From: an uncultured Gemmataceae bacterium
Lineage (GTDB): Bacteria; Planctomycetota; Planctomycetia; Gemmatales; Gemmataceae
Length of the DNA: 64,000 bases
Direction of reading: 5' to 3'
Assembly (NCBI GenBank): GCA_963750165.1
Contig: CAVVPN010000004.1
Location: forward strand, 640,001 to 704,000
Shown: piece by piece, positions 1 to 64,000 of the stretch
How positions within the stretch are numbered: the first letter of the stretch is position 1
Layout of the letters: the number at the start of each line of letters is the position of its first letter
Position numbers and translations under genes: made by a program
The notes under the pieces: generated by a model
What the model saw: the letters and a program-made list of their open reading frames with translations, nothing else
The model's database searches: none
What the model was told of the DNA's origin: nothing

Positions 1-1360
1 GGCCGATATGGTCGAGCAGCACTTCCACGACCTTTTCCCGGGCGACGCGCTCCGGCACGCTGCGCGGCAGCAGTCCCACCTGATCGAGCGCGGTGTGCAG
101 GACCGGGCGGAGTTGCGTGCGCAGCCGGCCCTCGGCGTGCTCGCCGGCCTGGTGCAGCAGGTGCGCCAGTTCCTGGTGAGCCGCCTCGGGCAGCGCGATG
201 CCGGCCAGCCGGCCGGCGGCGCTGCGCAGGTGCTCGACGATGCGTACGCCGCGCAGCAACGGCTGTTCACGGCGGATCGGCCGCCGGCCCAGCGACCACG
301 CCCACGACACCACGTCCATCGTGGCGACGGTGCGCTCGTACTCGACGCAGACCTTTTGCAGGTCGAAGAGCAGCCGGGCCGCGCGCGTCCAGAAACCGTG
401 GGCCGCCTGCTCCAGCAGCGGCGGCAGGGCGGCCCGCCACGCGGTGGTTTCAAGGTCACTGAGGTGCAGGGCCGCCTGCAGCCGCCGGCACAGTTCGTCC
501 AGCGCCGGCCCGGCCGCCGTGCCGTCCGCAGCTGTCCGCGCCAGCAGCAGGGCCGCGCGGACGACGTTGCCCCGCTGGAACGCCAGGCCGGCCCGGTCGC
601 TCAGCCACCCACGCTGGCCGCTGTTGAGGGTGGGGGGTGGCGGCGCGGCTGCGGCCTCGTGATCGACCGCATGGTTATCCCCGGAGTCGGCGGCGCCCGG
701 CAGGCGCGTGCGCTCCAGCAGGGCGGCGGCGTCCACGTCCTGGGCCACCAGCTGATCGACGCGCCCGGGGTCAGTCAGCAGCGGAAAGAAGAACTCCAGC
801 TGAGGGAGGGCGAAGTGCCGCAGCCCCAGGTAGACGGCGACGAACTCGGCGTAGACGTGGGCGTCATCGGTGGGCGGCAGCAGGAGTTTTTCCTGCGACA
901 GCACGCTGCGCACCTCGTCGAATTCGCCGCGGCCGAGCGCTTCCACGCGGCCGCGGACCTCGGCGGCGGACAGCTTGCCGGCGTCCACGGCCTGGCGCAG
1001 CGCCTGATCGACGTGCAGGTGGAACAGCAGCCGCCAGAACTGGCGAAGCAGCTGTGGCCGCGGCTGGGCCAGCACCTGGGCCGACGGCTGTTCCAGCAGC
1101 AGGACGGTCGGCGGCAGGGCGGCGGCCTGTTCGGGCAACAGGCCCAGTTCGGCGGGCTCGGCCAGGCGCAGCAGCGCGGTGCGGTCGATGGGATAGCCGC
1201 GGCGGTGCGGCAACTGCAAGGCCAGGCCGCCGACCTGGAAGTGGTGGCGCAAGACGCGGTGGACGATGCGGCCCGGAGCCAGCAGCGCGGCGGCGTCCAC
1301 GGACCACAGGACTTTTTGTAGTTCGAGGGTGTCGGTGGTGAGGGCAACGGTCGCGGCCAT
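1..1360 (-). CDS. Hypothetical protein, N-terminal 453 codons; runs off the left edge
   Basis: Not in the ORF track because it has no stop inside the window. Manual translation from ATG at 1360: MAATVALTTDTLELQKVLWSVDAAALLAPGRIVHRVLRHHFQVGGL...FWRLLFHLHVD...EFDEVRSVLSQEKLLLPP...YAEFVAVYLGLRHF...FQRGNVVRAALL...ARLLFDLQKVCVEYER...PERVAREKVVEVLLDHIG. The frame is open to position 2, helical and Leu/Ala-rich, with GGGGA upstream, and it starts 27 bp after the epimerase stop. Confidence 0.8.
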   Translation of the reverse strand, partial: MAATVALTTDTLELQKVLWSVDAAALLAPGRIVHRVLRHHFQVGGLALQLPHRRGYPIDRTALLRLAEPAELGLLPEQAAALPPTVLLLEQPSAQVLAQPRPQLLRQFWRLLFHLHVDQALRQAVDAGKLSAAEVRGRVEALGRGEFDEVRSVLSQEKLLLPPTDDAHVYAEFVAVYLGLRHFALPQLEFFFPLLTDPGRVDQLVAQDVDAAALLERTRLPGAADSGDNHAVDHEAAAAPPPPTLNSGQRGWLSDRAGLAFQRGNVVRAALLLARTAADGTAAGPALDELCRRLQAALHLSDLETTAWRAALPPLLEQAAHGFWTRAARLLFDLQKVCVEYERTVATMDVVSWAWSLGRRPIRREQPLLRGVRIVEHLRSAAGRLAGIALPEAAHQELAHLLHQAGEHAEGRLRTQLRPVLHTALDQVGLLPRSVPERVAREKVVEVLLDHIG

Positions 1361-1387
1361 GCGCGTGAGTCCCCGGAGTGGTGGCCG

Positions 1388-2158
1388 TCAATGGGCCTCC
1401 AGCGCCGCCAGGATCGTCTCGACGCCCTCGGGCCACGTCTGCCTGGGTTCGTAACCGAGCAGCTGGCGTGCCGGGGCCAGGTCCACGCGCTGGATGTGCG
1501 GCGGCCGACTGGTAGCGTATATGACCGCGTAGCGAATATCCAGCGACGCGCTGACCGCGCAGGCGAAAAAGCGGCCGGCGTCCTCGGGGCTGAGGTAGGC
1601 GTCGCGGGCCCAGTCGCCCTCGTCGCGGATTTCGCGCACCTGCTCCGGCGTCCGCGGGCACCAGCCCAGCCGGGCCACGATGACGCTGATGCCGTGCTTG
1701 TCGGCGAAAGCGCGGCCGGCCGCCTCCAGAAAGACCTTGAGGGCGGCGTACCAGTAGCGCGGCGTCGGCGGCGTATCGGTGCGGATCGGCCACGGCCCGG
1801 TGCTGCGCTGGTTCCACACCACCTGGCCGCTGCTGGCGAGCACCAGTCGCTTGACGCCCGCCTCACGCGCCGCCTCGAAGACGTGGTAGACGCCGACGAC
1901 GTTGTTCGGCACCAGTTCGGTCAGGAAGTCGGCGTCGTCTGGCGTCGCGGCCAGGTGGACGACGGTGGCGGCGCCGGCGACGGCGCGGCGGATGGCGTCG
2001 GCGTCGGTGAGGTCGCCGACGAGGTAATCGGCCAGGCCGGGCGTCGGCACGCGGTCGAAGCCGCGCACCGGCAGGCCGCGGGCCTGCAGTTCCTCGACGG
2101 CGGCGCGACCGACGCGGCCGGCGGAGCCGGTGACCAGGACGAGGGAAGAAGGGGGCAT
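1388..2158 (-). CDS. NAD(P)-dependent epimerase/dehydratase (extended SDR, uronate dehydrogenase-like)
   Basis: Rossmann motif VLVTGSAGRVG, VVHLAA, LASS and catalytic YAALK (YxxxK). AAGGA RBS upstream; start is GTG 2161 or ATG 2158. Confidence 0.9.
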   Translation of the reverse strand: MPPSSLVLVTGSAGRVGRAAVEELQARGLPVRGFDRVPTPGLADYLVGDLTDADAIRRAVAGAATVVHLAATPDDADFLTELVPNNVVGVYHVFEAAREAGVKRLVLASSGQVVWNQRSTGPWPIRTDTPPTPRYWYAALKVFLEAAGRAFADKHGISVIVARLGWCPRTPEQVREIRDEGDWARDAYLSPEDAGRFFACAVSASLDIRYAVIYATSRPPHIQRVDLAPARQLLGYEPRQTWPEGVETILAALEAH

Positions 2159-2169
2159 CACGGCGTCCT

Positions 2170-2769
2170 TTATAATTTCTCTCGGAGAATGCGAAGCACG
2201 CGCTCGAAAGAGGGAAGGTGCTTTTTTAGCGTTTCGGGGTCTACTTCCGGGAGGACTTCAAAGGACCGTTTTCCCTTGCGGTAGGCATTCGTGCATTTCC
2301 TCGTGGCGCGGACCAGAGCGTCCTGGATCTTGTGTCGGTGTCGAGCCTCCAGATCCACCAGGGAAGGCAACGCCCCTTTTTGCAATCCCGTTCCGTAATA
2401 CGCTTGCAAACCTGGCCGGTCGGAGACGATCCAGGTTTCCATGCAGGTCGTCATCAAAAGAACCTGGTCATCAGCGGCGCCCTCTGGCTTCTCCCAGCCG
2501 TCGCGTTCGTGCAGGTGTTCCCAAGCCTTCTCGATGTCAGACATGGGGTCTTCACTGTCGAGCAGCATCGCCACGAAATCGCCCCCGCGCATGGTTTGGT
2601 GGGCAATTGTGAAGCGAGCAAACATTGCCGCTCGTCCACCGCAGGCTACCAGTTTGGGTTGGCGGCCTGAGAAACCACACTTGTCCAGCAGTTTGCGAAA
2701 CCCTTCGCGGCAGCGGCGGCGCAATTCATCCGAATCCCCTCCACCTTCCAGATAGACGGTCGCGCTCAC
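2170..2769 (-). CDS. DUF4276-like protein (TOPRIM/RloB-like putative nuclease)
   Basis: Motifs VYLEGGG, ACGGR, LLDSED, CMETW and YRKGK. The likely GTG start at 2769 overlaps the ATPase TGA (GTGA, translational coupling); the ORF track extends the frame to 2802. Confidence 0.75.
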   Translation of the reverse strand: MSATVYLEGGGDSDELRRRCREGFRKLLDKCGFSGRQPKLVACGGRAAMFARFTIAHQTMRGGDFVAMLLDSEDPMSDIEKAWEHLHERDGWEKPEGAADDQVLLMTTCMETWIVSDRPGLQAYYGTGLQKGALPSLVDLEARHRHKIQDALVRATRKCTNAYRKGKRSFEVLPEVDPETLKKHLPSFERVLRILREKL

Positions 2770-4013
2770 CAGCGTGTTCCCCCGATCTGGCCGCTCGTCC
2801 ACAATTCGCCTAGCCGATACTTCTCAATCCAGGGGGCTACTTCCTGCGTTTCGAGCCGGTGGAGCGAGGTCTTGCCCGCGTGTTTCTCACACACAACGAC
2901 CGCTTCAGGGTATTCCGAGAGGGCGTCCACGAGCACGTCCGAATGAGTGGTCACGATGATCTGGCACCGCCGTGATGCCTCGACCAGGCGGTTCGCTAAT
3001 TTCGGGAGCAGATCGGGGTGCAATCCCAATTCGGGTTCTTCGATGCCGATCAGTGGCGGTGGATTGGGATCACACAAAATGGCCAGCAGACAGAGAAAAC
3101 GCAAACTGCCATCCGACAGTCGCGTTGCCGGGATGGTGAACTCCCCTTCCGTGAAGAAGACCTGGACCGTTCCGCCTTCGATGCTCACATCGAAATCGGT
3201 CAGTCCTTCATAGAGGTCCTTCAGGCCCGTGAGTACGGCTTTCTTCGCCTTGGGATGACGCCGCAGGCGGTTCAAAAAGAGGCCCAGATTCGAGAAATCC
3301 TCCGCCAGATGGTCGCTGCGCAGGTCGGCCATTTGCGGGAGCCGGAAGACCGTGTTGCGACCAAAAGCCCACTCCCGGTAAAGGCGAATCCGGTCGTAGC
3401 TTCCGGCAAGGTTTGTGATTTCAGGGTAGTTGTCTGGATCGCGTCGCTGTGCCAGTATCGAGAGGTCCCGATCAATTTTGTCGAGAGTAAGGTGGCGACG
3501 TCCCTCCTTGGTCTTAATTGCCGGTTGTCCGCCCTGGAATCGGTAGTAGAAATCGGCGTCCTTTTGACCTGCGTAGGGCGATTCATTCTCGATCCGCTCT
3601 TCGGAAATCTGCAAAGATTGGTTGACGATCCTGAACTCGAACACATGGCGCAGCGGTTGGTTACCGGAGGGGTTGGAGACCACCGCATCGATGGCAGCCG
3701 GTTCGTGTGGCTGTCCTTTCCAGATCCACTCGGCGACGCCCCCGCCCTTGATAATCACGGGACGGCAGTCCGAGGGGGTGCTTCGCAGAAGGGAAACCAC
3801 CTCCAACAGGTTCGATTTCCCCGAGCCATTCGGGCCGATCAGCACGTTCAGACTACCAAGCTCAAAGGGTGGCGTCTCCGGACCAAACGACAGCACGTTC
3901 CGCGGGGTAAGCGCATGCAGCAAACGCGTGCTGCTCTGGCTTGGTGGCTTCTCGTGAGTCTTCCGGGAGTCAATGCCGTTGCCGGGAACCGGGTTGTTCG
4001 GGGTTCTCGCCAT
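2766..4013 (-). CDS. ABC/SMC-type AAA ATPase (AAA_21/COG4637-like)
   Basis: Walker A GPNGSGKS, signature LSDGS, Walker B/D-loop IGIEEPELGLHP, H-loop TTHS and C-terminal LGELW..G.IGG. GAGGT RBS upstream. Confidence 0.9.
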   Translation of the reverse strand: MARTPNNPVPGNGIDSRKTHEKPPSQSSTRLLHALTPRNVLSFGPETPPFELGSLNVLIGPNGSGKSNLLEVVSLLRSTPSDCRPVIIKGGGVAEWIWKGQPHEPAAIDAVVSNPSGNQPLRHVFEFRIVNQSLQISEERIENESPYAGQKDADFYYRFQGGQPAIKTKEGRRHLTLDKIDRDLSILAQRRDPDNYPEITNLAGSYDRIRLYREWAFGRNTVFRLPQMADLRSDHLAEDFSNLGLFLNRLRRHPKAKKAVLTGLKDLYEGLTDFDVSIEGGTVQVFFTEGEFTIPATRLSDGSLRFLCLLAILCDPNPPPLIGIEEPELGLHPDLLPKLANRLVEASRRCQIIVTTHSDVLVDALSEYPEAVVVCEKHAGKTSLHRLETQEVAPWIEKYRLGELWTSGQIGGTRW

Positions 4014-4053
4014 CGCCGTTTACCTCGGGATGTGCCTTCCAGGTCCGAACGCC

Positions 4054-4062
4054 ATGATACCA
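4054..4062 (-). promoter_or_regulatory. Possible extended -10 promoter (TGnTATCAT) for the ATPase/DUF4276 pair
   Basis: The minus strand reads TGTGGTATCAT about 40 bp upstream of the ATPase start. No clear -35 element. Confidence 0.4.
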
Positions 4063-4075
4063 CAGACACTTCCCC

Positions 4076-5008
4076 TTATCTCCCGGAACCCGCCTTGAGC
4101 ATTCCCCGAGCTCGCAGCCAATCCTCGCAGTTCCGCGTCCAGTTGGCGCAATGGCCGACGTTCGGGCGCACCCCCCAGCCGTGGCCGCCGCTCGCATAAA
4201 CGTGTAATTCCGCGTCGATGCCGGCACGCTTCAGGGCCAGATAGAACATGACGCTGTGCTCGACCGCGCTGATCTTGTCGTCCGAGGCGTGGGCGAAGAA
4301 CAGCGGCGGCGTCCCGGCGGGGGTGCGCACGGTCGGCGACAGTTCGCCCTTGTCCTTGAGCCAGAAATAGCCCGAGTAACACATGACAGCGAAATCGGGC
4401 CGGCAACTCACCTTGTCGATGGCGTCGCTCGGCTCGTAACTGCGGCGGTCGAAGTTGGTGGCGGTCGCGCCGGCGAGGTGGCCGCCCGCCGAGAAGCCCA
4501 TGATGCCGATGCGGCCCGGGTCGATGCCCCATGCCTTCGCCTTGCTGCGCACCAGGCTGACCGCCCGCTGAGCGTCCTTGAGCGGCCCGGGAGCCGGCAC
4601 GCCCTTCGTGTCGCCGGGCCGGCGCGGGCAGCGGTACTTCAGGATGATGCCGGTGACGCCGATGGAGTTCAGCCAGGCCGCCACCTCTTCGCCCTCCACG
4701 TCCCAGCCGAGGTTGTGATAGCCGCCGCCGGGGGCGATCAGCACTGCCGCTCCGGTGTCCCGGTCCTTCGCGGGTCGGTAAATCGTCAGGGTCGGTTTGG
4801 TGACGTTGGTCAACCATTTGGTCGGCTTGCCGCCGACTTCGTAGGGTTTGCCGTTGACCTTCAGTTCGAAGATTTTTTCCGGGCCGATCTTGTCCGCGTC
4901 ATCGCCGGCGGGTTTGCCGGGCCAGAGGGGGACGACGAGCGGGGTTTGCGCCACCGCCGGACGGGTTGCGAGCAGTGTGAGGAGCAGGGCCGCCGCGATG
5001 CGCTTCAT
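4076..5008 (-). CDS. Secreted alpha/beta hydrolase (acetyl esterase/BD-FAE-like)
   Basis: Signal peptide MKRIAAALLLTLLATRPAVA, oxyanion motif PGGGY, nucleophile GFSAGG, HASDD and GGHGWG. AAGGAG RBS before ATG 5008. Confidence 0.9.
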   Translation of the reverse strand: MKRIAAALLLTLLATRPAVAQTPLVVPLWPGKPAGDDADKIGPEKIFELKVNGKPYEVGGKPTKWLTNVTKPTLTIYRPAKDRDTGAAVLIAPGGGYHNLGWDVEGEEVAAWLNSIGVTGIILKYRCPRRPGDTKGVPAPGPLKDAQRAVSLVRSKAKAWGIDPGRIGIMGFSAGGHLAGATATNFDRRSYEPSDAIDKVSCRPDFAVMCYSGYFWLKDKGELSPTVRTPAGTPPLFFAHASDDKISAVEHSVMFYLALKRAGIDAELHVYASGGHGWGVRPNVGHCANWTRNCEDWLRARGMLKAGSGR

Positions 5009-5076
5009 GGGGAGACTCCTTGCGGGCACGGGGGCATTCTATGCCGACAGGGGCAGACTTGTTCGGCGTTCCAGTT

Positions 5077-5358
5077 CTACTCAGGATATTCGGCATCGAG
5101 CACGGCCACATTCTCACCAGGCGTGAAGTGGAATTGCACGGTGCGCAAATCGATCCGAAACACCTCCGCTTCCTCGTCCCACCAGACATTGCCTGCACTG
5201 TGAAGAAAGCCGCTTCGGCCGTCCTTGGTATCCAGGTCATAGAAGATGCACCGCATCCCTGCGTGTAACTCGATGCCCTGGCGCTTGAGGTCTTCCAGCG
5301 TCCATCGGTTGGCCAACGAGTTGCTGTTGAAGTCCATTCGCACGCGATGCAGTCGCAT
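5077..5358 (-). CDS. Small hypothetical protein (93 aa)
   Basis: Fills the gap between two genes in the same orientation, has a globular-looking composition and lower GC than its neighbours. No recognisable motif. Confidence 0.55.
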   Translation of the reverse strand: MRLHRVRMDFNSNSLANRWTLEDLKRQGIELHAGMRCIFYDLDTKDGRSGFLHSAGNVWWDEEAEVFRIDLRTVQFHFTPGENVAVLDAEYPE

Positions 5359-5401
5359 GGGTCACCCGGAATGTCGTTGGCTCGACGCCAATTGCCTACG
5401 C

Positions 5402-5456
5402 AAAAAGCACGGCACCCGCAACGGTAGAGCTGTCGTCTGCCGTTGCGGATGCCGTG
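5402..5456 (-). terminator. Rho-independent terminator downstream of the DUF1501 gene
   Basis: Minus-strand RNA CACGGCAUCCGCAACGGCAGA-cgacagc-UCUACCGUUGCGGGUGCCGUG forms a 21-bp stem (one G-U pair, one mismatch), followed by CUUUUU. It lies 17 bp after the stop codon. Confidence 0.75.
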
Positions 5457-5473
5457 TTCGAGCCGTGGACAAT

Positions 5474-6817
5474 TTACACCAACTCGCGCATCACCGGGCG
5501 GTCCACCAGGTGCTGCGGCCGCCCGGTCGGGTCGTTGATGGTGGTCGTCGCCGTGTCGATGCCCAGGTTGTGATACAGCGTCGCGAAGATTTCGCCGAAC
5601 GTCACCGGCCGCTGACTGGCGAACTCGCCCAGGCGGTTGGTGGCGCCGATGACCTGGCCCGTCCGCATACCGCCGCCGGCCAGCCACGCGGCGCTGACCT
5701 GCGGCCAGTGGTCGCGGCCAGCGTTGTTGTTGATGCGCGGCGTCCGGCCGAACTCGCCCCAGCAAACAACTGTCACGTCGTTCAACATGCCGCGCAACTC
5801 CAGGTCCTCGATCAGGGCGCTGAGGCACTGGTCGAGCTTGCCGCCGTGGTCGCGCACCAGGTTGAAGTTCTGGCCGTGGCTGTCCCAGCGGCCGTACGAT
5901 AGCGTCACGCAGCGGGCGCCCGCCTCGACCAGCCGGCGAGCCATCAGCAGGTGTTCGTTGACCGTCGGAGCACCGTCGAACTGGAACTGGTAGGGCCGGC
6001 CGTCGCCGTAGCGCTCGCGGACGCGCTGCGGTTCGCGCGACAGGTCCATCGCCTCCAGCAGCTTGCTCGAGGTCAAGACGCCCAGCGCCCGCTCGGTGGC
6101 GGCGTCGTGGGCAGCGGCGTTGCCGGTTGTGTCGATCTCGCGGCGCATGGAATCGAAGGCGCCCAGCAGCCGGCGGCGGTCCTGCAGCGTGGCGTGCGTG
6201 ACGCCGTTGAGCCGCAGGTTGGCCATGCCGTTGCCCTCCGGCTTGAACGGCGCGTAGGCCATGCCCAGGAAGCCGGGTCGGCCGGAGTCGGCCCACGGCA
6301 TGTGCCCCGTCGGCGCGGCCAGGCCAATCGACGGCGGCACTGACGGATCAACCGGGCCGCGCAGCCGGGTGACGGCGGCGCCCAGGCTGGGCCGGCCGCC
6401 CAGGTTGGCCAGCGATGCGTTCGGCCAGCCGCTCAGGCACTGGAAGGCGTCGTGGCCGCCGGTGGCGCCCACGACTGAACGGATGATAACGGCCTTGTCC
6501 ATGAGCCGGGCCAGGCGCGGGAACACCTCGCAGACCTGGATGCCGGGCACGTTGGTGTTGATCGGCCGGAATTCGCCGCGAATCTCGCGTGGCGCGTCCA
6601 TCTTGAGGTCCCACATATCCTGGTGTGGTGGACCGCCGCCGAGGAAGATGTTGATGACGGCCTTGTGCGGCGACGACGTGTTGGCGCGGGCTTCCGCGCG
6701 GAAGATGTCGGCCAACGTCAGCGTGGCGGCGCCGAAGCCGAAGGCGCCGATCTTGAGGAAACTGCGGCGGGAGACGCCGTCACAGTAGCGGCTCTTCTGG
6801 CCCAGGATCGTCAGCAT
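5474..6817 (-). CDS. DUF1501 domain-containing protein with Tat signal
   Basis: SRRSFLKIG twin-arginine signal and motifs FLGGGPPHQDMWD, ARRLVEAG, WDSH, GEFGRTP, GRDHWP and G.VIGAT, typical of the planctomycete-expanded DUF1501 family. Confidence 0.92.
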   Translation of the reverse strand: MLTILGQKSRYCDGVSRRSFLKIGAFGFGAATLTLADIFRAEARANTSSPHKAVINIFLGGGPPHQDMWDLKMDAPREIRGEFRPINTNVPGIQVCEVFPRLARLMDKAVIIRSVVGATGGHDAFQCLSGWPNASLANLGGRPSLGAAVTRLRGPVDPSVPPSIGLAAPTGHMPWADSGRPGFLGMAYAPFKPEGNGMANLRLNGVTHATLQDRRRLLGAFDSMRREIDTTGNAAAHDAATERALGVLTSSKLLEAMDLSREPQRVRERYGDGRPYQFQFDGAPTVNEHLLMARRLVEAGARCVTLSYGRWDSHGQNFNLVRDHGGKLDQCLSALIEDLELRGMLNDVTVVCWGEFGRTPRINNNAGRDHWPQVSAAWLAGGGMRTGQVIGATNRLGEFASQRPVTFGEIFATLYHNLGIDTATTTINDPTGRPQHLVDRPVMRELV

Positions 6818-6933
6818 GGCGGGAAGCCCTTTCCAGCAGGGGGCAAGGTGGGTGTGGCGTGGTCGGTTCTGGCCGCGCGCCGCGGCCGTGGGTTGGAGGG
6901 CGAGCCCGACACCGGCGCCTCGATTCTTTTCTC

Positions 6934-6962
6934 ACCGTAAGGCGCATTACCCGACGTGTCAA
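6934..6962 (-). promoter_or_regulatory. Sigma70-type promoter for the DUF1501 gene
   Basis: The minus strand reads TTGACA (6962-6957), a 17-bp spacer, then TACGGT (6939-6934): a perfect -35 with canonical spacing, about 115 bp upstream of the ATG. Confidence 0.65.
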
Positions 6963-7082
6963 GCGCATACTGGGCCGCTTTTCGCCGCTGGGGGTGCCCG
7001 TGGGTTTAGGGCGGTTCGCACGCGGATCGCGCCCGCGGTGGGACGGCGGGCACAGCTTGACCGGCAGGGGCCTGCGCTGTCG

Positions 7083-7260
7083 CAGCAAGGGGGCCAAGGG
7101 GGCCAAGGGGGCCAACTTTTTCACACGTCGAGATTTGGCGCCCTGGCCGCGTGCGGCTGGCACGGCGCGACCACCACCGGCGGCGGTTGCCACAGCAAGG
7201 ACGCCAAGAACGCCAAGAACGCCAACTTTTTCATACGTCGAGATGCGGCGCCCTTGCTGC
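7083..7260. repeat. Two 68-bp imperfect direct repeats (period 110 bp), each with an internal 9-bp triplication
   Basis: Copy 1 (7083-7150): CAGCAAG(GGGGCCAAG)2GGGGCCAACTTTTTCACACGTCGAGATTTGGCGCCCTGGCCGC. Copy 2 (7193-7260): CAGCAAGGACGCCAAGAACGCCAAGAACGCCAACTTTTTCATACGTCGAGATGCGGCGCCCTTGCTGC. 13 mismatches in 68 by manual alignment. Confidence 0.85.
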
Positions 7261-7416
7261 ACCGGCCTGCCGTTTGTGGGCCACGCGACTGCGAACCGCG
7301 CGAGGGCGCGTGGCGGCTGGGTGTAGCTCAGGGACCAGTCATCGGCGGCGCTGGGGGAGTCACCTGGCCACCTGGCCACACGGCGCGCCCCCCATCTCAC
7401 CACAGGTGACAACCAA

Positions 7417-7449
7417 CGGCAACGCCTGGCGCACAACGCCGCGCTGCCG
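7417..7449 (-). terminator. Possible terminator hairpin after the giant gene
   Basis: The minus strand reads CGGCAGCGC-GGCG-ttgtg-CGCC-ag-GCGTTGCCG starting 5 bp after the TGA. The tail (TTGGTTGT) is weak. Confidence 0.35.
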
Positions 7450-7454
7450 CGGGC

Positions 7455-8090
7455 TCACCCGTTCGTGTAGAACTCGCCCGACGACTCCAGGCCGAACCGG
7501 ATCGTTTGCAGGTTCAGCGACGAGGTCGCCCAGCCGGACACTTCGGCCGTACCCCCCTGGCGGTGCAGCAACCGGATGTAGTCCGCGGAGACCTGGTCGG
7601 TACGGTACTCCTGCCCGTCCACGAAGGCTGTGGCCAGCCCCGCCCGGCCGAGGCTCGTCACATCCGGTAGCACGTTGTTCACCTCCGCAGTGCTCGGAGT
7701 CCGGTTCAGCAGCAACTGATACAGGGCCTTGACGTAGTTGGTGTTCGCGTTCGTGCCGCCGATCAGCGCGTTGGCGTGGCTGGCGAACTCAGCCGTGGCG
7801 AAGATCTGCGACAGCACCTGGTCCTCGGTCTGACCGGCGGCCAGCAGGTTCACCCAGGTTTGCTCCTCGCCGTTCTGCGCCTGGCGGCCCAGGTAGGTGA
7901 CATACCAACCGTCCACCAGATGCGTCCGGGCCTCGGTGGTGTGCTCGACCGCGGTGACGACGTTCAACAGCTGGTTCGTGCTGGGGTTCGTGGGCAGGGT
8001 GTTCGCCCAGGCGTTGAGTTCGCTGACCGTGCCCAGGCGGCCCAGCACGTCGAAGTACAGGGACTGGATGTAACGTTGGTTGGCGTTCAA
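7455..8090 (-). other. C-terminal DUF4214-type helical region (putative cell-surface anchor)
   Basis: Four Y..(V/L)L.R repeats (YIQSLYFDVLGRLG, WYVTYLGRQA, YVKALYQLLLNRTP, DYIRLLHRQG) with helix ends ATAEF, DGQEY and SSGEFY. Confidence 0.8.
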
Positions 8091-11000
8091 CGTCGTCGGC
8101 GGGAAGTTGAGCTTCTCGATGTTGGTGAACGCCACCGTGGTGCCGCCGGCACTGACGCTGCTGGGGCCGAAGCTGACGGGGTTGCCCTGGGCGTCGAAGG
8201 TGAGCGTGTCAGCGATCACCTGCGGCCCGCCATTGACGTTCACGGTCGTCACAGGCGACGGCACCACGCTGAAGGTGTTGTTGCTGGGGCCGCCTGTCAG
8301 GTTGACCGTGCCGATCCGCGTCAGGTTGAGCTGCATGCCGTCGGTGGTGCTCAACACCCCGGTACTCGATAGCGTGAAGGTCGTCACGTCCTTGGTGGCC
8401 GCCAGCGTGTCGTTGGCCGTGCCGGTGATGATACCCGTGCCGGTCCAGCCATCGACGGTGAAGGTGTTGCCGCCCTGCGTGTCCGTCAAGTTCGCGGTCT
8501 TGACGTTGGTCAGCGTCAGGGACATCTTGCTGCTGCTCAGGTTCGTGTTGCTGAGCGTGAAGCCGCCGGCCTTGCTGGCGATCACCGTGTCGGCCATCGT
8601 GCCGCTGTCGGTCAGGCTGCCGGTGCCGGTCCAGCCGCTGACCGTGAAGGTCCAGCTGCCCTGCGTGTCGGTCAGGGTGGCGGTCTTGACGTTGGTCAGT
8701 GTCAGGGACATCGTGCCGCTGCTCAGGTTCGTATCGCTCAGGGTGAAGCCGCCGGCCTTGCTGGCGACCACCGTGTCCGCCGTCGCGGCGCTGTCGGTCA
8801 GGCTGCCCGTGCCGGTCCAGCCGCCTACCGTGAAGGTGTTACCGCCCTGCGTGTCCGTCAAGTTCGCGGTCTTGACGTTGGTCAGCGTCAGGGACATCTT
8901 GCCGCTGCTCAGGTTCGTGTTGCTCAGGGTGAAGCCGCCGGCCTTGCTGGCGATCACCGTGTCGGCCGTCGCGGCGGTGTCGGTCAGGCTGCCGCCGCTC
9001 GTCCAGCCGCTGACGGTGAAGGTGTGTCCGCCGGCGGTCTCGGTCAGGTTGGCGGTGCCGATGCCGCTGAGGGCCAGGGTGAGGCCGGAGGTGTTGGTCA
9101 GGTTGGTGTTGGTCAGCGTGTAGTCACCGCCCGAACTCACGGTCACAGTGTCGGGCGTCGCGCCGGTGTTGCTCAGGCTGCCGCCGCCGGTCCAGCCGGT
9201 GACGGTAAAGGTGTTGCCGCCCTTCGTGTCGGTCAGGTTCGCCGTCTTGACGTTGGTCAGCGTCAGGGACATCGTGCCGCTGCTCAGGCTGGCGTTGGTC
9301 AGCGTGAAGCCACCGGCCTTGCTGGCGATCACCGTGTCCGCCGTCGCAGCGGTGTCGGTCAGGCTGCCGCCGCCGGTCCAGCTGCTGACGGTGAAGGTGT
9401 GGCCGCCGGCGGTCTCGGTGAGGTTGGCGGTGCCGACGCCGCTCAGCGTCAAATTGAGGCCGGTGGTGCTGGTCAGGCTGGTGTTGGTTAACGTGTAATC
9501 ACCGCCCGAACTCATGGTCACGGTGTCGGACGTTGCGCCAGTGTTACTCAGACTGCCAGTGTTGGTCCAACCGCTGACGGTGAAGGTGTTGCCGCCCTGC
9601 GTGTCGGTCAGGTTCGCCGTCTTGACGTTGGTCAGGGTCAGGGACATCGTGCCGCTGCTCAGGTTGGTGTTGCTCAGGGTGAAGCCACCCGCCTTGTTGG
9701 CGACCACCTTGTCCGCCGTCGCGGCAGTGTCGGTCAGACTGCCGACACCCGTCCAGCCACTGACGGTGAAGGTGTGGCTGCCGGCGGTCTCGGTGAGGTT
9801 GGCGGTGCTGATGCCGCTCAGCGCCAGATTGAGGCCGGTGGTGCTGGTCAGGTTGGTGTTGGTTAACGTGTAATCACCGCCCGAACTCATGGTCACGGTG
9901 TCGGGCGTTGCGCCAGTGTTACTCAGACTGCCAGTGTTGGTCCAGCCGGTGACGGTGAAGGTGTTGCCGCCCGCCGTGTCGGTCAGGTTGGCCGTCTTGA
10001 CGTTGGTCAATGTCAGCGACATCGTGCCGCTGCTCAGGCTGGCGTTGGTTAGCGTGAAGCCGCCCGCCGAGCTCGCGGCCACCGTGTCGGGCATCGCGGC
10101 GGTGTCGGTCAAGCTGCCGGTGCCGGTCCAGCCGCTGACGGTGAAGGTGTGGCCGCCCTGCGTGTCGGTCAGGGTGGCGGTCTTGACGTTGCTCAGCGTC
10201 AGCGACATCGTGCCGCTACTCAGGTTCGTGTCGCTCAGCGTGAAGCCGCCCGCCTTGCTGGCGAGCACCGTATCGGCCATTGCGGCACTGTCGGTCAGAC
10301 TGCCGGTGCCGGTCCAGCCGCTGACGGTGAAGGTGTGTCCGCCAGCGGTCTCGGTCAGGTTGGCGGTGCCGATGCCGCTGAGGGTCAGGTTGAGGCCGGT
10401 GGTGCTGGTCAGGCTGGTGTTGGTCAGCGTGTAGTCGCCGCCCGAACTCATGGTCACCGTGTCGGGCGTCGCCCCGCTGTCGGTCAGGCTGCCGCTGCCG
10501 GTCCAGCCGCTGACGGTGAAGGTGTTGCCGCCCGCCGTGTCGGTCAGGTTCGCGGTGCTGAACGGCCCCACCAGGGTCAGCGACAGGCCGTCGGTGCTGG
10601 TCAGACTGGTGTTGGTCAGCGTGTAGCCCGCCGCCTTGCTGCTCACGAGGATGTCGGGCACAACCGGGCTGCTGGAGGCGTTGACGAGTGTGATCGCCCC
10701 CGTCCAGGTGCTCACGTCAAAGGTGTGGCCGCCCGCCGCGTCCGTGATGTTGGCCGTGCCGAAGGCGCCCACCAGCGTCAGCGACATGCCGTCTGTGCTG
10801 GTGATGCTGCCGTTGCCGAGCGTGAAGCCGGCTGGCTTGTTGGCCACGATGGTGTCCGGGACAACTGGGTTGCTGGTGGTGTTGGTCAGCTTGCCGCCGT
10901 GCGTCCAGCCGCTCACGTCGAAGGTGTTGCCGCCCGCCGTGTCGGTCAGGTTGGCCGTCGTGAACGGCCCGCTCAGTGTCACGCCCATCCCGTCCGTGCT

Positions 11001-14000
11001 GCTCAGGCTGGTGTTGGTCAGCGTGTAGCCCGCCGCCTTGACGGCCGTCACCTTGTCCGCCGGGTTGCTCGGCGTGTTGGCCAGGGTGCCGCCGTGCGTC
11101 CAGCCGCTCACGTCGAAGGTGTTGCCGCCCTGCGTGTCGGTCAGGTTCGCCTTGTTGAACAGGCCAACCAGTGCGAGGGTGAGTCCGTCGCTGGCGGTCA
11201 GGCTGGTGTTGCCCAGCGTGAAGCCGGCCGCCTTGACGGCCACCACGGTGTCGCCCACCTGCGGCAGGCTCGCGTTGGCCAGGGTGCCGCCGGCTGTCCA
11301 ACCGCTCACGTCGAAGGTCTGGTTGCCGGCCGTGTCCGCCAGGTTGGCGGTGGCGAATGCCCCCACCAGGGTCATCGACAGGCCGCTGCTGCTGCTCAGC
11401 TTCGTGTTGGTCAGCGTGAAGCCGGCCGCGCCCGCCGCCCGGACCGTGCTGCCGGTCACGTTGCTCGTCAGCGTGCCGGTGCCCGTCCAGAGGTCGGTGC
11501 CCGCGGCGTTGTTCAGCGTGAAGGTGTGGGCGTGCGTGGCGCCCAGCAGGTTCGCCACCGTGATGCCGCTCAGCGTCATCGACATCCCTGGCGTCTGGGC
11601 CACGCCTTCCAGCGTGGACAGGCTGCCGTTGGCCAGGAAGAAGTCGGCGTCGCGGTTCACCACCACGGTGCCGGCGACCTGGTAGCCGGTCAGGCTGCCG
11701 GTGCCGGTCCAGTGGTCGCTGCCGTTGGCGTTGTCCAGCGTGAAGGTGTGCGGATGGCTGATGACCGTCAGGTTGGCGGCGCCAACGTTGCTCAGGCCAA
11801 TGTTCAGGCCGTCCGTCGCGCTCAGGCTGCCGTTGACCAGCGTGAAGTTGGCGTCGCGCGTCGAGATGACCGTGGCGCTGGCGCCGGCGCCGGTGGCGCT
11901 CAGGGTGCCGCCGCCGGTCCACCTGTCCGGCGTCGGGGCATTGGGTGTGTCGAGCGTGATGGTGTGCGGGTTGTTGATGACCGCGAGGTTGGCGGCGCCG
12001 ATGTTACTCAGCGTCACCGCCAGGCCGTCGCTGGCGGACAGGCTGCCGTTGACCAGCGTGAAGTTGGCGTCGCGCGTCGTCACCACGGTGCCGCTGGCGC
12101 CGGTGCCGCTGGCCGCCAGGATACCGCTGCCAGTCCACTTGTCCGGCGTGGCGGCGTTTACCGTGTCGAGCGTGATGGTGTGGGCGGCGTTGATGACGGT
12201 CAGGTTGGCCGTGTTGATGGCCGACAGGGTCATGTTCAGGCCGTCGCTGGCGGACAGCTTGCCGTTGACCAGCGTGAAGTTGGCGTCGCGCGTCGAGATG
12301 ACGGTGCCGCCGCCGCTGCCGGTGATGCTGCCGGTGCCGGTCCACCTGTCCGGCGTGCTGCCCACAACCGTCTCCAGCGCGAAGTTGTGCGGGCTGACCA
12401 GCGACGCCAGGTTGGCGACGCCGAAGCCGGTCAGCGTCATCGAGGTGCCGTCGCTCAGGTTCAGGCTGCCGCTGGCCAGGGTGAAGTCGGCGTTGCGCGT
12501 GACGTTCAGCGTGCCGCTGCCGCTGGCGTTGACCAGGTGGCCGGTGCCGGTCCAGTGATCGTTGCCCGCGTCCAGCGTGAAGGTGTGAGCGGTCGTCAGG
12601 GCGGTCAGGTTGGCGACCTTGAGGTTGCCGTTGCTGTTGTTCAACGTCATGGCCATGCCATCGCTGGTGGACAGGCTGCCGCTGGCGATCGTGAAGTCAG
12701 CGTTGCGCGTGACGTTGATGGTGCCGGTGCCGCCGGTGCTGGTCAGCGTGCCGGTACCGGTCCAGTGATCGCTGCCGGCGGTGTTGTCCAGGTTGAACAC
12801 GTGGGCCGTCGTGGTCGCCGTCAGGTTGGCGATGGTGATGCCGCTCAGGGTCAGCGACAGGCCGTCGCTGGTGTTCAGGCTGCCGTTGGCCAGCGTGAAG
12901 TCGGCGTTGCGCGTCGAGTTGATGGTGCCGGCGACGCCCGAGGCGGTCAGTGCCCCGTGGCCGGTCCACTTGCCGTTCGCGTTGTCCAGGTTGAAGGCGT
13001 GGGCCGCCGTGTTGACCGTCAGGTTGGCGGTGCCGAAGCCGGCCAGGCTCATCGACAGGCCATCGCTGGCGGCCAGGCTGGTGTTGGTCAGCGTGAAGTC
13101 GGCGTTCTTGGTGGCGGCGACGGTGCCGCTGCCGACGTTGTTGCTCAGCGAACCAGTGCCCGTCCAGGTGCCGCCCGCGTTGCTCAGGTTGAACGTGTGG
13201 GCGTTGTTGATCGCCGACAGGTTGGCCACGTTGATGTTGCCGTTGGTGTTGTTCAGCGTCAGGGCCATGCCATCGGTGCTGCTCAGCGTGGTGTTGGTCA
13301 GCGTGAAGTCGGCGTCCCGGCTGGCGACCAGGGTGCCGGTGCCGCCGTTGCTGGTCAGGGTGCCGGTGCCGGTCCAGTGACTGGTGCCGTTGATGTTATC
13401 GAGCTTGAACGTGTGCGGCTGGCTCAGGGCGGTCAGGTTCGCCACCGTGATGCCGGCCAGGCTGGCCGAGAGGCCATCGGTCGTGTTGATGCTGCTGTTG
13501 GACAGCGTGAAGTCGGCGTTCTTGGACAAAATCAGCTTGTCCGGGTTGCCGGCGAGGCCGGCGCCGGCCAGCGCCGCGCCGTAGGTCCAGCCGCTCAGGT
13601 CGAAGTTGTTGCCGCCGCCGGTGGCCGTCAGGATGGCCATGTTGAAGCCGCCGGTGCCGGTCAGGCTCAGCGTCTTCGAGGTCGTGGCGGTGGCGATGGT
13701 CAACTGGGCCGGTGTCGTCGCGTTGGTCAGCGTGTAGCTGTTGGGGCCGACGGCCTGCACGGCGTCCGGCGTGGCCGTGGTGCCCGGCGTGGTGCCGCTG
13801 GCGTTGGTCAGCGTGCCGGTGCCGGACCAGCTGTTGAGCGCGAAGGTGTGGCCGCCGGTGGTGTCGGTCAGGTTGGCCGTGGTGATGCCGGACAGCGTGA
13901 AGGTCTGGCCGTTGTCGCTGCGGACCAGCTGAGTGTTGCTCAGCGTGAAGTTGGCCGGGCCGGAGTCCACCACGGTGCCGGCGGTGTCGGTCAGCGTGCC

Positions 14001-17000
14001 CAGGCTCGACCAGCCGCTCACATCGAAGGTGGTGTTGCTGCCGCTCAGCTGGGCGGCGTTGACGTTGCTCAGGGTGATGGTCGCTGCCCCCTGGCTGGTG
14101 CCGCCGCCGCTCGGCGTACCCGAACTGGTCAGACCGGAGTTGGTCAGCGTGTACTGCGTCACCGGGGCGTTGGCCACGATGGTGTTGACCACGGTGCCGG
14201 CGCCGCCGATGAACGAGATGCCGCCGCCGGTCGCCGGCAGGTTGTACGAGGTCGTCGTGTCGGTCAGCGTGGTGTTGGTCGCCGCCCCGCCCAGCACCTT
14301 GAAGAACTCCAGCTGTGCCGCCGCCAGCGACTGGATGGTCACGGTGTTGGTGGTCGGCGTGTTCGGGTTGGCGTTGTCGCCGAACAGCAGGTCCACCTCC
14401 TGATCGTTGCCGAAGAAGTCCGTGAAGGGCAGGCCGCCGATGGTGCCAGCCAGCCGGTTAAAGTGGCCGTCGGTCAGGCCGGCGCCGGTGATGGCGTTCT
14501 GGTCCGCCTGCGACAGACTGGCCAGGGCTGGGCTATCGACAGTCACCACGTCCGTGTTGCTTGGCAGTGAAATAATGACGGGCTGGGTTGCCAGCTGGTT
14601 GAAGAAGTACTGGGACATGGGTGTGGGATCCTGACTGTTCGTAAAGTTGATGGTCTGCGAGCGGCCGCCGCTGACGACCGTGATCCGGCCGCTGCTGGGG
14701 TTCGTCGCACTGGGCGAGTAAGTCACACTGCCGCCGCCGTTGATGACGAGCGCGTGGTGGCCGCTCGGGCCGCCGTTGAAGTTGATAATCGGGGTCACCA
14801 GGCCGTAGGTGTTGTCAATCGTGAGGACGTTGTCGCCGCCCAGGCCCTGCACGGTGATCGAACCGATGGCGGTGCTGACGCCGTCGAACAGCACGACACC
14901 GTTCATGCTCAGCTCCACCAGGTTGCCGCGCATCCGCACCGTCCACTGCGTCACCGCGGCCGGCGCCATGTCGGAGGAGTTGTTGTCCAGCAGCACGTTC
15001 AGCAACCCGCCCGCGGCCGTCACCTGGTTGAAGCCGGTGTAGCCCAGGGGCTGGTAGGCGGTGGAGCCGGGCACCGTCAGCGTCGCCTGGCCGGGGCCGG
15101 TGATGTGCAGCAGGTTCGCCGGCAGGTTCGACAGGTCCAGGCTCAGGATCTTCGGGACGCCGGTGGGGTTCGGCAGCGTGCTGGCGTCGATCTCGGTGAC
15201 GGTGCCGGGGCTCGGGGCCGCCACGCCCACCGGCGTGGCGCCGTAGACCGGGGCCAGCTGCACGTTCATCAGATCGACCGACTGCAATTTGGCGGTCCAG
15301 CCGATCACCTGGCCGGACGCCGACAGCAGGTTCGGCAGCAGGCGGAACAGCGTCTGTGGCGTCGGGCTGGTGATGGTCGCGGTGTGGGTGCCGCCGGCGA
15401 CGCCCTGGTCCTCGATGAGCACCACACCGCCGCCGCTGAGCACGATGTTGTACAGGTCGTTGCTGCTGCCGCCCTGGAGCAGCAGGGTGCCGAGCAGGCC
15501 GTTCGTCGGCCCCACCGGGTTGAAGGTCCGGCCGTCCACGTTGAAGGTCGCCGTGCCGCCGTTGGCCGCGTTGCCCTGGAACACGGTGGTGCTGCCGGCC
15601 AGGGTTGTCTTGATGCCGAAGGTGTCGTTGCCCGTGGCGGAGCCCACCAGCGTGATGCCGCTGCCGGTGGCCGGGTCGAAGAAGGCGCCGCCGGGAGCCG
15701 CCGTGTAGTAGATCGCCGCCGGGGCGAAGCCGGTGACCTGCTGATACACCTGGCCGGCCACCGTGGCGGTGGTTTGCAGCACGTTCGGGCTGCCGGGGCC
15801 GCCGTGGTTGTTGATGACCAGGCGGTTGCTGCTGCCGCTGCCACCGACGAGCGTCAGGGTGCCGAGGATCAGGTGCAGGTCATAGTCCCCTGTCGGCACC
15901 TTGTTGGCATCGACGGCGTTCGAGGCGACGTTGAAGGTGACGCTGCCGTTGCCGCCCCGGATCAAGGTGGTGCTGCCGGCCAGCGTGCTGCGGACGTTGA
16001 AGCTGTCGCCGCCCAGCGCCGCGCCCTTCAGCAGCACGCCGTCGTTGGTTGTGCCGTCCAGGAAGGCGCCGCCAGTGGCCGTGTAGTCGATCGGTGCCGG
16101 CGCGAAGCCGGTGATCTCCTGGACGCTCTGCGTCTGGATGACGGCGCCGCCCTGTGTCGAGTTGGCCGTGACCGTGAAGGCGGTGCCGTCCAGGTGCGTC
16201 AGGATGACCGTGTTGCCGGTGACGAAGGCGGTGAAGTTCGCGGTGCCGGCCAGTTCCGCCGCCAGGTGCTGGGCCACGTCGGCGCCGGTGTCGCCGGTCT
16301 GCACCGTGTAGGACACCGGCCCGGCCAGGGTCGTGGTGTTGGTGCCGTCCTTCAACGTCACGGTCCAGGTGTCGCCCACGACCACGGCTGCCGGGATGGT
16401 CAGCGTCTGGGTCATCGGACTGGCGTCCTGCGTGACCGGGCTGGTGGCGTAGCCGCCGTAGTTGCTGACGATCAGCCGGTTGGCCGGGGCGCTGCCGCCG
16501 TTGATGACCAGTCGGCCCTGCACGCCGAGCAGGTTGCCATCGCCAGGCGCCGTCGAGGACACCGTGATGTTGCTGTTGCCGACGCCGTTCTGGATCGTGG
16601 TCACCGTGTTGGCGTGGGTGCCCTGGACATTGAGGTTGTCGCCGGCCACGCCGAGCAGCAGGTTGACGGCGCCGAAGTCGTAGTAGTTGATGCCGGTGGT
16701 GCGCGTGTCCAGCGTCAGGGTGCCGGCCAGTTGCGTCGTGTCGATGTCGGCCGGCGTGATGACCTCGGTGGCGTTGCCGTTCACCACGCTGAACTGGCCG
16801 CGGAAGGTGATGAAGAAGACGTTGTCGTACTTGGTCACCGCGAAATTGTCGGTGAACGGCAGCGCCGGGTTGGTGTTGTTCGGGTTCAGGATCGGGTCGA
16901 GGGCGTTGAACAAATCCTGGGCGCTGGCGTTGTAGGCGACGGCGCCGGTGGTTTCGATGGAGTCCGTGTTCGGGTTCAGCAGCTTGATGGCGAAGCTGCC

Positions 17001-20000
17001 GCCGGTGGCGTTGACGGTCAGTGTCTCCACGAGGTTCTGCGGCGGCGCCGTGGTGCCGTTCTGCACGACGGTGGTGGTCACGCTGACGGGGTTGCCCGGC
17101 CCGGCCACCAGGCCGGTCAGCGGCAGCAGGTCGCCGGCGCTGCTCGACTCGGCCCACTGCAACGGAGCGAAGTCGCGGCCGGCGCGGGTGTTGGTGAACG
17201 TGATGGTGAAGGTCACGTTCTTGACTGTGCGGTCCTCGGTGACGGCGATGTCGGTGAAGCCGTACAGCGTCGCCAGCTTCTGTTGCAGCACGGCGGCCGA
17301 GTCGGTGTAGTTCAGGGTCACGGTCTGGTCGCCGCCAAGGACGGCGCCCGCGGCGGCCGGCGTCAGCGCAATCGTGAAGGCCGCCCCGTCCAGCCGGCTG
17401 ATGACGATGGTGTTGCCGGTGACGAACGCCGAGAAGTTCAGAGCTTTGCCCAGCCCGGCCGCCAGTTGCTGGGCGACGACGGCGGGTGTATCGCCGGCCT
17501 GCACCGTGTAGGCCACCGGCCCGGCCAGCGTCGTGGTGCCCGAACCGTCCCGCAGCGTTACGGTCCAGGTGCTGCCGGCGTTGACGGCCGGCGGCAGCAG
17601 GATGGTCTGCGTCAGGCCGGTGACCACCGTGGCGGCGCCCGGTGTCAGGCTGACCGTGTAGTCCACGGCGGTCTGCTCGATGGCGACGACGGTGTTGCCC
17701 TTGGCCACGGCCGCGATCCCCGTGAGGCCGTTCAGTGCGGCGGCCAGGCCCTGGGCCACGGCCGGCAGGTCGTCGCCGGTTTCCGCGACATAGCTGACGG
17801 TGCCGCCCGGCGTCAGCGTCAGCGTCCAGGTGGCGCCCGCGGTCACCGTGCCCTGCAGCGTGATGACCTTGGTGATGCCCGCGACCGGTGCCGTCAGCTT
17901 GTAGGTGCCGCCGTTCGCCTGCACCACCAGCGTCTGCACCTCGGGCACCGCCGGCATGTTCAGGCCGGTGAGCGTGGTGCCGGTCAGCGTGCCGGTGTAG
18001 TGCGTCTGGCTGCCGCTGTCATCGATGTTGAGCACGTCCGCGGGGTTGCCGCCGACCACCGTCAGCAGCGAGGAAATCTGGTCGATCTGCGGCGTCGCGC
18101 TGCTGACGTTGACCGTGCTGGCGCCGGTGCCGGCGTTGATGGTCGTGTGGCCGGAGATGGTGTTGACGTTGAAGGTGTTCTGGCCGCCGCCGCCGTAAAC
18201 GTTGGTCGCGCCCGTGCTGGTCGATTGCACGTTGAAGGTGTTGTTGCCGGTGCCCAGGTAGACGTTTAACACGTCGATGCCCTGGTAGGTGATGCCGCCG
18301 TTGAAGGCGGTGCCGGCGATCACCGTGTCGCCGCCCATGCCCAGGCCGGTGATCTGCGTTGCGGTCAGCGTGCCCGTGTCGTTGGACGGGCTGTGGTTGT
18401 TGAAGACGTTCAGCGTGTTGGTCGATTGCGACTCCGCCACGGTCGTGTTCGGGTTGAACGGAGCGTAGTAGTACAGGGTGCCCGGCGTCGCGGTCGTGGT
18501 GGTCGTCGGCCATGGCGCCGCGAAGGTCACCTCCGTGCCGGAGATGACCGGCGTGAAGTCGCTGTGGAACTGGCCCTTCAGTGCCAGGATCACCGAGGCG
18601 ATGGTGTCGGTGCTCTGGACCTGATACGTCGCCGTTTCGGGCGTGTTGCCGGGATACTGCAGACGGAAGACCCAGGTGGAGCCGACGGCCCCCGGCGTCG
18701 CCAGCACAATCGCGGCCTGCGTCCATTGCACGCTGCTCCCGGCGGCATACAGCGATGCCAGTGTCGGGTCGCCGGAGAAGATGACGCCGCCCTGCGTCGG
18801 GCTGCCGGCGGGCGCCTCGGTGATGTCGAAGTGGCCGGCGCTGATGGCCGCGCCGTTCTTGCGGGTGATGAGCAGATACGCCTCGCCCAGCAGGCCCGTG
18901 CGCTGCTCGACGTTGTACGGCGTGGCCGTGGCGCCGAGCACCGCCGCCAGGTCCGCCGCCACCAGCGACACCACGTTCCGGTTCGGGGCCACCGTCACCG
19001 AGTAGGTCGTGCCGTCCAGCGTGAGCGCCCAGACCTCGCCCACGGCCGGCGTGCCGGTCAGTTGCAGGATCAGTGTCCGCCACTGGAGCGTCGCGCTGAC
19101 GAAGTTGTCGTAGTTGTTGCCGGTCGTCGGATTCTGCACCGGCGTGCCGATGAAGCGGGCAGCGCTGTCCGACGGGGCCACGCCGTTCTGCGTGAAGCTG
19201 ACGGTGAAGGGCACCTGCACGCCGTTGACCGTCTTGGCGCCGACGGAGAGGATGTCGCCCGAGGTCGAGGCCACCGGCAACTGCACGTTCGTGGCCGGGC
19301 CGTTCAGGAACGTGATCGAGTACGAGTAGCTGTTCATGCGCGGGTCGAACCCGGGTCGCTGGCCGGCGTCCTGGCTGACGAACGTGGCGTTCGGGTCGGT
19401 GATGGTCGCCCGGCCGCGGATGGCGAACGACAGCGTGATCGGGTTCAGGCTCGCCAGGCTGACGGTCACGGTGACGCCCGACGCCGTGGCGTTGACCAGG
19501 CCGCTCTGCATTTGCAGCGCCAGGCCGGCCGCGATGTCCGCCAGCTGGTCGTTCGGCTTGACCGTGTAGCTGAACGTCGGCGAACCGCTGAGCGACGGAA
19601 TGGTGGTCGTCCAGACCTCGCCCACGGCCGGCGTGCCGCCGAGCGTCAGCAGGGCCGTCGCCGGGGTCGGGTAGGTGACAGTGCCCGTGCCCTGCGTCAC
19701 CGAGCCGACCGTGGCCACCGAGCCGTCGGGCACCAGGAAGTTCGTCTCGCCCGGCAGCAGCACCGGGTTGTTCAGGAACTGATCCTGGCCCACGAGCACG
19801 CCGCCGTCGATGGTCAGCGGGCCGCGGATGCTGTTGACGCGCTGATCGGGCGCCGGGAACACCAGGGCGTCACTGCCCTCGACAACGTTGTACGGGTCGT
19901 AGGCGGCCACGGTCACGGTCTGGGCCAAGTTCCAGTTGGCGTGCGTGAACACCAGTTGCGGCGTCAGCGTCGCACCGCCCAGGCTGTCCGGCGAGATGCC

Positions 20001-23000
20001 GAAGGCGAAGGTCATGGGGCCGCCGTCGAAGCGGTTGATCGTGAGGACCAGGCCCAGGACGCTCACGTTGTAGGTCGTGGTCGGCACGGCGGCGGCCAAC
20101 CCCGCGGCCACGTCGGCGAGGGCGTCGCCGAACTGCACCGCGTAGGAGTAGGTCACGCCACCCAGCGTCAGGCTCCAGGTCTGGCCCAGGATCGGGAAGC
20201 CCGTCAAGCCCACCTGGACCTGTTGCAGCGTCATGGCGCCGTCGTGCGGGTTGATGGGGTTGCCGCCGGTGTCGCTGAGGCTGGCCTGGAAGGTGCCGGC
20301 GCGCGTCACATCAAGGGCGTTGCCGTTCGTCGCGTCCACCACCGCCGAGTATGGGCCGCTCAGGGCGCTGATGAGCCGCACCAGGCCGCGGGCCACCGTG
20401 TTCAGGTTGTCGCCGGCCTGCACCGTGTAGGTCACGACCACGTTGGCCAGGCCCGGGGCGGTCAGCGTCACGGCCCACTGCTGGCCTGCCGCCGGCGTGC
20501 CAGCCAGCTGCAGCGTCTCGGTGATGTTGGCGCCGCCCTGCTCCGTCTGGATCGGAGTCGTGCCGCCCGTTGGCACCTTCAGGATGGCGAAGTGGCCAAA
20601 GAACGCCGCGTTGACGCTGGCGGTGTTGCGGATGACGAAGGTGTCAGCCGGCAGCCCCGTCGTGCTCGTCGTGTAGTCCTGCGACGTGAACGGGCTCTGG
20701 CCCAGTGCCGCCATCAGCCCGGCCATCACCGCGGCCAGCGGGTCCGGCGCCATCATGTCGGCGGCGGTCATCGTGTAGGCGGCGGTCAGCGTCGCGGTCG
20801 AGTCGTTCGCGATGTAGCCGGCGGCATTGGTCAGCGTGATGGTCCAGGTCTCGCCAACGGCCGGCGTACCGGTCAGCGTCACCTGCAAGTTCGGCGTGGC
20901 CACCTGCACCTCGGCCTGGCCCATGCCGTAGTTGGCTCTCGGGTCGAAGGCCAGCTGCGAGTTGTAGGTCGTCGTCAGCTGCGGCGACACGTTCACCGTC
21001 ACCGGGTTGGTCGGCTGGGCCGTCAGCACCACCGTGTAGGTGTCGGTCACCGGGCTGTTGCTCGTGAAGCTGGAGCCGTACTGCGTGATCGGGTTGAAGG
21101 AGATTTCAAACTGGTCGGTCGCGGCCGGCAGCGGATTCCACGCCTGGTTGACGGTGTATTCGTTGGTCGCCGGGTCGTAGCCCGTGATGACCGCCGACTC
21201 GCCCTTGGCGGCGCCGGTCAGGATGGTGATGGTCTTGCCCACCAGGTCGATGGCCGCCGGGTTGGTCGGGTGACCCGGCAGCGACATGTTCAGCTGGTAC
21301 GCCAGCCCGCCGGGCACATACGGCAGATACTGATCGGGCAGGAAGCCGTCGGCGTAGTGCAGGACCGAGGTCACCTCGATCTGGTAGTTGCCGGCATAGG
21401 TGAACAGGTACTCGAAGTAGGCGTCGAGCGTGGTTGCCTTGGTGCTGGAGGCTGCCTCCTGGATCGTGACGCTGCCGGCGGTCAGGCCCGTTGTGTTCAC
21501 CTGCACCGGCACCGGCTCGGCCGTGGACGAGGTGCCGGTCACGACGAAGCCGATGAAGTACGGCCCGTTGCCGCGCACCAGCGCTGTCGTGCCGCTCGGC
21601 AGGATCAGTTGCAGGGCGCTCTGAATCGCGGAGTCGTCGAGGCCGGCCACCGGGATCGCGGCGGTCGTGGCGCCGTTGTAGCTCAGCGTGAACGAACCCG
21701 CGGCGTCGCTGCTGACGCTCAGCTCCTGGAAGTTGGTCGTCAGGTTGCCCAGCGGCACGAGGTCGGTGGCGCCAGGGGCCGACGGGCCGTACAGCGTGAG
21801 CACCGGGGTGATCGTGTAGCTGTGGTTGACGATCACCGGGTACGAGAACGTGATGCCCAGGAAGCTGAAGGTCTGGTACGTGATCGAGGGCGTCGAGCCG
21901 TTGACGGGCGTGGTGTTGTTGGTGTCAAAGACGCCCAGCAAGGAGCCGCCGCCGCGGCTGAAGTTGGACAGGGGCACGACGAACGGAATGTTCGCGGTGG
22001 CCGTCACCTGGAAGGCCGCCCCCGTGGTCGCGAGCGTGGCGTCGAAGATCAGGGGCGGGCCGGTCTGGTTGCCGGGGTAGCTGGGGTTGTTGATGTCACT
22101 GACGAACGCCGCGGCGATGGTGGCCGGCGTGATGTTGTCCCGCTGCGGGTGCGCCGACACCATGTAGGTGTAGGTGTGGCCGTCGATGGTCAGTGTCCAG
22201 ACGGCGTTGGCCACGATCACGCCCGTGCCGCTCGGCAGGGTCACGGTCACGTTGAGGTAGTGGTCGCGGGTGTCCGGCGTGTTGCTGGTGTTGGTGTACG
22301 CCACCCGATCCTGCTCGACCGGGCCGACGCTCACCGCGCTGCCGTCCGTGGCCACGACCAGCAGGTTGCCGTCCGGGCCCACGCTGGCGTTGACCGAGGC
22401 GCCGCTGGCCACGGTGAGGTGGCGGCCGTTGATGGCGGTGACCAGGCCGCTGACCACGTTGGCGAACCCAGCCGCCGTGGCCGTGAATGACACCGGCGTG
22501 CCGTTGACCGTGACCGTCCAGGCGTCGCCCGCCGCGCTCGGCGACTGCGCCGCGACCGACTGCTGCACGGCGGTCGGCGGCGTACCGCTGACCGTGTCCG
22601 TGGCCACGGTCGAGTTCCGGGTGACGCTGAAGCTCAGCGCCGGCGTCGCCGTACTGGGGAACAGCGTCAGGTAGATGGTGCTGTAGGTCACCATGCCGAC
22701 CGTCGTGTCCACCTCGACGGCGGTGCGGTCGGTCTGCGTGCCCACGGCCAGCGCCGCCAGTTCCGTGGCGACCGTCGAGGCGGTGGCGCTGCTGGTGCCG
22801 ACCGTCTGCGGATAGGTGGTGCCGTCGACGGTCAAGTTCCAGGTGTCGCCGCTGTTGGCGGGGCCGGTCAGCGTGATCTTGGCGGTTGTGGTCGTGTTCG
22901 CGGGAGCGGTGTCCGCCGAGATCACCTGGGTTTGCAAGGTGCTGGTGAAGTCGAAGCCGCCCACCTGTGTGACCGCGATCTGGTTACCGCGGGCCACGGC

Positions 23001-26000
23001 GACGTACATCCCCGGCACCGCCAGGAGCTGGCTCGTCAGGCCCGTGACGACCGCGCTGGGGCTCATGCTGCTGGTCACGACCGGGAAGTTGGCGACGTTC
23101 TGGCCGCTGTTGTTGTTGTCCAGCTTCACGTGCCAGGTGTCCTGGGCCGACACCGGGCCGGTCAGCGTCAGCGTCGCGGACGGTTGGGCGCTGCCGACGG
23201 CGCCCGCCGGCTCGATGTTCAGGGTCAACGTGAAGGAGGCCGCGCCGGTGCCGCTCTCCACGGCTACGAGGGTCGGGCCGTTGGCCTGGACCGTCAACGT
23301 CGTCATGGCCGGGAGGCCGGTGACAGCCTGCAGCAGCGGCGCGAGCCCGCTGGCGATGTTCGTATACATGTCGCCCATGACGACGGGGTACGAGGCCGAG
23401 GTCATCGTGGTGGCGCCCTGGGTCAGCGTCACGCTCCACATGTCGCCCGTGTGGATCGGGGTCGTTTGCAGCGTGAGCAGGCTCGCGAATACGTTGGCCG
23501 GGCTGATGTCCACCGTGCTGCTCAGATCGGTCTGGCTCATGCCCGGGTTCACGATGACGGAGATGGTGTACGGTGTCCCGGTCATCAGGCCGGTGACGGT
23601 GATCGAGTGGTTGGTGCCGCTGTTGGTGGCGAAGGCTGTGAAGGTCGCCGAGATGTTCAGGTCGGCGGCCAGAGCGTTGGCGAGTTGATTGGTTCGCGAC
23701 ATCAGCGAGCCGGTGCTGCCCACCATGACGTTGAACGGACCGTACATCATGGTGCCCTGGGTGATCGTCACGCTCCAGGTGTCGCCGCCGTTGACATCGG
23801 ACTGGCTGATCGGGATGACCTGGTTGCTGCTGTTGGCCGACTGGTTGGCCACGGCCGCGGGGGTGAGCGACAGCTGGACGGTGAACGTCTGCGTCGGGTC
23901 GAGCGCCAGCACGAGGACGCCGGGCGTGCCGGGGCCGTTGGAGGCCACGTAGCCGGACAGCGCCGCCACACCGTTGAAGGCGGTCGTCAGAGCCGCGGCC
24001 AGGCCGGCGGCGGTGCTGCCGCTGGCCTGGGCCTGGCCGACAAACGCGCCGGTGTGGTCGAAGACCGACAGATACCAGGTGTCGCTCGCGCTCGCCGGCG
24101 CCGGCACCGTGACCAGGATGGCCCCGTGCCCGGTGGCGGACGTGAGGGTGCCGACCGGCGTGATCGCCACCGCCAGCGTGAAGGCTGTGCCGCTGGGCCG
24201 GACGACGACGAGGTTGGCCCCGTTCGCGCTGGCCGCGTAGCCGGTGAGCGTCGTGTTGATCTGGTAGGCCAGGCCCCCGGCGATGTCGGCCAGGGTCGAG
24301 AGCGTTACGCCGTTGACCACGCTGCCGGCCATGACGGACGCCGTGACGTCCGTCGCGAGCGTCGCCGTCCACGTGTCGCCCGCGTTAACCGGCCCGGTCA
24401 GCTGGACGCTCTGGGTGGTGGGGGTCGTCGTGACGTGCGTGGTATCGACCGCGCCCGCGGGCGTAACGGTCAGGGTCGCGGTGAAGGCGGTCGCACTGCT
24501 GACGGTCAGCACGGCGCCGCTGGTCGAGCGCGTGTAGCTGGTCGGGATGGCGTTCTTCAGGCCCGTGGCGATGTCCGCCGAGGTGGTGTCGCTCGCCTGC
24601 ACCGTGTACGAGTACGGCACCCCGCCCAGGGTCACGGTCCAGGTCTCGCCGGTGCGCGGCGGGCTGGTGATGGCGAAGTTCACCATCGTCCACTTGATGT
24701 TGGCGAACTCGGTCGGGGCCGGCGTACCGGCGATGCCGACCAGTTCCCGCGGACTGTTGCCCAGGATCGCCGTGCCCACCGTGAACCAGAAGTTCGACCC
24801 CGCCGTCAGCGTGAGAGTCGTCCCGCTGGCGCCAGCCGTCACGTTGGCGCTGCCATCCGCGTTCAGCGCCGCGGCCAGCGCCGTGGCGATGCTGTTGAGC
24901 GTGCTGCTGCCGGTCGTGGTCGGGGCCATGTAGCCCCTGCCGTTGACCTCAAGGAACCAGTCCTCCCCGGCCGCCACGGTGCCGCTCAGGGTCAGCGTCG
25001 CGGTGCTGAAGAAGATGGCCGCCTTGCCGCCGGTGATGGCGCTCTGCAGGTGGGTGGCGATGGTGCCCAGGGTGTCCGAGCCGGTGGCGATGTAGCTGTA
25101 GGTCACGCCGTCCAGGACGATGCTCCACAGCTGGCCGGCGCTGACCGTGCCGGAGAGCGTCAGGGTCGCCGAGGTGAAGGCGGTGGCGGACGGCGTCGCC
25201 ATGATGGCGATGCCGGTCGTGCCGGTCGCCTCCGCCACGCTCGACGTGCCGGTCGGGTTGGTCGGCGCGGCGGTCAGTGTCAGCGTCGCCGCCACCGTGT
25301 CCACCATCACCGTGCCGCCGAAGGCCGCCGTTTGCAGGGCGTTGGTCTGGCGGCTCACCGTGCCAGCGTCAAGGATGTCCTGGGTGACGCCGAGCGTCGT
25401 GCTGGTCGCGCCGACGAGGTTGAAGCCGCTGTCGGGCTGCTGAATCTCCAGCGTGTCCATCATGCCGTCGCTGCCGTTGACGATGGTCAGCGTGAAGCGG
25501 CCCGGCGTCATCGTCTGGATCGCGTGCTCCAGCCCCACGGCGACGGCGTGGAGGTCGTCCCCCATCAGGGCGGTGTAGGTGTAGGTGTGGTCGCTCAGGC
25601 CGAGTGTGAACACGTCGTTGGCGTGAACCGTCCCGTTCAGCTGCAAGTACGCCACGGTGTAATACGTGCCGGGGGCGTCCGGGGTCGAGAGTGCGCCGGG
25701 GCTCGGGTTCACCATGTCGGGCGTGATCGTGAACTGGTAGTAGGCCGGGGCGTTGCTGCCGGCGCCCTGGATCTTCACGTAGGGCGTCTGCGAATCGATG
25801 GTGCCGCCGAGGTTGGCGTTGCCGAGGGTCGGATCGTAGAAGGTGAAGAAGTTCGTGCCCGACGGCGGCGCGCCCATCGTGTTGCTCGTCGGCGGATCGA
25901 CGATCTGCGCGGTGGCCGGCGTCGTGTTGTTCGCGCTCTGCGACACGGCCTGCGGCGCGAACAGGAAGCCGTCCACCGGGTGCTGCGCGATGGACACCTG

Positions 26001-29000
26001 CAGGACGTAGTTGACACCGGCCGGCACGCCCGCGGAGTTGAACGGGAACCAGGCGGTGACGACGAGGTAATACGTCGCGGGCACCGTGCCCTTGAAGGTG
26101 TAGGTCAGGCGGTCGTCGAGCCACCACGAATTGCTCGGGCCCTTGTAGGCGGGGTCGGAGTAGCCCGGGCCCTCGGCGATCAGGTTGCCGGCCTGATCGA
26201 GCAGTTCGAGCCGGCTGGCCCAGAAGACCGAACTGGCCGCGCCGCCTTCCATGTCGAAGATGGCCTGAATGCCGTTGGGGCCGGCATTGTTAATCATGTC
26301 CTGCGTGATCGTGAACGAGTAATAGTCATTGGCGTTGTGGCCGGAGCCGAGCACGGTCAGGTGCGGCAGCGTCGTGGACTGCTCGATGGTCGGGTCGGCG
26401 TTCTGGTTCCACTTGCCGGCGTCGAGGTTCTGGGCGGTGTAGATCGAGTCGTGACTCTGCACCGCCTGCAGCACTGAGGTGCCGAAGTTGCCGGTGAAGT
26501 GCGTGTTCACGTCCAGGGTGGCCGTGCCGCCGAAGGTGTGGGCGGCGTTAATCACGGCGACCAGGGCCTGGGCCAGGCTCGTCGGCGTGTAGTTGCCGCC
26601 GGGGACCGTGTACGTCTGGCCGTCCAGCGTGATGCTGTACGGCTGCCCGTTGTTGACCGTATCGACCAGCACCACGGCGGTGGTGAAGGCGTCCGGCGTC
26701 GGGTTGCCCGTGAGGATCAGGCCCGCGCTGCTGGTCGAAACCCGCGAGACGCCGCCCGGGTTGCTCGGGTTGGCCGTCAGGTCCACCGCCGCCGTGATCT
26801 GGCTGACGGTGCCGTTGCCCAGCACGACGTTGCTGGTCGGCTCGATGACGTTGGTCGAACCGTTGCTCTGCTGGATGAGCACGCCCGGCGTCTTGTTGTC
26901 GGTGATGGTCACGTCCACGGAGGCGGGCGTCAGCGTGTCGTGGTTCTGCCCGGCGGTGAAGCCGTACAGGGCCGAGGAACCGCCGATGCCGTAGTTGTTC
27001 AGCGTCAGCACCCATTGCGTGCCCTGCGGGATGCTGACCGGCATGGTGATGGCCGACAGGTCCAGCACCAGCGTCACCCAGTAATTGGCGCTCGGCGTCG
27101 CGCTGGTGAACGACGCGGCGGGGGTCACGACCGTGCCATTGACCTGCGTCTGGCTCACGGTGGCGCTGAAGGGCGCCCCTTCCAGCTGGACCGTGCCGCC
27201 CGCCGCCAGCACTGCGGTGCCGCCGAACGGTCCGCCGGCGATGGCGTTGCGCAGCTGACTGGCCACGGTCGCCAGCGTGTCCCCGGCGACGGCCGTGTAC
27301 TGATACGTGTGTCCGTCCAGCGTCAGCGCCCACACCTGGCCGGCGCTGACGGTGCCGCTGAACAGCACGGTCGCCGTGGCGAAGGCCGACGCCTGCGGCA
27401 CACTGGTGATGGTGATGCCCGGCGTCGTGCTGCTGATGCTCGACGTGCCGTTCGCGTTGCTCGTGCTGCTCGTGAGCAGCACCGACGGATCGACGAAGGG
27501 ACCGCTCAGCGCCGCCGTGCCGCCGAAGCCGCCCGTGGTGATCGCGGCGTGCAGCTTGCCCGCGACGGTTTCCAGCGTGTCGCCGGCGGCGGCCGTGTAG
27601 CTGTACGTCTGGCCGTCCAGGGTGATGGCCCACACCTGGCCGGCGCTGACACTGCCCGTGAACAGCAGAGCCGCCGTGCTGAAGGCCGCCGCGTTGGGCA
27701 GGCCGGTGATGGTGATGCCCGCCGTCAGGCTGCTGACACTGGACAGGCCGCCGACGTTGGCGGGGTTGGCGGTCAGGTGCAGCACTGGTCCGGCGTAGGC
27801 GTCGTTGCTGATCTCGTTCAGCAGCGCCTGGGCGATGGTTTGCAGCGTGTCGCCGGCCACCGAGGTGTAGCTGTACGGCACGCCGTCCAGCAGCAGGCCC
27901 CACGTCTGGCCGCTGATGGTGCCGTTGGCGTTGATGGGGGAGAAGGTCACCAGGGCGTTGCTGAAGCCGCCCGCGGACGGGCTGGCGGTGATGGCGATGC
28001 CGCTCGTGGTCGCCTGAATGCTGGACACGCCGCCCGGGTTGGCCGCGTTGGCCGTCAGGCTGATCGTCACCTGCAGCAGCTTGACCGTCAGCGTCGCGCC
28101 GCTGGCCGTTGCCTGGTACGGCAGGCCGGCGGTCGTGACGGCAGCGGCCAGGCCGGCGGCCACCTGGGTCGGGCCGTCGCCCATGACCGCGACATAACTG
28201 ACTTCGCTGCCGTTGAGGTTCAGCACGAAGCGGTCGCCAGTGGTGACCGCGTTGGTCAGCGTCACGGAGGCGCTGCCGTCGAACGCCTTGACGGAACTGC
28301 CGTCGATGCTCGCCGAGAAGCCGGCCGGCGTCTGGAAGTCCGCGAGGGTGAAGCGGAACACCGTCGGGTTGCTGATCGTCACCTGGCTGCCGGTCGCGGT
28401 TGCTGTGTAGTTGTTGTTCAGGTCGCGGTTGATCGACGTGGCCAGGCCCGTCGCCACATCGGAAAGGTTCAGGGCCAGGTACGCGGTCAGGTTGCTGGCG
28501 GTTGGGTCGATCACCGTCTGGATGCGCGAGTAGTGCGTGCCCTGCACCTCGGTGCTGGTGACCGCCATCACCGTGATGATGACCGGCACGTCCCAGTTCG
28601 CCGGCGAGAAGGTCACCGTCTGGTTGGCGGCGTTGTAGTTCGCGGCGGCCGACGACACCGTGACCTGGCCGTCCGTGACGACATCGACAACGACGTTGGT
28701 GGTCGGCTGCTTGGTGAGCACCAGGGCGTAGGTGGCGGAGGCCGGGTTGCCGCCGGGGCCCTCGGCGACCACGGTGCTGGTGGTCGGCGTGTTGCCGTTC
28801 ATCGGCACCACCTCGACGCTGGCGGCGTGGTTGTCGTACACCTGCACCGCCACCGACGGCACCACAATGCCGTTGTACGGGTCGCCGTCGGAGGCGTTGG
28901 CGCCCTCGGTCACCGTCATGAGGATGTTCAGGGAGCGGTCGCCGGTGGCGATGCCGTCATCCGGCGCCGTGACAGTGACGGTCTGCGGGATGAACCAGTT

Positions 29001-32000
29001 GGTGCGGTCGAAGATCAGGGTCACGCCGGTGGCGCTGCCGTCGAGCAGGATGTTGCTGACGCCCGCGCGCTGGTCCTGGGCCGAGAGCGGTGCCGGCGTC
29101 GCCGTGATCCGCACCGGATCGACCGGCGCCTGCGTCAGCACCACCGTGTAGCTGTTGACCACCAGGTTCTGACGCGGGTCGGTCGGCGACCAGCTGGCGC
29201 CGCCCTTGAAGATTTGCAGCGGCCCATTCGGCAGTGACACGACCACGCCCGCCGTGTCCTTGTCGGCCACGTAGGCGACGACGCTCTGGTCGTAGCTGCT
29301 GCCGAACGCCGAATCGGTGCCGGAGGCTGTGATGGTGTGGTCGATCAGGGCGCTGTAGCCGTTCAGGCTCTGGCTGACGACCGTGATGGGTTGGCCGTCG
29401 CCGGTGCCGCCGACGTTGAAGATGTCGCTGCCGAGACCGCCGACCAGCTCCACGTCCACGCCCTGCGGCGTGCTGGCGATGTCGAAGATGTCGTTGCCGG
29501 CCTGGGCGTCCACGACCAGCTTCTGGATGCCAGTGTAGGTCACGTACAGGCCGGCGCCGAAGATGCCCTGGTCGGTGACGACGTAGGTGTCGCCGAAGTC
29601 GGTGCCGACCACGACCACGGTGTTGAAGCCGGTGCCGCCGATGATGTGCACTGGGGCGGTCACGTCGTAGGTGATGAAGTTGGCGCCCTTGCCGCCGTTG
29701 ATGTTCGTGAACGGCGCCTTCGGGTCGTTCGGGTTTACCTTGACGAACGCGTGGATGCGGAAGGTGTTGGTGCCGTCGCCACCGAACAGGAACAGCTCGG
29801 CCAGGTGGTTGTAGACCGTGAAGTCGCTGTCGCCCTGGCCGCCCTGGATGGTCGTCACGAAGCTGGCGCCGTTGGTCAGGAAGCCCGCGGTGGTCTGCGT
29901 CGTCTGGTAGTAGTCCAGCGGGTCCAGGCCGTTGTTGGGGTTGCTGCCGTCGCGCGGCGACTTGAACACTTCGCCGATCTGGTAAGTGTCATTCCCGGTG
30001 CCGCCGAAGATATTCGTCTTGACGAGGTTGTCATCCATCACGACCGTGCTGTTGCCGCCGCCCAGGTACACCGCCAGGCCGCCGGTCAGCGACGGGTCGT
30101 AGTTGACGCGCTCGAAGAATGAGCCCGGCCCGTCCAGCGGGTTGTTGGCGGCGTCCACCGCGTACATGGCGACCACGCCCGTCTTGGCCACCTGGTTGGC
30201 CCGCAGCAGGAAGAAGTCGTTCTGCAGCCGCGTGCCGTAGATCTGCAGCTGGTCGATGCCCAGTTCGTTCTGCGGGTTCTGGTCCTCGACGTTGATGACC
30301 GAGTTGACCGGGCTGCCGGAGGCGCCGAGCACTGCCAGGCCGATCTGGTACAGCTCGTTGCCGGTGCCGCCCAGCAGCGTCAGCGGCGCCGTGATGCCGT
30401 TGACGTAGGTTTGCTTGCCGTTCTGGTCGTAGTTGACGCGGAACACGTCATTGCCGCTGCCGCCCTCGATGGTCGTCGGCTCGCTCACCGTGTTGATGTT
30501 AAAGGTGTTGCTGACCTCATCCGGCCCGGCGACGGTCGCCTTGCTGGCCTGGATGTCGAGGAGCGGCGTGCCGCTCGTGGAGGTGCCCTGCGGCGTCGAG
30601 GCGATGTACAGGTTGTTGTGGCCGCTGCCGAGCAGCAACTGCAGCGTGTGGAAGTTCAGGTAGTGGACGCCCAGCGTCATGCCGAAGCCGGTCAGGTCCG
30701 TGGCCGTCAACTCGCCGGCGGCGCCCAGGGCGTTGCCGCTGTCGTACAGTTGCAGGGCGTCGTTGCCGCTGCCCTGGAGTGTCAACAGGCCGTTCTGCAG
30801 GCCGCTCAGAACGCTGTTCTGCTGCACCGGATCGGTGAAGCTGGTGCCGCTGCCGACGCGCACCGTGCTGCCGGCGCTGCCGCCGCCGGTGTTGATGTTG
30901 GTGTTGCCGGCGATGGTCTCGATGTTAATGGTGTTCTGACCACCGCCGCCGTTCACGTTGGTCGTCATCGCCACGGACGGGCTGCCGGCCGTGCTGTGGA
31001 TCGAGTAAACGTTGCCGCCCTGGCCGAGATTCACGTTCAGCTGCTTCAGGTTGTAATACGCGATACTGCCGCTCGGGCCGAACAGCTGGCCGCGGCCGCC
31101 AACCAGCGTGGCATTGCCCGCCGTGGTGACGGTGTTGGTGATGGTGGTGGCGGTCATCTCGGCAGCGCGGCCGATGGTGTCGCCGGTGTCGTCCACGGAC
31201 ACCATGTCAGCGTGGTTGCTGCCGCCGTTGATCGTTAGCGGGGCCAGCACGCCGAACTGATCGCCGTTCAGCAGACGGTACTGCGAACCGGTCAACGTCA
31301 GCGGGTAGGTGGTCCCCTGGACGTTGATGAAGTTCAGCTGGCCGGGCGTCTGCATGCCGTTGGCGGCCACCTGCCACAGGCCCGCCTTGCTGCCGACCGC
31401 GATGGTGTCGGTGCCGTTGGCGTTGATCGTCGTCGGGCCGGGGACCGTTTGCAGGGCGATGTTGTCCGTGCCCTTCGCCGCGGTCGTGATGACCGTGCTG
31501 CCGGTGAAGTTGTAGGTCGAGGCCACCGTGAAGGTGTTGGTGCCAATGCCAGTCGCGACACTGACGACGCTGCTGGCCGGGTTGAGGTTGGCGAAGTAGA
31601 CGGTGCCGGAGGTCGCGGCCGTCACCATCACACCGCCGCCGGTCAGGCCGGAGCCGTTCGCCGTCAGCAGGGCCACCGCCGTCACCAGCGTACCCTGGAA
31701 CGTGACCGTCCACGGGCCGCCGTTGGGGCCGGTCACCGCCACGTTGCCGATGCCGATGGTCGGCAGCCCCGCCAGGGTCGATTGCACCGTCGCGGCGGTG
31801 GCGTTGAAGGCGATCGGGGCGCTGGTCTGGCCGCCAAGGCTCAGGGTGAAGCTGCCGGCCGTCGGGCTGCCGGTCAGGGTGACTTTCTGCACGGTGTTGA
31901 TGGCCTGCGGCACCGCCGGGTTGTTCGGCTGCTCGGAGATGGTCACGCTCTGATACAGTTTGACCACCTGCACCGGGTCTGCGGCGGTGAAGTACGCCGG

Positions 32001-34814
32001 CTCGCCGCCGAGGTACAGCACCGGCTCGGTGCCGAGGTAGTAGCGCAGGTCCGTTGCGGTGTAGGTCGCCACGTCGTACTTGGCGAGCAGCACCGGTTCG
32101 CCGGCATGGTGCGTCACCGGCCGGCCATTCACGGTGATCGTCGCCAGCGTGTACAGCACCACCTGGCCGTTGACGATCAACGGCTGGTTGTTGGCGCCGA
32201 CGACTGGCTGGCCGACCTGCACCGGCTCGCCGCCGTGATAGGTCTGGGCCACGCCGTTGGTCTTCACCTGAGTCACACCGTCCGCGATGTACACCGGTTC
32301 GCCGGTCATGTGGTCCAGCGGGTTGCCCTGGGCGTTCACGATGGTCGAGGCGGTGTACAGGATGGCGGCGCCCGTGGTCGGGTCCGTCTCGACATCGCCG
32401 TTGGCGTTCACCACCGGCTGGCCGACCTGCAGCGGTTCGTCGCCGAAGTAGAACTGCTCGTCGCCGGCCTGGTGCGTTGCCCGGTGCTCGATCACCACCT
32501 TGATGATGACCCTATCGGTCATCGCCAGGTGACTCAGGCTCAGGTGGTTCAGTTCCACCAGATCGTCGGCGCTGCCGTTCGGGGCCGGGACTACCGTGAA
32601 CTCGCTCGGGTCCAGGTTGAACACGTTCGAGGTCGAGAGGTCGATGACGGTCAGCGTCACCGCGTCGCCGTTCTGCAGCCGGTACGGGAAGCCCTCCGAT
32701 TGCAGGTCGAGCGTCGGTTGACTGCTGAGCGTCAGCGGCACATACTTCCGCTCGCCGGCGAAGTGCGTCGGGTGGCTCGCCAGCTCGGCCGCCGTCCACA
32801 CCTCGACATTGCCGTCGGCGTCCAGGAGCAGCTGGTTGTTCGTGCCGACCATCGGTTGGCCGGGCAGGATCGGCTCGCCGCCGTTGTAGGTCGAGCCGGC
32901 GCCGACCAACGGCACCCAGCTGTCGAAGGTCAGCGGCGTGTACGGGTTGCCGATGTCGAGCAGGTTGCCGTTCTGATCGACCACCTGGTACACCGGGTCG
33001 CGGCGGAAGTGCAGTTCCGCGTCGTCTGGCTGGTGCTGGAAGACGCTCTGCAGCAGCAAATTGCTCACCAGCACATCCGACGTGCCCACCTCGTTGATGA
33101 GCTTGCCGGCCGACGTCAGGAACAGCGTGGTGCCGCTGATCGAGTTGATCGTGTACGAGCCGTCGTTGTGGTTCGAGTTCTGGATGAAGATCGTTTGGCC
33201 GGCCTGGAAGCCGTCCGCCGTCCAGCTGCCGCTGCTGCGGGTGATGCTGTCATGCGTGCTGCCGGCCATGAAGGTCAGCGTCGGCTGACCGGTCATCTGC
33301 ACGAAGCTGGCGGTGCCGCCAGCCAGCGTGTCCGCCAGCGACAGCGTTAGTGTCTTGCCGTCGGTGCTGATGGCGGCCACGGTGTAGGTGCCGTTGTTGG
33401 CGCCTGCCCCCTGCACGAGGATGCCATTGTTGACCTGGAAGCCGTCGGCGCCCCAGTTGCCGCTGTTGCGCGTGATCGTGTCACCGCCGCTGGCGTTGTG
33501 CGTGAACGTCAGCGTCAGGCTGGCCGCGACCGCGACGTTGGTCGTCACCGGCACCGGCGCCGTGGACGTGGCGATGGTCAGCGTCAGGTCGGTCAGGGCC
33601 GTCACCGTGTAGACACCGTCGTGGCTGGTGCCGACCAGGCGAACAGTGTCGCCGGCGGTGAAGTTGTCGTCGATCCAGCTGCCGGCGTTGCGCGTGATGG
33701 TGTAGCCGCCGCTGATCGGCGCGAAGGTCAGCGTCGGGCTGCCGGTCAGGGCGCCGACCGTCACCTCGGAGGTCGTCGTCACCACGGAGCCGGTTTGCAC
33801 CTGAATGCCCGAGTCCGGGCCTTCGTTGGTCAGGTGGTTCGACGTGGCCAGCGTGATCGTCGTCGCGGTGACGGCGTAGATCGTATAAGCGCCGTCGTTG
33901 TGAACGGTGCCCTGCACGACGATGATCTGGCCCGCCTGGAAGCCGTCAGTGACCCAGCTGCCGGCGCTGCGTGTGATCGTGTCCTGCGCCGGCGTGCTGA
34001 CGTTGACGTTGGTCAGCGGCCCGGCATCGACCAGCTGGGCCGAACTCGTCAGGGTGATCGTCGCCGCGGTCAGGCTGGCGATGGTGTAGTAGCCGTCGTC
34101 GTGGACCGTCCCCTGCACCTGGATGACCTGGCCGACCTTGAAGCCGTCCGCGATCCAGCTGCCGCTGGCGCGGGTGATGGTTTCGCCGTTGCTGCTGAAC
34201 GTCAGGGTCGGGTTGCCGGCCGGCTGGATCAGGTTGTGGTTGAACGTCAGCGTGCCGGCGGCCGAGTTGGCACCGTAGTGAATCGGGTTGCTGGCCGCGC
34301 TGCTGACGTTGTTGACCACCGGTTCGCCGCCGATGTCGCGGACGAGGTTGCCGTTGCTCTCCACGGCCAGGTCGCCGGCGTAGTGCAGCACCGGATCGCC
34401 CGCCTTGTGGACCTCCGGGTTGCCGAACGGGTCGAGCACCGGCAACTTCGTGTACAGGTCCAGCACCGGCTCGCCGCCCTTGTACAGCAGCGGCGCGCCC
34501 GTGAACGGATCCGTCACCGGTTCGCCGGCGAAGTACGTCTGGCGATCCGGGTTGCTGGCGTTGCCGTGGAAGACCTGCTGGCCGCTGGTGGTCAGCACGT
34601 CCACCGGCACCGGCACCGTCGCCAGGGTGCCGGTCAGGTTGTTCGCGTCCGCCGAGCCGGTGATGTATACCTGGCCGGTGCCCGTCGCGTCGGTGCCGCG
34701 CACTTCCACAGGTTGCAGGTATGGCATCACCTGCGTGCGGTCCACCTGGATCAGCGCCGGGAAGTTCGTCGGCGTGTTCACCTGGAAGCCGTTGTTGTCG
34801 ATGTACAGCAGTTG
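7455..34814 (-). CDS. Giant protein segment 4 (C-terminal 9119 aa; ORF track 7455-34781)
   Basis: Uninterrupted frame containing TITR..GSW modules, GGEPV repeats, RTX-like rolls, Calx-beta-like and PPC-like domains, about 27 G.TW repeats, about 29 beta-helix-like repeats and a DUF4214-type C-terminus. Confidence 0.92.
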   Translation of the reverse strand, partial: QLLYIDNNGFQVNTPTNFPALIQVDRTQVMPYLQPVEVRGTDATGTGQVYITGSADANNLTGTLATVPVPVDVLTTSGQQVFHGNASNPDRQTYFAGEPVTDPFTGAPLLYKGGEPVLDLYTKLPVLDPFGNPEVHKAGDPVLHYAGDLAVESNGNLVRDIGGEPVVNNVSSAASNPIHYGANSAAGTLTFNHNLIQPAGNPTLTFSSNGETITRASGSWIADGFKVGQVIQVQGTVHDDGYYTIASLTAATITLTSSAQLVDAGPLTNVNVSTPAQDTITRSAGSWVTDGFQAGQIIVVQGTVHNDGAYTIYAVTATTITLATSNHLTNEGPDSGIQVQTGSVVTTTSEVTVGALTGSPTLTFAPISGGYTITRNAGSWIDDNFTAGDTVRLVGTSHDGVYTVTALTDLTLTIATSTAPVPVTTNVAVAASLTLTFTHNASGGDTITRNSGNWGADGFQVNNGILVQGAGANNGTYTVAAISTDGKTLTLSLADTLAGGTASFVQMTGQPTLTFMAGSTHDSITRSSGSWTADGFQAGQTIFIQNSNHNDGSYTINSISGTTLFLTSAGKLINEVGTSDVLVSNLLLQSVFQHQPDDAELHFRRDPVYQVVDQNGNLLDIGNPYTPLTFDSWVPLVGAGSTYNGGEPILPGQPMVGTNNQLLLDADGNVEVWTAAELASHPTHFAGERKYVPLTLSSQPTLDLQSEGFPYRLQNGDAVTLTVIDLSTSNVFNLDPSEFTVVPAPNGSADDLVELNHLSLSHLAMTDRVIIKVVIEHRATHQAGDEQFYFGDEPLQVGQPVVNANGDVETDPTTGAAILYTASTIVNAQGNPLDHMTGEPVYIADGVTQVKTNGVAQTYHGGEPVQVGQPVVGANNQPLIVNGQVVLYTLATITVNGRPVTHHAGEPVLLAKYDVATYTATDLRYYLGTEPVLYLGGEPAYFTAADPVQVVKLYQSVTISEQPNNPAVPQAINTVQKVTLTGSPTAGSFTLSLGGQTSAPIAFNATAATVQSTLAGLPTIGIGNVAVTGPNGGPWTVTFQGTLVTAVALLTANGSGLTGGGVMVTAATSGTVYFANLNPASSVVSVATGIGTNTFTVASTYNFTGSTVITTAAKGTDNIALQTVPGPTTINANGTDTIAVGSKAGLWQVAANGMQTPGQLNFINVQGTTYPLTLTGSQYRLLNGDQFGVLAPLTINGGSNHADMVSVDDTGDTIGRAAEMTATTITNTVTTAGNATLVGGRGQLFGPSGSIAYYNLKQLNVNLGQGGNVYSIHSTAGSPSVAMTTNVNGGGGQNTINIETIAGNTNINTGGGSAGSTVRVGSGTSFTDPVQQNSVLSGLQNGLLTLQGSGNDALQLYDSGNALGAAGELTATDLTGFGMTLGVHYLNFHTLQLLLGSGHNNLYIASTPQGTSTSGTPLLDIQASKATVAGPDEVSNTFNINTVSEPTTIEGGSGNDVFRVNYDQNGKQTYVNGITAPLTLLGGTGNELYQIGLAVLGASGSPVNSVINVEDQNPQNELGIDQLQIYGTRLQNDFFLLRANQVAKTGVVAMYAVDAANNPLDGPGSFFERVNYDPSLTGGLAVYLGGGNSTVVMDDNLVKTNIFGGTGNDTYQIGEVFKSPRDGSNPNNGLDPLDYYQTTQTTAGFLTNGASFVTTIQGGQGDSDFTVYNHLAELFLFGGDGTNTFRIHAFVKVNPNDPKAPFTNINGGKGANFITYDVTAPVHIIGGTGFNTVVVVGTDFGDTYVVTDQGIFGAGLYVTYTGIQKLVVDAQAGNDIFDIASTPQGVDVELVGGLGSDIFNVGGTGDGQPITVVSQSLNGYSALIDHTITASGTDSAFGSSYDQSVVAYVADKDTAGVVVSLPNGPLQIFKGGASWSPTDPRQNLVVNSYTVVLTQAPVDPVRITATPAPLSAQDQRAGVSNILLDGSATGVTLIFDRTNWFIPQTVTVTAPDDGIATGDRSLNILMTVTEGANASDGDPYNGIVVPSVAVQVYDNHAASVEVVPMNGNTPTTSTVVAEGPGGNPASATYALVLTKQPTTNVVVDVVTDGQVTVSSAAANYNAANQTVTFSPANWDVPVIITVMAVTSTEVQGTHYSRIQTVIDPTASNLTAYLALNLSDVATGLATSINRDLNNNYTATATGSQVTISNPTVFRFTLADFQTPAGFSASIDGSSVKAFDGSASVTLTNAVTTGDRFVLNLNGSEVSYVAVMGDGPTQVAAGLAAAVTTAGLPYQATASGATLTVKLLQVTISLTANAANPGGVSSIQATTSGIAITASPSAGGFSNALVTFSPINANGTISGQTWGLLLDGVPYSYTSVAGDTLQTIAQALLNEISNDAYAGPVLHLTANPANVGGLSSVSSLTAGITITGLPNAAAFSTAALLFTGSVSAGQVWAITLDGQTYSYTAAAGDTLETVAGKLHAAITTGGFGGTAALSGPFVDPSVLLTSSTSNANGTSSISSTTPGITITSVPQASAFATATVLFSGTVSAGQVWALTLDGHTYQYTAVAGDTLATVASQLRNAIAGGPFGGTAVLAAGGTVQLEGAPFSATVSQTQVNGTVVTPAASFTSATPSANYWVTLVLDLSAITMPVSIPQGTQWVLTLNNYGIGGSSALYGFTAGQNHDTLTPASVDVTITDNKTPGVLIQQSNGSTNVIEPTSNVVLGNGTVSQITAAVDLTANPSNPGGVSRVSTSSAGLILTGNPTPDAFTTAVVLVDTVNNGQPYSITLDGQTYTVPGGNYTPTSLAQALVAVINAAHTFGGTATLDVNTHFTGNFGTSVLQAVQSHDSIYTAQNLDAGKWNQNADPTIEQSTTLPHLTVLGSGHNANDYYSFTITQDMINNAGPNGIQAIFDMEGGAASSVFWASRLELLDQAGNLIAEGPGYSDPAYKGPSNSWWLDDRLTYTFKGTVPATYYLVVTAWFPFNSAGVPAGVNYVLQVSIAQHPVDGFLFAPQAVSQSANNTTPATAQIVDPPTSNTMGAPPSGTNFFTFYDPTLGNANLGGTIDSQTPYVKIQGAGSNAPAYYQFTITPDMVNPSPGALSTPDAPGTYYTVAYLQLNGTVHANDVFTLGLSDHTYTYTALMGDDLHAVAVGLEHAIQTMTPGRFTLTIVNGSDGMMDTLEIQQPDSGFNLVGATSTTLGVTQDILDAGTVSRQTNALQTAAFGGTVMVDTVAATLTLTAAPTNPTGTSSVAEATGTTGIAIMATPSATAFTSATLTLSGTVSAGQLWSIVLDGVTYSYIATGSDTLGTIATHLQSAITGGKAAIFFSTATLTLSGTVAAGEDWFLEVNGRGYMAPTTTGSSTLNSIATALAAALNADGSANVTAGASGTTLTLTAGSNFWFTVGTAILGNSPRELVGIAGTPAPTEFANIKWTMVNFAITSPPRTGETWTVTLGGVPYSYTVQASDTTSADIATGLKNAIPTSYTRSTSGAVLTVSSATAFTATLTVTPAGAVDTTHVTTTPTTQSVQLTGPVNAGDTWTATLATDVTASVMAGSVVNGVTLSTLADIAGGLAYQINTTLTGYAASANGANLVVVRPSGTAFTLAVAITPVGTLTSATGHGAILVTVPAPASASDTWYLSVFDHTGAFVGQAQASGSTAAGLAAALTTAFNGVAALSGYVASNGPGTPGVLVLALDPTQTFTVQLSLTPAAVANQSANSSNQVIPISQSDVNGGDTWSVTITQGTMMYGPFNVMVGSTGSLMSRTNQLANALAADLNISATFTAFATNSGTNHSITVTGLMTGTPYTISVIVNPGMSQTDLSSTVDISPANVFASLLTLQTTPIHTGDMWSVTLTQGATTMTSASYPVVMGDMYTNIASGLAPLLQAVTGLPAMTTLTVQANGPTLVAVESGTGAASFTLTLNIEPAGAVGSAQPSATLTLTGPVSAQDTWHVKLDNNNSGQNVANFPVVTSSMSPSAVVTGLTSQLLAVPGMYVAVARGNQIAVTQVGGFDFTSTLQTQVISADTAPANTTTTAKITLTGPANSGDTWNLTVDGTTYPQTVGTSSATASTVATELAALAVGTQTDRTAVEVDTTVGMVTYSTIYLTLFPSTATPALSFSVTRNSTVATDTVSGTPPTAVQQSVAAQSPSAAGDAWTVTVNGTPVSFTATAAGFANVVSGLVTAINGRHLTVASGASVNASVGPDGNLLVVATDGSAVSVGPVEQDRVAYTNTSNTPDTRDHYLNVTVTLPSGTGVIVANAVWTLTIDGHTYTYMVSAHPQRDNITPATIAAAFVSDINNPSYPGNQTGPPLIFDATLATTGAAFQVTATANIPFVVPLSNFSRGGGSLLGVFDTNNTTPVNGSTPSITYQTFSFLGITFSYPVIVNHSYTITPVLTLYGPSAPGATDLVPLGNLTTNFQELSVSSDAAGSFTLSYNGATTAAIPVAGLDDSAIQSALQLILPSGTTALVRGNGPYFIGFVVTGTSSTAEPVPVQVNTTGLTAGSVTIQEAASSTKATTLDAYFEYLFTYAGNYQIEVTSVLHYADGFLPDQYLPYVPGGLAYQLNMSLPGHPTNPAAIDLVGKTITILTGAAKGESAVITGYDPATNEYTVNQAWNPLPAATDQFEISFNPITQYGSSFTSNSPVTDTYTVVLTAQPTNPVTVNVSPQLTTTYNSQLAFDPRANYGMGQAEVQVATPNLQVTLTGTPAVGETWTITLTNAAGYIANDSTATLTAAYTMTAADMMAPDPLAAVMAGLMAALGQSPFTSQDYTTSTTGLPADTFVIRNTASVNAAFFGHFAILKVPTGGTTPIQTEQGGANITETLQLAGTPAAGQQWAVTLTAPGLANVVVTYTVQAGDNLNTVARGLVRLISALSGPYSAVVDATNGNALDVTRAGTFQASLSDTGGNPINPHDGAMTLQQVQVGLTGFPILGQTWSLTLGGVTYSYAVQFGDALADVAAGLAAAVPTTTYNVSVLGLVLTINRFDGGPMTFAFGISPDSLGGATLTPQLVFTHANWNLAQTVTVAAYDPYNVVEGSDALVFPAPDQRVNSIRGPLTIDGGVLVGQDQFLNNPVLLPGETNFLVPDGSVATVGSVTQGTGTVTYPTPATALLTLGGTPAVGEVWTTTIPSLSGSPTFSYTVKPNDQLADIAAGLALQMQSGLVNATASGVTVTVSLASLNPITLSFAIRGRATITDPNATFVSQDAGQRPGFDPRMNSYSYSITFLNGPATNVQLPVASTSGDILSVGAKTVNGVQVPFTVSFTQNGVAPSDSAARFIGTPVQNPTTGNNYDNFVSATLQWRTLILQLTGTPAVGEVWALTLDGTTYSVTVAPNRNVVSLVAADLAAVLGATATPYNVEQRTGLLGEAYLLITRKNGAAISAGHFDITEAPAGSPTQGGVIFSGDPTLASLYAAGSSVQWTQAAIVLATPGAVGSTWVFRLQYPGNTPETATYQVQSTDTIASVILALKGQFHSDFTPVISGTEVTFAAPWPTTTTTATPGTLYYYAPFNPNTTVAESQSTNTLNVFNNHSPSNDTGTLTATQITGLGMGGDTVIAGTAFNGGITYQGIDVLNVYLGTGNNTFNVQSTSTGATNVYGGGGQNTFNVNTISGHTTINAGTGASTVNVSSATPQIDQISSLLTVVGGNPADVLNIDDSGSQTHYTGTLTGTTLTGLNMPAVPEVQTLVVQANGGTYKLTAPVAGITKVITLQGTVTAGATWTLTLTPGGTVSYVAETGDDLPAVAQGLAAALNGLTGIAAVAKGNTVVAIEQTAVDYTVSLTPGAATVVTGLTQTILLPPAVNAGSTWTVTLRDGSGTTTLAGPVAYTVQAGDTPAVVAQQLAAGLGKALNFSAFVTGNTIVISRLDGAAFTIALTPAAAGAVLGGDQTVTLNYTDSAAVLQQKLATLYGFTDIAVTEDRTVKNVTFTITFTNTRAGRDFAPLQWAESSSAGDLLPLTGLVAGPGNPVSVTTTVVQNGTTAPPQNLVETLTVNATGGSFAIKLLNPNTDSIETTGAVAYNASAQDLFNALDPILNPNNTNPALPFTDNFAVTKYDNVFFITFRGQFSVVNGNATEVITPADIDTTQLAGTLTLDTRTTGINYYDFGAVNLLLGVAGDNLNVQGTHANTVTTIQNGVGNSNITVSSTAPGDGNLLGVQGRLVINGGSAPANRLIVSNYGGYATSPVTQDASPMTQTLTIPAAVVVGDTWTVTLKDGTNTTTLAGPVSYTVQTGDTGADVAQHLAAELAGTANFTAFVTGNTVILTHLDGTAFTVTANSTQGGAVIQTQSVQEITGFAPAPIDYTATGGAFLDGTTNDGVLLKGAALGGDSFNVRSTLAGSTTLIRGGNGSVTFNVASNAVDANKVPTGDYDLHLILGTLTLVGGSGSSNRLVINNHGGPGSPNVLQTTATVAGQVYQQVTGFAPAAIYYTAAPGGAFFDPATGSGITLVGSATGNDTFGIKTTLAGSTTVFQGNAANGGTATFNVDGRTFNPVGPTNGLLGTLLLQGGSSNDLYNIVLSGGGVVLIEDQGVAGGTHTATITSPTPQTLFRLLPNLLSASGQVIGWTAKLQSVDLMNVQLAPVYGATPVGVAAPSPGTVTEIDASTLPNPTGVPKILSLDLSNLPANLLHITGPGQATLTVPGSTAYQPLGYTGFNQVTAAGGLLNVLLDNNSSDMAPAAVTQWTVRMRGNLVELSMNGVVLFDGVSTAIGSITVQGLGGDNVLTIDNTYGLVTPIINFNGGPSGHHALVINGGGSVTYSPSATNPSSGRITVVSGGRSQTINFTNSQDPTPMSQYFFNQLATQPVIISLPSNTDVVTVDSPALASLSQADQNAITGAGLTDGHFNRLAGTIGGLPFTDFFGNDQEVDLLFGDNANPNTPTTNTVTIQSLAAAQLEFFKVLGGAATNTTLTDTTTSYNLPATGGGISFIGGAGTVVNTIVANAPVTQYTLTNSGLTSSGTPSGGGTSQGAATITLSNVNAAQLSGSNTTFDVSGWSSLGTLTDTAGTVVDSGPANFTLSNTQLVRSDNGQTFTLSGITTANLTDTTGGHTFALNSWSGTGTLTNASGTTPGTTATPDAVQAVGPNSYTLTNATTPAQLTIATATTSKTLSLTGTGGFNMAILTATGGGNNFDLSGWTYGAALAGAGLAGNPDKLILSKNADFTLSNSSINTTDGLSASLAGITVANLTALSQPHTFKLDNINGTSHWTGTGTLTSNGGTGTLVASRDADFTLTNTTLSSTDGMALTLNNTNGNINVANLSAINNAHTFNLSNAGGTWTGTGSLSNNVGSGTVAATKNADFTLTNTSLAASDGLSMSLAGFGTANLTVNTAAHAFNLDNANGKWTGHGALTASGVAGTINSTRNADFTLANGSLNTSDGLSLTLSGITIANLTATTTAHVFNLDNTAGSDHWTGTGTLTSTGGTGTINVTRNADFTIASGSLSTSDGMAMTLNNSNGNLKVANLTALTTAHTFTLDAGNDHWTGTGHLVNASGSGTLNVTRNADFTLASGSLNLSDGTSMTLTGFGVANLASLVSPHNFALETVVGSTPDRWTGTGSITGSGGGTVISTRDANFTLVNGKLSASDGLNMTLSAINTANLTVINAAHTITLDTVNAATPDKWTGSGILAASGTGASGTVVTTRDANFTLVNGSLSASDGLAVTLSNIGAANLAVINNPHTITLDTPNAPTPDRWTGGGTLSATGAGASATVISTRDANFTLVNGSLSATDGLNIGLSNVGAANLTVISHPHTFTLDNANGSDHWTGTGSLTGYQVAGTVVVNRDADFFLANGSLSTLEGVAQTPGMSMTLSGITVANLLGATHAHTFTLNNAAGTDLWTGTGTLTSNVTGSTVRAAGAAGFTLTNTKLSSSSGLSMTLVGAFATANLADTAGNQTFDVSGWTAGGTLANASLPQVGDTVVAVKAAGFTLGNTSLTASDGLTLALVGLFNKANLTDTQGGNTFDVSGWTHGGTLANTPSNPADKVTAVKAAGYTLTNTSLSSTDGMGVTLSGPFTTANLTDTAGGNTFDVSGWTHGGKLTNTTSNPVVPDTIVANKPAGFTLGNGSITSTDGMSLTLVGAFGTANITDAAGGHTFDVSTWTGAITLVNASSSPVVPDILVSSKAAGYTLTNTSLTSTDGLSLTLVGPFSTANLTDTAGGNTFTVSGWTGSGSLTDSGATPDTVTMSSGGDYTLTNTSLTSTTGLNLTLSGIGTANLTETAGGHTFTVSGWTGTGSLTDSAAMADTVLASKAGGFTLSDTNLSSGTMSLTLSNVKTATLTDTQGGHTFTVSGWTGTGSLTDTAAMPDTVAASSAGGFTLTNASLSSGTMSLTLTNVKTANLTDTAGGNTFTVTGWTNTGSLSNTGATPDTVTMSSGGDYTLTNTNLTSTTGLNLALSGISTANLTETAGSHTFTVSGWTGVGSLTDTAATADKVVANKAGGFTLSNTNLSSGTMSLTLTNVKTANLTDTQGGNTFTVSGWTNTGSLSNTGATSDTVTMSSGGDYTLTNTSLTSTTGLNLTLSGVGTANLTETAGGHTFTVSSWTGGGSLTDTAATADTVIASKAGGFTLTNASLSSGTMSLTLTNVKTANLTDTKGGNTFTVTGWTGGGSLSNTGATPDTVTVSSGGDYTLTNTNLTNTSGLTLALSGIGTANLTETAGGHTFTVSGWTSGGSLTDTAATADTVIASKAGGFTLSNTNLSSGKMSLTLTNVKTANLTDTQGGNTFTVGGWTGTGSLTDSAATADTVVASKAGGFTLSDTNLSSGTMSLTLTNVKTATLTDTQGSWTFTVSGWTGTGSLTDSGTMADTVIASKAGGFTLSNTNLSSSKMSLTLTNVKTANLTDTQGGNTFTVDGWTGTGIITGTANDTLAATKDVTTFTLSSTGVLSTTDGMQLNLTRIGTVNLTGGPSNNTFSVVPSPVTTVNVNGGPQVIADTLTFDAQGNPVSFGPSSVSAGGTTVAFTNIEKLNFPPTTLNANQRYIQSLYFDVLGRLGTVSELNAWANTLPTNPSTNQLLNVVTAVEHTTEARTHLVDGWYVTYLGRQAQNGEEQTWVNLLAAGQTEDQVLSQIFATAEFASHANALIGGTNANTNYVKALYQLLLNRTPSTAEVNNVLPDVTSLGRAGLATAFVDGQEYRTDQVSADYIRLLHRQGGTAEVSGWATSSLNLQTIRFGLESSGEFYTNG

Positions 34815-37800
34815 GCGCCGACACCGAAGTCCTGCACAAAGGAGTCGTGCAGGGCGGTCTGCACCGTCGCGCCCGTGATCGTCTCGTTGTGCAGGTGGTC
34901 CGCGGCGCTCAGCGTCAGCACCTTGCCGGTCGTGTCGATGGCCGAGATTGTGTACGACCCGTTGTTGCTGTTGGTGCCGGACACATAGATGACATTGCCG
35001 ACCTCGAAGCCGTCAGTGATCCAGCTGCCGGTGTTGCGCGTGATGGTGTCGCCGGCCGTGCTCACGTGCGTGAACGTCAGCGTCGTGTTCGCCGCCAGCT
35101 GCACCGGCGTCAAAATCTTCTTGCCGGCGTCGTTCAGGTAGACCGGCTGGCCGCCCTCGGTCGCCGGCTCGTCGATGATCGCCGGCGGGTTGTGGATCGT
35201 GTTGCCCGCGGCGTCGGTGCCCAGCGGCGCGAACGTCAGGTTGCCGTTGCTATCGACGTAGACCAACCCCGTGGTGACGACGCCCGGCGGGATGGTGCCG
35301 GTGTCCACCGTGCCGTTCGGCACCGGGATGATGTCCGGCGGGTTGGGATTGCTGCCGGTCATTGTCGCGGTGGTTTCGTTGCCGTTGGCGTCCAGGTACA
35401 GCAGGTGGCCGCTCACGTCGCGCTTCTGAATGCCGAACTCCTGCACGCCGGTTTCCTGGATGCCCTGTTCCTGCACCAGGTCCATGACCGGGTTGCCGCT
35501 GGCGTCCAGCACGACGCTGTGGACCTGCAGGTAAGCCGGGTTGGCGGTGAAGTTTTCCAGTTGCACGCCCGTCGCCGTCAGCACCGGCACGTTCGTGAAG
35601 TTCTGGTTCATCGGCTCGACGATGGGGGCCAGTGTCGCCCGCACGTAGGCCACCGTGTGGCCCGTGCTGTCGGTGTAATACTGCACGCCGTCGGCCGCCG
35701 TCGGGGCGGTGTTGATGAACACCGTCGGCAGGTTGTTCAGGATGCTGGCGTAGGTGGCGGTGTTGACCAGGGCGGTCGTCTCGTCCAGGTGCGTGTCGCC
35801 GTCGAATGTCACATTCGACAGGATGTTGCCGAAGTGGCTGTTGTTGGACACGTTCAGCGTGGACTGCCCCGGGCCGCCGTGGATGGCGACGGGAGCGCGG
35901 GCCTCCTGAATGTTGTAGGTGTCGTTGTGCAGGCCGCCTTCGATGTCGATGCTCATCGGCGGCGGCGGGTTCGTGACGCTGGTCGGCGTCGCGCCCAGCG
36001 TGAACGTGTTGTTCAGGGCGCTGGGCAGCCGGATGTCCAGGTGCTGCACGTCGGTCAGCTCGATGCCGTAATACGGGGCACCGTCGGCGTCGTGGCCCAG
36101 CGGCGTGTTCGGGGCGGCGTTCGGCGGGTTGATGCCGAAGCCTTCCAGGCTGTAGTAGTCGTTGAAGATCGGCAGGCCGGTCGTCGGGTCGGTCGCCTGC
36201 GTGAACACCGTCTTGCCATTCACGGGCGTCGCGCTGGCGATCTGCTGCGGAATCTGCCGCAGTTGCAGCGAACCGACGTTGTCGCCCGCGGCGGCGTTCG
36301 TCGCCAGCTGGTCGTCCACGATGACGGTGTTGCCGTTCACCTGGTTGCCGACACCGCCGTCGATCCGCAGGTGGCCCAGGATGCCGGAGATGTCGTAGAC
36401 ACCGGTGGCCATCAGCGCGAACGGGGCTGGCTGCACGGTGACCGGCGGCGGCGTCACCAGCTTCGTGTTCTGCACCAGCTGGCCGACCTGGTAATTGATG
36501 GCGATGTCGCTGACCGTGAACTCGACCACCGGGTCCAGGAAGGCGAAGAACGAGTTGAACTTGAAGTTAATGTTGGTCACGTTGCCGACCACGTTCGGCC
36601 GGCTCGGGTCGGTCTTGAAGTACGGCGTGAACACACTCAGGATCTGCTGCACCAGGTTGGCGTAATTCTGAGCATACGCCTGGGCGGCGTTCAGGAACTG
36701 GCTCGGGTTGAGGGCCAGCGAGAAGATGCTCGAATAGCCCAGGGCACTGAGCGGCACGTCGAAGGTCACGGCGCCGAGGTTGTAGCTGGCCGGCGAATAC
36801 TGGACGGTCGGCGGCAGCGTCACCGTGAACGGCGGCGGCTGATACGTGTACGACGGCGGCGTGAACACCAGTGGCGGCGGCGTACCGCCCACATGAATCG
36901 TGTTGTCGCCAGTGCCGCCCGCAACCGTGACGAACGTGTTCTTGGCCGTGCTCAGCACCCAGATGTTGTCGTTGCCGCCGGCGCCATCGACGACGATGGA
37001 CTGGATGTTCGAGAAGGTGACGATACGGCCGGCGCCCGCGACGTAGGTGTTCGTGATGATGAAGGTGTCGTCCAGCGGCGTGCCGATGACCACCAGCGTG
37101 TTGGTGCCCGGGCCGCCGATGATGTCCACCGGGGCGTTTTGCAGGTACTCGTAACGGTTGGTGCCGGTGCCGCCGAACACCGTTTCCAGGTTCGTGATCT
37201 TCTTCGAGTTGGTCGGGTCCTCACGCAGCACCAGGAACGTGTTCAGCAGGAACAGGTTGTTCCCGGCCCCGCCGTGCAGGTACAGCGTGGCGCGGTTGTG
37301 ATCGACCTCGAAGTTGTCGTTGCCGGTGCCGCCGAGGACGAACAGCGGATTGCTGTTGCCGTTGGTCATCGCGGACGTGTTGGCCACCGGCACGCCGTTC
37401 GGGTACTCCAGGGTGCGGTTGCCCGGGTCGGGAATGAGCGGCACCGTGCCGACCTGGATGTTGTCGTTGCCTGAACCGAAGTTCACCACCGTCAGCGCCG
37501 CGGTGTCGTTCGACAGCACGTTGTCATTGCCGCCAAACGTGCTCACCAGCACGTCCTGCACGCCCTGGTAGGTGATGGTGCTGTGGCCCGGCTTGGTCGG
37601 ATCGCCGAAGATCACCGTGCCGGTGCGTGAGGCGCCGGAGCCGGCGGCGTTCAGCGTGATGTTGTCGGCGCCGTCAGTGCCGTTGACGATGAGCTGGCTG
37701 GAGCCCGCCTGCACCGCTGCCGGCGCGATGGTGATGTTCGCGCCCGACTGGCCATCGGTGCTGATGACGTAGTTCTCGGTGTACGGGTCGGCGGTGTCGC

Positions 37801-40800
37801 CCATGTTGTTGAGCGTCACGCTGCCGGTGAAGGGCGTGACGTGGACAGGGACGCCGCCGACGTAGATGACGCCGTTCTTGTTGCCGACCACCAGGGTGTT
37901 GTTGTGCGCGCCACCCTGCATGATGACGTTCGCGAAGATGCCGGTGATGTCCTCAACGATGGCGCCGCTGGCGTAGTGATCGGCCAGATTGTTCGGCACC
38001 AGGTTCGGCAGCGGCGAGGCCATGAGCACGCCGTCCAGCGACGATTCGCTCGGCGGCATCGTGGTCGAGTAGGCGCCGCCGTTGGTGCCGAGGATCGAGC
38101 CGATCACATATTTGTTGCCGAACAGCGACATGTCACTGTCGTGCGTCTGGATCAGCGTGTTGGTGCTGGTCGGGCTGATGAAGGTGTCCAGCGCCCCGCC
38201 ACCGACGAAGGTGTCCGAGCCCTGGCCGCCCTCAAGCGTTTCGTTGTACGGCCCGCCGATCAGCATCGAGTTGCCGGCGCCGGCGATCAGGGAGACGGCG
38301 ATCAGGTCGGGGTACGTGTTGGTCGTGTCGAGCGGGTTGCCCAGGCCGCTGGCGTCGAGAATGTCGCTGCCGCCGCCGCCGTTGACCGTCAGCGTGTCGC
38401 CCTGCGAGCGGACGCTGTGGTACAGCACGATGGTGGTGATGCCCTGATCGACCACCTGCACGTCCTGCATCACATGGCTCGGGCTCGGATCGATGGCCGA
38501 GACCACGAAATGGTCGCTGCCGGTGTCGCCCTGAATGAGCACGTTCTTGGCCGTGCCATCCGGAATGAAGGTGTAGGCCGGCATCGTGACGCCCTGGCTG
38601 TCGGTCACGGTGCCGTTGGGCACCGCGGTGGCGCCGAGGTCCACCGTGATCTTCGGCACGTTGGCGTTGCGCAGCGAGCCGATGGTGACGCTGCCGGCGC
38701 TGGTGCCGGAGTCCACGTCGATCTCGGCGACGCTGTTGGCCTTGATGGCGCCCTGGAAGGTGCTGCCCTGGTAGCCGGCGACCTCAACGTTGTAGTCGCT
38801 CGGATGGGAGATCACGATGTTCTGGCCGGTCGTGTTGCTGCCGGCGGCGATGGTCACCTGGCCGCTGCTGGCCGCTACCGTCGTGGTGCCGTTCGCGGTG
38901 TTGAACGGCCACTTGATGAGCGTCTGGCCGCCGCCCGGGAAGATCGAGGCGTAGCCGCCGTTCACGTCAATCTCGCCGCCGGCCGAGCTGCCGTGGATCA
39001 CATCGCCGGGGACGTAGCTGGAGATCCTCGACACGCCGGAGCCGGTCGTCACGCCGTCGCCGGTGCCGCCGTAAATGGTCGCCGGCCCGGTGCCGTAATG
39101 GACGATGTTGTCGGTGCCGGCCCCACCATAGAAGACGGAGCCCGCGGCGCTGGCCGGTCCGGTGTACAGGTAGCTGGCGGTGCCGGCGGCCTCGTTGCGC
39201 ACGTCGAGGGTGGCCGGGCCGCTGCCGCTGTCGTCGAAGATGTTGTTGCCGCTGCCGCCAACCAGCGTGACCGGCACCTTGACGCCCGGATCGACGACAA
39301 CGTTGTTGTTGCCGTTGCCCATGTCGCCGACGATGCCGGTCACGCCGGTGAAGGTCTGCGAGCGGCCGAACGCCGTCACCTTGATGGTTTCGCCGTTGGT
39401 GGTGCCGCCCAGGTCGTCGATGGTGTAGTCCTCATCAACCGGCGTGCTGTCGGTCGGCTCGCCGATGCCGCGCGACCCCGACCGCGGTCCGGTGTTCAGA
39501 TACAGCGTGCCGCCGCTGAAGCTGGTCGGGTCGCTCTGGCTGCCGGCCAGGTAGATCGGCGCCGGGATGGTCACGTAGCCGATGGTGAAGTCCGCTCCCA
39601 CGGAGATCGAGAAGAAGAAGAAGTGCAGCGTGATCCCCACGTGCAGATCCAGCGGCACCCGGCCGCCCGTGCGCAGCGCCGTCAGCGAGAAGTTGATGTC
39701 CACGCCGAACGAGATGCCGAAGATGTGGACGCTGACGCCGCCGGAGCCGGAGACCGTGAACGCATGGTCGTCCAGGCGGATGTCGAAGGTCAGGTAGCCG
39801 GACAGGCCGAAGGTGGACGAGCCCAGCGAAATCATGCCGGATACGTGCAGATGGAAGTTGCCGTTCGACTGCAGCCAGCCGTTCGCCTGCACCGTGGCCA
39901 GGCCGAAGAAGTCCATGCTGGCGTTGACGGCAATGATCCACTGGCCCATGCCCAGGTTGGTGGTGTACGTCGTCGCGTTGCCGTTGGCGTCGGTGTCCGG
40001 GACCGTGGCCGAGCCGCCGCCGACCTGGATGACGAAGCTGGCGTTGAAGTGCAGCACCGCCAGGATGTCCACCTGGCCGCTCAACATCAGGCGGAAGATG
40101 TTGGCGGGGATCATCACGTTGTTGTAGCCGCGCGTCTGGTTGGTCGTGTTGATCTCGAGCGAGCCGCTGGCGCTGATGTGGAAGATGCCGCCGAGGATGT
40201 CGAAGTCGAGCGACACGCTCAGGTCCAGCGCCAGGCCGGGGCTGCTGTCGTTGTAGATGCCGGCGAAGCCGGTGCCCGAGACGTTGAGCGGGCCGAGCTG
40301 GAACATCACGTTGAAGTACAGCTCGAAGGCGTTGTTCGAGATCATCACCATCACTTCGCCGCTGGCCTGGGCGAAGCTGCCGAAGCTCACCGAGCCCTGG
40401 ATGTCCAGCAGGAAGCCCGGTTGCAGCATGTGGCCGTCCTGCGTGGTCACGGTGGCGCCGGTGGTGTTGATCTCGAAGAAGAAGCTGGCGCTGAAGGTCA
40501 ACCCGACACTCTGGCCGAAGCTGCCGATGCCGGCGCTCACGTCGAGGAAGGCGAACAGGCCGGCCGACGTGACGCTCAGTTCGCCGCTCAGCTGGATGGA
40601 GCCGAGCGGGCCGAGCACGACATGGCCGTTGACCACGATGTCCATGCCGCTGGCGTTGATGGTGAACGAGAAGTAGCCCTGAATCTGCACGATGCTGGCG
40701 ACCGTTAGCGAGCCGCTCATGACCAGGCGGAAGCCGCTGGCGATGGGCTGCTGCACGATCATCAGGTTGCCGTTGGCGTCCTTCTCGAAGCCGTCGAAGT

Positions 40801-43800
40801 TGCCGTTGGCATCCTGGCTGATGGCGAACGTCGAAACCGTCTGCGTGGTGCTGAAGGTGTTGATTTCCAGCAGGAACTGGCCGTCCAGCTGCACGCCGGG
40901 AATCTTGTTGGCGGCCAGGGCCAGGAAGACACGGCCGACGACGCCGCTCTGGCCCGGCTGGCTGCTGATGGTCACCACCAGGTTCAGGGTGCCGGTCAGG
41001 GAGCCGAGGAAGCTGATGTTGGTACTGACGGCGCCCGTGACGATCAGCTGGCCCTGCGTGGCGTTGACGCCGACGCTGATTTGCAGGAAGCCGGTCAGGT
41101 CGAGCACGCCGCCGATATTCAGGTCCGCCTGGATGGTGGCGACGATGTACACCGCTGGCTGGGCGTTCGGGTCGCGGGTGCCGTCGAGCTTGGGCACGCC
41201 GGCGAAGATGGTGATGCTGGTCGGGGCGCCCGGGGGCAGCAGCGGCAGGAAGGCGTCCGGGATCATGAACGTCTGATCCTGCAGCGTCGTGTTGAACGTC
41301 ACCGTCACGGAGCCGGTGGCGCTGAAAATGCTGCCGACGTTGGGCAGGCCGATGTCGGCGCCCGCGGCGATCTTGAAGCTGCCGGCGACGCCCGGGTTCG
41401 TGCCGTCCAGGCCGGTCTTGACGATGAGCAGGCCGGTCGCCATGGCGTAGTTGATCGTGGAGCTGCCGCTGCCGAACGACAAACTGGCCGTGGCGTAAAT
41501 CTCGAACTCGGTCGGGTCGATCTTGATGTAGAAGCCACCGTTCAGGTTGAGCAGGGCACTGCTGGTGCCCGGCGGCTGCAGCTTGAGCGAGCCCACCACT
41601 TCGAGGGAGAAGCTCTGGGCCGCCAGCATGTACGTCTGCGTCAGGTCGCCGCCGTCGGGGCCGATGCCCGGGAGCGTCAGCGTCTCGGTCTTCACCTGGC
41701 TCGTGGTGTTGATCTGCAGTGTGCCCGAGGCGTTGATGTAGATGCCGTACTGCTCCAGCACCGAGAAGTTCGTTTGCACCGTCGCCACGCCCCAGAACAG
41801 CGGGGCGCTACCGTCCTGCGGGTTGGTGTCGAGGATGAAGATGCCGGCGGTCGAGCCGACCGTGCCCAGCTTGTAGATGCTCATCTGGCCGGAGAAGGTC
41901 AGCGTGAACACGCTCCGCACGGTGTCGATCTCGAGCTGCGCCTGCGCCTGGACCTCCATCAGCGGGCTGGAGGTCAGGCCGGCCGCGTTCAGGATGATCG
42001 CGCCCGAGATGTTGATGAAGAACGCCTGGGCGTTGGTGATGATGGTGAACGTCTCGGTCGAGGCCATGCCGCGGTTGCCGGCGCTGTCCTTCCACGCGCC
42101 GGCGATGAAGTTCACCGTCACGGTGCCGGTGTCCCAGCTGCCGGTGAAGGTGTAGCGGTAGGTGCTGGTGGTGCCCGCGACCAGCGTCGGGTTCGGGTTG
42201 ACGGTGATGTTCTCGCCGTTGGCGCCGGTCAGCGTGAACGGGGCGTTGACGATGCTGGTGGTGTCCACGGTGGCGCCTGGCGTCGGCGTGAAGGTCACGT
42301 CGATGTAGCCCTGGCCGTTGAGCGTCTCGCGGTCCACCGTCTCGCCGGCCATCGGGTTGGCCGTGGCGGCGGTGGCGCCGGCGACGATGAACGTCTCGGT
42401 CGCTTGCAGGTTGGTGGCGCCGCTGTCGTCGCTGAACTTGCCGGCCACGAACGTCACGGTGTAGGTGCCCAGGACCAGCGCGCCGGTGAACGGATAGTCG
42501 AAGGTCGCGGCGGTACCGGCCACCTGCGTCGGCGTGCCGAGCGGGACGTTGTTGCCGTTCGGATCGGTCAGCGTCACCTCGCCGCCGGCGATGGCGGCGG
42601 TGTTGATGTTGTGGCCCTGCGTCGGGTGGAACGTCACCTCGATGAAGCCCTGGCTGTTGATCTGCGTCAGGCCGATGCTGCCGCCGGCCGCCGGGTTGGT
42701 GACATCCGCCGTCGTGCCGTTGACGGTGAAGCTCTGCGTGTCCGCCAGATTGCCGGTGGCGCTGCCGCTGGTGTCGCCCTGGTCCTTGAAGGTGCCGGCG
42801 ATGAAATTCACCGTGACCACGCCCGTCGTGAACTGCCCCGTGAACGCGAAGCGGTACGTGGTGCCGTTCACCAGCGTGGGTGCGGTGTTCGACAATGTGA
42901 CACCCGCGGCGGCGCTGCCGGACAACGAGAACTTGGGCGCCGCGGTCGTGAAGCTGGTCGGGTCCAGAGTGTCGCCGGCCGCGGGGTTGAAGGTCACGTC
43001 GATGTAGCCACGGCTGTTGAGGGCGTTGATGTCGATGCCGGCGCCGTTGCCGGGGCTGTTGAGCGTCGCGGTGGCGCCGACCACGGTGAAGGTGAACGTG
43101 GTCACGGCGTTGGCGGTGCCGGTGACGGTGTTGCCGTTGACCATCGTGTCGGCGTCCTTGAAGGCGCCCGCCGGGATGGTCACCGTCACTGGGCCGAGCG
43201 GCCAGGTGAAGTTCGGCTGCGTGATGTCGTAGCGGAAGCGGTTGACGCCGGTACGCATCAGCGCATCAGTCATGCTCTCGCCGCTGTTCGGCACCAGCGG
43301 CGTCTCGCTGGTGGTGCCGTCCGCGTTGGTCGTCGTGACCATCGGCGTCGGCGTGCCGCTGACCGTCACCGCCGAGCCGTTGACCATGATCGTCAGCGGC
43401 GTGCCGGTCGGGTTCAGGATCGAGTTGTAGTCGAGCACCGCGCCGGTGGTGGCCATGTACTCGACATCGATGTACTGGTTGCCGTTGTCCAGGTGGCCGC
43501 TGCCGTTGATGCTGTTCACGTCCACGGTGCTGCCGGACGGGTCCGCCAGCGTGGCGGTCGGCGGCATGGCGTTCGACGCCGGCGCCGTCTCGGAGGTCGT
43601 CTGGAACGTCACCATCTGGCCGCTGGCGTTGCGGAAGCCCATCGAGATCGAGCCTTCGATGGTCAGCAGCCGCACCTGGTCGGGGATGTCTGCCAGGAAC
43701 AGCACCACGACACTGCCGTTGGCGACGTGCGACAGGTCGGCGTACAGCTTGCCGCTGATGCTCAGGGCACCGTTGAAGAAGTTCAGCGTGCCGCTGATGA

Positions 43801-46800
43801 GGAACTTGCCATCGGTGCTAATCTTGATGAGCACCATGCCGTTGAACAGCGCCTGCGAGGTGTAGATGTCGAACACCTTGGCGCTGGCGGTAATCAGCAT
43901 GGGCGAGGTGAACGCCGCCAGGAAGCCGTTCTCGCCCGGGTGTGATTGCAGCGTGATGAACTGCTGCAACACCTGCTGTTGCAGCGACGCCTGCCACTGG
44001 GCGGCGGTCTGCGATGTCGGCAGGCCGAAGTCGGAGTTGCGCAGGTCCTCGGGGTTGGTGATCGACGGCAGCGTCTTGAAGAACTCGACGCCGCCGGCGA
44101 AGTCGTCGATGGAGATGCCGGTCGGGCCGCCGATGTCGATGCCGCCGGGGATGTTCGCCTCGATGAACACATCGAGCGGCCCCAGCGCGCTCAGGCCGAA
44201 GCGGATGGTGAAGCCGGCCATGCCCGCGAAGGTGAAGCCGGCCTCCACGCCCAGGTAGAAGACGCGCTGGACCACCGGCGTCGTCGTGTCGGTGGGGTCG
44301 ATGATCGTGTTGTTGGCACTGATCCGGAGCAGGCCGCCAACCAGGCCGCCGCTGATCGTGCCGCCGAAGACGTTGCCGGTGACCGTCACGCCCAGCGAAC
44401 CGATGCCGATGATCGGGAACTGGCCCTGCAGCAGCAGCGACGGCTGGATCATGATGTCCGTGACCTCGCCGGAGAACGTCAGGCCGGGCACCCCCTTCAG
44501 GCCCATGACGGACGCGGACAGGTCGAGGATGAAGTCGCCCGGGTCTTGCTGGATGCCGTTGGGCCAGATCAGGCCGATCTTCTCAATCTGGATCGGCAGC
44601 CAGCTCGGCCAGCCGACGCCGCCGCCGCTCGTGGAGCCGACCGTCAGAAAGACGCCGAAGCCGGTCAGCGGCACGAAGGTGCCATCGCCCAGGAACTCGA
44701 AGTTGCGGGCCTCGCCGCCGATGCTCAGCGAGCCGATGTTGACCTGGGCCCCGACTGATATGAACGACGCCAGCGGTTGCGACGCGCTGGCGCCGGTATT
44801 AATCATCACCCCCTGGGCCGTCAGCGTCAGCAGGCTGCTGAGCTGGATCGAGAGGGTGTTGGCATAGAACTGGAAGGCGTTCACCTGGCCGTTGCTAAAC
44901 GTCAACGTGGCGCGGAGGGCGTCGGTGTCGGGCGTGCCGTCCGCGTTGAGGTGGTGCAGGGCCGGGTTGTAGGTGATCGACGCGGACACCGGCTTGCCGG
45001 GCAGGAAGGTGGCGCCACCCGAGGCGAAGAAGATGCTGCCGTTGAACGTCGTGCCGCCGGAACCGCCGAAGGTCATGCCGAAGTTCTGCACGCCGATGCG
45101 CAGGTCGTTGAACGACAGGATGCCAGGGATGCTGATCGGCTGGCCCGAGGTCGGCGTGTACGTCAGCTCGGCCGTGCCCAGCTGGAAGCCGTTGGCCCGC
45201 ACGACCAGACCCGGGATGGTCGGGCTGTTCGGGTCACTGGGGTTCGCGTTGAACGGGCTGATCGAGCCAGTGACGCCGAACGTCGGGAACATCACACTGG
45301 CCGACTCGACCACGACCAGTTGCTGATCGTCCGGGATGCTGCCGGTGATGCCGAGTTGCGCCACCGCCATGTTCGCCAGGGCGCCCTGGAAGGTCACGGT
45401 GTAGCCGGTGCCGGCCGTGGTGACCTTGACGTTGCCGGTGCCGATGCCGGGCAGCGCTTCGAGGTCGCTCTGCACCGTGGCGGCGGTGGCGCCGACGGCA
45501 ATGCTCGGCGTCGAGTTGCCGTTGTACGACAGCGTGAAGGCGCCGCGGGCGCTGATGACGTTGATCGCCTGCACAGCGCTGTCGCTGGCGTCGCCGGCCT
45601 TCGTGACCGTGACGCCATCATTCACGTCCGGGTTGTAGGTGACGACGATGCCGGAGGCGGTCACGTTGACCACGTTGGGCACGTCGATCTCCAGCGAGCC
45701 GACACGGAAGGTGAAGTTGCCCGGCACACTGATGCGGACGTGGCCGCTGAGCAGGCCGAACACATCGACGCCCACGTCGAGCAGGCCGAGGACGCTCGTC
45801 AACTTGGCGGTGACGCCGCTAAAGCTCAGCGTCGCCTGGTTGACGCTGACGGACAGTTCCAGGATCAAGAGGCCGTCCTGGAAGCCGATGTCCGCAATGC
45901 CGACCGACGGCCCTTGCAGGTTGAGCGGCCCAATGGTGAACGACTTGCCGGCGGTCGCCGGACCCGTGCTGGTCGCCGTGCTGGCGGTGAGCGTGAACTT
46001 CTCTGTCGAGGCGTTCATCTTGTTGCCGGCCAGGGTGCCGACGCTGTTGCCCTGGAAGTTCACATCGACTTCGCCAGGGCCGAACAGGTTGGCGTTGGTC
46101 GGGTCAGCCGGCTTCAGATAGTAGCGGTAGGTCGTGCCCGAGATCAACGTCGGCGGGCCGTCGAAGTCCGGGAAGCCGTTGCCCAGCATCGCGACGTTGG
46201 TGACGCCGGGGCCGCTCAGCTTGAATTCCTTGCCGGTGATGGTTGTCGGGTCGATGGCACTGCCGTCGCGGCTCTTGTAGGTCACGTCGATGAAGCGGCT
46301 GGAGTTCATCGTATCGACGCTGAGCGACTTGCCGTCCTTCGGACTGCTCAGCTTGGCCATCGGGCCGGCGGTCATGGTCCCGGTGCTCGGCGGCGGCGCA
46401 CCCGGCGGGTCGCCGGCGACGGTGCCGTTGACCAGCGTGAAGTGGCCGGTCTGGGCGAGGTTGCCGTTGCCGCCGTTGTCCTGGAAAACGCCGGTCGCGA
46501 AGTCCACTTCCACGTCGCCGGGCTGCGTGAACGAGCCGGTGAAGCTGAAGCGATACGTGTTGATCTCGTTCGGCACCTGGGTCGGCAGCTGGTTGACCGT
46601 GACGCCGGTCACCGGCATACCGTTCTCGCTCAGCGTGACCTTCGTGGCCGTGGTCAGGATGGAGGCGCTGTTGATGCCCAGGTTGTTCGGGTCCTCGACC
46701 TGCACGTCGAAGTAGCCCTGTGTGTTGAGGGTGTTGCGGTCGAGGATCTGGCCCTCATAGGGATTGGCCAGGTCCACGCTCGGCGGCTGCACCGGGGCCG

Positions 46801-49800
46801 GCGGCGTCGGCAGCGTCGCGCTCACGCCATAGATGGAGAAGCTGTTGACGTAGATGTCCTGCAGCTGGAAGCCGTCGGTGCCGCCGAGGGTGAAATCGAC
46901 CTGGCCGCCGACCGAGAAGGCTTGCTGGCCGTTGATGGTGATGGCCACCGAGGCGTTGCTGATGTCCACGACCACGGTGCCGTCCGGCTTCTTCGTGAAC
47001 GAGACGGTGCCCTGGATGTCCAGGACGCCGGCGACGGAAATGTGGATTGTGCCGACGAAGGAAGTCACCACGGCGGCCGTCGGGAAATTCAGCATGACGG
47101 AGCCGCCGCCGCCCGGGGCCGACGGATTCGGGATGGTCAGCGTCTGGTTGATCGCCGTGCCGGTGGTGTTGACCATCACGGTGGCGCTACCGGTGACGGT
47201 GAGGCCGTCCACGCCGAGCAGGCTGATGTCGCCGGTGGCGTACAGGGCAAAGGTGCCGTTGGGGAACTTGATGACGCCGATCTGGGCGTTGTTCAGCAGC
47301 ACGCCGACGGCGTTCGAGTTGATGGTGCCGTCCGGGTTCTTGTACGGGCCGGCACCGAGGAAGATCGCCAGGCCGGCGCCCGCGAAGGTCTGCACGCTCT
47401 GGCCGTTGATCGTCTGCGACGTGAAACTGATGCTGCCTTCGATGCTGACGAAGTTGGCGATGTTCAGTTCCAGGTCCGACGCGGCGGCGCCGAACAGCGG
47501 CCCGGCCCCGAGGTTGATGGTCAGCGAGTGGCCATTGACCGTGATGGTCTCGTCCACCGGCACGTTGAGCGTGCTGAACGACAGGGTGGCCGTGGCGCTG
47601 ACGCTGGTGCTGCCGCTGCCGGCCATGAGCTGGCCCGAGAGGACGCCGGCGACGCCGCCGTTCTCGATGACCATGCCCCCCTCGGCGCCGGTGATGCCCT
47701 GGGTGGTGCCGTCACCGGCGAAGCTCAGGTTCAGCGCCGCGATGCGCGTGATCGTGGTGCCGTCCGGCTTCGTGTACTGGTCGATGTAGAAGTCGCCGTG
47801 CAGCGTGTGCGAACCGCCGATGGTCACGTCGGTGTTGGTCGCCGTGACGCGGACGTACGGGCCGGCGGGCAGGCCGTTGGCCGCGACCGACTGCGTGTTG
47901 ATCGCCAGGCCGACCGTGGTCGTCAGCGAGAAGTAGCTGTCCACCGGCGAGCCGGCCGTCGTCAGGTTGGCGGACAGGCTGCCAGCGATGCCGCCGGACG
48001 TGACCTGGAAGCTGCCCTGGCCATTGGTCACGGTGAAGATTGGGCTGCCGCCGCTGGTGATCGTCAGGCCGACGTTACTGGCGGCCAGCGTCACCAGGGT
48101 TGTGGCGCCGCTGCCGGTCTGCGTGAAGCTGAAGTTGCCGGTCAGCGTCTGGCCGAGGATGCTCAGGCTGACGTTGTTGGCCTGCACCTGCAGGAACGGG
48201 CCGGCTGGCAGGTTCAGCGTCGTCGGCACGTTGTTCAGCGTGAACGTCTGGTTGATGGCGGCGGTGGTGTTGTTGATGTTCAGCTGGAACGTGCCGGACA
48301 GGAAGCTGCCGACCGTCACGGTCGCCTGCAGGGTGCCCGCCAGGCCGGCGCTGGTGACCAGGAAGGTGCCGCTGCCGCCGGTGACGTTGACGAACGGATT
48401 ATTCGGGTCGCCCAGGCCGAGGCTGACGTTGCTGGCCGTCAGCACCAGCCGCTTGACGCCCGCGGTGGTGTTTTCCTGGAAGCCGAAGTTGCCCTGCAGC
48501 GTCTGGTTCAGCACGGTCAGGCGGACGCTCTGGCCCGTGACCGTGACGCTCTCGGTGTTGGCCGGGGCAGTCACCGTGATCGGGTTGCCGTTGACGTCGT
48601 TGAACGTCTCGTTCAGGGCGGTGCTGTTCGTCTTGGCGATGGACACCGCGAAGTTGCCGGCGAAGGTGATGCCCGGCAGCGTCAGGCCGATGGTGGCGCT
48701 GAGCTGGCCGGCGAAGCCCGAGTCGTCGATCACCAGGTAGCCGCTGGCGTTGCTGACGTTGACGAAGTTGGCAGTGTCGTTGCCCAGGCTCAGGCTCAGG
48801 TTCGCCACGGTGATGCGGATGACCGGGTGGCCGGCGGCGTTGTTGGACTGCTCGAAGGAGAAGCTGCCCGACAGGCCCTTGCCCGCGACCGTGACCGACA
48901 CCGGGTTGCCGACGATGCGGATGAACGGCCCGGCCGGCAGGGTCAGCATGAACGTTTGGCCGGCGCCCGTGAACGTCTGGCTGACCGCGGCCGACGTGGT
49001 GTTAATGTCCAGCGTCAGGTTGCCGTTGAAGGCCAGCGGGATGTTCGTGGTCGCGATGGTGCCGCTGACCTGGGCCGCCACGCCGGCGGACGTCACCAGC
49101 AGGGCGCCGGTGCCGGTGAAGGTGACGAACGTCGTCGCCGTGCCGATTTGCAGCGTCAGGCCGGGGTTGCCCAGGGCGTTGACGGCGAAGGCGGTGCTGC
49201 CGTCCGCCTGTGTGTAGCGCTCGAAGGTGAAGTTGCCCTTCACCGCCAGGCCCATGAGTTGCAGCGACAGGTTGTCCACTTCCAGGCGGAAGAACGGCCC
49301 GGCCTGGATGTTCAGCGGCGGCAGCACCACGCCGTCGAGGGTGAACTGCTGGTTGACGGCCACGGTCATGGTGCTGACGGTGACAGTCACCTGGGCGCTG
49401 CTGGACAGGCCCAGGGCGGCGACGTTGAGGCTGACCGTGCCGGACACCGTGCCCGCCACGCCGGCGCTGTTGACCAGGAACTCCAGCGTGCCGTTGCTCA
49501 CCTGGAGATAATTGCTGGCGTTCAGGCTGAGCGTCAGGCCGATGTTGCTGCCGCTGACGAGGATCACCGGGTTGCCGCTGGCGTCCAGGGTGCGCTCGAA
49601 CGAGAAGTTACCCGAGAGCGTCTGGCCGAGGATGGTCAGGCTGGCGTTCGTGACCGTGACGTGGACATACGGCCCGGCCGGCAGGTTCAGCGTGACGGTG
49701 CTGCCGTCGGCCAGCGTCAGGGTGTCGTTGACGGCGGCGGTGGTGTTGTTGATGGCGACGCCGAAGGTGCCCGTGACCGTGACGCCCGGGATGTTGATCA

Positions 49801-52800
49801 CGACCGTGGCGCTGAGCTGGCCCGCGAAGCCGGCGCTGGTCAGCAGGAAACTGCCCTGGCCGTTCGTGACCTGCACGAAGTTGGTGGTGCCGTTGCCCAG
49901 GTTCAGGCTGACATTGCTGGCGGCCAGGCGGATGACCTGGTTGTGGCTGGCGTCGGTCACCTGCTCGAAGGCGAAGTTGCCCGTCAGCGTCTGGCCGGCG
50001 ATGTTCAGCGTCAGGCCCTGGCCGGACACCTGCAGGAACGGCCCGGCGGGTTCCGTCAGGTTGACCGTCTGCGTGCCCAGGGTCAGCGTCTCATTGACCG
50101 CCATGCTCGTCTGGTTCAGGCTGATGCCGAAGGTGCCGCTGAAGCTGACGCCCGGCACGTTCAGGGCGACCGTGGCGGACAGGCTGCCGGCGATGCCGGC
50201 CGACGTGATGACCAGGTAACCGTGGCCGTTCGTCACCGACACTGCGGGCGTGCTGCCGCTGCCCAGGCTCAGCGACACGTGATCGGCGGTGATCAGCGTG
50301 ACGGGGTTGCCGGCGCCGTCGTTCATCTGCTGGAAGGCGAAGTTGCCCGTCAGCGTCTGGCCGAGGACGTTGAGCGTGATGCCGGTGCCCTGGACCTGGA
50401 CGAACGGCCCGGCCGGCAGGCTGGTGGTCTGCGTGATTGGGGCCGTCGTGACCGTCGCGGTGGCGGTGCTGTTGATGAGCATCAGCGCCGCGGCGATGGC
50501 GGCCTGCACGTCGGCGGCGCTGGCGCCGAACGGAATCGGCGTCGTTTGCTGGCCGCCGACGGTCAGCGTGTAGGTGCCGCCGTTGGCCGCCACCGAGATC
50601 TGGTAATTGTTGCCGCTACCGCTCAGGCCGAGCGCCGGCAACGGCACCAGCAGCGAGCCGTCCAGGCTCAGCACTGGCTCGGACATGTTGGCGAGCGTGC
50701 CCTGGAAGGTGATGGTGTAGGTGCTGCTCGACTGCGCGACCGCCACATTGCCGCTGCCGATGCTCGACAGGCCAACGAGGGCGGTCTGCACCTGGGCGGC
50801 GGTCGCGTTGTAGGCGAGCGGGGCGGTGGTCTGACCGTTGAAGGTCAGCGTGAAGGTGCCGCCGCCGGCGACCACGGACACCTGCTGCACCTCGCTGACC
50901 GTCGGGCCGCCCTGCGTCGTGATGGTGACGTTCGTCGAAGGCGGCCGGCTGACCGCGACGAGGGCGGAGCTGTTGAGCAGCAGCGCTGCCAGCGTCTGGT
51001 TGGCGAGCGTGCCCTGGAAGGTGACCGTGTAGGTGTTGCCCGATTGCGTGACCGTGACATTACCGGTGCCGATGTTGCTCAGCGCCGCGAGGGCGGTCTG
51101 CACCTGGGCGGCGGTCGCGTTGTAGGCGAGCGCCGCGGTGGTCTGGCCGTTGAAGCTCAACGTGAAGGTGCCGCTGCCCGCGGCGACGGTCATCTGCTGC
51201 ACCTCGCTGGCGCTCGGCACGCCCGGCGTCATGATTGCCACGACCGCGGTCGCCGTCAGGGCGGTGCCGTTGATGGTCAGCAGCGGCTGCGTCGGCGTGG
51301 CCAGGCCGTTGACGAAGGTGATCGTGTAGACCGTGGCGGTGCCGGTCGTCGTGGCAGTGACACTAACGTTGCTCTGGTTCTGGAGGTTGCGGCCGATGTT
51401 CGACAGCGCCACCAGGGCGCCCTGCACCGTCGCGGCGCTGGCGTTGTAGGCGATGGGGGCGGTGGTCTGACCGTTGAAGCTCAGCGTGAAGGTGCCGCCG
51501 CCCGCGTTGACCGTCACCGTCTGCGCGTTGCCGGTCGCGGCCGCCACGCTGGCGATCTGGCCGTTCGCCAGCAGGTTCGCGCCACTGACGGACAGGACCG
51601 GCAGGTTCAGATTGGCGAGCGTGCCCTGGAAGGTGATCGTGTAGACGTTGCCCGTCAGCATGACCGCCACGTTGCCGGTGCCGATGTTCGACAGCGCCGC
51701 CAGGGCGCTTTGCACGGCGGAAGCGCTGGCGTTGTAAGCGATCGGGGCCGTCGTCTGGGCGGTGCCGGTCGGCGTGGCCTGGAAGCTCAGCGTGAAGGTG
51801 CCGCCGCCGGCGATCACCGTCACCGTCTGCACAGCACTGGTCGCGGGCTGACCAGCCGTGACGCGGTTGGCGGTCGCCTGCGGTTGCAGGCCGCTGTTGC
51901 TCGCGGCCAGCGTGCCGGTGACGCCGTTGAGGAAGGTAACCGTGTAGGCGTTGCCGGTCAGCGTGACCGTGACGTTGCTGGCGCCAACGCTGGACAGGCC
52001 CTGCAGGGCGGACTGCAGCGCGCTCGCGGCGGAGCCGACGGGGATCGGGGCGGTGGTTTGATTGCCGAAGGTCAGCGTGAAGGTGCCGCCGCTCGCCTGC
52101 ACCGTCACCGTGTCAACGCTGGTCGGGCTGCTCGTGCTCGGCGTGACCGCTACCGTCGGCGTGCCGGTCACCGGCAACAGCGCCGTCGTGGTGGCGGTCA
52201 GCGGCAGCAGGTTCTGGTTGCCGAGTGTGCCCTGGAAGGTGATCGTGTAGACGTTGCCCGCCTGCGTCACCGTGACGTTGCCGCTGCCGACGTTGCTCAG
52301 GGCGGCGAGGGCATTCTGCACCGCGGTCGCGCTGGCGTTGTAGGCGATGGCGGCGGTGGTCTGCGGCGTGTCATTGGCGTTGGCCTGGAAGGTCAGCGTG
52401 TAGGTGCCGCCGCCAGCCGCCGTCACCGTCACCTGCTGGACGTTGTTCTGCATGTTGCCGCCGGCCGTCTGCGTTGTCGCCGTCACGGTCGGCGTCGGGC
52501 CGGTCAGGTTGGCGGTGTTGACGGTCAGCAGGGCGAGGCTCTGGTTGGCGAGCGTGCCCTGGAAGGTGATCGTGTAGGTGTTGCCCGTTAGCGTCACCGC
52601 GACGTTGCCAGTGCCGATGTTGCTCAGGGCCGTCAGGGCGTTCTGCACGTCGGACGCCGCCGCGTTGAAAGCAAGCGCGGTCGTGGTCTGGCCGTTGAAG
52701 CTCAGCGTGAAGGTGCCGCCGCCGGCCAGCACGGTCAGCGTCTGCACCTCGCTCTGGCTGCCGCCCGGCGTCTGAACGGCGACGCTGGCCGACGGGTTGA

Positions 52801-55800
52801 CCTTGAGGTTCGTGCCGTCAATCGCCAGGGCCGACACGTTCTCGTTCGCCAGCGTGCCCTGGAAGGTGACGGTGTAGGTGTTGCCCGCCAGCGTCACCGC
52901 GACGTTGCCGTTGCCGATGCTCGACAGGCCGGTCAGGGCGGTCTGCACCTGGGCGGCGGTCGCGTTGTAGGCCAGGGCCGCGGTGGTCTGGCCGTTGAAG
53001 CTCAGCGTGAAGGTGCCGCCGGTGGCGACCACAGTCACCGTCTGCACCTCGCTGGTGCCGGCGTTGCCCGGCGTGGTGACGGCTACCGTCGCGGTCAGGC
53101 CGCCGGACAGGTTGGTGCCATCGGCGGTCAGCGTCGGGGCGGTGCCGCCCGCGAAGGTCACGGTGTAGGTGTTGCCGATGGTGATGCTCTGCGTCACCGG
53201 CGCGGTCAGCGTGTTGAACTGCGCCTGCAGCGTGCCGCCCAGGGTGACGCCCGGCACGTTCACCGCCACCGTGCCGCCGATGCTGCCGTCCAGGCCGGCG
53301 GACGTGATCAGCAGGTTGCCGCGGCCGTTGGTGATCGACACCACCGGCGTGCTGCCGCCCAGCGTCAGCGCCGCGTTCGCCACCGACAACTTCACCAGGC
53401 GGTTGCCGCTGCTGTCGAGCGTCTGCTCGAAGGTGAAGTCGCCGCTCAGCGACTGCTGCAACAGCGTCAGCATGACACCGGTGCCGGCGACGCGCACGTA
53501 CGGCCCGGCCGGCAGGTTGAACGTCTGGTTGACGCTACCCTGCGTCACCGTGATGGCGTTCTGGTTGCTGGTGAACAGGGACTGCACGGCGCTGAGCACG
53601 TCGGTGTTGCTGGCCCGCACGGAGATTGGGGCGGTGGTCTGATTGTTGGCAGTCAGCGTGAAGGTGCCGCCGCTGGCGACCACGGAGACGATGTACTGGT
53701 TCGCCCCGGCGCCCGGCGTCACGGTCAGCATCTGCAGGCCGACGGCGCCGGTGCCGCTGGCGGTCGGCGCCGCGGTGCCGGCCGGCAGCGTGATGGTGTA
53801 GGTGTTGCCGACCGGGAACGTCACCTGCACCGGCTGGCCGGTCTGGTTCAGGGCCAGGCTGAAGTTGCCGCCAAGGGTGACGCCCGGCACGTTGACGTTG
53901 AGCGTGCCGTTCAGGCTGCCGACCAGGCCCTGGGCCGTCAGGTTCAGGAAGCCGACGCCGCCGGTCAGGCTGACGAAGGTGTGCGTGCCGTCGCCGAGGC
54001 TGATGCTGAGGTTGGCCACCGTGACGCTCACGACCTTGTTGCCGTTGCCGTCGGTGGACTGCTGGAAGCTCAGATCCGCCGTGAACTGCTGGCCGAGCAG
54101 ATTCACCGCCAACCCGGTGCCGGCGATGCGCACGTACGGCCCGGCCGGCAGGTTCAGGCTGAGCGTCGTCGTGCCGACCGTCAGCGACTGGTTGACCGCC
54201 ACCATGCCGGTGTTGACCTGCACGGTCAGGTTCGCCAGGCTCAGGCCCGAGATGGCGACGCTGCCGCTGACCTGGCCCGCCAGGCCGGAACTGCTGATGA
54301 CGAAGAAGCCCTGGCCTTGCGTCAGGCTCGCCACCGGGGTCGTGCCGGCGGTGAAGGTCAGCGACACGTTGTTGCCGCCGAACATCAACTGCTTCGTTGG
54401 CGGCGCTGCCGAGTTGGCCGCGGCGGGCAGCGTCACCTGCTGGAAGGTGAAATCGCCGGTCAGTGTCTGGCCGAGCACATTCAGGCTCAGGCCGTTGGCC
54501 TGGATCAGCAGCAGCCCGGACTGGATGGTGATATTCGCATTCGTAGCCGGGTTCGGCAGCGTCACGGCGCCGGCGGTCGAGTTGAGTTCGAGCAGCAGGT
54601 TGCCGAGCGTCAGGTTGGCGAAGCCGCTGACGTTGAGCGTGCCCGAGGCGCTGAGAACGGCGGCGAGGCCGGCGTTGCTCGAGCTGCACCGAACCGTTGA
54701 TGGCTGTCAGGCTGACGTTGTTCGAGCTGTCGCCCAGCGTCAGGGTGCCGTTGGCGACCGTCGCCAGGAAGGTGCCGGCCTGGGCGCCCTGCGTGAAGGT
54801 GAAGTCGCCCGTCAGCGTCTGACCGAGGATGCTCAGGCTCAGGCCGGTGCCCTTGAACAGGGCGTAACTGCCGCCGGACTGGGCCGGGGCCGGGACGGTG
54901 ACGGCCGCGTTGAACGGGTCGGTCCAGGCGGTGGTGCCGTTGTTGAACTGCACCGTCGCCATGCCGGAGAACGAGGCGGCGGACAGGCCGAGCAACTGCA
55001 CCGTGCCCGTGGCGTAAACGCCATAGTGGCCGTTGGCCAGTTGCTCCACGTCCACCGTGGCGTTCGCCAGCAGGACGCCGCGGGCGGCCGGGTTCATGGC
55101 GCCGCCGGGCAGCGTCGCCGGGCCCTGGCCGAGGAAGATGCTCAGGTTGGTGCCGTGGAAGGCGCTGTGGCCGTTGACGTTGCTGAACGTCACCGAGCCC
55201 TCGATGGTCGCGAACGGCGGATTGCCCAGGCTGATGTTGCCCGAGCCGGTGATCTGGAACACGTCGCTGCCGTCCGGGAACACGATCGACAGCGTCTGGC
55301 CGCCGACGGTAATCATCTCGTTAACCGGCAGCTTGGAGTTGTTCATCTGCAGGCCGATGCTGGCGTTGGCGCTGACGCCGCCGCCGCTGGCCGAGGCGGT
55401 GCCCGACAGGAAGCCGGCCAGACCGCCGGAGCCCGGCACCGTCGGGTCGGGCGGCAGCAGCACGAAGGCGCCCTGGCCGCTGCCCAGGTGCTGGCCGTTG
55501 AACGTCAGGCTGACGTTGGTCGCGGCGACGCGCGTCACCGTCCGCGTCACCGGGTTGGCGGTGCCGGCGCCGGAAACCGTGTCGGTTTGCTGGTCGAGGA
55601 AGAAGTTGCCGGTGATGGCGACGCCCGCGCCGCCGCCGGAGCCGAGCGTCAACGTTGCGCCGTCGGCCTCGACGCGCACGAACGGCCCGGCCGGGATGTC
55701 CACTTCCATCGTCTGGCCTGGCAGCGTGTTGGCCGGGATGGTCGCGTTCACCATCGACGTGTTGAGCGCGATGTCCAGGGTAGTCGCGGCCAGTGTGATG

Positions 55801-58800
55801 GCGCCCGGCAGGCTGAAGGTGGTGCCGCTCAGCGTCAGTTCGCCGGCGACGCCCGCGCTGGTGATGACGAAGAAGCCGTTGGCCCCGGAGACGCTCAGGA
55901 TCGGGCTGCTTGGGTTGCCGAGCGACAGCGACACGCCGGTGAACGCCGCAGTGATGACCTGGCCGACGTTCGGCTCCGTCACCTGACGGATGGCCACGGT
56001 GGTGGCGCCGAGCTGCTGGCCGAGGATGTTCAGGCTGAGATTGCTGCCGTCGATCTCCAGGCTGTTGGCGGCCAGCGTCGCGGTGATTGGGGTGGTGAGG
56101 GTCTGCGTCGCGCTGGTCGTGTTCAGCGACAGCGTGAAGGTGCCGGCGAAGGTCACCTGCGACACGTCCACCACGACGGTCGCCGCCACCACACCGTAAA
56201 GGCCGGCGGCGGTGATGACGAACTGGCCGTTGATGCCGGTCGCTCGCACCAGTGTCGTGCCGCCACTGCTCAGGCCGATCTCGCCGTTCGTGACCGCCAC
56301 GGTGATGAGGTTGCCCAGCGCCGGGTTGCTCGGGTTGACCTGCTGCTGCTGGAAGCTGAAGTTGCCGCTCAGCGTCTGTGTCACCCCGCCGAGCGTCAGC
56401 ATCAGCGACACGTTCGACGCATTCACCTCGACGAACTTGCCCGCCGGCAGGTTCAGCGTCACCGACGACGTGCCGACCGTGAAGCTGTCGTTGACCGGGC
56501 TGGTCGTGGTGTTGATCGCCACCGTGAAGGTGCCGCTCAGCGCCACGTTGGGCACGTTCAGCGCCGCGGTCGCGGTCAGGCTGCCGGCCAGGCCGCCGGA
56601 CATGAGCAGGAAATCGCCGCTGCCGTTCGTGACCGACAGCAGGTTGCTGGAGCCGTCGCCCAGCGTCAGGCTGACGCCGCTGGCGCCGACATGCACCACT
56701 GGCTGACCGTTGACGGTGTACTGCTCGAAGAGGAAGTTGCCGGTCAGCGTCACCGCGCCGGCGATGGCCAGGCGGACGCCGGTGCCGCTCACCTGCAGCA
56801 GCGGCCCGGCCGGCAGGGTCAGCGTCGCCGTGGTGCCGCCGACCGTGAACGTCTGGTTGACGGCCGTCGTGCCGGTGTTCAGCGTCAGCCCGAAGGTGCC
56901 TGCGACCGACAGGCCCGGCACGTTGACCGCGACGGTTGCCGACAGCTGACCCGCCACGGTGCCGTTGGCGATAACGAACAGGCCGGTGCCGCCCGTCACG
57001 CTCACCAGGCCGCCCGCGAGCATGAGTTGCACGTTGCTGGCGGCGATCTTCACGACCGGCGTGCCGTTCGCCCCGGTCGCCTGCTCGACGCTGAAGCTGC
57101 CGCTCAGCGACTGGCTCAGGACCGTCAGCGTGCCAGTGCCGGCGATCTGCAGGAACGGCCCGGCGGGCACAGCCGTCGGCAGCAGCGTGCCGGCGGCGAA
57201 CGCGGTCATCGAGTTGTTGAACACCAGCGCCAGCGAGCCGGTCAAGCTGACGCCCGGCAGGGCCACGCTCACGGTGCCGCTGACGCTGCCGGCGGCGCCC
57301 TGGCCGTTGAGGTAAATGTCGCCCTGGCCGTTGGTCAGGCTCAGCACCGGCGTCGCGCCGCCGAGGCTCAGGGCGGCGTTGCTGACGGCGACGTGTACAT
57401 CCTTCTGGCCCTGGGCGTTGGTGCTCTGCTCGAAGCTGAAGTTGCCGCTCAGCGTCTGGCCGACGATGTTCAGGCTCAGGCCGGTGCCGGACACCTTGAA
57501 ATACGGCCCGGCCGGCACGGTCAGCGTCACCGGCGTGGTGCCGACCGTGAACGTCTGGTTGACCGCGGCTGTCGTGGTGTTGAACGCCAGCGCCACGCTG
57601 CCGCCGACGCTCACGCCGCCGGCCATCACGGCGATGGTGCCACTGACCTGACCCGCGATGCCAGCGGAGGTGATGAGCAGCGTGCCCTGGCCCTGCGTCA
57701 GTTGCAGCAGCGGGTTGGTGCCGTCGGTCAGCGTCAGCGTCAGGTTCGCCACGGTGACGCTGGTGACGCCGGTGCTCTGCTGGAAGGCGAAGTCGCCGGT
57801 CAGCGTCTGGCCGAGCAGGCTGAGCGTCACGCCGGTGCCCATCACCTCGACGTACGGCCCCTTCGGCACGTTCAGCGTCACGGCCTGGCCGCCGACGGTG
57901 ATCGACTGATCGACCGCCTGCACGGTGTTGTTGATGGCGAGGCTGAACTGGCCGCTGAAGTTGACCGGGGCGCCCGGGACGGTGATGGCGACGTTGCCAG
58001 AAATCTGGCCGGCGACACCCGTGCTGGTGAGGAGGAAGGCCCCCTGACCGTTGGTCAGGCTGACGATCGGGGTGCTGCCCGCGGTGAAGGTGAGGCTGGC
58101 GTTGCTGATGCCGACCACGGTGGAGGTGGTCGCGCCGGTCGTGGTTTGCTGGATGGCGAAGTCGCCGGTCAGCGTCTGCCCGAGGACGGACAGCGTGACA
58201 CCGGTGCCGGAGATTTGCACGAATGGCCCGGCGCGGACGTTAATCGTCAAGTTGACGTTGTCGATCGGCAGCACCTCATCGACGGCCGCCGGGGTCGTGT
58301 TGATGGCGACGCCAAAAGTGCCGCCGAAGGTCACACCCGGCACACTCGCCGCCACGGTGCCGCTGAACATGCCCGCCACGCCGGCGCCCGTCGAGATCAG
58401 GGCGCCCTGGCCGCCCGTCAGCATCACCGCGCCGCCGCCCAGCGACAGCGTCACGTTGCTGGCGCCGATCTCCAGCTGGGTGCCGCTCGCGGTCGTCACC
58501 TGGTTGAAGGCGAAGTTGCCCGTGAGCGTCTGGCCGAGGACGCTCAGCTGGGCGTTCAGGGCCTGGAAGCTGGTCACCAGGTCGCCGGTGGCGAACGTGA
58601 TCTGCACGCCGCCGGTGCTGCTGCCCGGGATCGACAGGAACTGGTTGATCGGCTGACCGGTCGTGTTCACCAGCACGCTCGCGGTGCCGGCGATGGTGAC
58701 GCCGCTGATGCCGACGATCTGCACACTGCCGCTGGCGTTCAGGGCGAAGGTGCCGTTGCCGAACTCCATGACGCCGACCTCGGCGTCGCCGATGAGCACG

Positions 58801-61800
58801 CCGGTCGCCAGCGGGTTGAGGTCGCCGTTGGCCAGCAGGGCCGGGCCCTGGCCGAGGAAGATGCTCAGGTGATCGCCCGCGAACACCTGCACTGACTGAC
58901 CGTTGACCGTCTGGCTGCTGAAGCTGACGTTGCCCTGCAGCGTCACGAAGTTGCCGATGTTGATCGTCAGGTTCGACACCGACACCGCGAACAGGTTGCC
59001 CTCGCTGGCGCCGAAGTTGATCGCGATGCTCTGGCCGTTGACCACGATCGTCTCGTTGACGGCCCCCGGCGTCGTGTTGATGCGGAGCAGGATGTTGCCG
59101 CCCGCCGACACGCCGCCGCCGCTAACCGTCGCGGTGCCGGACAGCACGCCCGCGATGCCCGTCGTGTTGACGCCTTGCAGACTCGTCGTGATCTCGACCA
59201 GGCCGCCCTGTCCGTTCGTCAGCGACACCGAGCCGCCGCTGACCGTGACGTGCGCCAGGCCAATGCTGAGGACCTGGGTGCCGTTCGGGTCCGTCTGCTG
59301 TTGGAGGAACAGGTCGCCCGTCAGCGTGTAGGTCGTGCCGCCGACCGAGATGGTCGCGTTCAGGTTCGTCACCATCACCCGCAGGAACGGCCCGGCCGGC
59401 AGCGTCAGCATCTGGCCGCTGACGAACGGCTCGGAAACCGCTTGTGAGGTGGTGTTGACCTGGATGCTGATGTTGCCGGTAATCGAGGCGAAGCCCGGCA
59501 GGCTCAGCGTCGCGTTGGTGCTGAAGGAGCCAGCGATGCCCTGCGGGTAAACGATCAACTCGCCGTTGCCATCGGTAATGTTCACGAGGGGCGTGCCGCC
59601 GACGGTTAGCTGGACGTGCAGGTTGGCCACCGTCGCCTTGACCACCGCGGCGCCCGTCGAGTTGGTGCCCTTCTGGAAGGTGAAGTCGCCGCTGATCTGC
59701 TGGCCGGCGACGGTCAGCGTCACGCCGGTGCCCTGGATTTCCACATACGGCCCCATCGGCACCGACAGCGTCACCGGCGTCATGGTGCCGGGGACGGTGA
59801 AGCTGGCGTTGACCGCGTTGCCGGTGGTGTTGACCAGCACGCTGAGCGTGGCGCTCAGGCTGACGCCCGGGACACTGACGCTCACGGTGCCGCTGCCCTG
59901 GCCGGCGATGCCCGCGGGGGTCAGCACGAAGTACGCCGAGCCGTTGCTGAGCGTCACCAGACCGCCGCCGAGCGACACGTTCAGGTTGGCGACGCTGATG
60001 CGGACTTCCGTCTGGTGCGTGGTCGCGTCCGTCGTCTGATCGAAGCCGAAGTCGCCCGTCAGCGACTGGCCGAGCACCATCACCGTCAGGCCCGTGGCGG
60101 CGAAGCGCACGAACGGCCCGGCCGGCACGTTCAGCACCACCGAACCCGTGCCCACCGGGATCGTCTCGTTGACCGCCTGGCTCGTCTGGTTGATTTGCAG
60201 CGTCAGGTTGCCCATCACCTGCACGCCCGGGATGTTGACCGTCAGCGTGCCGGACAGCTGGCCGGCGACGCCCGCGGCGGTCAACACCAGGCTGCCCTGG
60301 CCGTTCGTCAGTGAGACGTAAGGGTGAATCACCTGCACCACGGCGCCGGTGCTGTCCGTCTCGGCGTTCAGCCGGCCGCTGCTGGTCAGTGTCAGCACGG
60401 TGTCCGTGACCGCCGCGACAGTGTAGGTGCCGTTGTCCGCGCTGGTGCCGGTGACCAGGATGGTATTGCCGACCTGGAAGCCGTCGCTGTTCCAGCTGCC
60501 GGCGCTGCGGGTGACGGTGTCGCCGCCAGTCAGGGGGGCGAACGTCAGCGCCGGACTGCCGGTCGCCTGGGCGCCGCCGCTGGTGTCGCCGAGCACGAAG
60601 TTCACGTTGCTGGCGGCGACGAGGACCACCGGGTTGGCGTTGCCGTCGGTCATCTTCTCGAAGGTGAAGTTGCCCGTCACGGCCTGGCCGGCGACTGCCA
60701 GCTGAATGTTGGTGCCGGCCACTTGCAGGTACGGCCCGGCCGGCAGCATCAGCGTCACCGCCACGCCCGCGACCGTGAAGGTCTGGTTGACCGCAGCCGT
60801 TGTCGTGTTGATCTGCAGGCTGAACTGGCCGCTGAAGTTCGCCGCGGGGATCGACACCGTCGCGCTCGAGCTGGCCCGCCAGGCCGGCGGCGCTCGCCAC
60901 GAAGCTCCCCTGACCCTGCGACACCACCACCAGGTTCGTGCCGCCGGACGCGAACGTCAGGCCCACGTTTGTGGCCGCCACGCTGATGAGCGAACTGCCG
61001 TCGGGCTGCGTCAGTTTCTCGAAGGCGAAGTTGCCCGTCAGTGTCTGGCCGAGGATGCCGAGGCTGACGTTCTGGCCCGAGACGTGGACGAAGGGCCCGG
61101 CCGGCACGTTAATCGCCGTGCTGCTGCCCGCCGGCATGAAGCTGACCGCCGCCGACGTGGTGTTGAGCGCCAGGTCGAACTGGCCGCTGAACGTCACCTG
61201 CGGGATGTTGACCGCCACGCTGGCGCTGAAGTCGCCGGCCAGGCCGGCGCTGGTCACCTGCAGCGCGCCGCTGCCCTGCGTCACCGACACAATGGGGGTG
61301 CTGCCGGAGCCCAGCGTCAGGCCGACGTTGCTGCCCTGCACCACCAGCGACTGGAACTGGCCCTGGGCGGTCGTCGTCTTCGTGAAGCTGAAGTCGCCCG
61401 TCAACGACTGGCCGAGCACCGAGATCGTCAGGGCGGTCGCGGTGAAGGTATCGACCTGGTCCGTGGTGCTGAAGCTGAGCAGGACGTTCTGCGTCGTGCC
61501 CGGGATGCTCAGCGTCTGGTTGACCGTCTGGCCGCTGTCATTGACGCGGACGTGGGCGGTGCCGCTGACCGTCACGCCGGTGACGCCGAGCAGCTGCACC
61601 GTGCCGGTCGCGTCCAGGGCGTAGGTCGCAGTGCCGCCGCTGGTGAACTTGATGACGCCGATGTTGGCGTTGGCCAGGTACAGGCCCGTGGCGCCCGGGT
61701 TGATGTCGCCGTTGTCCAGCGTTGCCGGGCCCTGGCCCAGGAAGATGCTCAGTCCGGTGCCCGCGAACTCCTGCACCGCCACGCCGTTCAGCGTCGTGTT

Positions 61801-64000
61801 GGTGAAGGACAGGCTGCCGCCGATGGTGATGAAGTTGTCGATGTTGAGCGTCAGGTTGGCGCCATAGAACTGCGTGAACGCACTGCCGCCCGAGGCCACC
61901 TCGTTCGGCCCGAACAGGATGTTGACGCTGTGGCCGCCGATGGCGATGGTCTCGTCCACGGCGTTCGGCGTCGAGTTGATGCGGAAACCGATGTCGCCGC
62001 CGGCACTGAAGCCCGGCACACTGGCCGGCGGCGTCATCACCATCCCGGACAGGAAGCCGGCGACGCCCGCGGTGCTGATGATGAAGCCGCCCTGGCCGTT
62101 GCCCAGGACGTTGCTGCCGCTGACCGCCAGCGTGATGCCCGTGGCGGCAAAGCGCGTCACCGTGCCCTGCCCCGCCACCGTCGTCTGGTCGAAGCTGAAC
62201 GAACCCATCAGCGTCGCCGCGCTGCCGACCGTCAGCGACGCGCCAATCGCGGTCACGCGGAAGAACGGCCCCATCGGCTCGACCAGTGGCTGGCTGGCGC
62301 CGGTGATCGTCTCGTTGACGGCGACCGGCATCGTGTTCACGTCGATGACAACGCTGGTGGCGGTCAGCGTCACGCCCGGCACCGCGAAGCTCGCCGTCAC
62401 CGCGAAGTTGGCCGCGATGCCCTGCGCCGTCAGCAGGAAGGTGCCGCCGCCGTTCGTCACGTTCACGAAGGTGGTGCCGCCGGCCGCCAGCACCAGCATC
62501 AGGCCGTTCACCGAGAACGTCACCACCTTGCTGCCGTCGGTCGCCGTGGTCTGCACGACGGTGAAGGTGCCGGTGGGGGTCAGACCGATGGTCTGGCCGG
62601 CGATGCTCAGGCTCACGCCGGTGCCGGAGACGCGGACGTAGTTCGGGGCCGTGATCGTGTTCACGTCGATGGTGAACGCGCCGGCCAGCACCTGCACGCT
62701 CGGCAAATTGACGGCCAGCGTCGCGGTGATGCTGCCCTGGATGCCGTTGCTCTGGACCGTCAACATGCCCGAACCGGTGGCCTGGACCAGCGTGTTGGTG
62801 CCGTCGCCCAGGCTCAGCACCACGTTGCTGGCGGTGACCATCAGGACATGATTGACGTTGTCCTCGCTGAAGCTGAAGTCGCCGCTCAGCGACTGGCCGG
62901 CGGCCGTCAGCATCAGCCCGGTGCCGCCGAAGCGGTTGCTGTTGGCCGGGACGCTCAGCGTCTGCGTCACGCCATTGACCGTGATGCTGCGGTTGATGTC
63001 CGTCGTGAAGGTGCTGCGCTGGAAGCTCAGCGTGCCGGACAGGCCCAGGTGCTGGATGCCGACCAGTTGCACGCTGCCGCCGGCCTGCACCGCGATTCCG
63101 CCGGGGGCGATCAGCATCGCCAGGCTGGCGCCGCTGACCTGCACGCCGACGTTGTTGGCCCCGACGAAGATGCTGACGCCGGTGGCCGCGATCAGCACTT
63201 CGGTGAAGTCGTCCGCGGTGCCGAGCACACCGTCGGGGCCGGGGTTGGTCGATTGCTGGATCGCGAAGCTGCCGGTCAGCGTCACGCCGGCGACCATCAG
63301 GCTGACGTTGTCGGCGCCGAAGCGGCTGGTGCCGGCCGGCACGGTCAGCGGCGTCGAGGTGGCGCCGATGGTGACCGTGTGCGCGGCGCTGGTGGTGGTG
63401 TTGCGCTGGGCGTGCAGGTTGCCCATGAAGGTTACGCCGCTGATGCCGACGACGCTGGCGGCGCCGCTGGCGTCGAAGTCGTAGGTGCCGTCGGGCTCAA
63501 TCACGGCCAGCAGGGTGCCGCCGGTCACCTGCACGCCCAGCGTCAGCGTGCCGCCACTCATCTGGCCGGCGGCGAAGCTGACGTTCGTGGCGGAGATGCT
63601 GATCTCGTTGGTCGTCGCGTTCTTCGCGATGCCGAAGCTGCCGCTCAGCGTGGCGACCGGCGTCGTCAGCGTCAGCACGGTGCCAGTCCTGGTGCTGATG
63701 GTGTAACTGGTGCCGTTGGTGGTGTCGGCGTTGACGTCGATAGTGCCGCTCAGGCCCAGGTCGCTCAGGCCAGTCAGGGCGACCGTGCCCTCGGCGGTCA
63801 GCGTGAACGAGCCGGCCGGGTGGACGCTCACCAGGTAAACGCTGGCGTTCAGGCTGGCGTTGGTCAGCGACAGGCCGACGCCGCTAGCCCCGATGAAGGC
63901 GCTGACGCCCGACGCGGTGATGGTCAGCATCGTCGGGTGGCCCTGGGTGTCGAAGGTCACCTGGAAGCCGAACATCCCGCTCAGGGCGACGAAGCTCTGG
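7455..64000 (-). CDS. Giant multi-repeat cell-surface protein (adhesin-like), at least 18,847 aa when three 1-nt frame breaks are joined; 5' end lies beyond the window
   Basis: The ORFs 59122-63975, 53535-60857, 34778-54565 and 7455-34781 share composition and repeat families. Each of the first three turns into out-of-frame sequence exactly where the next frame continues the same repeat (~60867, ~54680, ~34814). The frame is open to the right edge (QSFVALSGMFGFQ). Codon sum: 1044+2062+6622+9119. Confidence 0.85.
8300..14200 (-). repeat. About 29 tandem 60-70 aa repeats (beta-helix-like stalk)
   Basis: Consensus FTLTNTSLSSTDGLSLTLSGITTANLTDTAGGHTFTVSGWTGTGSLTD.....DTVVASKAGG, counted by the conserved W. 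DNA copies are near-identical in 8440-10500. Confidence 0.9.
16180..28460 (-). repeat. About 27 dispersed or tandem 85-100 aa G.TW modules
   Basis: Consensus TLTGTPAVGETWTLTLDG.TYSYTV..GDTLA.VA.GLAAAI......A...G..LTV, i.e. beta strands plus one amphipathic helix. Confidence 0.85.
25990..26480 (-). other. PPC-like (pre-peptidase C-terminal) beta-sandwich domain
   Basis: HDSIYTAQNL...DYYSFTIT...IFDM...SRLELLDQAGNLIA...DDRLTYTF..PATYYLVV...NYVLQVS. Confidence 0.7.
28500..29260 (-). other. Two Calx-beta-like domains
   Basis: YTVVLTQAP...LIFDRTNWFIPQTVTVTAPDD and YALVLTKQPTTNV...FSPANWDVPVIITVMAV. Confidence 0.65.
29410..31540 (-). repeat. Degenerate RTX/hemolysin-type GGxGxD repeats
   Basis: GGSGNDVF, GGTGNELY, GGTGNDTY, GGQGDSDF, GGDGTNTF, AQAGNDIF and GGLGSDIF. 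Confidence 0.75.
33075..34235 (-). repeat. Five tandem ~75-aa TITR..GSW..DGF modules (single copies also at ~34860-35095 and ~60330-60565)
   Basis: Consensus PTLTF....DTITRSAGSW..DGF..GQ.I.VQGT..NDG.YTI..VT.T.LTL.....L.NE. Confidence 0.85.
34814..54679 (-). CDS. Giant protein segment 3 (6622 aa; ORF track 34778-54565)
   Basis: The frame is already meaningful upstream of the called GTG (SNAGLAAVLSASGTLNVSG...). Contains PAGP beta repeats, an EVQ-domain array, Ig-like domains and RTX-like repeats. Confidence 0.9.
36900..39330 (-). repeat. Second degenerate RTX-like block
   Basis: GGSGNNIF, GGAGTDNI, GGGGSDIL, GGQGSDTF, GSGNDNI, GGTGNDNF, GGAGNNLF and GAGGNDNI. Confidence 0.75.
42040..46790 (-). 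repeat. Six bacterial Ig-like domains (two at ~46000-46790, four at ~42040-43570)
   Basis: Consensus ATL.NP..G......LN..GYIDVTF......D..S......PT.V.GTTYRY.FTG....G.VTVNFIAG.FKD..GN....T.TFTV. Confidence 0.75.
50450..53810 (-). repeat. Array of about 10 ~100-aa EVQ modules
   Basis: Consensus SEVQTVTVVAGGGTFTLSFNGQTTAALAYNATAAQVQTALAALSNIGTGNVAVT..GNTYTITFQGTLAN. Dispersed copies near 45580, 31900, 21735, 17945 and 17035. Confidence 0.9.
54681..60866 (-). CDS. Giant protein segment 2 (2062 aa; in-frame part of ORF 53535-60857)
   Basis: About 16 PAGP beta repeats. The translation becomes Arg/Pro/Gln-rich out-of-frame sequence after ...INGSVQL at 54681. Confidence 0.88.
60868..64000 (-). CDS. 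Giant protein segment 1 (at least 1044 aa, 5'-truncated; in-frame part of ORF 59122-63975)
   Basis: Same beta repeats. Out of frame after ...AGLAGQL at 60868. No stop codon between 63975 and the window end. Confidence 0.88.

Follow-up and report, generated by a model that had tools for sequence, protein, structure and literature searches.

A planctomycete gene with a product of about 2.7 MDa, the first half of which is predicted as one beta-sheet with a greasy face

The closest published analogue of the protein analyzed here appears, from its published description, to be Cag_663 of Chlorobium chlorochromatii (36,806 aa), for which the accessible part of the preprint reports an end-to-end transcript, detection of the protein and a location at the partner cell (bioRxiv 10.64898/2026.03.19.712371). 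As described there, Cag_663 shares with the present chain an N-terminal leader of the LEPRxLL type, a predicted twisted beta-sheet with a hydrophobic cleft (its first ~13,350 aa), phage-like domains protruding from that sheet, and a hemolysin-like central part followed by a repetitive C-terminal shaft. Here, the combination of a continuous sheet of ~13,000 aa, a cleft and phage-like domains was found by prediction only. The same part of the source gives a haemagglutinin beta-helix of 12,000-14,000 aa, an MtxA-like end and adjoining TolC/SapC genes for Cag_663, whereas the present chain has a stalk of ~2,000 aa and a DUF4214 end, and its 15 scanned neighbours are without a secretion gene.

Giant proteins of Tuwongella (PMC8567305) and Fuerstia (PMC5177795) share the leader motif and the large size. 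The chain analyzed here is 2.2-2.5 times the largest planctomycete sizes given exactly in the accessible sections of those papers (10,566 aa; 36,239 bp), where discrete Ig, cadherin and integrin-beta domains are described, whereas half of the present chain is predicted as one sheet. ApoB100 (PMC11839476; PDB 9coo), in the available portion of its description, likewise has a long, continuous antiparallel sheet, amphipathic and one layer thick, with inserts placed between its strands; strict 124-aa periodicity, ~570 strands against 120, and inserts of beta-hairpin and phage-like type set the present chain apart. For Omnitrophota tubules (bioRxiv 10.1101/2023.11.21.568195), the accessible part of the source also describes an antiparallel sheet predicted to be continuous, with paired strands on its outside; this antiparallel beta-helix spans ~1,500 aa against ~13,000 aa here. 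Enzymes, SecA or peptidase domains and TM segments occur in the Omnitrophota giants, and in the present chain none of them was detected. Bridge-like lipid-transfer proteins differ from the present chain, which has six strands and a hairpin per repeat, lacks an N-terminal anchor and would be exported, whereas those proteins are intracellular or periplasmic. In VPS13, ATG2, TamB and AsmA, repeating beta-sheet modules are fused into a long hydrophobic groove. No AsmA, TamB or Chorein-type family match to the chain was obtained.

Extent and continuity of the gene

The window analyzed was a 64 kb stretch of contig CAVVPN010000004.1 (C4:640001-704000); positions without the C4 prefix refer to the window. 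The giant gene was traced on the minus strand over ~80 kb (C4:647455-727178), with the start codon at C4:727178, 23 kb past the window edge, and consists of six ORFs with five frame switches between them, two of which lie past the window (C4:715988 and C4:725057). The joined product was computed as ~26,575 aa and 2.67 MDa, with zero Cys and zero internal stops. An Rfam scan of the window returned zero families. The in-window features of the gene, and its leader, were as follows.

7455..64000, minus: in-window part of the giant gene, 18,847 codons
7455-35012, 34778-54706, 53535-60956 and 59122-edge, minus: the four in-window ORFs
60856..60880, minus: +1 frame switch with GCGC and CTCGAG motifs; orthologue G521 unbroken
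54673..54697, minus: +1 frame switch with a CTCGAG motif; orthologue G521 unbroken
34798..34822, minus: -1 frame switch with a GCGC motif; zero spanning alignments, both flanks in frame in homologues
C4:727044-727091, minus: planctomycete-type export leader, LExLExRxxP-like (aa ~29-44)

An initial annotation of the window had joined the four ORFs into one frame through three single-base corrections, and the codon-model Viterbi path agreed, with one-base switches at ~34810, ~54685 and ~60868. The length of at least 18,847 aa that had been proposed corresponds exactly to the in-window joined codons. The description of a single chain approaching 2 MDa was supported as to one giant exported surface protein hidden by frameshifts, and was too low in mass.

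The five breaks are very probably assembly errors in one intact gene, to judge from sequence motifs and homologues. GCGC lies within 12 nt of 259 of the 341 genome-wide frameshift candidates, compared with 23.8% of random windows; one of these ~340 candidates falls in ATP synthase, and a single Pfam domain is split in register at 6 of 20 sampled candidates, ATP synthase and AdoHcyase included. Within the giant gene, GCGC or CTCGAG occurs at all five joins against 14.5% of random windows, a test made post hoc and in which two of the five CTCGAG sites of the genome-wide candidate set are themselves joins of this gene. Methylation may be the cause of the error motifs, and two C5 methyltransferases are encoded in the genome; in the accessible text of one study, DNA modification is tied to nanopore errors that are mostly substitutions, and GCGC is unmentioned in that text (PMC11610603). 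Motif-linked indels also conceal several further proteins of ~10,000 aa or more in the same genome.

Each join had been said to fall inside a repeat whose intact paralogues confirm the reading. This holds for four of the five joins of the whole gene (26-67 spanning alignments within the protein and 230-928 in other proteins), but not for the one at 34810, where zero spanning paralogue or homologue alignments were obtained, also when the test was repeated on a larger protein set. Homologues split at the same points would have spoken against a single chain; instead, orthologue G521 (P0196, same family) is continuous across both in-window array joins and is broken at two other places. It also carries the flanks of the 34810 join and the same C-terminal motif together in one ORF, and a collinear homologue from Actinomycetota has an unbroken frame of 11,496 aa. 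Recent stalk repeats, located downstream of all breaks, gave dN/dS of 0.28-0.58 in 5 overlapping comparisons.

Extension along the contig, proposed as a means of finding the start and any signal, located both. A motif of the LxLExLExRxxP type, as defined in PMC8567305, lies within the first ~50 aa (aa ~31-44), is kept in G521 and matches 92 ORFs of this genome, and no hydrophobic signal or TM segment was found in the first 120 aa. The PF07595 and NCBIfam leader models did not match the N-terminus at E<=1; PF07595 fits this lineage poorly, since none of its 12 weak matches in the genome reaches the cut-off. Adjacent secretion genes, which the same extension had been expected to reveal, were not seen: the 15 neighbours scanned contain no transporter or secretion gene, TolC/SapC genes included, and belong to WD40, DUF1559, LeuA-like, DUF1501, esterase and AAA families (3 of 15 without family). 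For the HlyD-type exporter (TIGR01843), 0 of 19 matches exceeded the cut-off in the genome (93% complete), and none was among these neighbours.

Domain order and predicted fold

From N- to C-terminus, the parts of the chain inside the window are:

47009..64000, minus: in-window part of the 'PAGP' beta-repeat array, continuing to C4:725906 (aa 424-13,390)
50372..53707, minus: 'EVQ' insert block, with 10 of the chain's 15 copies
45980..46783, minus: two ~115-aa beta-rich inserts, with four more at 42032-43561
43589..45331, minus: conserved core A (aa ~13,950-14,530)
39569..42031, minus: core B (aa 15,050-15,870), an aromatic, beta-rich stretch that closes the sheet region; homologues are collinear here
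36869..39541, minus: RTX-like block 1, with GGxGxD motifs; PF00353 below cut-off
31920..35581, minus: TITR/GGEPV region with 6 of the chain's 10 TITR modules; holds the 34810 join
29280..31742, minus: RTX-like block 2, a paralogue of block 1
15330..29282, minus: middle region, home to the majority of the 25 'GxTW' modules and largely absent from the G521 orthologue
8205..14207, minus: stalk of 30 tandem repeats of 62-74 aa, Thr/Gly/Asn-rich with regularly spaced Trp, putatively a beta-helix
7458..8057, minus: C-terminal DUF4214 region, three matched stretches

The domain order had been correct in outline in the initial annotation, and its DUF4214-type end was borne out by PF13946 (59.9 bits, cut-off 23.2). 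Calx and PPC identities were dropped because neither label has a match in Pfam or NCBIfam, and the 'Ig-like' label for the ~115-aa inserts likewise found no family match. The term RTX-like survives through 8 GGxGxD motifs in the chain, whereas PF00353 gave one sub-threshold match, in mid-chain (17.8 bits, cut-off 23); the last 7,300 aa hold zero such motifs, and no C-terminal RTX nonapeptide array (GGxGxDxUx, PF00353 above cut-off) was found. Several inserted modules resemble phage proteins: EVQ inserts the accessory domains of major tail and tail sheath proteins (phrog_10909, E 1.7e-19; phrog_2839, E 2.5e-13), TITR modules a head protein family (phrog_1236, E 6e-24), and GxTW modules a tail-sheath accessory domain (phrog_165, E 7e-8).

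The PAGP array comprises ~95 copies of a ~124-aa repeat (93 score at least 20 bits and 89 at least 40), for which Pfam, NCBIfam, PHROGs and the PDB sequences gave zero matches. The core profile, the stalk and the RTX-like block, searched like the repeat against PDB sequences, gave nothing significant either, and a literature search, with most subscription papers outside its scope, found no published description of the repeat. A model of three repeats (AF2, pLDDT 87.9) consisted of strands throughout, and coevolution pairs each strand with its neighbour, repeat boundaries included. The array is thus predicted as a single continuous antiparallel beta-meander with six long strands per repeat, ~570 in all; a short hairpin packs against the outer face of the predicted sheet, and the inner face is uncharged and hydrophobic. 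Inner-face positions are 80% hydrophobic, 17% Gly and 0.4% charged, statistics that are partly circular because the faces were assigned by hand from the same alignment. The giant beta-half would be a continuous amphipathic sheet and not beads on a string, a feature that the initial annotation missed.

The sheet is probably curled into a groove. Directional couplings across the groove are weak (2 pairs at z>4, ranks about 98-224), and the curvature of AF2 models made without lipid is unreliable, as the accessible text of the ApoB paper also says of its own models (PMC11839476). The ApoB100 beta-belt aligned with the predicted model over 248 residues (Z 14.2, rmsd 6.8 A) and was the sole match below 10 A rmsd among the 50 matches listed; at 8% identity this is a likeness of shape only. 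A belt shape of ApoB type was thus found on the predicted model and sequence homology was not, a lipovitellin-type N-terminal domain having no Pfam or PDB sequence match. In searches of Foldseek PDB, VIA wide and BFVD, the repeat model had either no significant match or, for the most part, beta-barrels at high rmsd; the core model likewise returned beta-barrels, with ApoB also among its Foldseek matches. The groove is predicted as continuous while the fold-match lists are dominated by barrels; these matches were taken to reflect a common meander topology rather than a barrel. VPS13, ATG2 and TamB chains were absent from the fold matches listed. Homodimer prediction of three repeats scored 0.00 in both runs and gave no answer.

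Core A, 42-60% identical across phyla among its best ~50 matches, is predicted to carry on the beta-meander with a helical insert. It resembles DUF6603 clusters by language-model features (0.93, 178/256 features, 25 of 30 hits); this likeness is by embedding only, the PF20248 HMM matching neither the genome nor 48 aligned core sequences, and a literature search for DUF6603 found no papers.

Distribution, proposed function and alternatives

The conserved core was found in only 11 of 201 genomes of the organism's own family and in 3 of 401 of the phylum. Actinomycetota, Verrucomicrobiota, Rokubacteria and Proteobacteria are among the groups with named homologues. The protein had been put forward as a candidate planctomycete fibre or stalk; since the family is cross-phylum and patchy, a general planctomycete stalk is not indicated. 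Named members are nearly all partial records, in searches that covered entries of 11,589 aa or less, and the repeat profile matches 1,693 clusters built at 50% identity. Weak matches G011 and G004 were rejected as homologues; the repeat profile is absent from them, and the G011 match maps to the TITR insert.

By analogy with Cag_663, the protein is tentatively read (probability roughly 0.45) as an exported, surface-tethered filament, a long-reach contact appendage whose hydrophobic cleft would grip other cells or particles. Export would follow the leader-dependent planctomycete route with no neighbouring type I system, and DUF4214 would hold the C-terminus at the surface of the producing cell. 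Binding to O-antigen is reported for an RTX-DUF4214 protein (bioRxiv 10.64898/2026.09.02.748959). The stalk of 30 repeats, together with the RTX-like blocks and the spacer modules, would push the remainder outward. The N-terminal half would be a twisted ribbon on the order of 150-300 nm, the upper length taking ApoB's 0.51 nm for each strand; it would carry phage-like domains in the loops of the sheet and curl into a hydrophobic cleft that is partly closed. Lipid may be gripped by this cleft, as may other hydrophobic surfaces, for instance particles or the membrane of another cell, and added repeats would tune the length of such a Cag_663-type appendage.

A somewhat unlikely alternative is that the protein is intact and exported as a purely structural stiff rod, its hydrophobic face buried by curling shut or by packing of copy against copy, and binding left to the inserted phage-like domains or an N-terminal cap. 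The couplings linking opposite edges of the inner face would fit such a rod, as would inserts resembling virion-surface accessory domains, a repeat number that varies ~threefold between orthologues as in a spacer, and the cleft-to-cleft dimers modelled for Cag_663 in the available part of that account (bioRxiv 10.64898/2026.03.19.712371). The closest shape among the 50 matches listed is nevertheless an open lipid-binding sheet, inner-face Gly at 17% gives space for a cavity, and a core 42-60% conserved across phyla (best ~50 matches) exceeds the needs of a spacer. It is quite unlikely that the groove carries lipid, either as the equivalent, outside the cell, of bridge-like lipid-transfer proteins or as an ApoB-like belt round a vesicle or droplet; hydrophobic molecules would then be moved or packaged between the cell and a second cell or a substrate. 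An uncharged hydrophobic face continuous through ~95 repeats and the core, together with the ApoB matches of the repeat model (Z 14.2, rmsd 6.8 A, 248 residues) and of the core model, speaks for it; the unmatched AsmA, TamB and Chorein families, the absent N-terminal membrane anchor and the 15 scanned neighbours without a transporter or secretion gene speak against it. A role between inner and outer membrane is excluded by family members in monoderm Actinomycetota.

Two further readings concern the chain itself. That at least one break is real, the gene decaying or two proteins being split at 34810, is very unlikely, even though that join lacks a spanning homologue and large dispensable surface genes are prone to decay: there are zero in-frame stops across 26,575 codons, genome-wide error motifs stand at all joins, the ORF downstream of 34810 lacks a leader and has a beta-rich stretch around its first start codon, and G521, P0207, P0203, P0216 and G061 carry upstream and downstream sequence in one frame. 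Cutting of one translated chain into several mature proteins, as proposed for peptidase-bearing Omnitrophota giants, is highly improbable; zero peptidase families exceeded the cut-off in 27 tiles of the chain.

In size the protein is no record, with 36,806 aa given for Chlorobium and 147,155 aa for Omnitrophota in the accessible parts of those sources; compared with the planctomycete genes named in the sections consulted, it is about double the largest. The family is invisible to annotation by Pfam, NCBIfam, PHROGs and PDB sequence matching. It is quite unlikely that it represents a cross-phylum class, so far unrecognised, of bacterial filaments that handle lipid outside the cell, of which this would be the largest copy seen here. 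If it did, a single-chain hydrophobic beta-groove of up to ~300 nm, five times the ApoB100 belt, would either wrap a lipid particle the size of a vesicle or act as a conduit for lipids and other hydrophobic molecules that links the cell to a neighbour or to a substrate; repeat number would set the filament length. Because the repeat is small, well predicted and expected to be easy to express, lipid holding, self-pairing and cell gripping are directly testable, and the outcome may inform the unexplained N-terminal half of Cag_663.

Extent of the gene and the nature of its breaks

The initial annotation had joined four minus-strand ORFs into one frame of 18,847 codons, still open at the window edge. 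ORF positions and codon count were reproduced on recounting, and extension of the contig gave two further ORFs overlapping likewise. The window corresponds to C4:640001-704000 of this genome (9.6 Mb, 12 contigs, 93% complete). Over the giant gene the codon-model path changed frame five times, by one base each, and was thereby divided into six segments.

Frame switches of the giant gene (codon-model path)
C4:725057, minus strand, frame switch
C4:715988, minus strand, frame switch
C4:700868, minus strand, frame switch (window 60868)
C4:694685, minus strand, frame switch (window 54685)
C4:674810, minus strand, frame switch (window 34810)

Translation with X at breaks gave a chain of ~26,575 aa (2.67 MDa) free of internal stops and essentially free of Cys; Thr, Gly, Ala and Val are abundant. 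Extending the contig also revealed the N-terminal signal that had been sought, an LxLExLExRxxP-type leader, known from Tuwongella surface proteins (PMC8567305). The WD40 gene immediately upstream consisted of two adjacent ORFs (L002:12666-15149, beyond the window edge), possibly another break.

GCGC or CTCGAG was present at 5/5 joins vs 14.5% of random windows within the gene, the motifs having been picked post hoc. Many paralogous and homologous repeat alignments crossed 4/5 joins. At window 34810 two tests, the second with more proteins, gave zero crossing alignments, contrary to the earlier statement that each in-window join lies inside a repeat. The closest orthologue, P0196 (genome G521, different genus of the same family; mostly 45-69% identity by tile), was uninterrupted across both in-window array joins and broken at two other places. 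One G521 ORF carried sequence from both flanks of the third join and a closely similar C-terminal motif, and both sides of the window-34810 join were also together in homologues P0207, P0203 and P0216 and in an unbroken 11,496-aa frame from an Actinomycetota genome. The refuting pattern named beforehand, homologues consistently split at the giant's own break points, was thus not seen in these sequences. In recent repeats of the stalk, which lies 3' of every break, dN/dS was 0.28-0.58 (five overlapping comparisons). The 80-kb locus is very probably a real, single intact gene.

A genome-wide screen reduced 31,583 overlapping ORF pairs to 480 past a coding-score filter and 341 without natural gene overlaps. 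GCGC lay <=12 nt from the switch in 259/341 candidates (76%) vs 23.8% of random windows; CTCGAG occurred at 5/151 insertion-type and 0/190 deletion-type sites vs 0.13% expected, two of these being joins of the giant itself. Twenty candidates were drawn from 179 of mid size and both halves scanned for Pfam domains. One domain was split in register in 6/20 (ATP synthase, carboxyl transferase, AdoHcyase, sigma-54 activator, amidohydrolase, DUF4139), and two domains of one known protein were found in 2/20, one being an IS-type gene where shifting may be natural; the others had TPRs on both sides (1/20), a family on one side only (5/20) or no family (6/20). As the detector recovered 2/5 joins of the giant, its rate of ~1 per 28 kb is a lower bound, compatible with five in 80 kb. 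With ~340 candidates, among them genes for AdoHcyase and a subunit of ATP synthase, pseudogene or split-gene calls in this assembly need caution. CTCGAG was very rare in the genome (0.08 per kb), which encodes two C5 cytosine methyltransferases (L064, L065).

Architecture, predicted fold and proposed role

Across 27 tiles covering the whole chain, DUF4214 was the sole Pfam family above cut-off, and NCBIfam gave zero matches above cut-off.

Repeat array of the giant protein
aa 424-13,390, tandem array of the 124-aa repeat, 93 copies >=20 bits, 89 copies >=40 bits

C-terminal to the array lay six ~115-aa inserts and a conserved core, then a TITR/GGEPV region with one RTX-like block on each side. 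Next came a middle region built of GxTW modules, the stalk (30 repeats) and, at the end, DUF4214. By profile matches, the EVQ, TITR and GxTW modules resembled portions of phage tail, head and sheath protein families. Before the array, aa ~200-330 (L002:11190-11580) was conserved in the orthologue and had zero matches in the family scan; we take it to resemble the beta-helix cap motif that many autotransporter-like proteins of planctomycetes carry. Among 15 neighbours scanned, none was a secretion gene and 3 had no family; they included DUF1501 and DUF1559 genes, which, together with the leader, indicate a planctomycete host. No type I HlyD exceeded cut-off among 19 matches in the 93%-complete genome, and six secretin matches were found. 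An AAA_21 ATPase and DUF4276 gene pair at window 2170-4013, in a low-GC stretch (0.60), is possibly a toxin-antitoxin or defence module.

Three repeats were modelled with AF2 from a 37-row paralogue alignment, partly out of register, as all-beta (pLDDT 87.9, pTM 0.77). Coevolution over 1,357, later 2,131, repeat copies, independent of that model, gave six long strands per repeat, successive strands pairing antiparallel within a repeat and from its sixth strand onto strand one of its successor, and a short hairpin packed over the outer face of the sheet. With faces assigned from the same alignment, the inner face was 80% hydrophobic, 17% Gly and 0.4% charged, and the outer 59% Ser/Thr/Asn/Gln. 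Weak one-directional couplings linked the lower end of a strand to the upper end of the strand three positions ahead (z >4 across the groove in 2/12 pairs vs 0/21 in the reverse direction), suggesting a cleft that is twisted and partly closed. Fold searches returned beta-barrels, with rmsd mostly 12-21 A and thus matching in topology only, and, among the 50 matches listed, one close match, the ApoB100 beta-belt (Z 14.2, rmsd 6.8 A, 248 residues, 8% identity). As 120 strands of that lipid-wrapping belt cover 61 nm (PMC11839476), the ~570 strands of the giant would, by analogy, reach up to ~290 nm. The core model was likewise a long meander, here carrying a helical insert (pLDDT 82.8), its likeness to DUF6603 coming from embedding only.

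The reading we favour, at a probability of roughly 45%, is a surface-tethered contact filament whose grooved ribbon engages lipid or other hydrophobic surfaces; its fold is predicted, and we infer export route, orientation and ligand. The leader would direct export, DUF4214 would hold the C-terminus on the cell, stalk and spacers would extend the chain from it, and the ribbon would make the contact. In Pseudomonas putida, O-antigen is bound by an RTX-DUF4214 protein, in a study whose authors consider the function of the domain poorly characterised (bioRxiv 10.64898/2026.09.02.748959). A purely structural rod is rather unlikely. A lipid conduit or ApoB-like belt, to which the ApoB100 match is relevant, is improbable; the patchy cross-phylum spread, monoderms included, fits poorly with a connector from the inner to the outer membrane. 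That the breaks in the gene are real is more doubtful still, given the homologues above, and proteolytic processing of the chain is very unlikely.

Distribution, length variation and related giants

The repeat profile matched 1,693 clusters (E<=0.001) among 1.84 billion representatives. Named carriers, nearly all partial records, were Verrucomicrobiota, Actinomycetota, Planctomycetota, Rokubacteria, an Olavius-associated proteobacterium, and Beta- and Gammaproteobacteria. Core identity was 42-60% in the best ~50 of 53 matches. With the genome under study counted and many genomes fragmented, the core was present in 11/201 family and 3/401 phylum genomes, and the repeat in 5/401 phylum genomes. 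A general planctomycete stalk sits poorly with this patchy, cross-phylum spread.

The G521 orthologue (~10,250 aa) was without ~8,000-9,000 aa of array and ~7,200 aa of middle, so length varies as modules are gained or lost. In G200 and G133 (L033-L036), two planctomycete proteins (9,725 and >=10,603 aa) had a LEPRTLF leader, few recognisable repeats and the core on a C-terminal shaft unrelated to the giant's, so the core is shuffled among stalks. A same-family genome (G520) held three separate core copies, in frames of 3,162, 4,981 and 6,436 aa. P0203, P0199, P0208 and others carried PF01839 and PF13517 repeats (VCBS/FG-GAP in source names), which the giant was without, and at its N-terminus P0218 seems to have a conventional hydrophobic signal peptide in place of the leader.

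Giant planctomycete surface genes are already well known (PMC12673574, PMC5177795, PMC11573180), and Omnitrophota giants of 85,804 and 147,155 aa are described. The giant belongs with giant leader-bearing surface proteins and is built on an unnamed repeat family; no description of the 124-aa repeat was found in the literature searched. The closest published protein, likened by description and not by sequence, is Chlorobium Cag_663, with a LEPRxLL leader and a beta-helix shaft. Its first 13,350 aa are predicted to form a twisted sheet that has a hydrophobic cleft and from which phage-like domains protrude; end-to-end transcription and detection of the protein at the partner cell are reported (bioRxiv 10.64898/2026.03.19.712371). 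The locus contributes the giant's size, the case for artefactual breaks, an orthologue whose length has changed in an accordion-like manner, the likeness in shape to the ApoB belt, couplings across the groove and the Cag_663 parallel.

Seven further stretches of the genome held ~9,800-14,100 stop-free codons when 1-7 frame switches were allowed.

Further stop-free giant stretches (frame switches allowed)
C3:3184700-3219100, stop-free giant stretch
C3:2532900-2566405, stop-free giant stretch
C3:3402150-3444477, stop-free giant stretch
C3:1680400-1719950, stop-free giant stretch
C4:230000-259480, stop-free giant stretch
C9:1-38450, stop-free giant stretch
C11:2064515-2099600, stop-free giant stretch

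The majority of their switches lay at the giant's break motifs and the majority of the stretches started with the planctomycete leader; some end-proximal switches may be true gene boundaries. None of the genome's leader-pattern ORFs exceeded the PF07595 cut-off. The genome has 92 ORFs with that pattern and 100 matches to DUF4214, and the two often occupy opposite ends of one protein, which suggests that this pairing is a heavily used export-and-anchor design in this organism.

Follow-up and report, generated by a model that had tools for sequence, protein, structure and literature searches.

Results

The giant gene and its reading frames

The window analysed in this study, a stretch of DNA with a length of 64,000 nucleotides, contains part of a giant gene, which is encoded by the minus strand of C4, a contig of the host genome G000; this genome comprises 9.6 Mb and is 93% complete. 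As judged by codon-position GC, a single coding tract extends from a start outside the window, at the window-equivalent position ~87,178 (G000:C4 ~727,178), to the stop at position 7,455; in the assembly, five single-base frame changes divide this tract into six open frames that overlap. Joining these frames, with an X at each of the five changes, yields a protein of ~26,570 residues without internal stops and with a GC3 of 0.89-0.95. When the entire protein was searched against Pfam and NCBIfam, DUF4214 alone exceeded the cut-off, and the repeat described below remained unmatched. At its N-terminus we observed a variant form of the LEPR-XLL motif that is not detected by the NF012209 HMM; relatives harboring the repeat are either annotated as LEPR-XLL or score above the NF012209 cut-off. 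Going by its sequence, the gene is probably of the secreted type, and ~95 unnamed 122-residue repeats are arranged in tandem throughout its N-terminal half. Genes encoding DUF1559 and DUF1501 proteins neighbour the giant gene; together with the style of the N-terminal motif, they suggest that the host is probably a planctomycete. Transport or secretion genes are absent among nine nearby frames that were scanned.

Table 1. Features of the giant gene, with positions given in window coordinates
Feature	Position	Strand	Remarks
Giant gene (part within the window)	7455..64000	-	~26,570 codons in total
Repeats 59-95 and partial 96th, ~122-residue six-strand beta-meander	46811..64000	-	iterated HMM
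Inserted ~75-residue module, strand 3-4 loop	60342..60563	-	10 copies in the protein
Three repeats, AlphaFold2 model	56817..57869	-	28 sequences; pLDDT 90.5, pTM 0.79
1.5 repeats, AlphaFold2 model	57,351-57,869	-	43 sequences; pLDDT 90.2, pTM 0.79
Second inserted module, ~90 residues, ten copies	50405..53716	-	one at 53,716-53,495; nine at 53,071-50,405
Two ~125-residue domains directly after the groove	45974..46777	-	same place in distant relatives
Unnamed ~590-residue domain after the groove	43568..45337	-	12 matching relatives
Four further ~125-residue domains	43,555-42,026	-	
Second short stretch, four diverged repeat copies	40088..41551	-	best copy with an hhalign probability of 87.6%
62/125-residue periodic region	8253..14252	-	
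DUF4214 (PF13946), C-terminus	7779..7922	-	E 8.5e-12
Frame break, one extra base	60864..60871	.	at a GCTCGAGC site; relative G099 reads through, 60% identity
Frame break, one extra base	54677..54684	.	at a GCTCGAGC site; relative G099 reads through, 51% identity
Frame break, one base short	34805..34820, near 34,811	.	no clear motif
Two frame breaks outside the window	~75,986 and ~85,061		at G4 runs

The gene contains two GCTCGAGC sites only, and both of them are frame breaks. Genome-wide, a phase shift was observed at 14 of the 42 testable GCTCGAGC sites, every shift having the same direction, compared with ~3% at control hexamers (75/2,370 and 68/2,494) and with 136 of 1,964 G5 runs. Because in-frame stops are lacking, the GC3 remains high, phase shifts are in excess at GCTCGAGC sites and the relative G099 reads through two of the breaks, the sequence data suggest that errors of the assembly probably account for all five. 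That the gene is instead a decaying pseudogene with five genuine breaks would fit with the presence of all five within 80 kb but is very improbable in view of ~26,500 codons without an in-frame stop and with a GC3 of 0.89-0.95, the uniform shifts at GCTCGAGC and the read-through of both breaks within 46,811-64,000 in G099.

Downstream of the array, the protein comprises several further domains (Table 1). The ~125-residue domains give the impression of Ig-like folds. The ~590-residue domain is strongly conserved, sharing 45-63% identity with the best six of its 12 matching relatives; as judged by profile comparison, it is no copy of the repeat. The periodic region close to the C-terminus may form a parallel beta-helix stalk. 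The C-terminal DUF4214 end is presumably a cell-surface anchor, and the C-terminal end of the groove is separated from this putative anchor by ~13,000 residues that belong to other domains. No transmembrane helix was found in the giant protein, where a single 19-residue window reaches a KD value of 2.0 and is located inside a repeat, at residue 7,378. Likewise, neither end of the groove displays a clear membrane-entry helix.

A tandem array of ~122-residue repeats

An iterated HMM yielded 96 matches in the giant protein between residues 402 and 13,449, and the refined profile assigned 95 full repeats. Between positions 46,900 and 64,000 we obtained 39 overlapping HMM matches, including one repeat that is split by an insert; these correspond to 37 full repeats (array numbers 59-95), followed by a partial repeat at 47,086-46,811. 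The sequence-only reading of this DNA had counted about 35 repeats here, in good agreement with this number. The repeats it had placed at 46,900-64,000 are real; its description has to be amended in that they are encoded on the minus strand in three frames, owing to two breaks, and in that the array continues past the edge. In fact, the array extends 22 kb beyond the right edge of the window, and the stretch 46,811-64,000 represents its last 40%.

Within 46,900-64,000 the repeats cover 4,667 of 5,698 codons (82%) and share a mean pairwise identity of 33%, and no match was obtained in 20 shuffles. The stretch had also been described as poor in charges, which holds true with 5.0% D/E/K/R next to 13.6% Gly, and as strictly alternating between hydrophobic and polar residues. 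The alternation exceeds shuffled sequences by 8-10 standard deviations (autocorrelation of -0.157 at lag 1 and +0.118 at lag 2, with a shuffle standard deviation of 0.015), but it is not strict, since a mid-strand bulge interrupts it. When 28 three-repeat segments were scanned at E<=10, the matches were weak and scattered (43 families, 25 of which were inspected). A sequence search of the PDB returned nothing below E 0.088, and the matches in the Atlas were confined to unnamed clusters with low recognition values.

The repeats are predicted to form one continuous sheet

In the AlphaFold2 models, every repeat comprises six strands, each 12-15 residues long, together with a short hairpin. According to DSSP, the three-repeat model consists of strands only, apart from one helical turn of three residues, in line with the earlier description of the region as almost devoid of helix. 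Mean-field covariation was determined from 1,869 of the 1,966 repeat matches (those with more than 75 columns) and from 1,549 neighbour pairs, leaving out the database copy of the giant gene's own fragment. This analysis indicates that successive strands are antiparallel within the repeat, with strand-neighbour couplings of z up to 22. Moreover, strand 6 of one repeat is coupled in antiparallel orientation to strand 1 of the next (z 15.9, 12.8, 11.2, and 10.5); the coupling was found in 6 of 6 half-samples and disappeared when non-neighbour repeats were paired. Because strand 6 pairs with strand 1 of the following repeat, the repeats would be joined into one continuous sheet, and a continuous beta-taco across the array is very probable on the basis of the models and the covariation, which share part of their input. 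An earlier assignment of seven strands with an RBG-like crossover hairpin was dropped, as DSSP and covariation both indicate six strands with an excursion on the outer face.

The sequence-only reading had favoured a continuous sheet over Ig domains arranged as beads on a string, and the AlphaFold2 models and the covariation bear this out, with one face of the sheet being hydrophobic. Independent closed beta-sandwich domains were not found, as strands pair across repeats and the structural alignments span the three modelled repeats; the pairing across repeats likewise speaks against tandem Ig-like adhesin repeats. Assuming a rise between 4.2 Å per strand, as in YhdP, and 5.1 Å per strand, as in apoB, the 570 strands of the array would span 240-290 nm, and the 222 strands encoded in 46,811-64,000 would account for 93-113 nm.

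Inner face, inserts and probable contacts between the walls

Mapping of hydrophobicity onto the concave face, as had been proposed along with the groove, revealed that 0.7% of the residues on the inner face of the repeat alignment are charged compared with 17.2% on the outer face, a contrast that is partly circular as the faces were assigned from a hydrophobicity table. Among the inward positions of the giant protein, 10 of 3,148 are charged, all of them at two rim columns. The midline columns are rich in Gly (45%) and Ala (20%), and the wall residues are large aliphatics with a mean side chain volume of ~90-94 Å3. Such a lack of charges would be seen in the core of any protein as well. The hairpin packs outside, given that 19 of its 20 strongest covariation partners are located on the outer face.

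The six inserts of the array, one of which comprises 911 residues, all reside in loops: the hairpin accounts for four of them and the strand 3-4 loop for the other two. In the repeat set overall, 37 of 48 large interruptions map to the hairpin or the junction, some of which may be undetected repeats. The copies of the ~90-residue module, for which no Pfam family above the cut-off was found, are located at hairpin tips, leaving the strands of the sheet uncut.

Across the groove, couplings from one wall to positions two to five strands ahead in the other have a mean z of 0.78, compared with 0.04 for those running the opposite way (p 3e-4, with 104 pairs in either direction). This asymmetry had the same direction in 6 of 6 half-samples and reached p<0.05 in three of them. 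Three couplings, 61-9′, 59-40′, and 49-9′, were present in all six half-samples and fell below z 2 in the non-neighbour control; a fourth, 59-29′, appeared in that control as well and was discarded. The strongest cross-wall coupling has a z of 7.7. Since these couplings are directional, the two walls are probably close together, giving a narrow and twisted taco, the groove of which may be filled or may open for acyl chains in the manner of Lpt grooves.

Structural matches

The fold of the models was compared with known structures, as the sequence-only reading had suggested. LptC and LptA together with the beta-belt of apoB100, all of them lipid-handling proteins, lead the fold search, whereas Foldseek yielded nothing convincing. 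For the 1.5-repeat model, the best of 48,161 chains was an LptC (Z 9.3, rmsd 3.3 Å over 130 of 173 residues), and a second LptC structure was aligned with Z 9.0 (3.5 Å, 126 residues). E. coli LptC (Z 7.9, 3.2 Å, 115 residues) and LptA (Z 7.1, 3.5 Å, 114 residues) were retrieved as well, and LptA/LptH and LptD chains were also among the matches listed. The chance range of this search lies at Z 7-8, so that the LptC values of about 9 are slightly above it, and small barrels of the DUF3224 type follow closely (Z 8.2, 4.1 Å). The LptC and LptA alignments reproduce the U-shaped antiparallel beta-taco of the Lpt beta-jellyroll with Z values modestly above chance.

With three repeats, the best match was the apoB100 beta-belt (Z 17.1, rmsd 7.7 Å over 266 residues; second alignment Z 13.9, 6.5 Å over 282). 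Membrane barrels were aligned to this model mostly with an rmsd of ~15 Å, though one search list has barrels on top. For the short model, Foldseek returned nothing at E<=0.001; its matches were barrels and OspA variants only, with TM-scores of 0.27 or less. Chains of VPS13, ATG2 or YhdP, and chains with TamB in the title, were absent among the best 50 of four VIA-align lists.

In profile searches, the TamB domain PF04357 had no match at E<=10 in the host genome, while 6 of 14 control genomes scored above the cut-off. DUF6603 (PF20248), which had been proposed for comparison, likewise had no match at E<=10 in the host genome, a negative result of uncertain sensitivity, as none of the control genomes exceeded its cut-off either. 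LptD_N (PF03968) gave three weak matches in the host genome, all below the cut-off and none in the giant gene. Of the proposed likeness to TamB/YhdP/AsmA and VPS13/ATG2, the curved sheet with a hydrophobic face is retained, but membership in these families is not, as there is no TamB match or anchor and the repeat has six strands. The array therefore resembles an Lpt/AsmA/RBG groove in shape and is no member by the features tested.

Distribution and growth of the repeat

To survey the taxonomic range with an HMM, a step likewise proposed beforehand, a two-repeat profile was used; it retrieved 1,797 protein cluster representatives at E<=0.001, the best 150 of which were inspected, and placed the repeat in several phyla. 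The named carriers comprise Verrucomicrobiota, Planctomycetota, Rokubacteria, Alphaproteobacteria, Methylococcaceae, and an Olavius symbiont, as well as the Actinomycetota Microbacterium, Phycicoccus, Propionibacterium sp., Gaiellaceae, Solirubrobacteraceae, and Ilumatobacter, although most of these assignments are MAG labels for which misbinning is possible. One relative is encoded in a named Microbacterium genome (WP_360134932.1). Actinomycetota are devoid of an outer membrane and of LPS, and their carriage of the repeat argues against a role in periplasmic LPS transport. As they carry the repeat, a role between inner membrane and outer membrane is ruled out for the repeat family as a whole. 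Carriage is patchy, with 10 of 200 genomes of the family and 1 of 300 genomes of the phylum. Of 13 relatives that were scanned, 6 contain FG-GAP domains.

The number of repeats varies from 5 in G171 and 31 in G099 to 95 in the host genome G000. The protein in G099 is a collinear version, in which the N-terminal cap, the post-groove domains, the periodic C-terminal region and the end all match. Its 31 repeats map nearly one-to-one and in order onto repeats 65-95 of the giant protein, the best match being on the diagonal for 24 of the 31, and in a tree of the repeats of both proteins 21 of 28 well-supported cherries join the two. The remaining 64 repeats of the giant protein display block duplications at offsets 9, 21, and 30.

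A LEPRxLL frame of 15,320 residues in genome G511 contains 17 repeat matches at E<0.001 between residues 540 and 6,071 (whole-sequence E 4e-22; E 1 for the reversed control). G511 belongs to the same family as the Chlorobium-labelled locus L055 and as G501. No frame of 36,800 residues, as sought for the giant protein Cag_663 (see Discussion), was encountered in 122 genomes belonging to that family.

Discussion

Taken together, these results describe an unnamed, widespread repeat that is predicted to form an exceptionally long beta-groove, with a putative role in the handling of lipids. We favour, with a probability of roughly 0.45, the reading that the array may serve as the distal, lipid- or hydrophobe-binding contact rod of a surface-anchored giant adhesin. 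Based on AlphaFold2 and covariation, every repeat would extend a single uninterrupted sheet by six long antiparallel strands. These strands would bend at the Gly/Ala midline into a U reminiscent of the beta-taco of LptC and LptA, with an aliphatic inner face and with the short hairpin and the large inserts placed on its outer side or along the edges, and the array would thereby form a twisted rod of about 240-290 nm. With the C-terminal DUF4214 end presumably holding the protein on the cell surface, the grooved rod would be distal. The narrow groove might open as Lpt grooves do and hold acyl chains or similar hydrophobic material, the source of which would be whatever the cell touches, such as the envelope of another cell, lipid, or wax; the length of the rod could be tuned by the number of repeats.

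This reading draws on the couplings that support a continuous sheet, the pTM of 0.79 and the matches to LptC/LptA and apoB100, as well as on the Gly/Ala midline, the uncharged inward positions, the outer hairpin and the confinement of inserts to loops; the variable repeat number and the FG-GAP domains of the relatives are in line with it. It is weakened by the cross-wall couplings, by an LptC Z value near chance with DUF3224 close behind, by the outcome of Foldseek, and by the patchy carriage among genomes of the family and the phylum.

The cross-wall couplings bear on a second reading, which we consider rather unlikely. The walls, or two chains face to face, could close upon each other, and the array would then be a structural stalk with a filled core, a stiff spacer that displays adhesive inserts and holds no cargo. 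The directional couplings, including the three that recur in every half-sample, the bulky aliphatic wall residues, the variable repeat number grown by block duplication and the absence of a transmembrane helix are consistent with such a stalk, as are the face-to-face dimers modelled for the giant protein Cag_663 (10.64898/2026.03.19.712371). However, a midline of Gly and Ala and a best match to LptC/LptA, the groove of which accommodates acyl chains (PMC10345924), argue against it. Furthermore, the cross-wall couplings are few, and the strongest of them remains far below those between neighbouring strands.

A bulk conduit, that is, an extracellular bridge carrying a flow of lipids or other hydrophobic molecules from or to a partner or prey cell, appears quite improbable. 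A sheet that runs uninterrupted through ~95 repeats, its inserts all lying outside the groove, and a fold like that of the Lpt bridge would suit this function, and Cag_663, similarly described, was present in the partner bacterium of its consortium (10.64898/2026.03.19.712371). Nevertheless, the ~13,000 residues between the end of the groove and the putative anchor, the absence of a transmembrane or clear membrane-entry helix flanking it and of transport genes among the nine nearby frames, and walls that may touch are all difficult to reconcile with bulk flow. Very improbable, finally, is an amphipathic belt, in which the flattened sheet would lie on a hydrophobic surface such as that of a membrane, a vesicle or a droplet: apoB100, whose amphipathic sheet is likewise continuous and carries inserts between its strands (PMC11839476), is the top match for three repeats, but locally LptC fits far better (rmsd 3.3 Å) than apoB (Z 6.0, rmsd 8.3 Å, against the 1.5-repeat model), and the cross-wall couplings imply a folded U.

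Beyond the contact rod that we favour, the most far-reaching proposal is that this widespread repeat builds extracellular lipid bridges of up to ~290 nm that draw or exchange membrane lipids or further hydrophobic molecules with the cells they touch, and that the clefted half of Cag_663 belongs to the same family. We regard this proposal as improbable. If it were true, these bridges would be ten times the length of any known lipid bridge, and their users would include planctomycetes, verrucomicrobia, actinomycetes, and green sulfur bacteria. For a large portion of bacterial giant proteins that lacks annotation, the repeat in itself provides a defined unit of structure.

Comparison with known systems

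In the literature covered, which included few subscription papers, we found no paper that defines the repeat or links it to lipid grooves; the preprint on Cag_663 of Chlorobium chlorochromatii comes closest. It describes a giant protein of the LEPRxLL type. In the models, its first ~13,000 residues form an extended, twisted sheet along which a hydrophobic cleft runs continuously and from which inserted domains protrude, and a C-terminal beta-helix comes after this sheet (10.64898/2026.03.19.712371). Cleft-to-cleft dimers and delivery into a partner cell are proposed there. The protein was detected in the partner bacterium of the consortium, and the gene is located beside TolC/SapC genes; the words 'lipid' and 'VPS13' do not occur in the main text of the preprint (10.64898/2026.03.19.712371). 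The likeness, which is one of description only, extends to the length, as the array studied here ends at residue ~13,450. In contrast to Cag_663, TolC/SapC genes are absent among the nine frames scanned near the giant gene. A giant protein of Omnitrophota is described as forming hollow antiparallel beta-helix tubules of ~1,500 residues with helices or sheets on the exterior (10.1101/2023.11.21.568195). It shares with the array a predicted long antiparallel beta structure in a giant bacterial protein, whereas the groove described here comprises ~13,000 residues and is built of 122-residue repeats.

With the Lpt proteins (LptC, LptA, and the N-terminal domain of LptD) the array has in common the local geometry, the hydrophobic inner face and the extension of the sheet edge to edge. 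It differs from them in that a single chain provides ~570 strands, while Lpt is composed of short subunits, in the extra outer hairpin, in an identity of 7-13%, and in its occurrence also in bacteria without an outer membrane. The AsmA-like and RBG proteins likewise form a long, continuous, curved sheet that is built from repeats and has an uncharged hydrophobic face (PMC10345924, PMC10592960). Yet the RBG module combines a loop with five antiparallel strands (PMC10345924), compared with six all-antiparallel strands per repeat in the array. Moreover, the array lacks the N-terminal transmembrane helix of AsmA-like proteins, is about ten times as long as YhdP, which has 60 strands and measures 250 Å (PMC10592960), and is probably extracellular. 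The belt of apoB100, with 120 strands and 61 nm, encircles a lipid particle and is non-repetitive with interstrand inserts (PMC11839476). It resembles the array as a continuous amphipathic meander with such inserts, but the array is repetitive, locally U-shaped, and four to five times longer, at 8% identity. The lipid-carrying beta-grooves compared here are intracellular or periplasmic. YhdP reaches ~25 nm and the apoB belt 61 nm, whereas the array, with a like groove geometry, is probably extracellular and would be tunable in length up to 240-290 nm.

Frame breaks in the giant gene and its relatives

Within the window, both one-base frame breaks in the repeat array of the giant gene coincide with the motif GCTCGAGC. 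Across G000, the source genome, the codon phase was shifted at 14 of the 42 testable GCTCGAGC sites, in each case in the same direction; the one-base insertion at this motif is systematic throughout the genome. Moreover, CTCGAG is scarce in G000, with 763 occurrences versus 5,722 of CAGCTG. We infer, as a possible cause of the insertion, that the consensus was called wrongly where a GCTNAGC site is methylated. Genes that appear 'broken' elsewhere in this assembly should be interpreted with the insertion in mind.

The collinear gene of the relative G099 (G099:C10:83910-114854) is likewise split, comprising three frames with two frame changes at positions differing from those in G000. Many such giant genes are therefore probably annotated as fragments.

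Features of the window
Feature	Position	Remark
GCTCGAGC frame break	54677-54684	
GCTCGAGC frame break	60864-60871	
~90-aa inserted module	50405-53716	
~590-aa unnamed domain	43568-45337	shortly after the groove
Second short repeat stretch	40088-41551	four diverged groove repeats
AAA_21 (AbiEii-type) ATPase gene	2766-4013	downstream of giant gene; GC lower, ~60%

The AAA_21 ATPase gene is a possible defence or toxin-antitoxin insert. Elsewhere in G000, a second giant open frame, 8,964 aa long (G000:C3:2564291-2564464), shows no match to the groove repeat.

Domains accompanying the groove

Other domains separate the second repeat stretch from the main array. The inserted module, which has no Pfam family, is also present in the LEPRxLL giant protein of G511, and in the Atlas it resembles unnamed clusters from Actinomycetota and Planctomycetota.

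Among relatives, the groove is fused to a non-specific endonuclease in P0051 (E 5.5e-45) and joined to an M10-like peptidase motif in P0017 and P0060, the latter match lying at or below the cut-off. FG-GAP repeats occur in 6 of the 13 scanned relatives.

The domain following the groove is the most conserved part of the giant protein, with 45-63% identity in distant relatives (the six best of 12 matching relatives); an amphipathic helix is predicted within it, close to position 44,311. This domain is a candidate loading or docking head.
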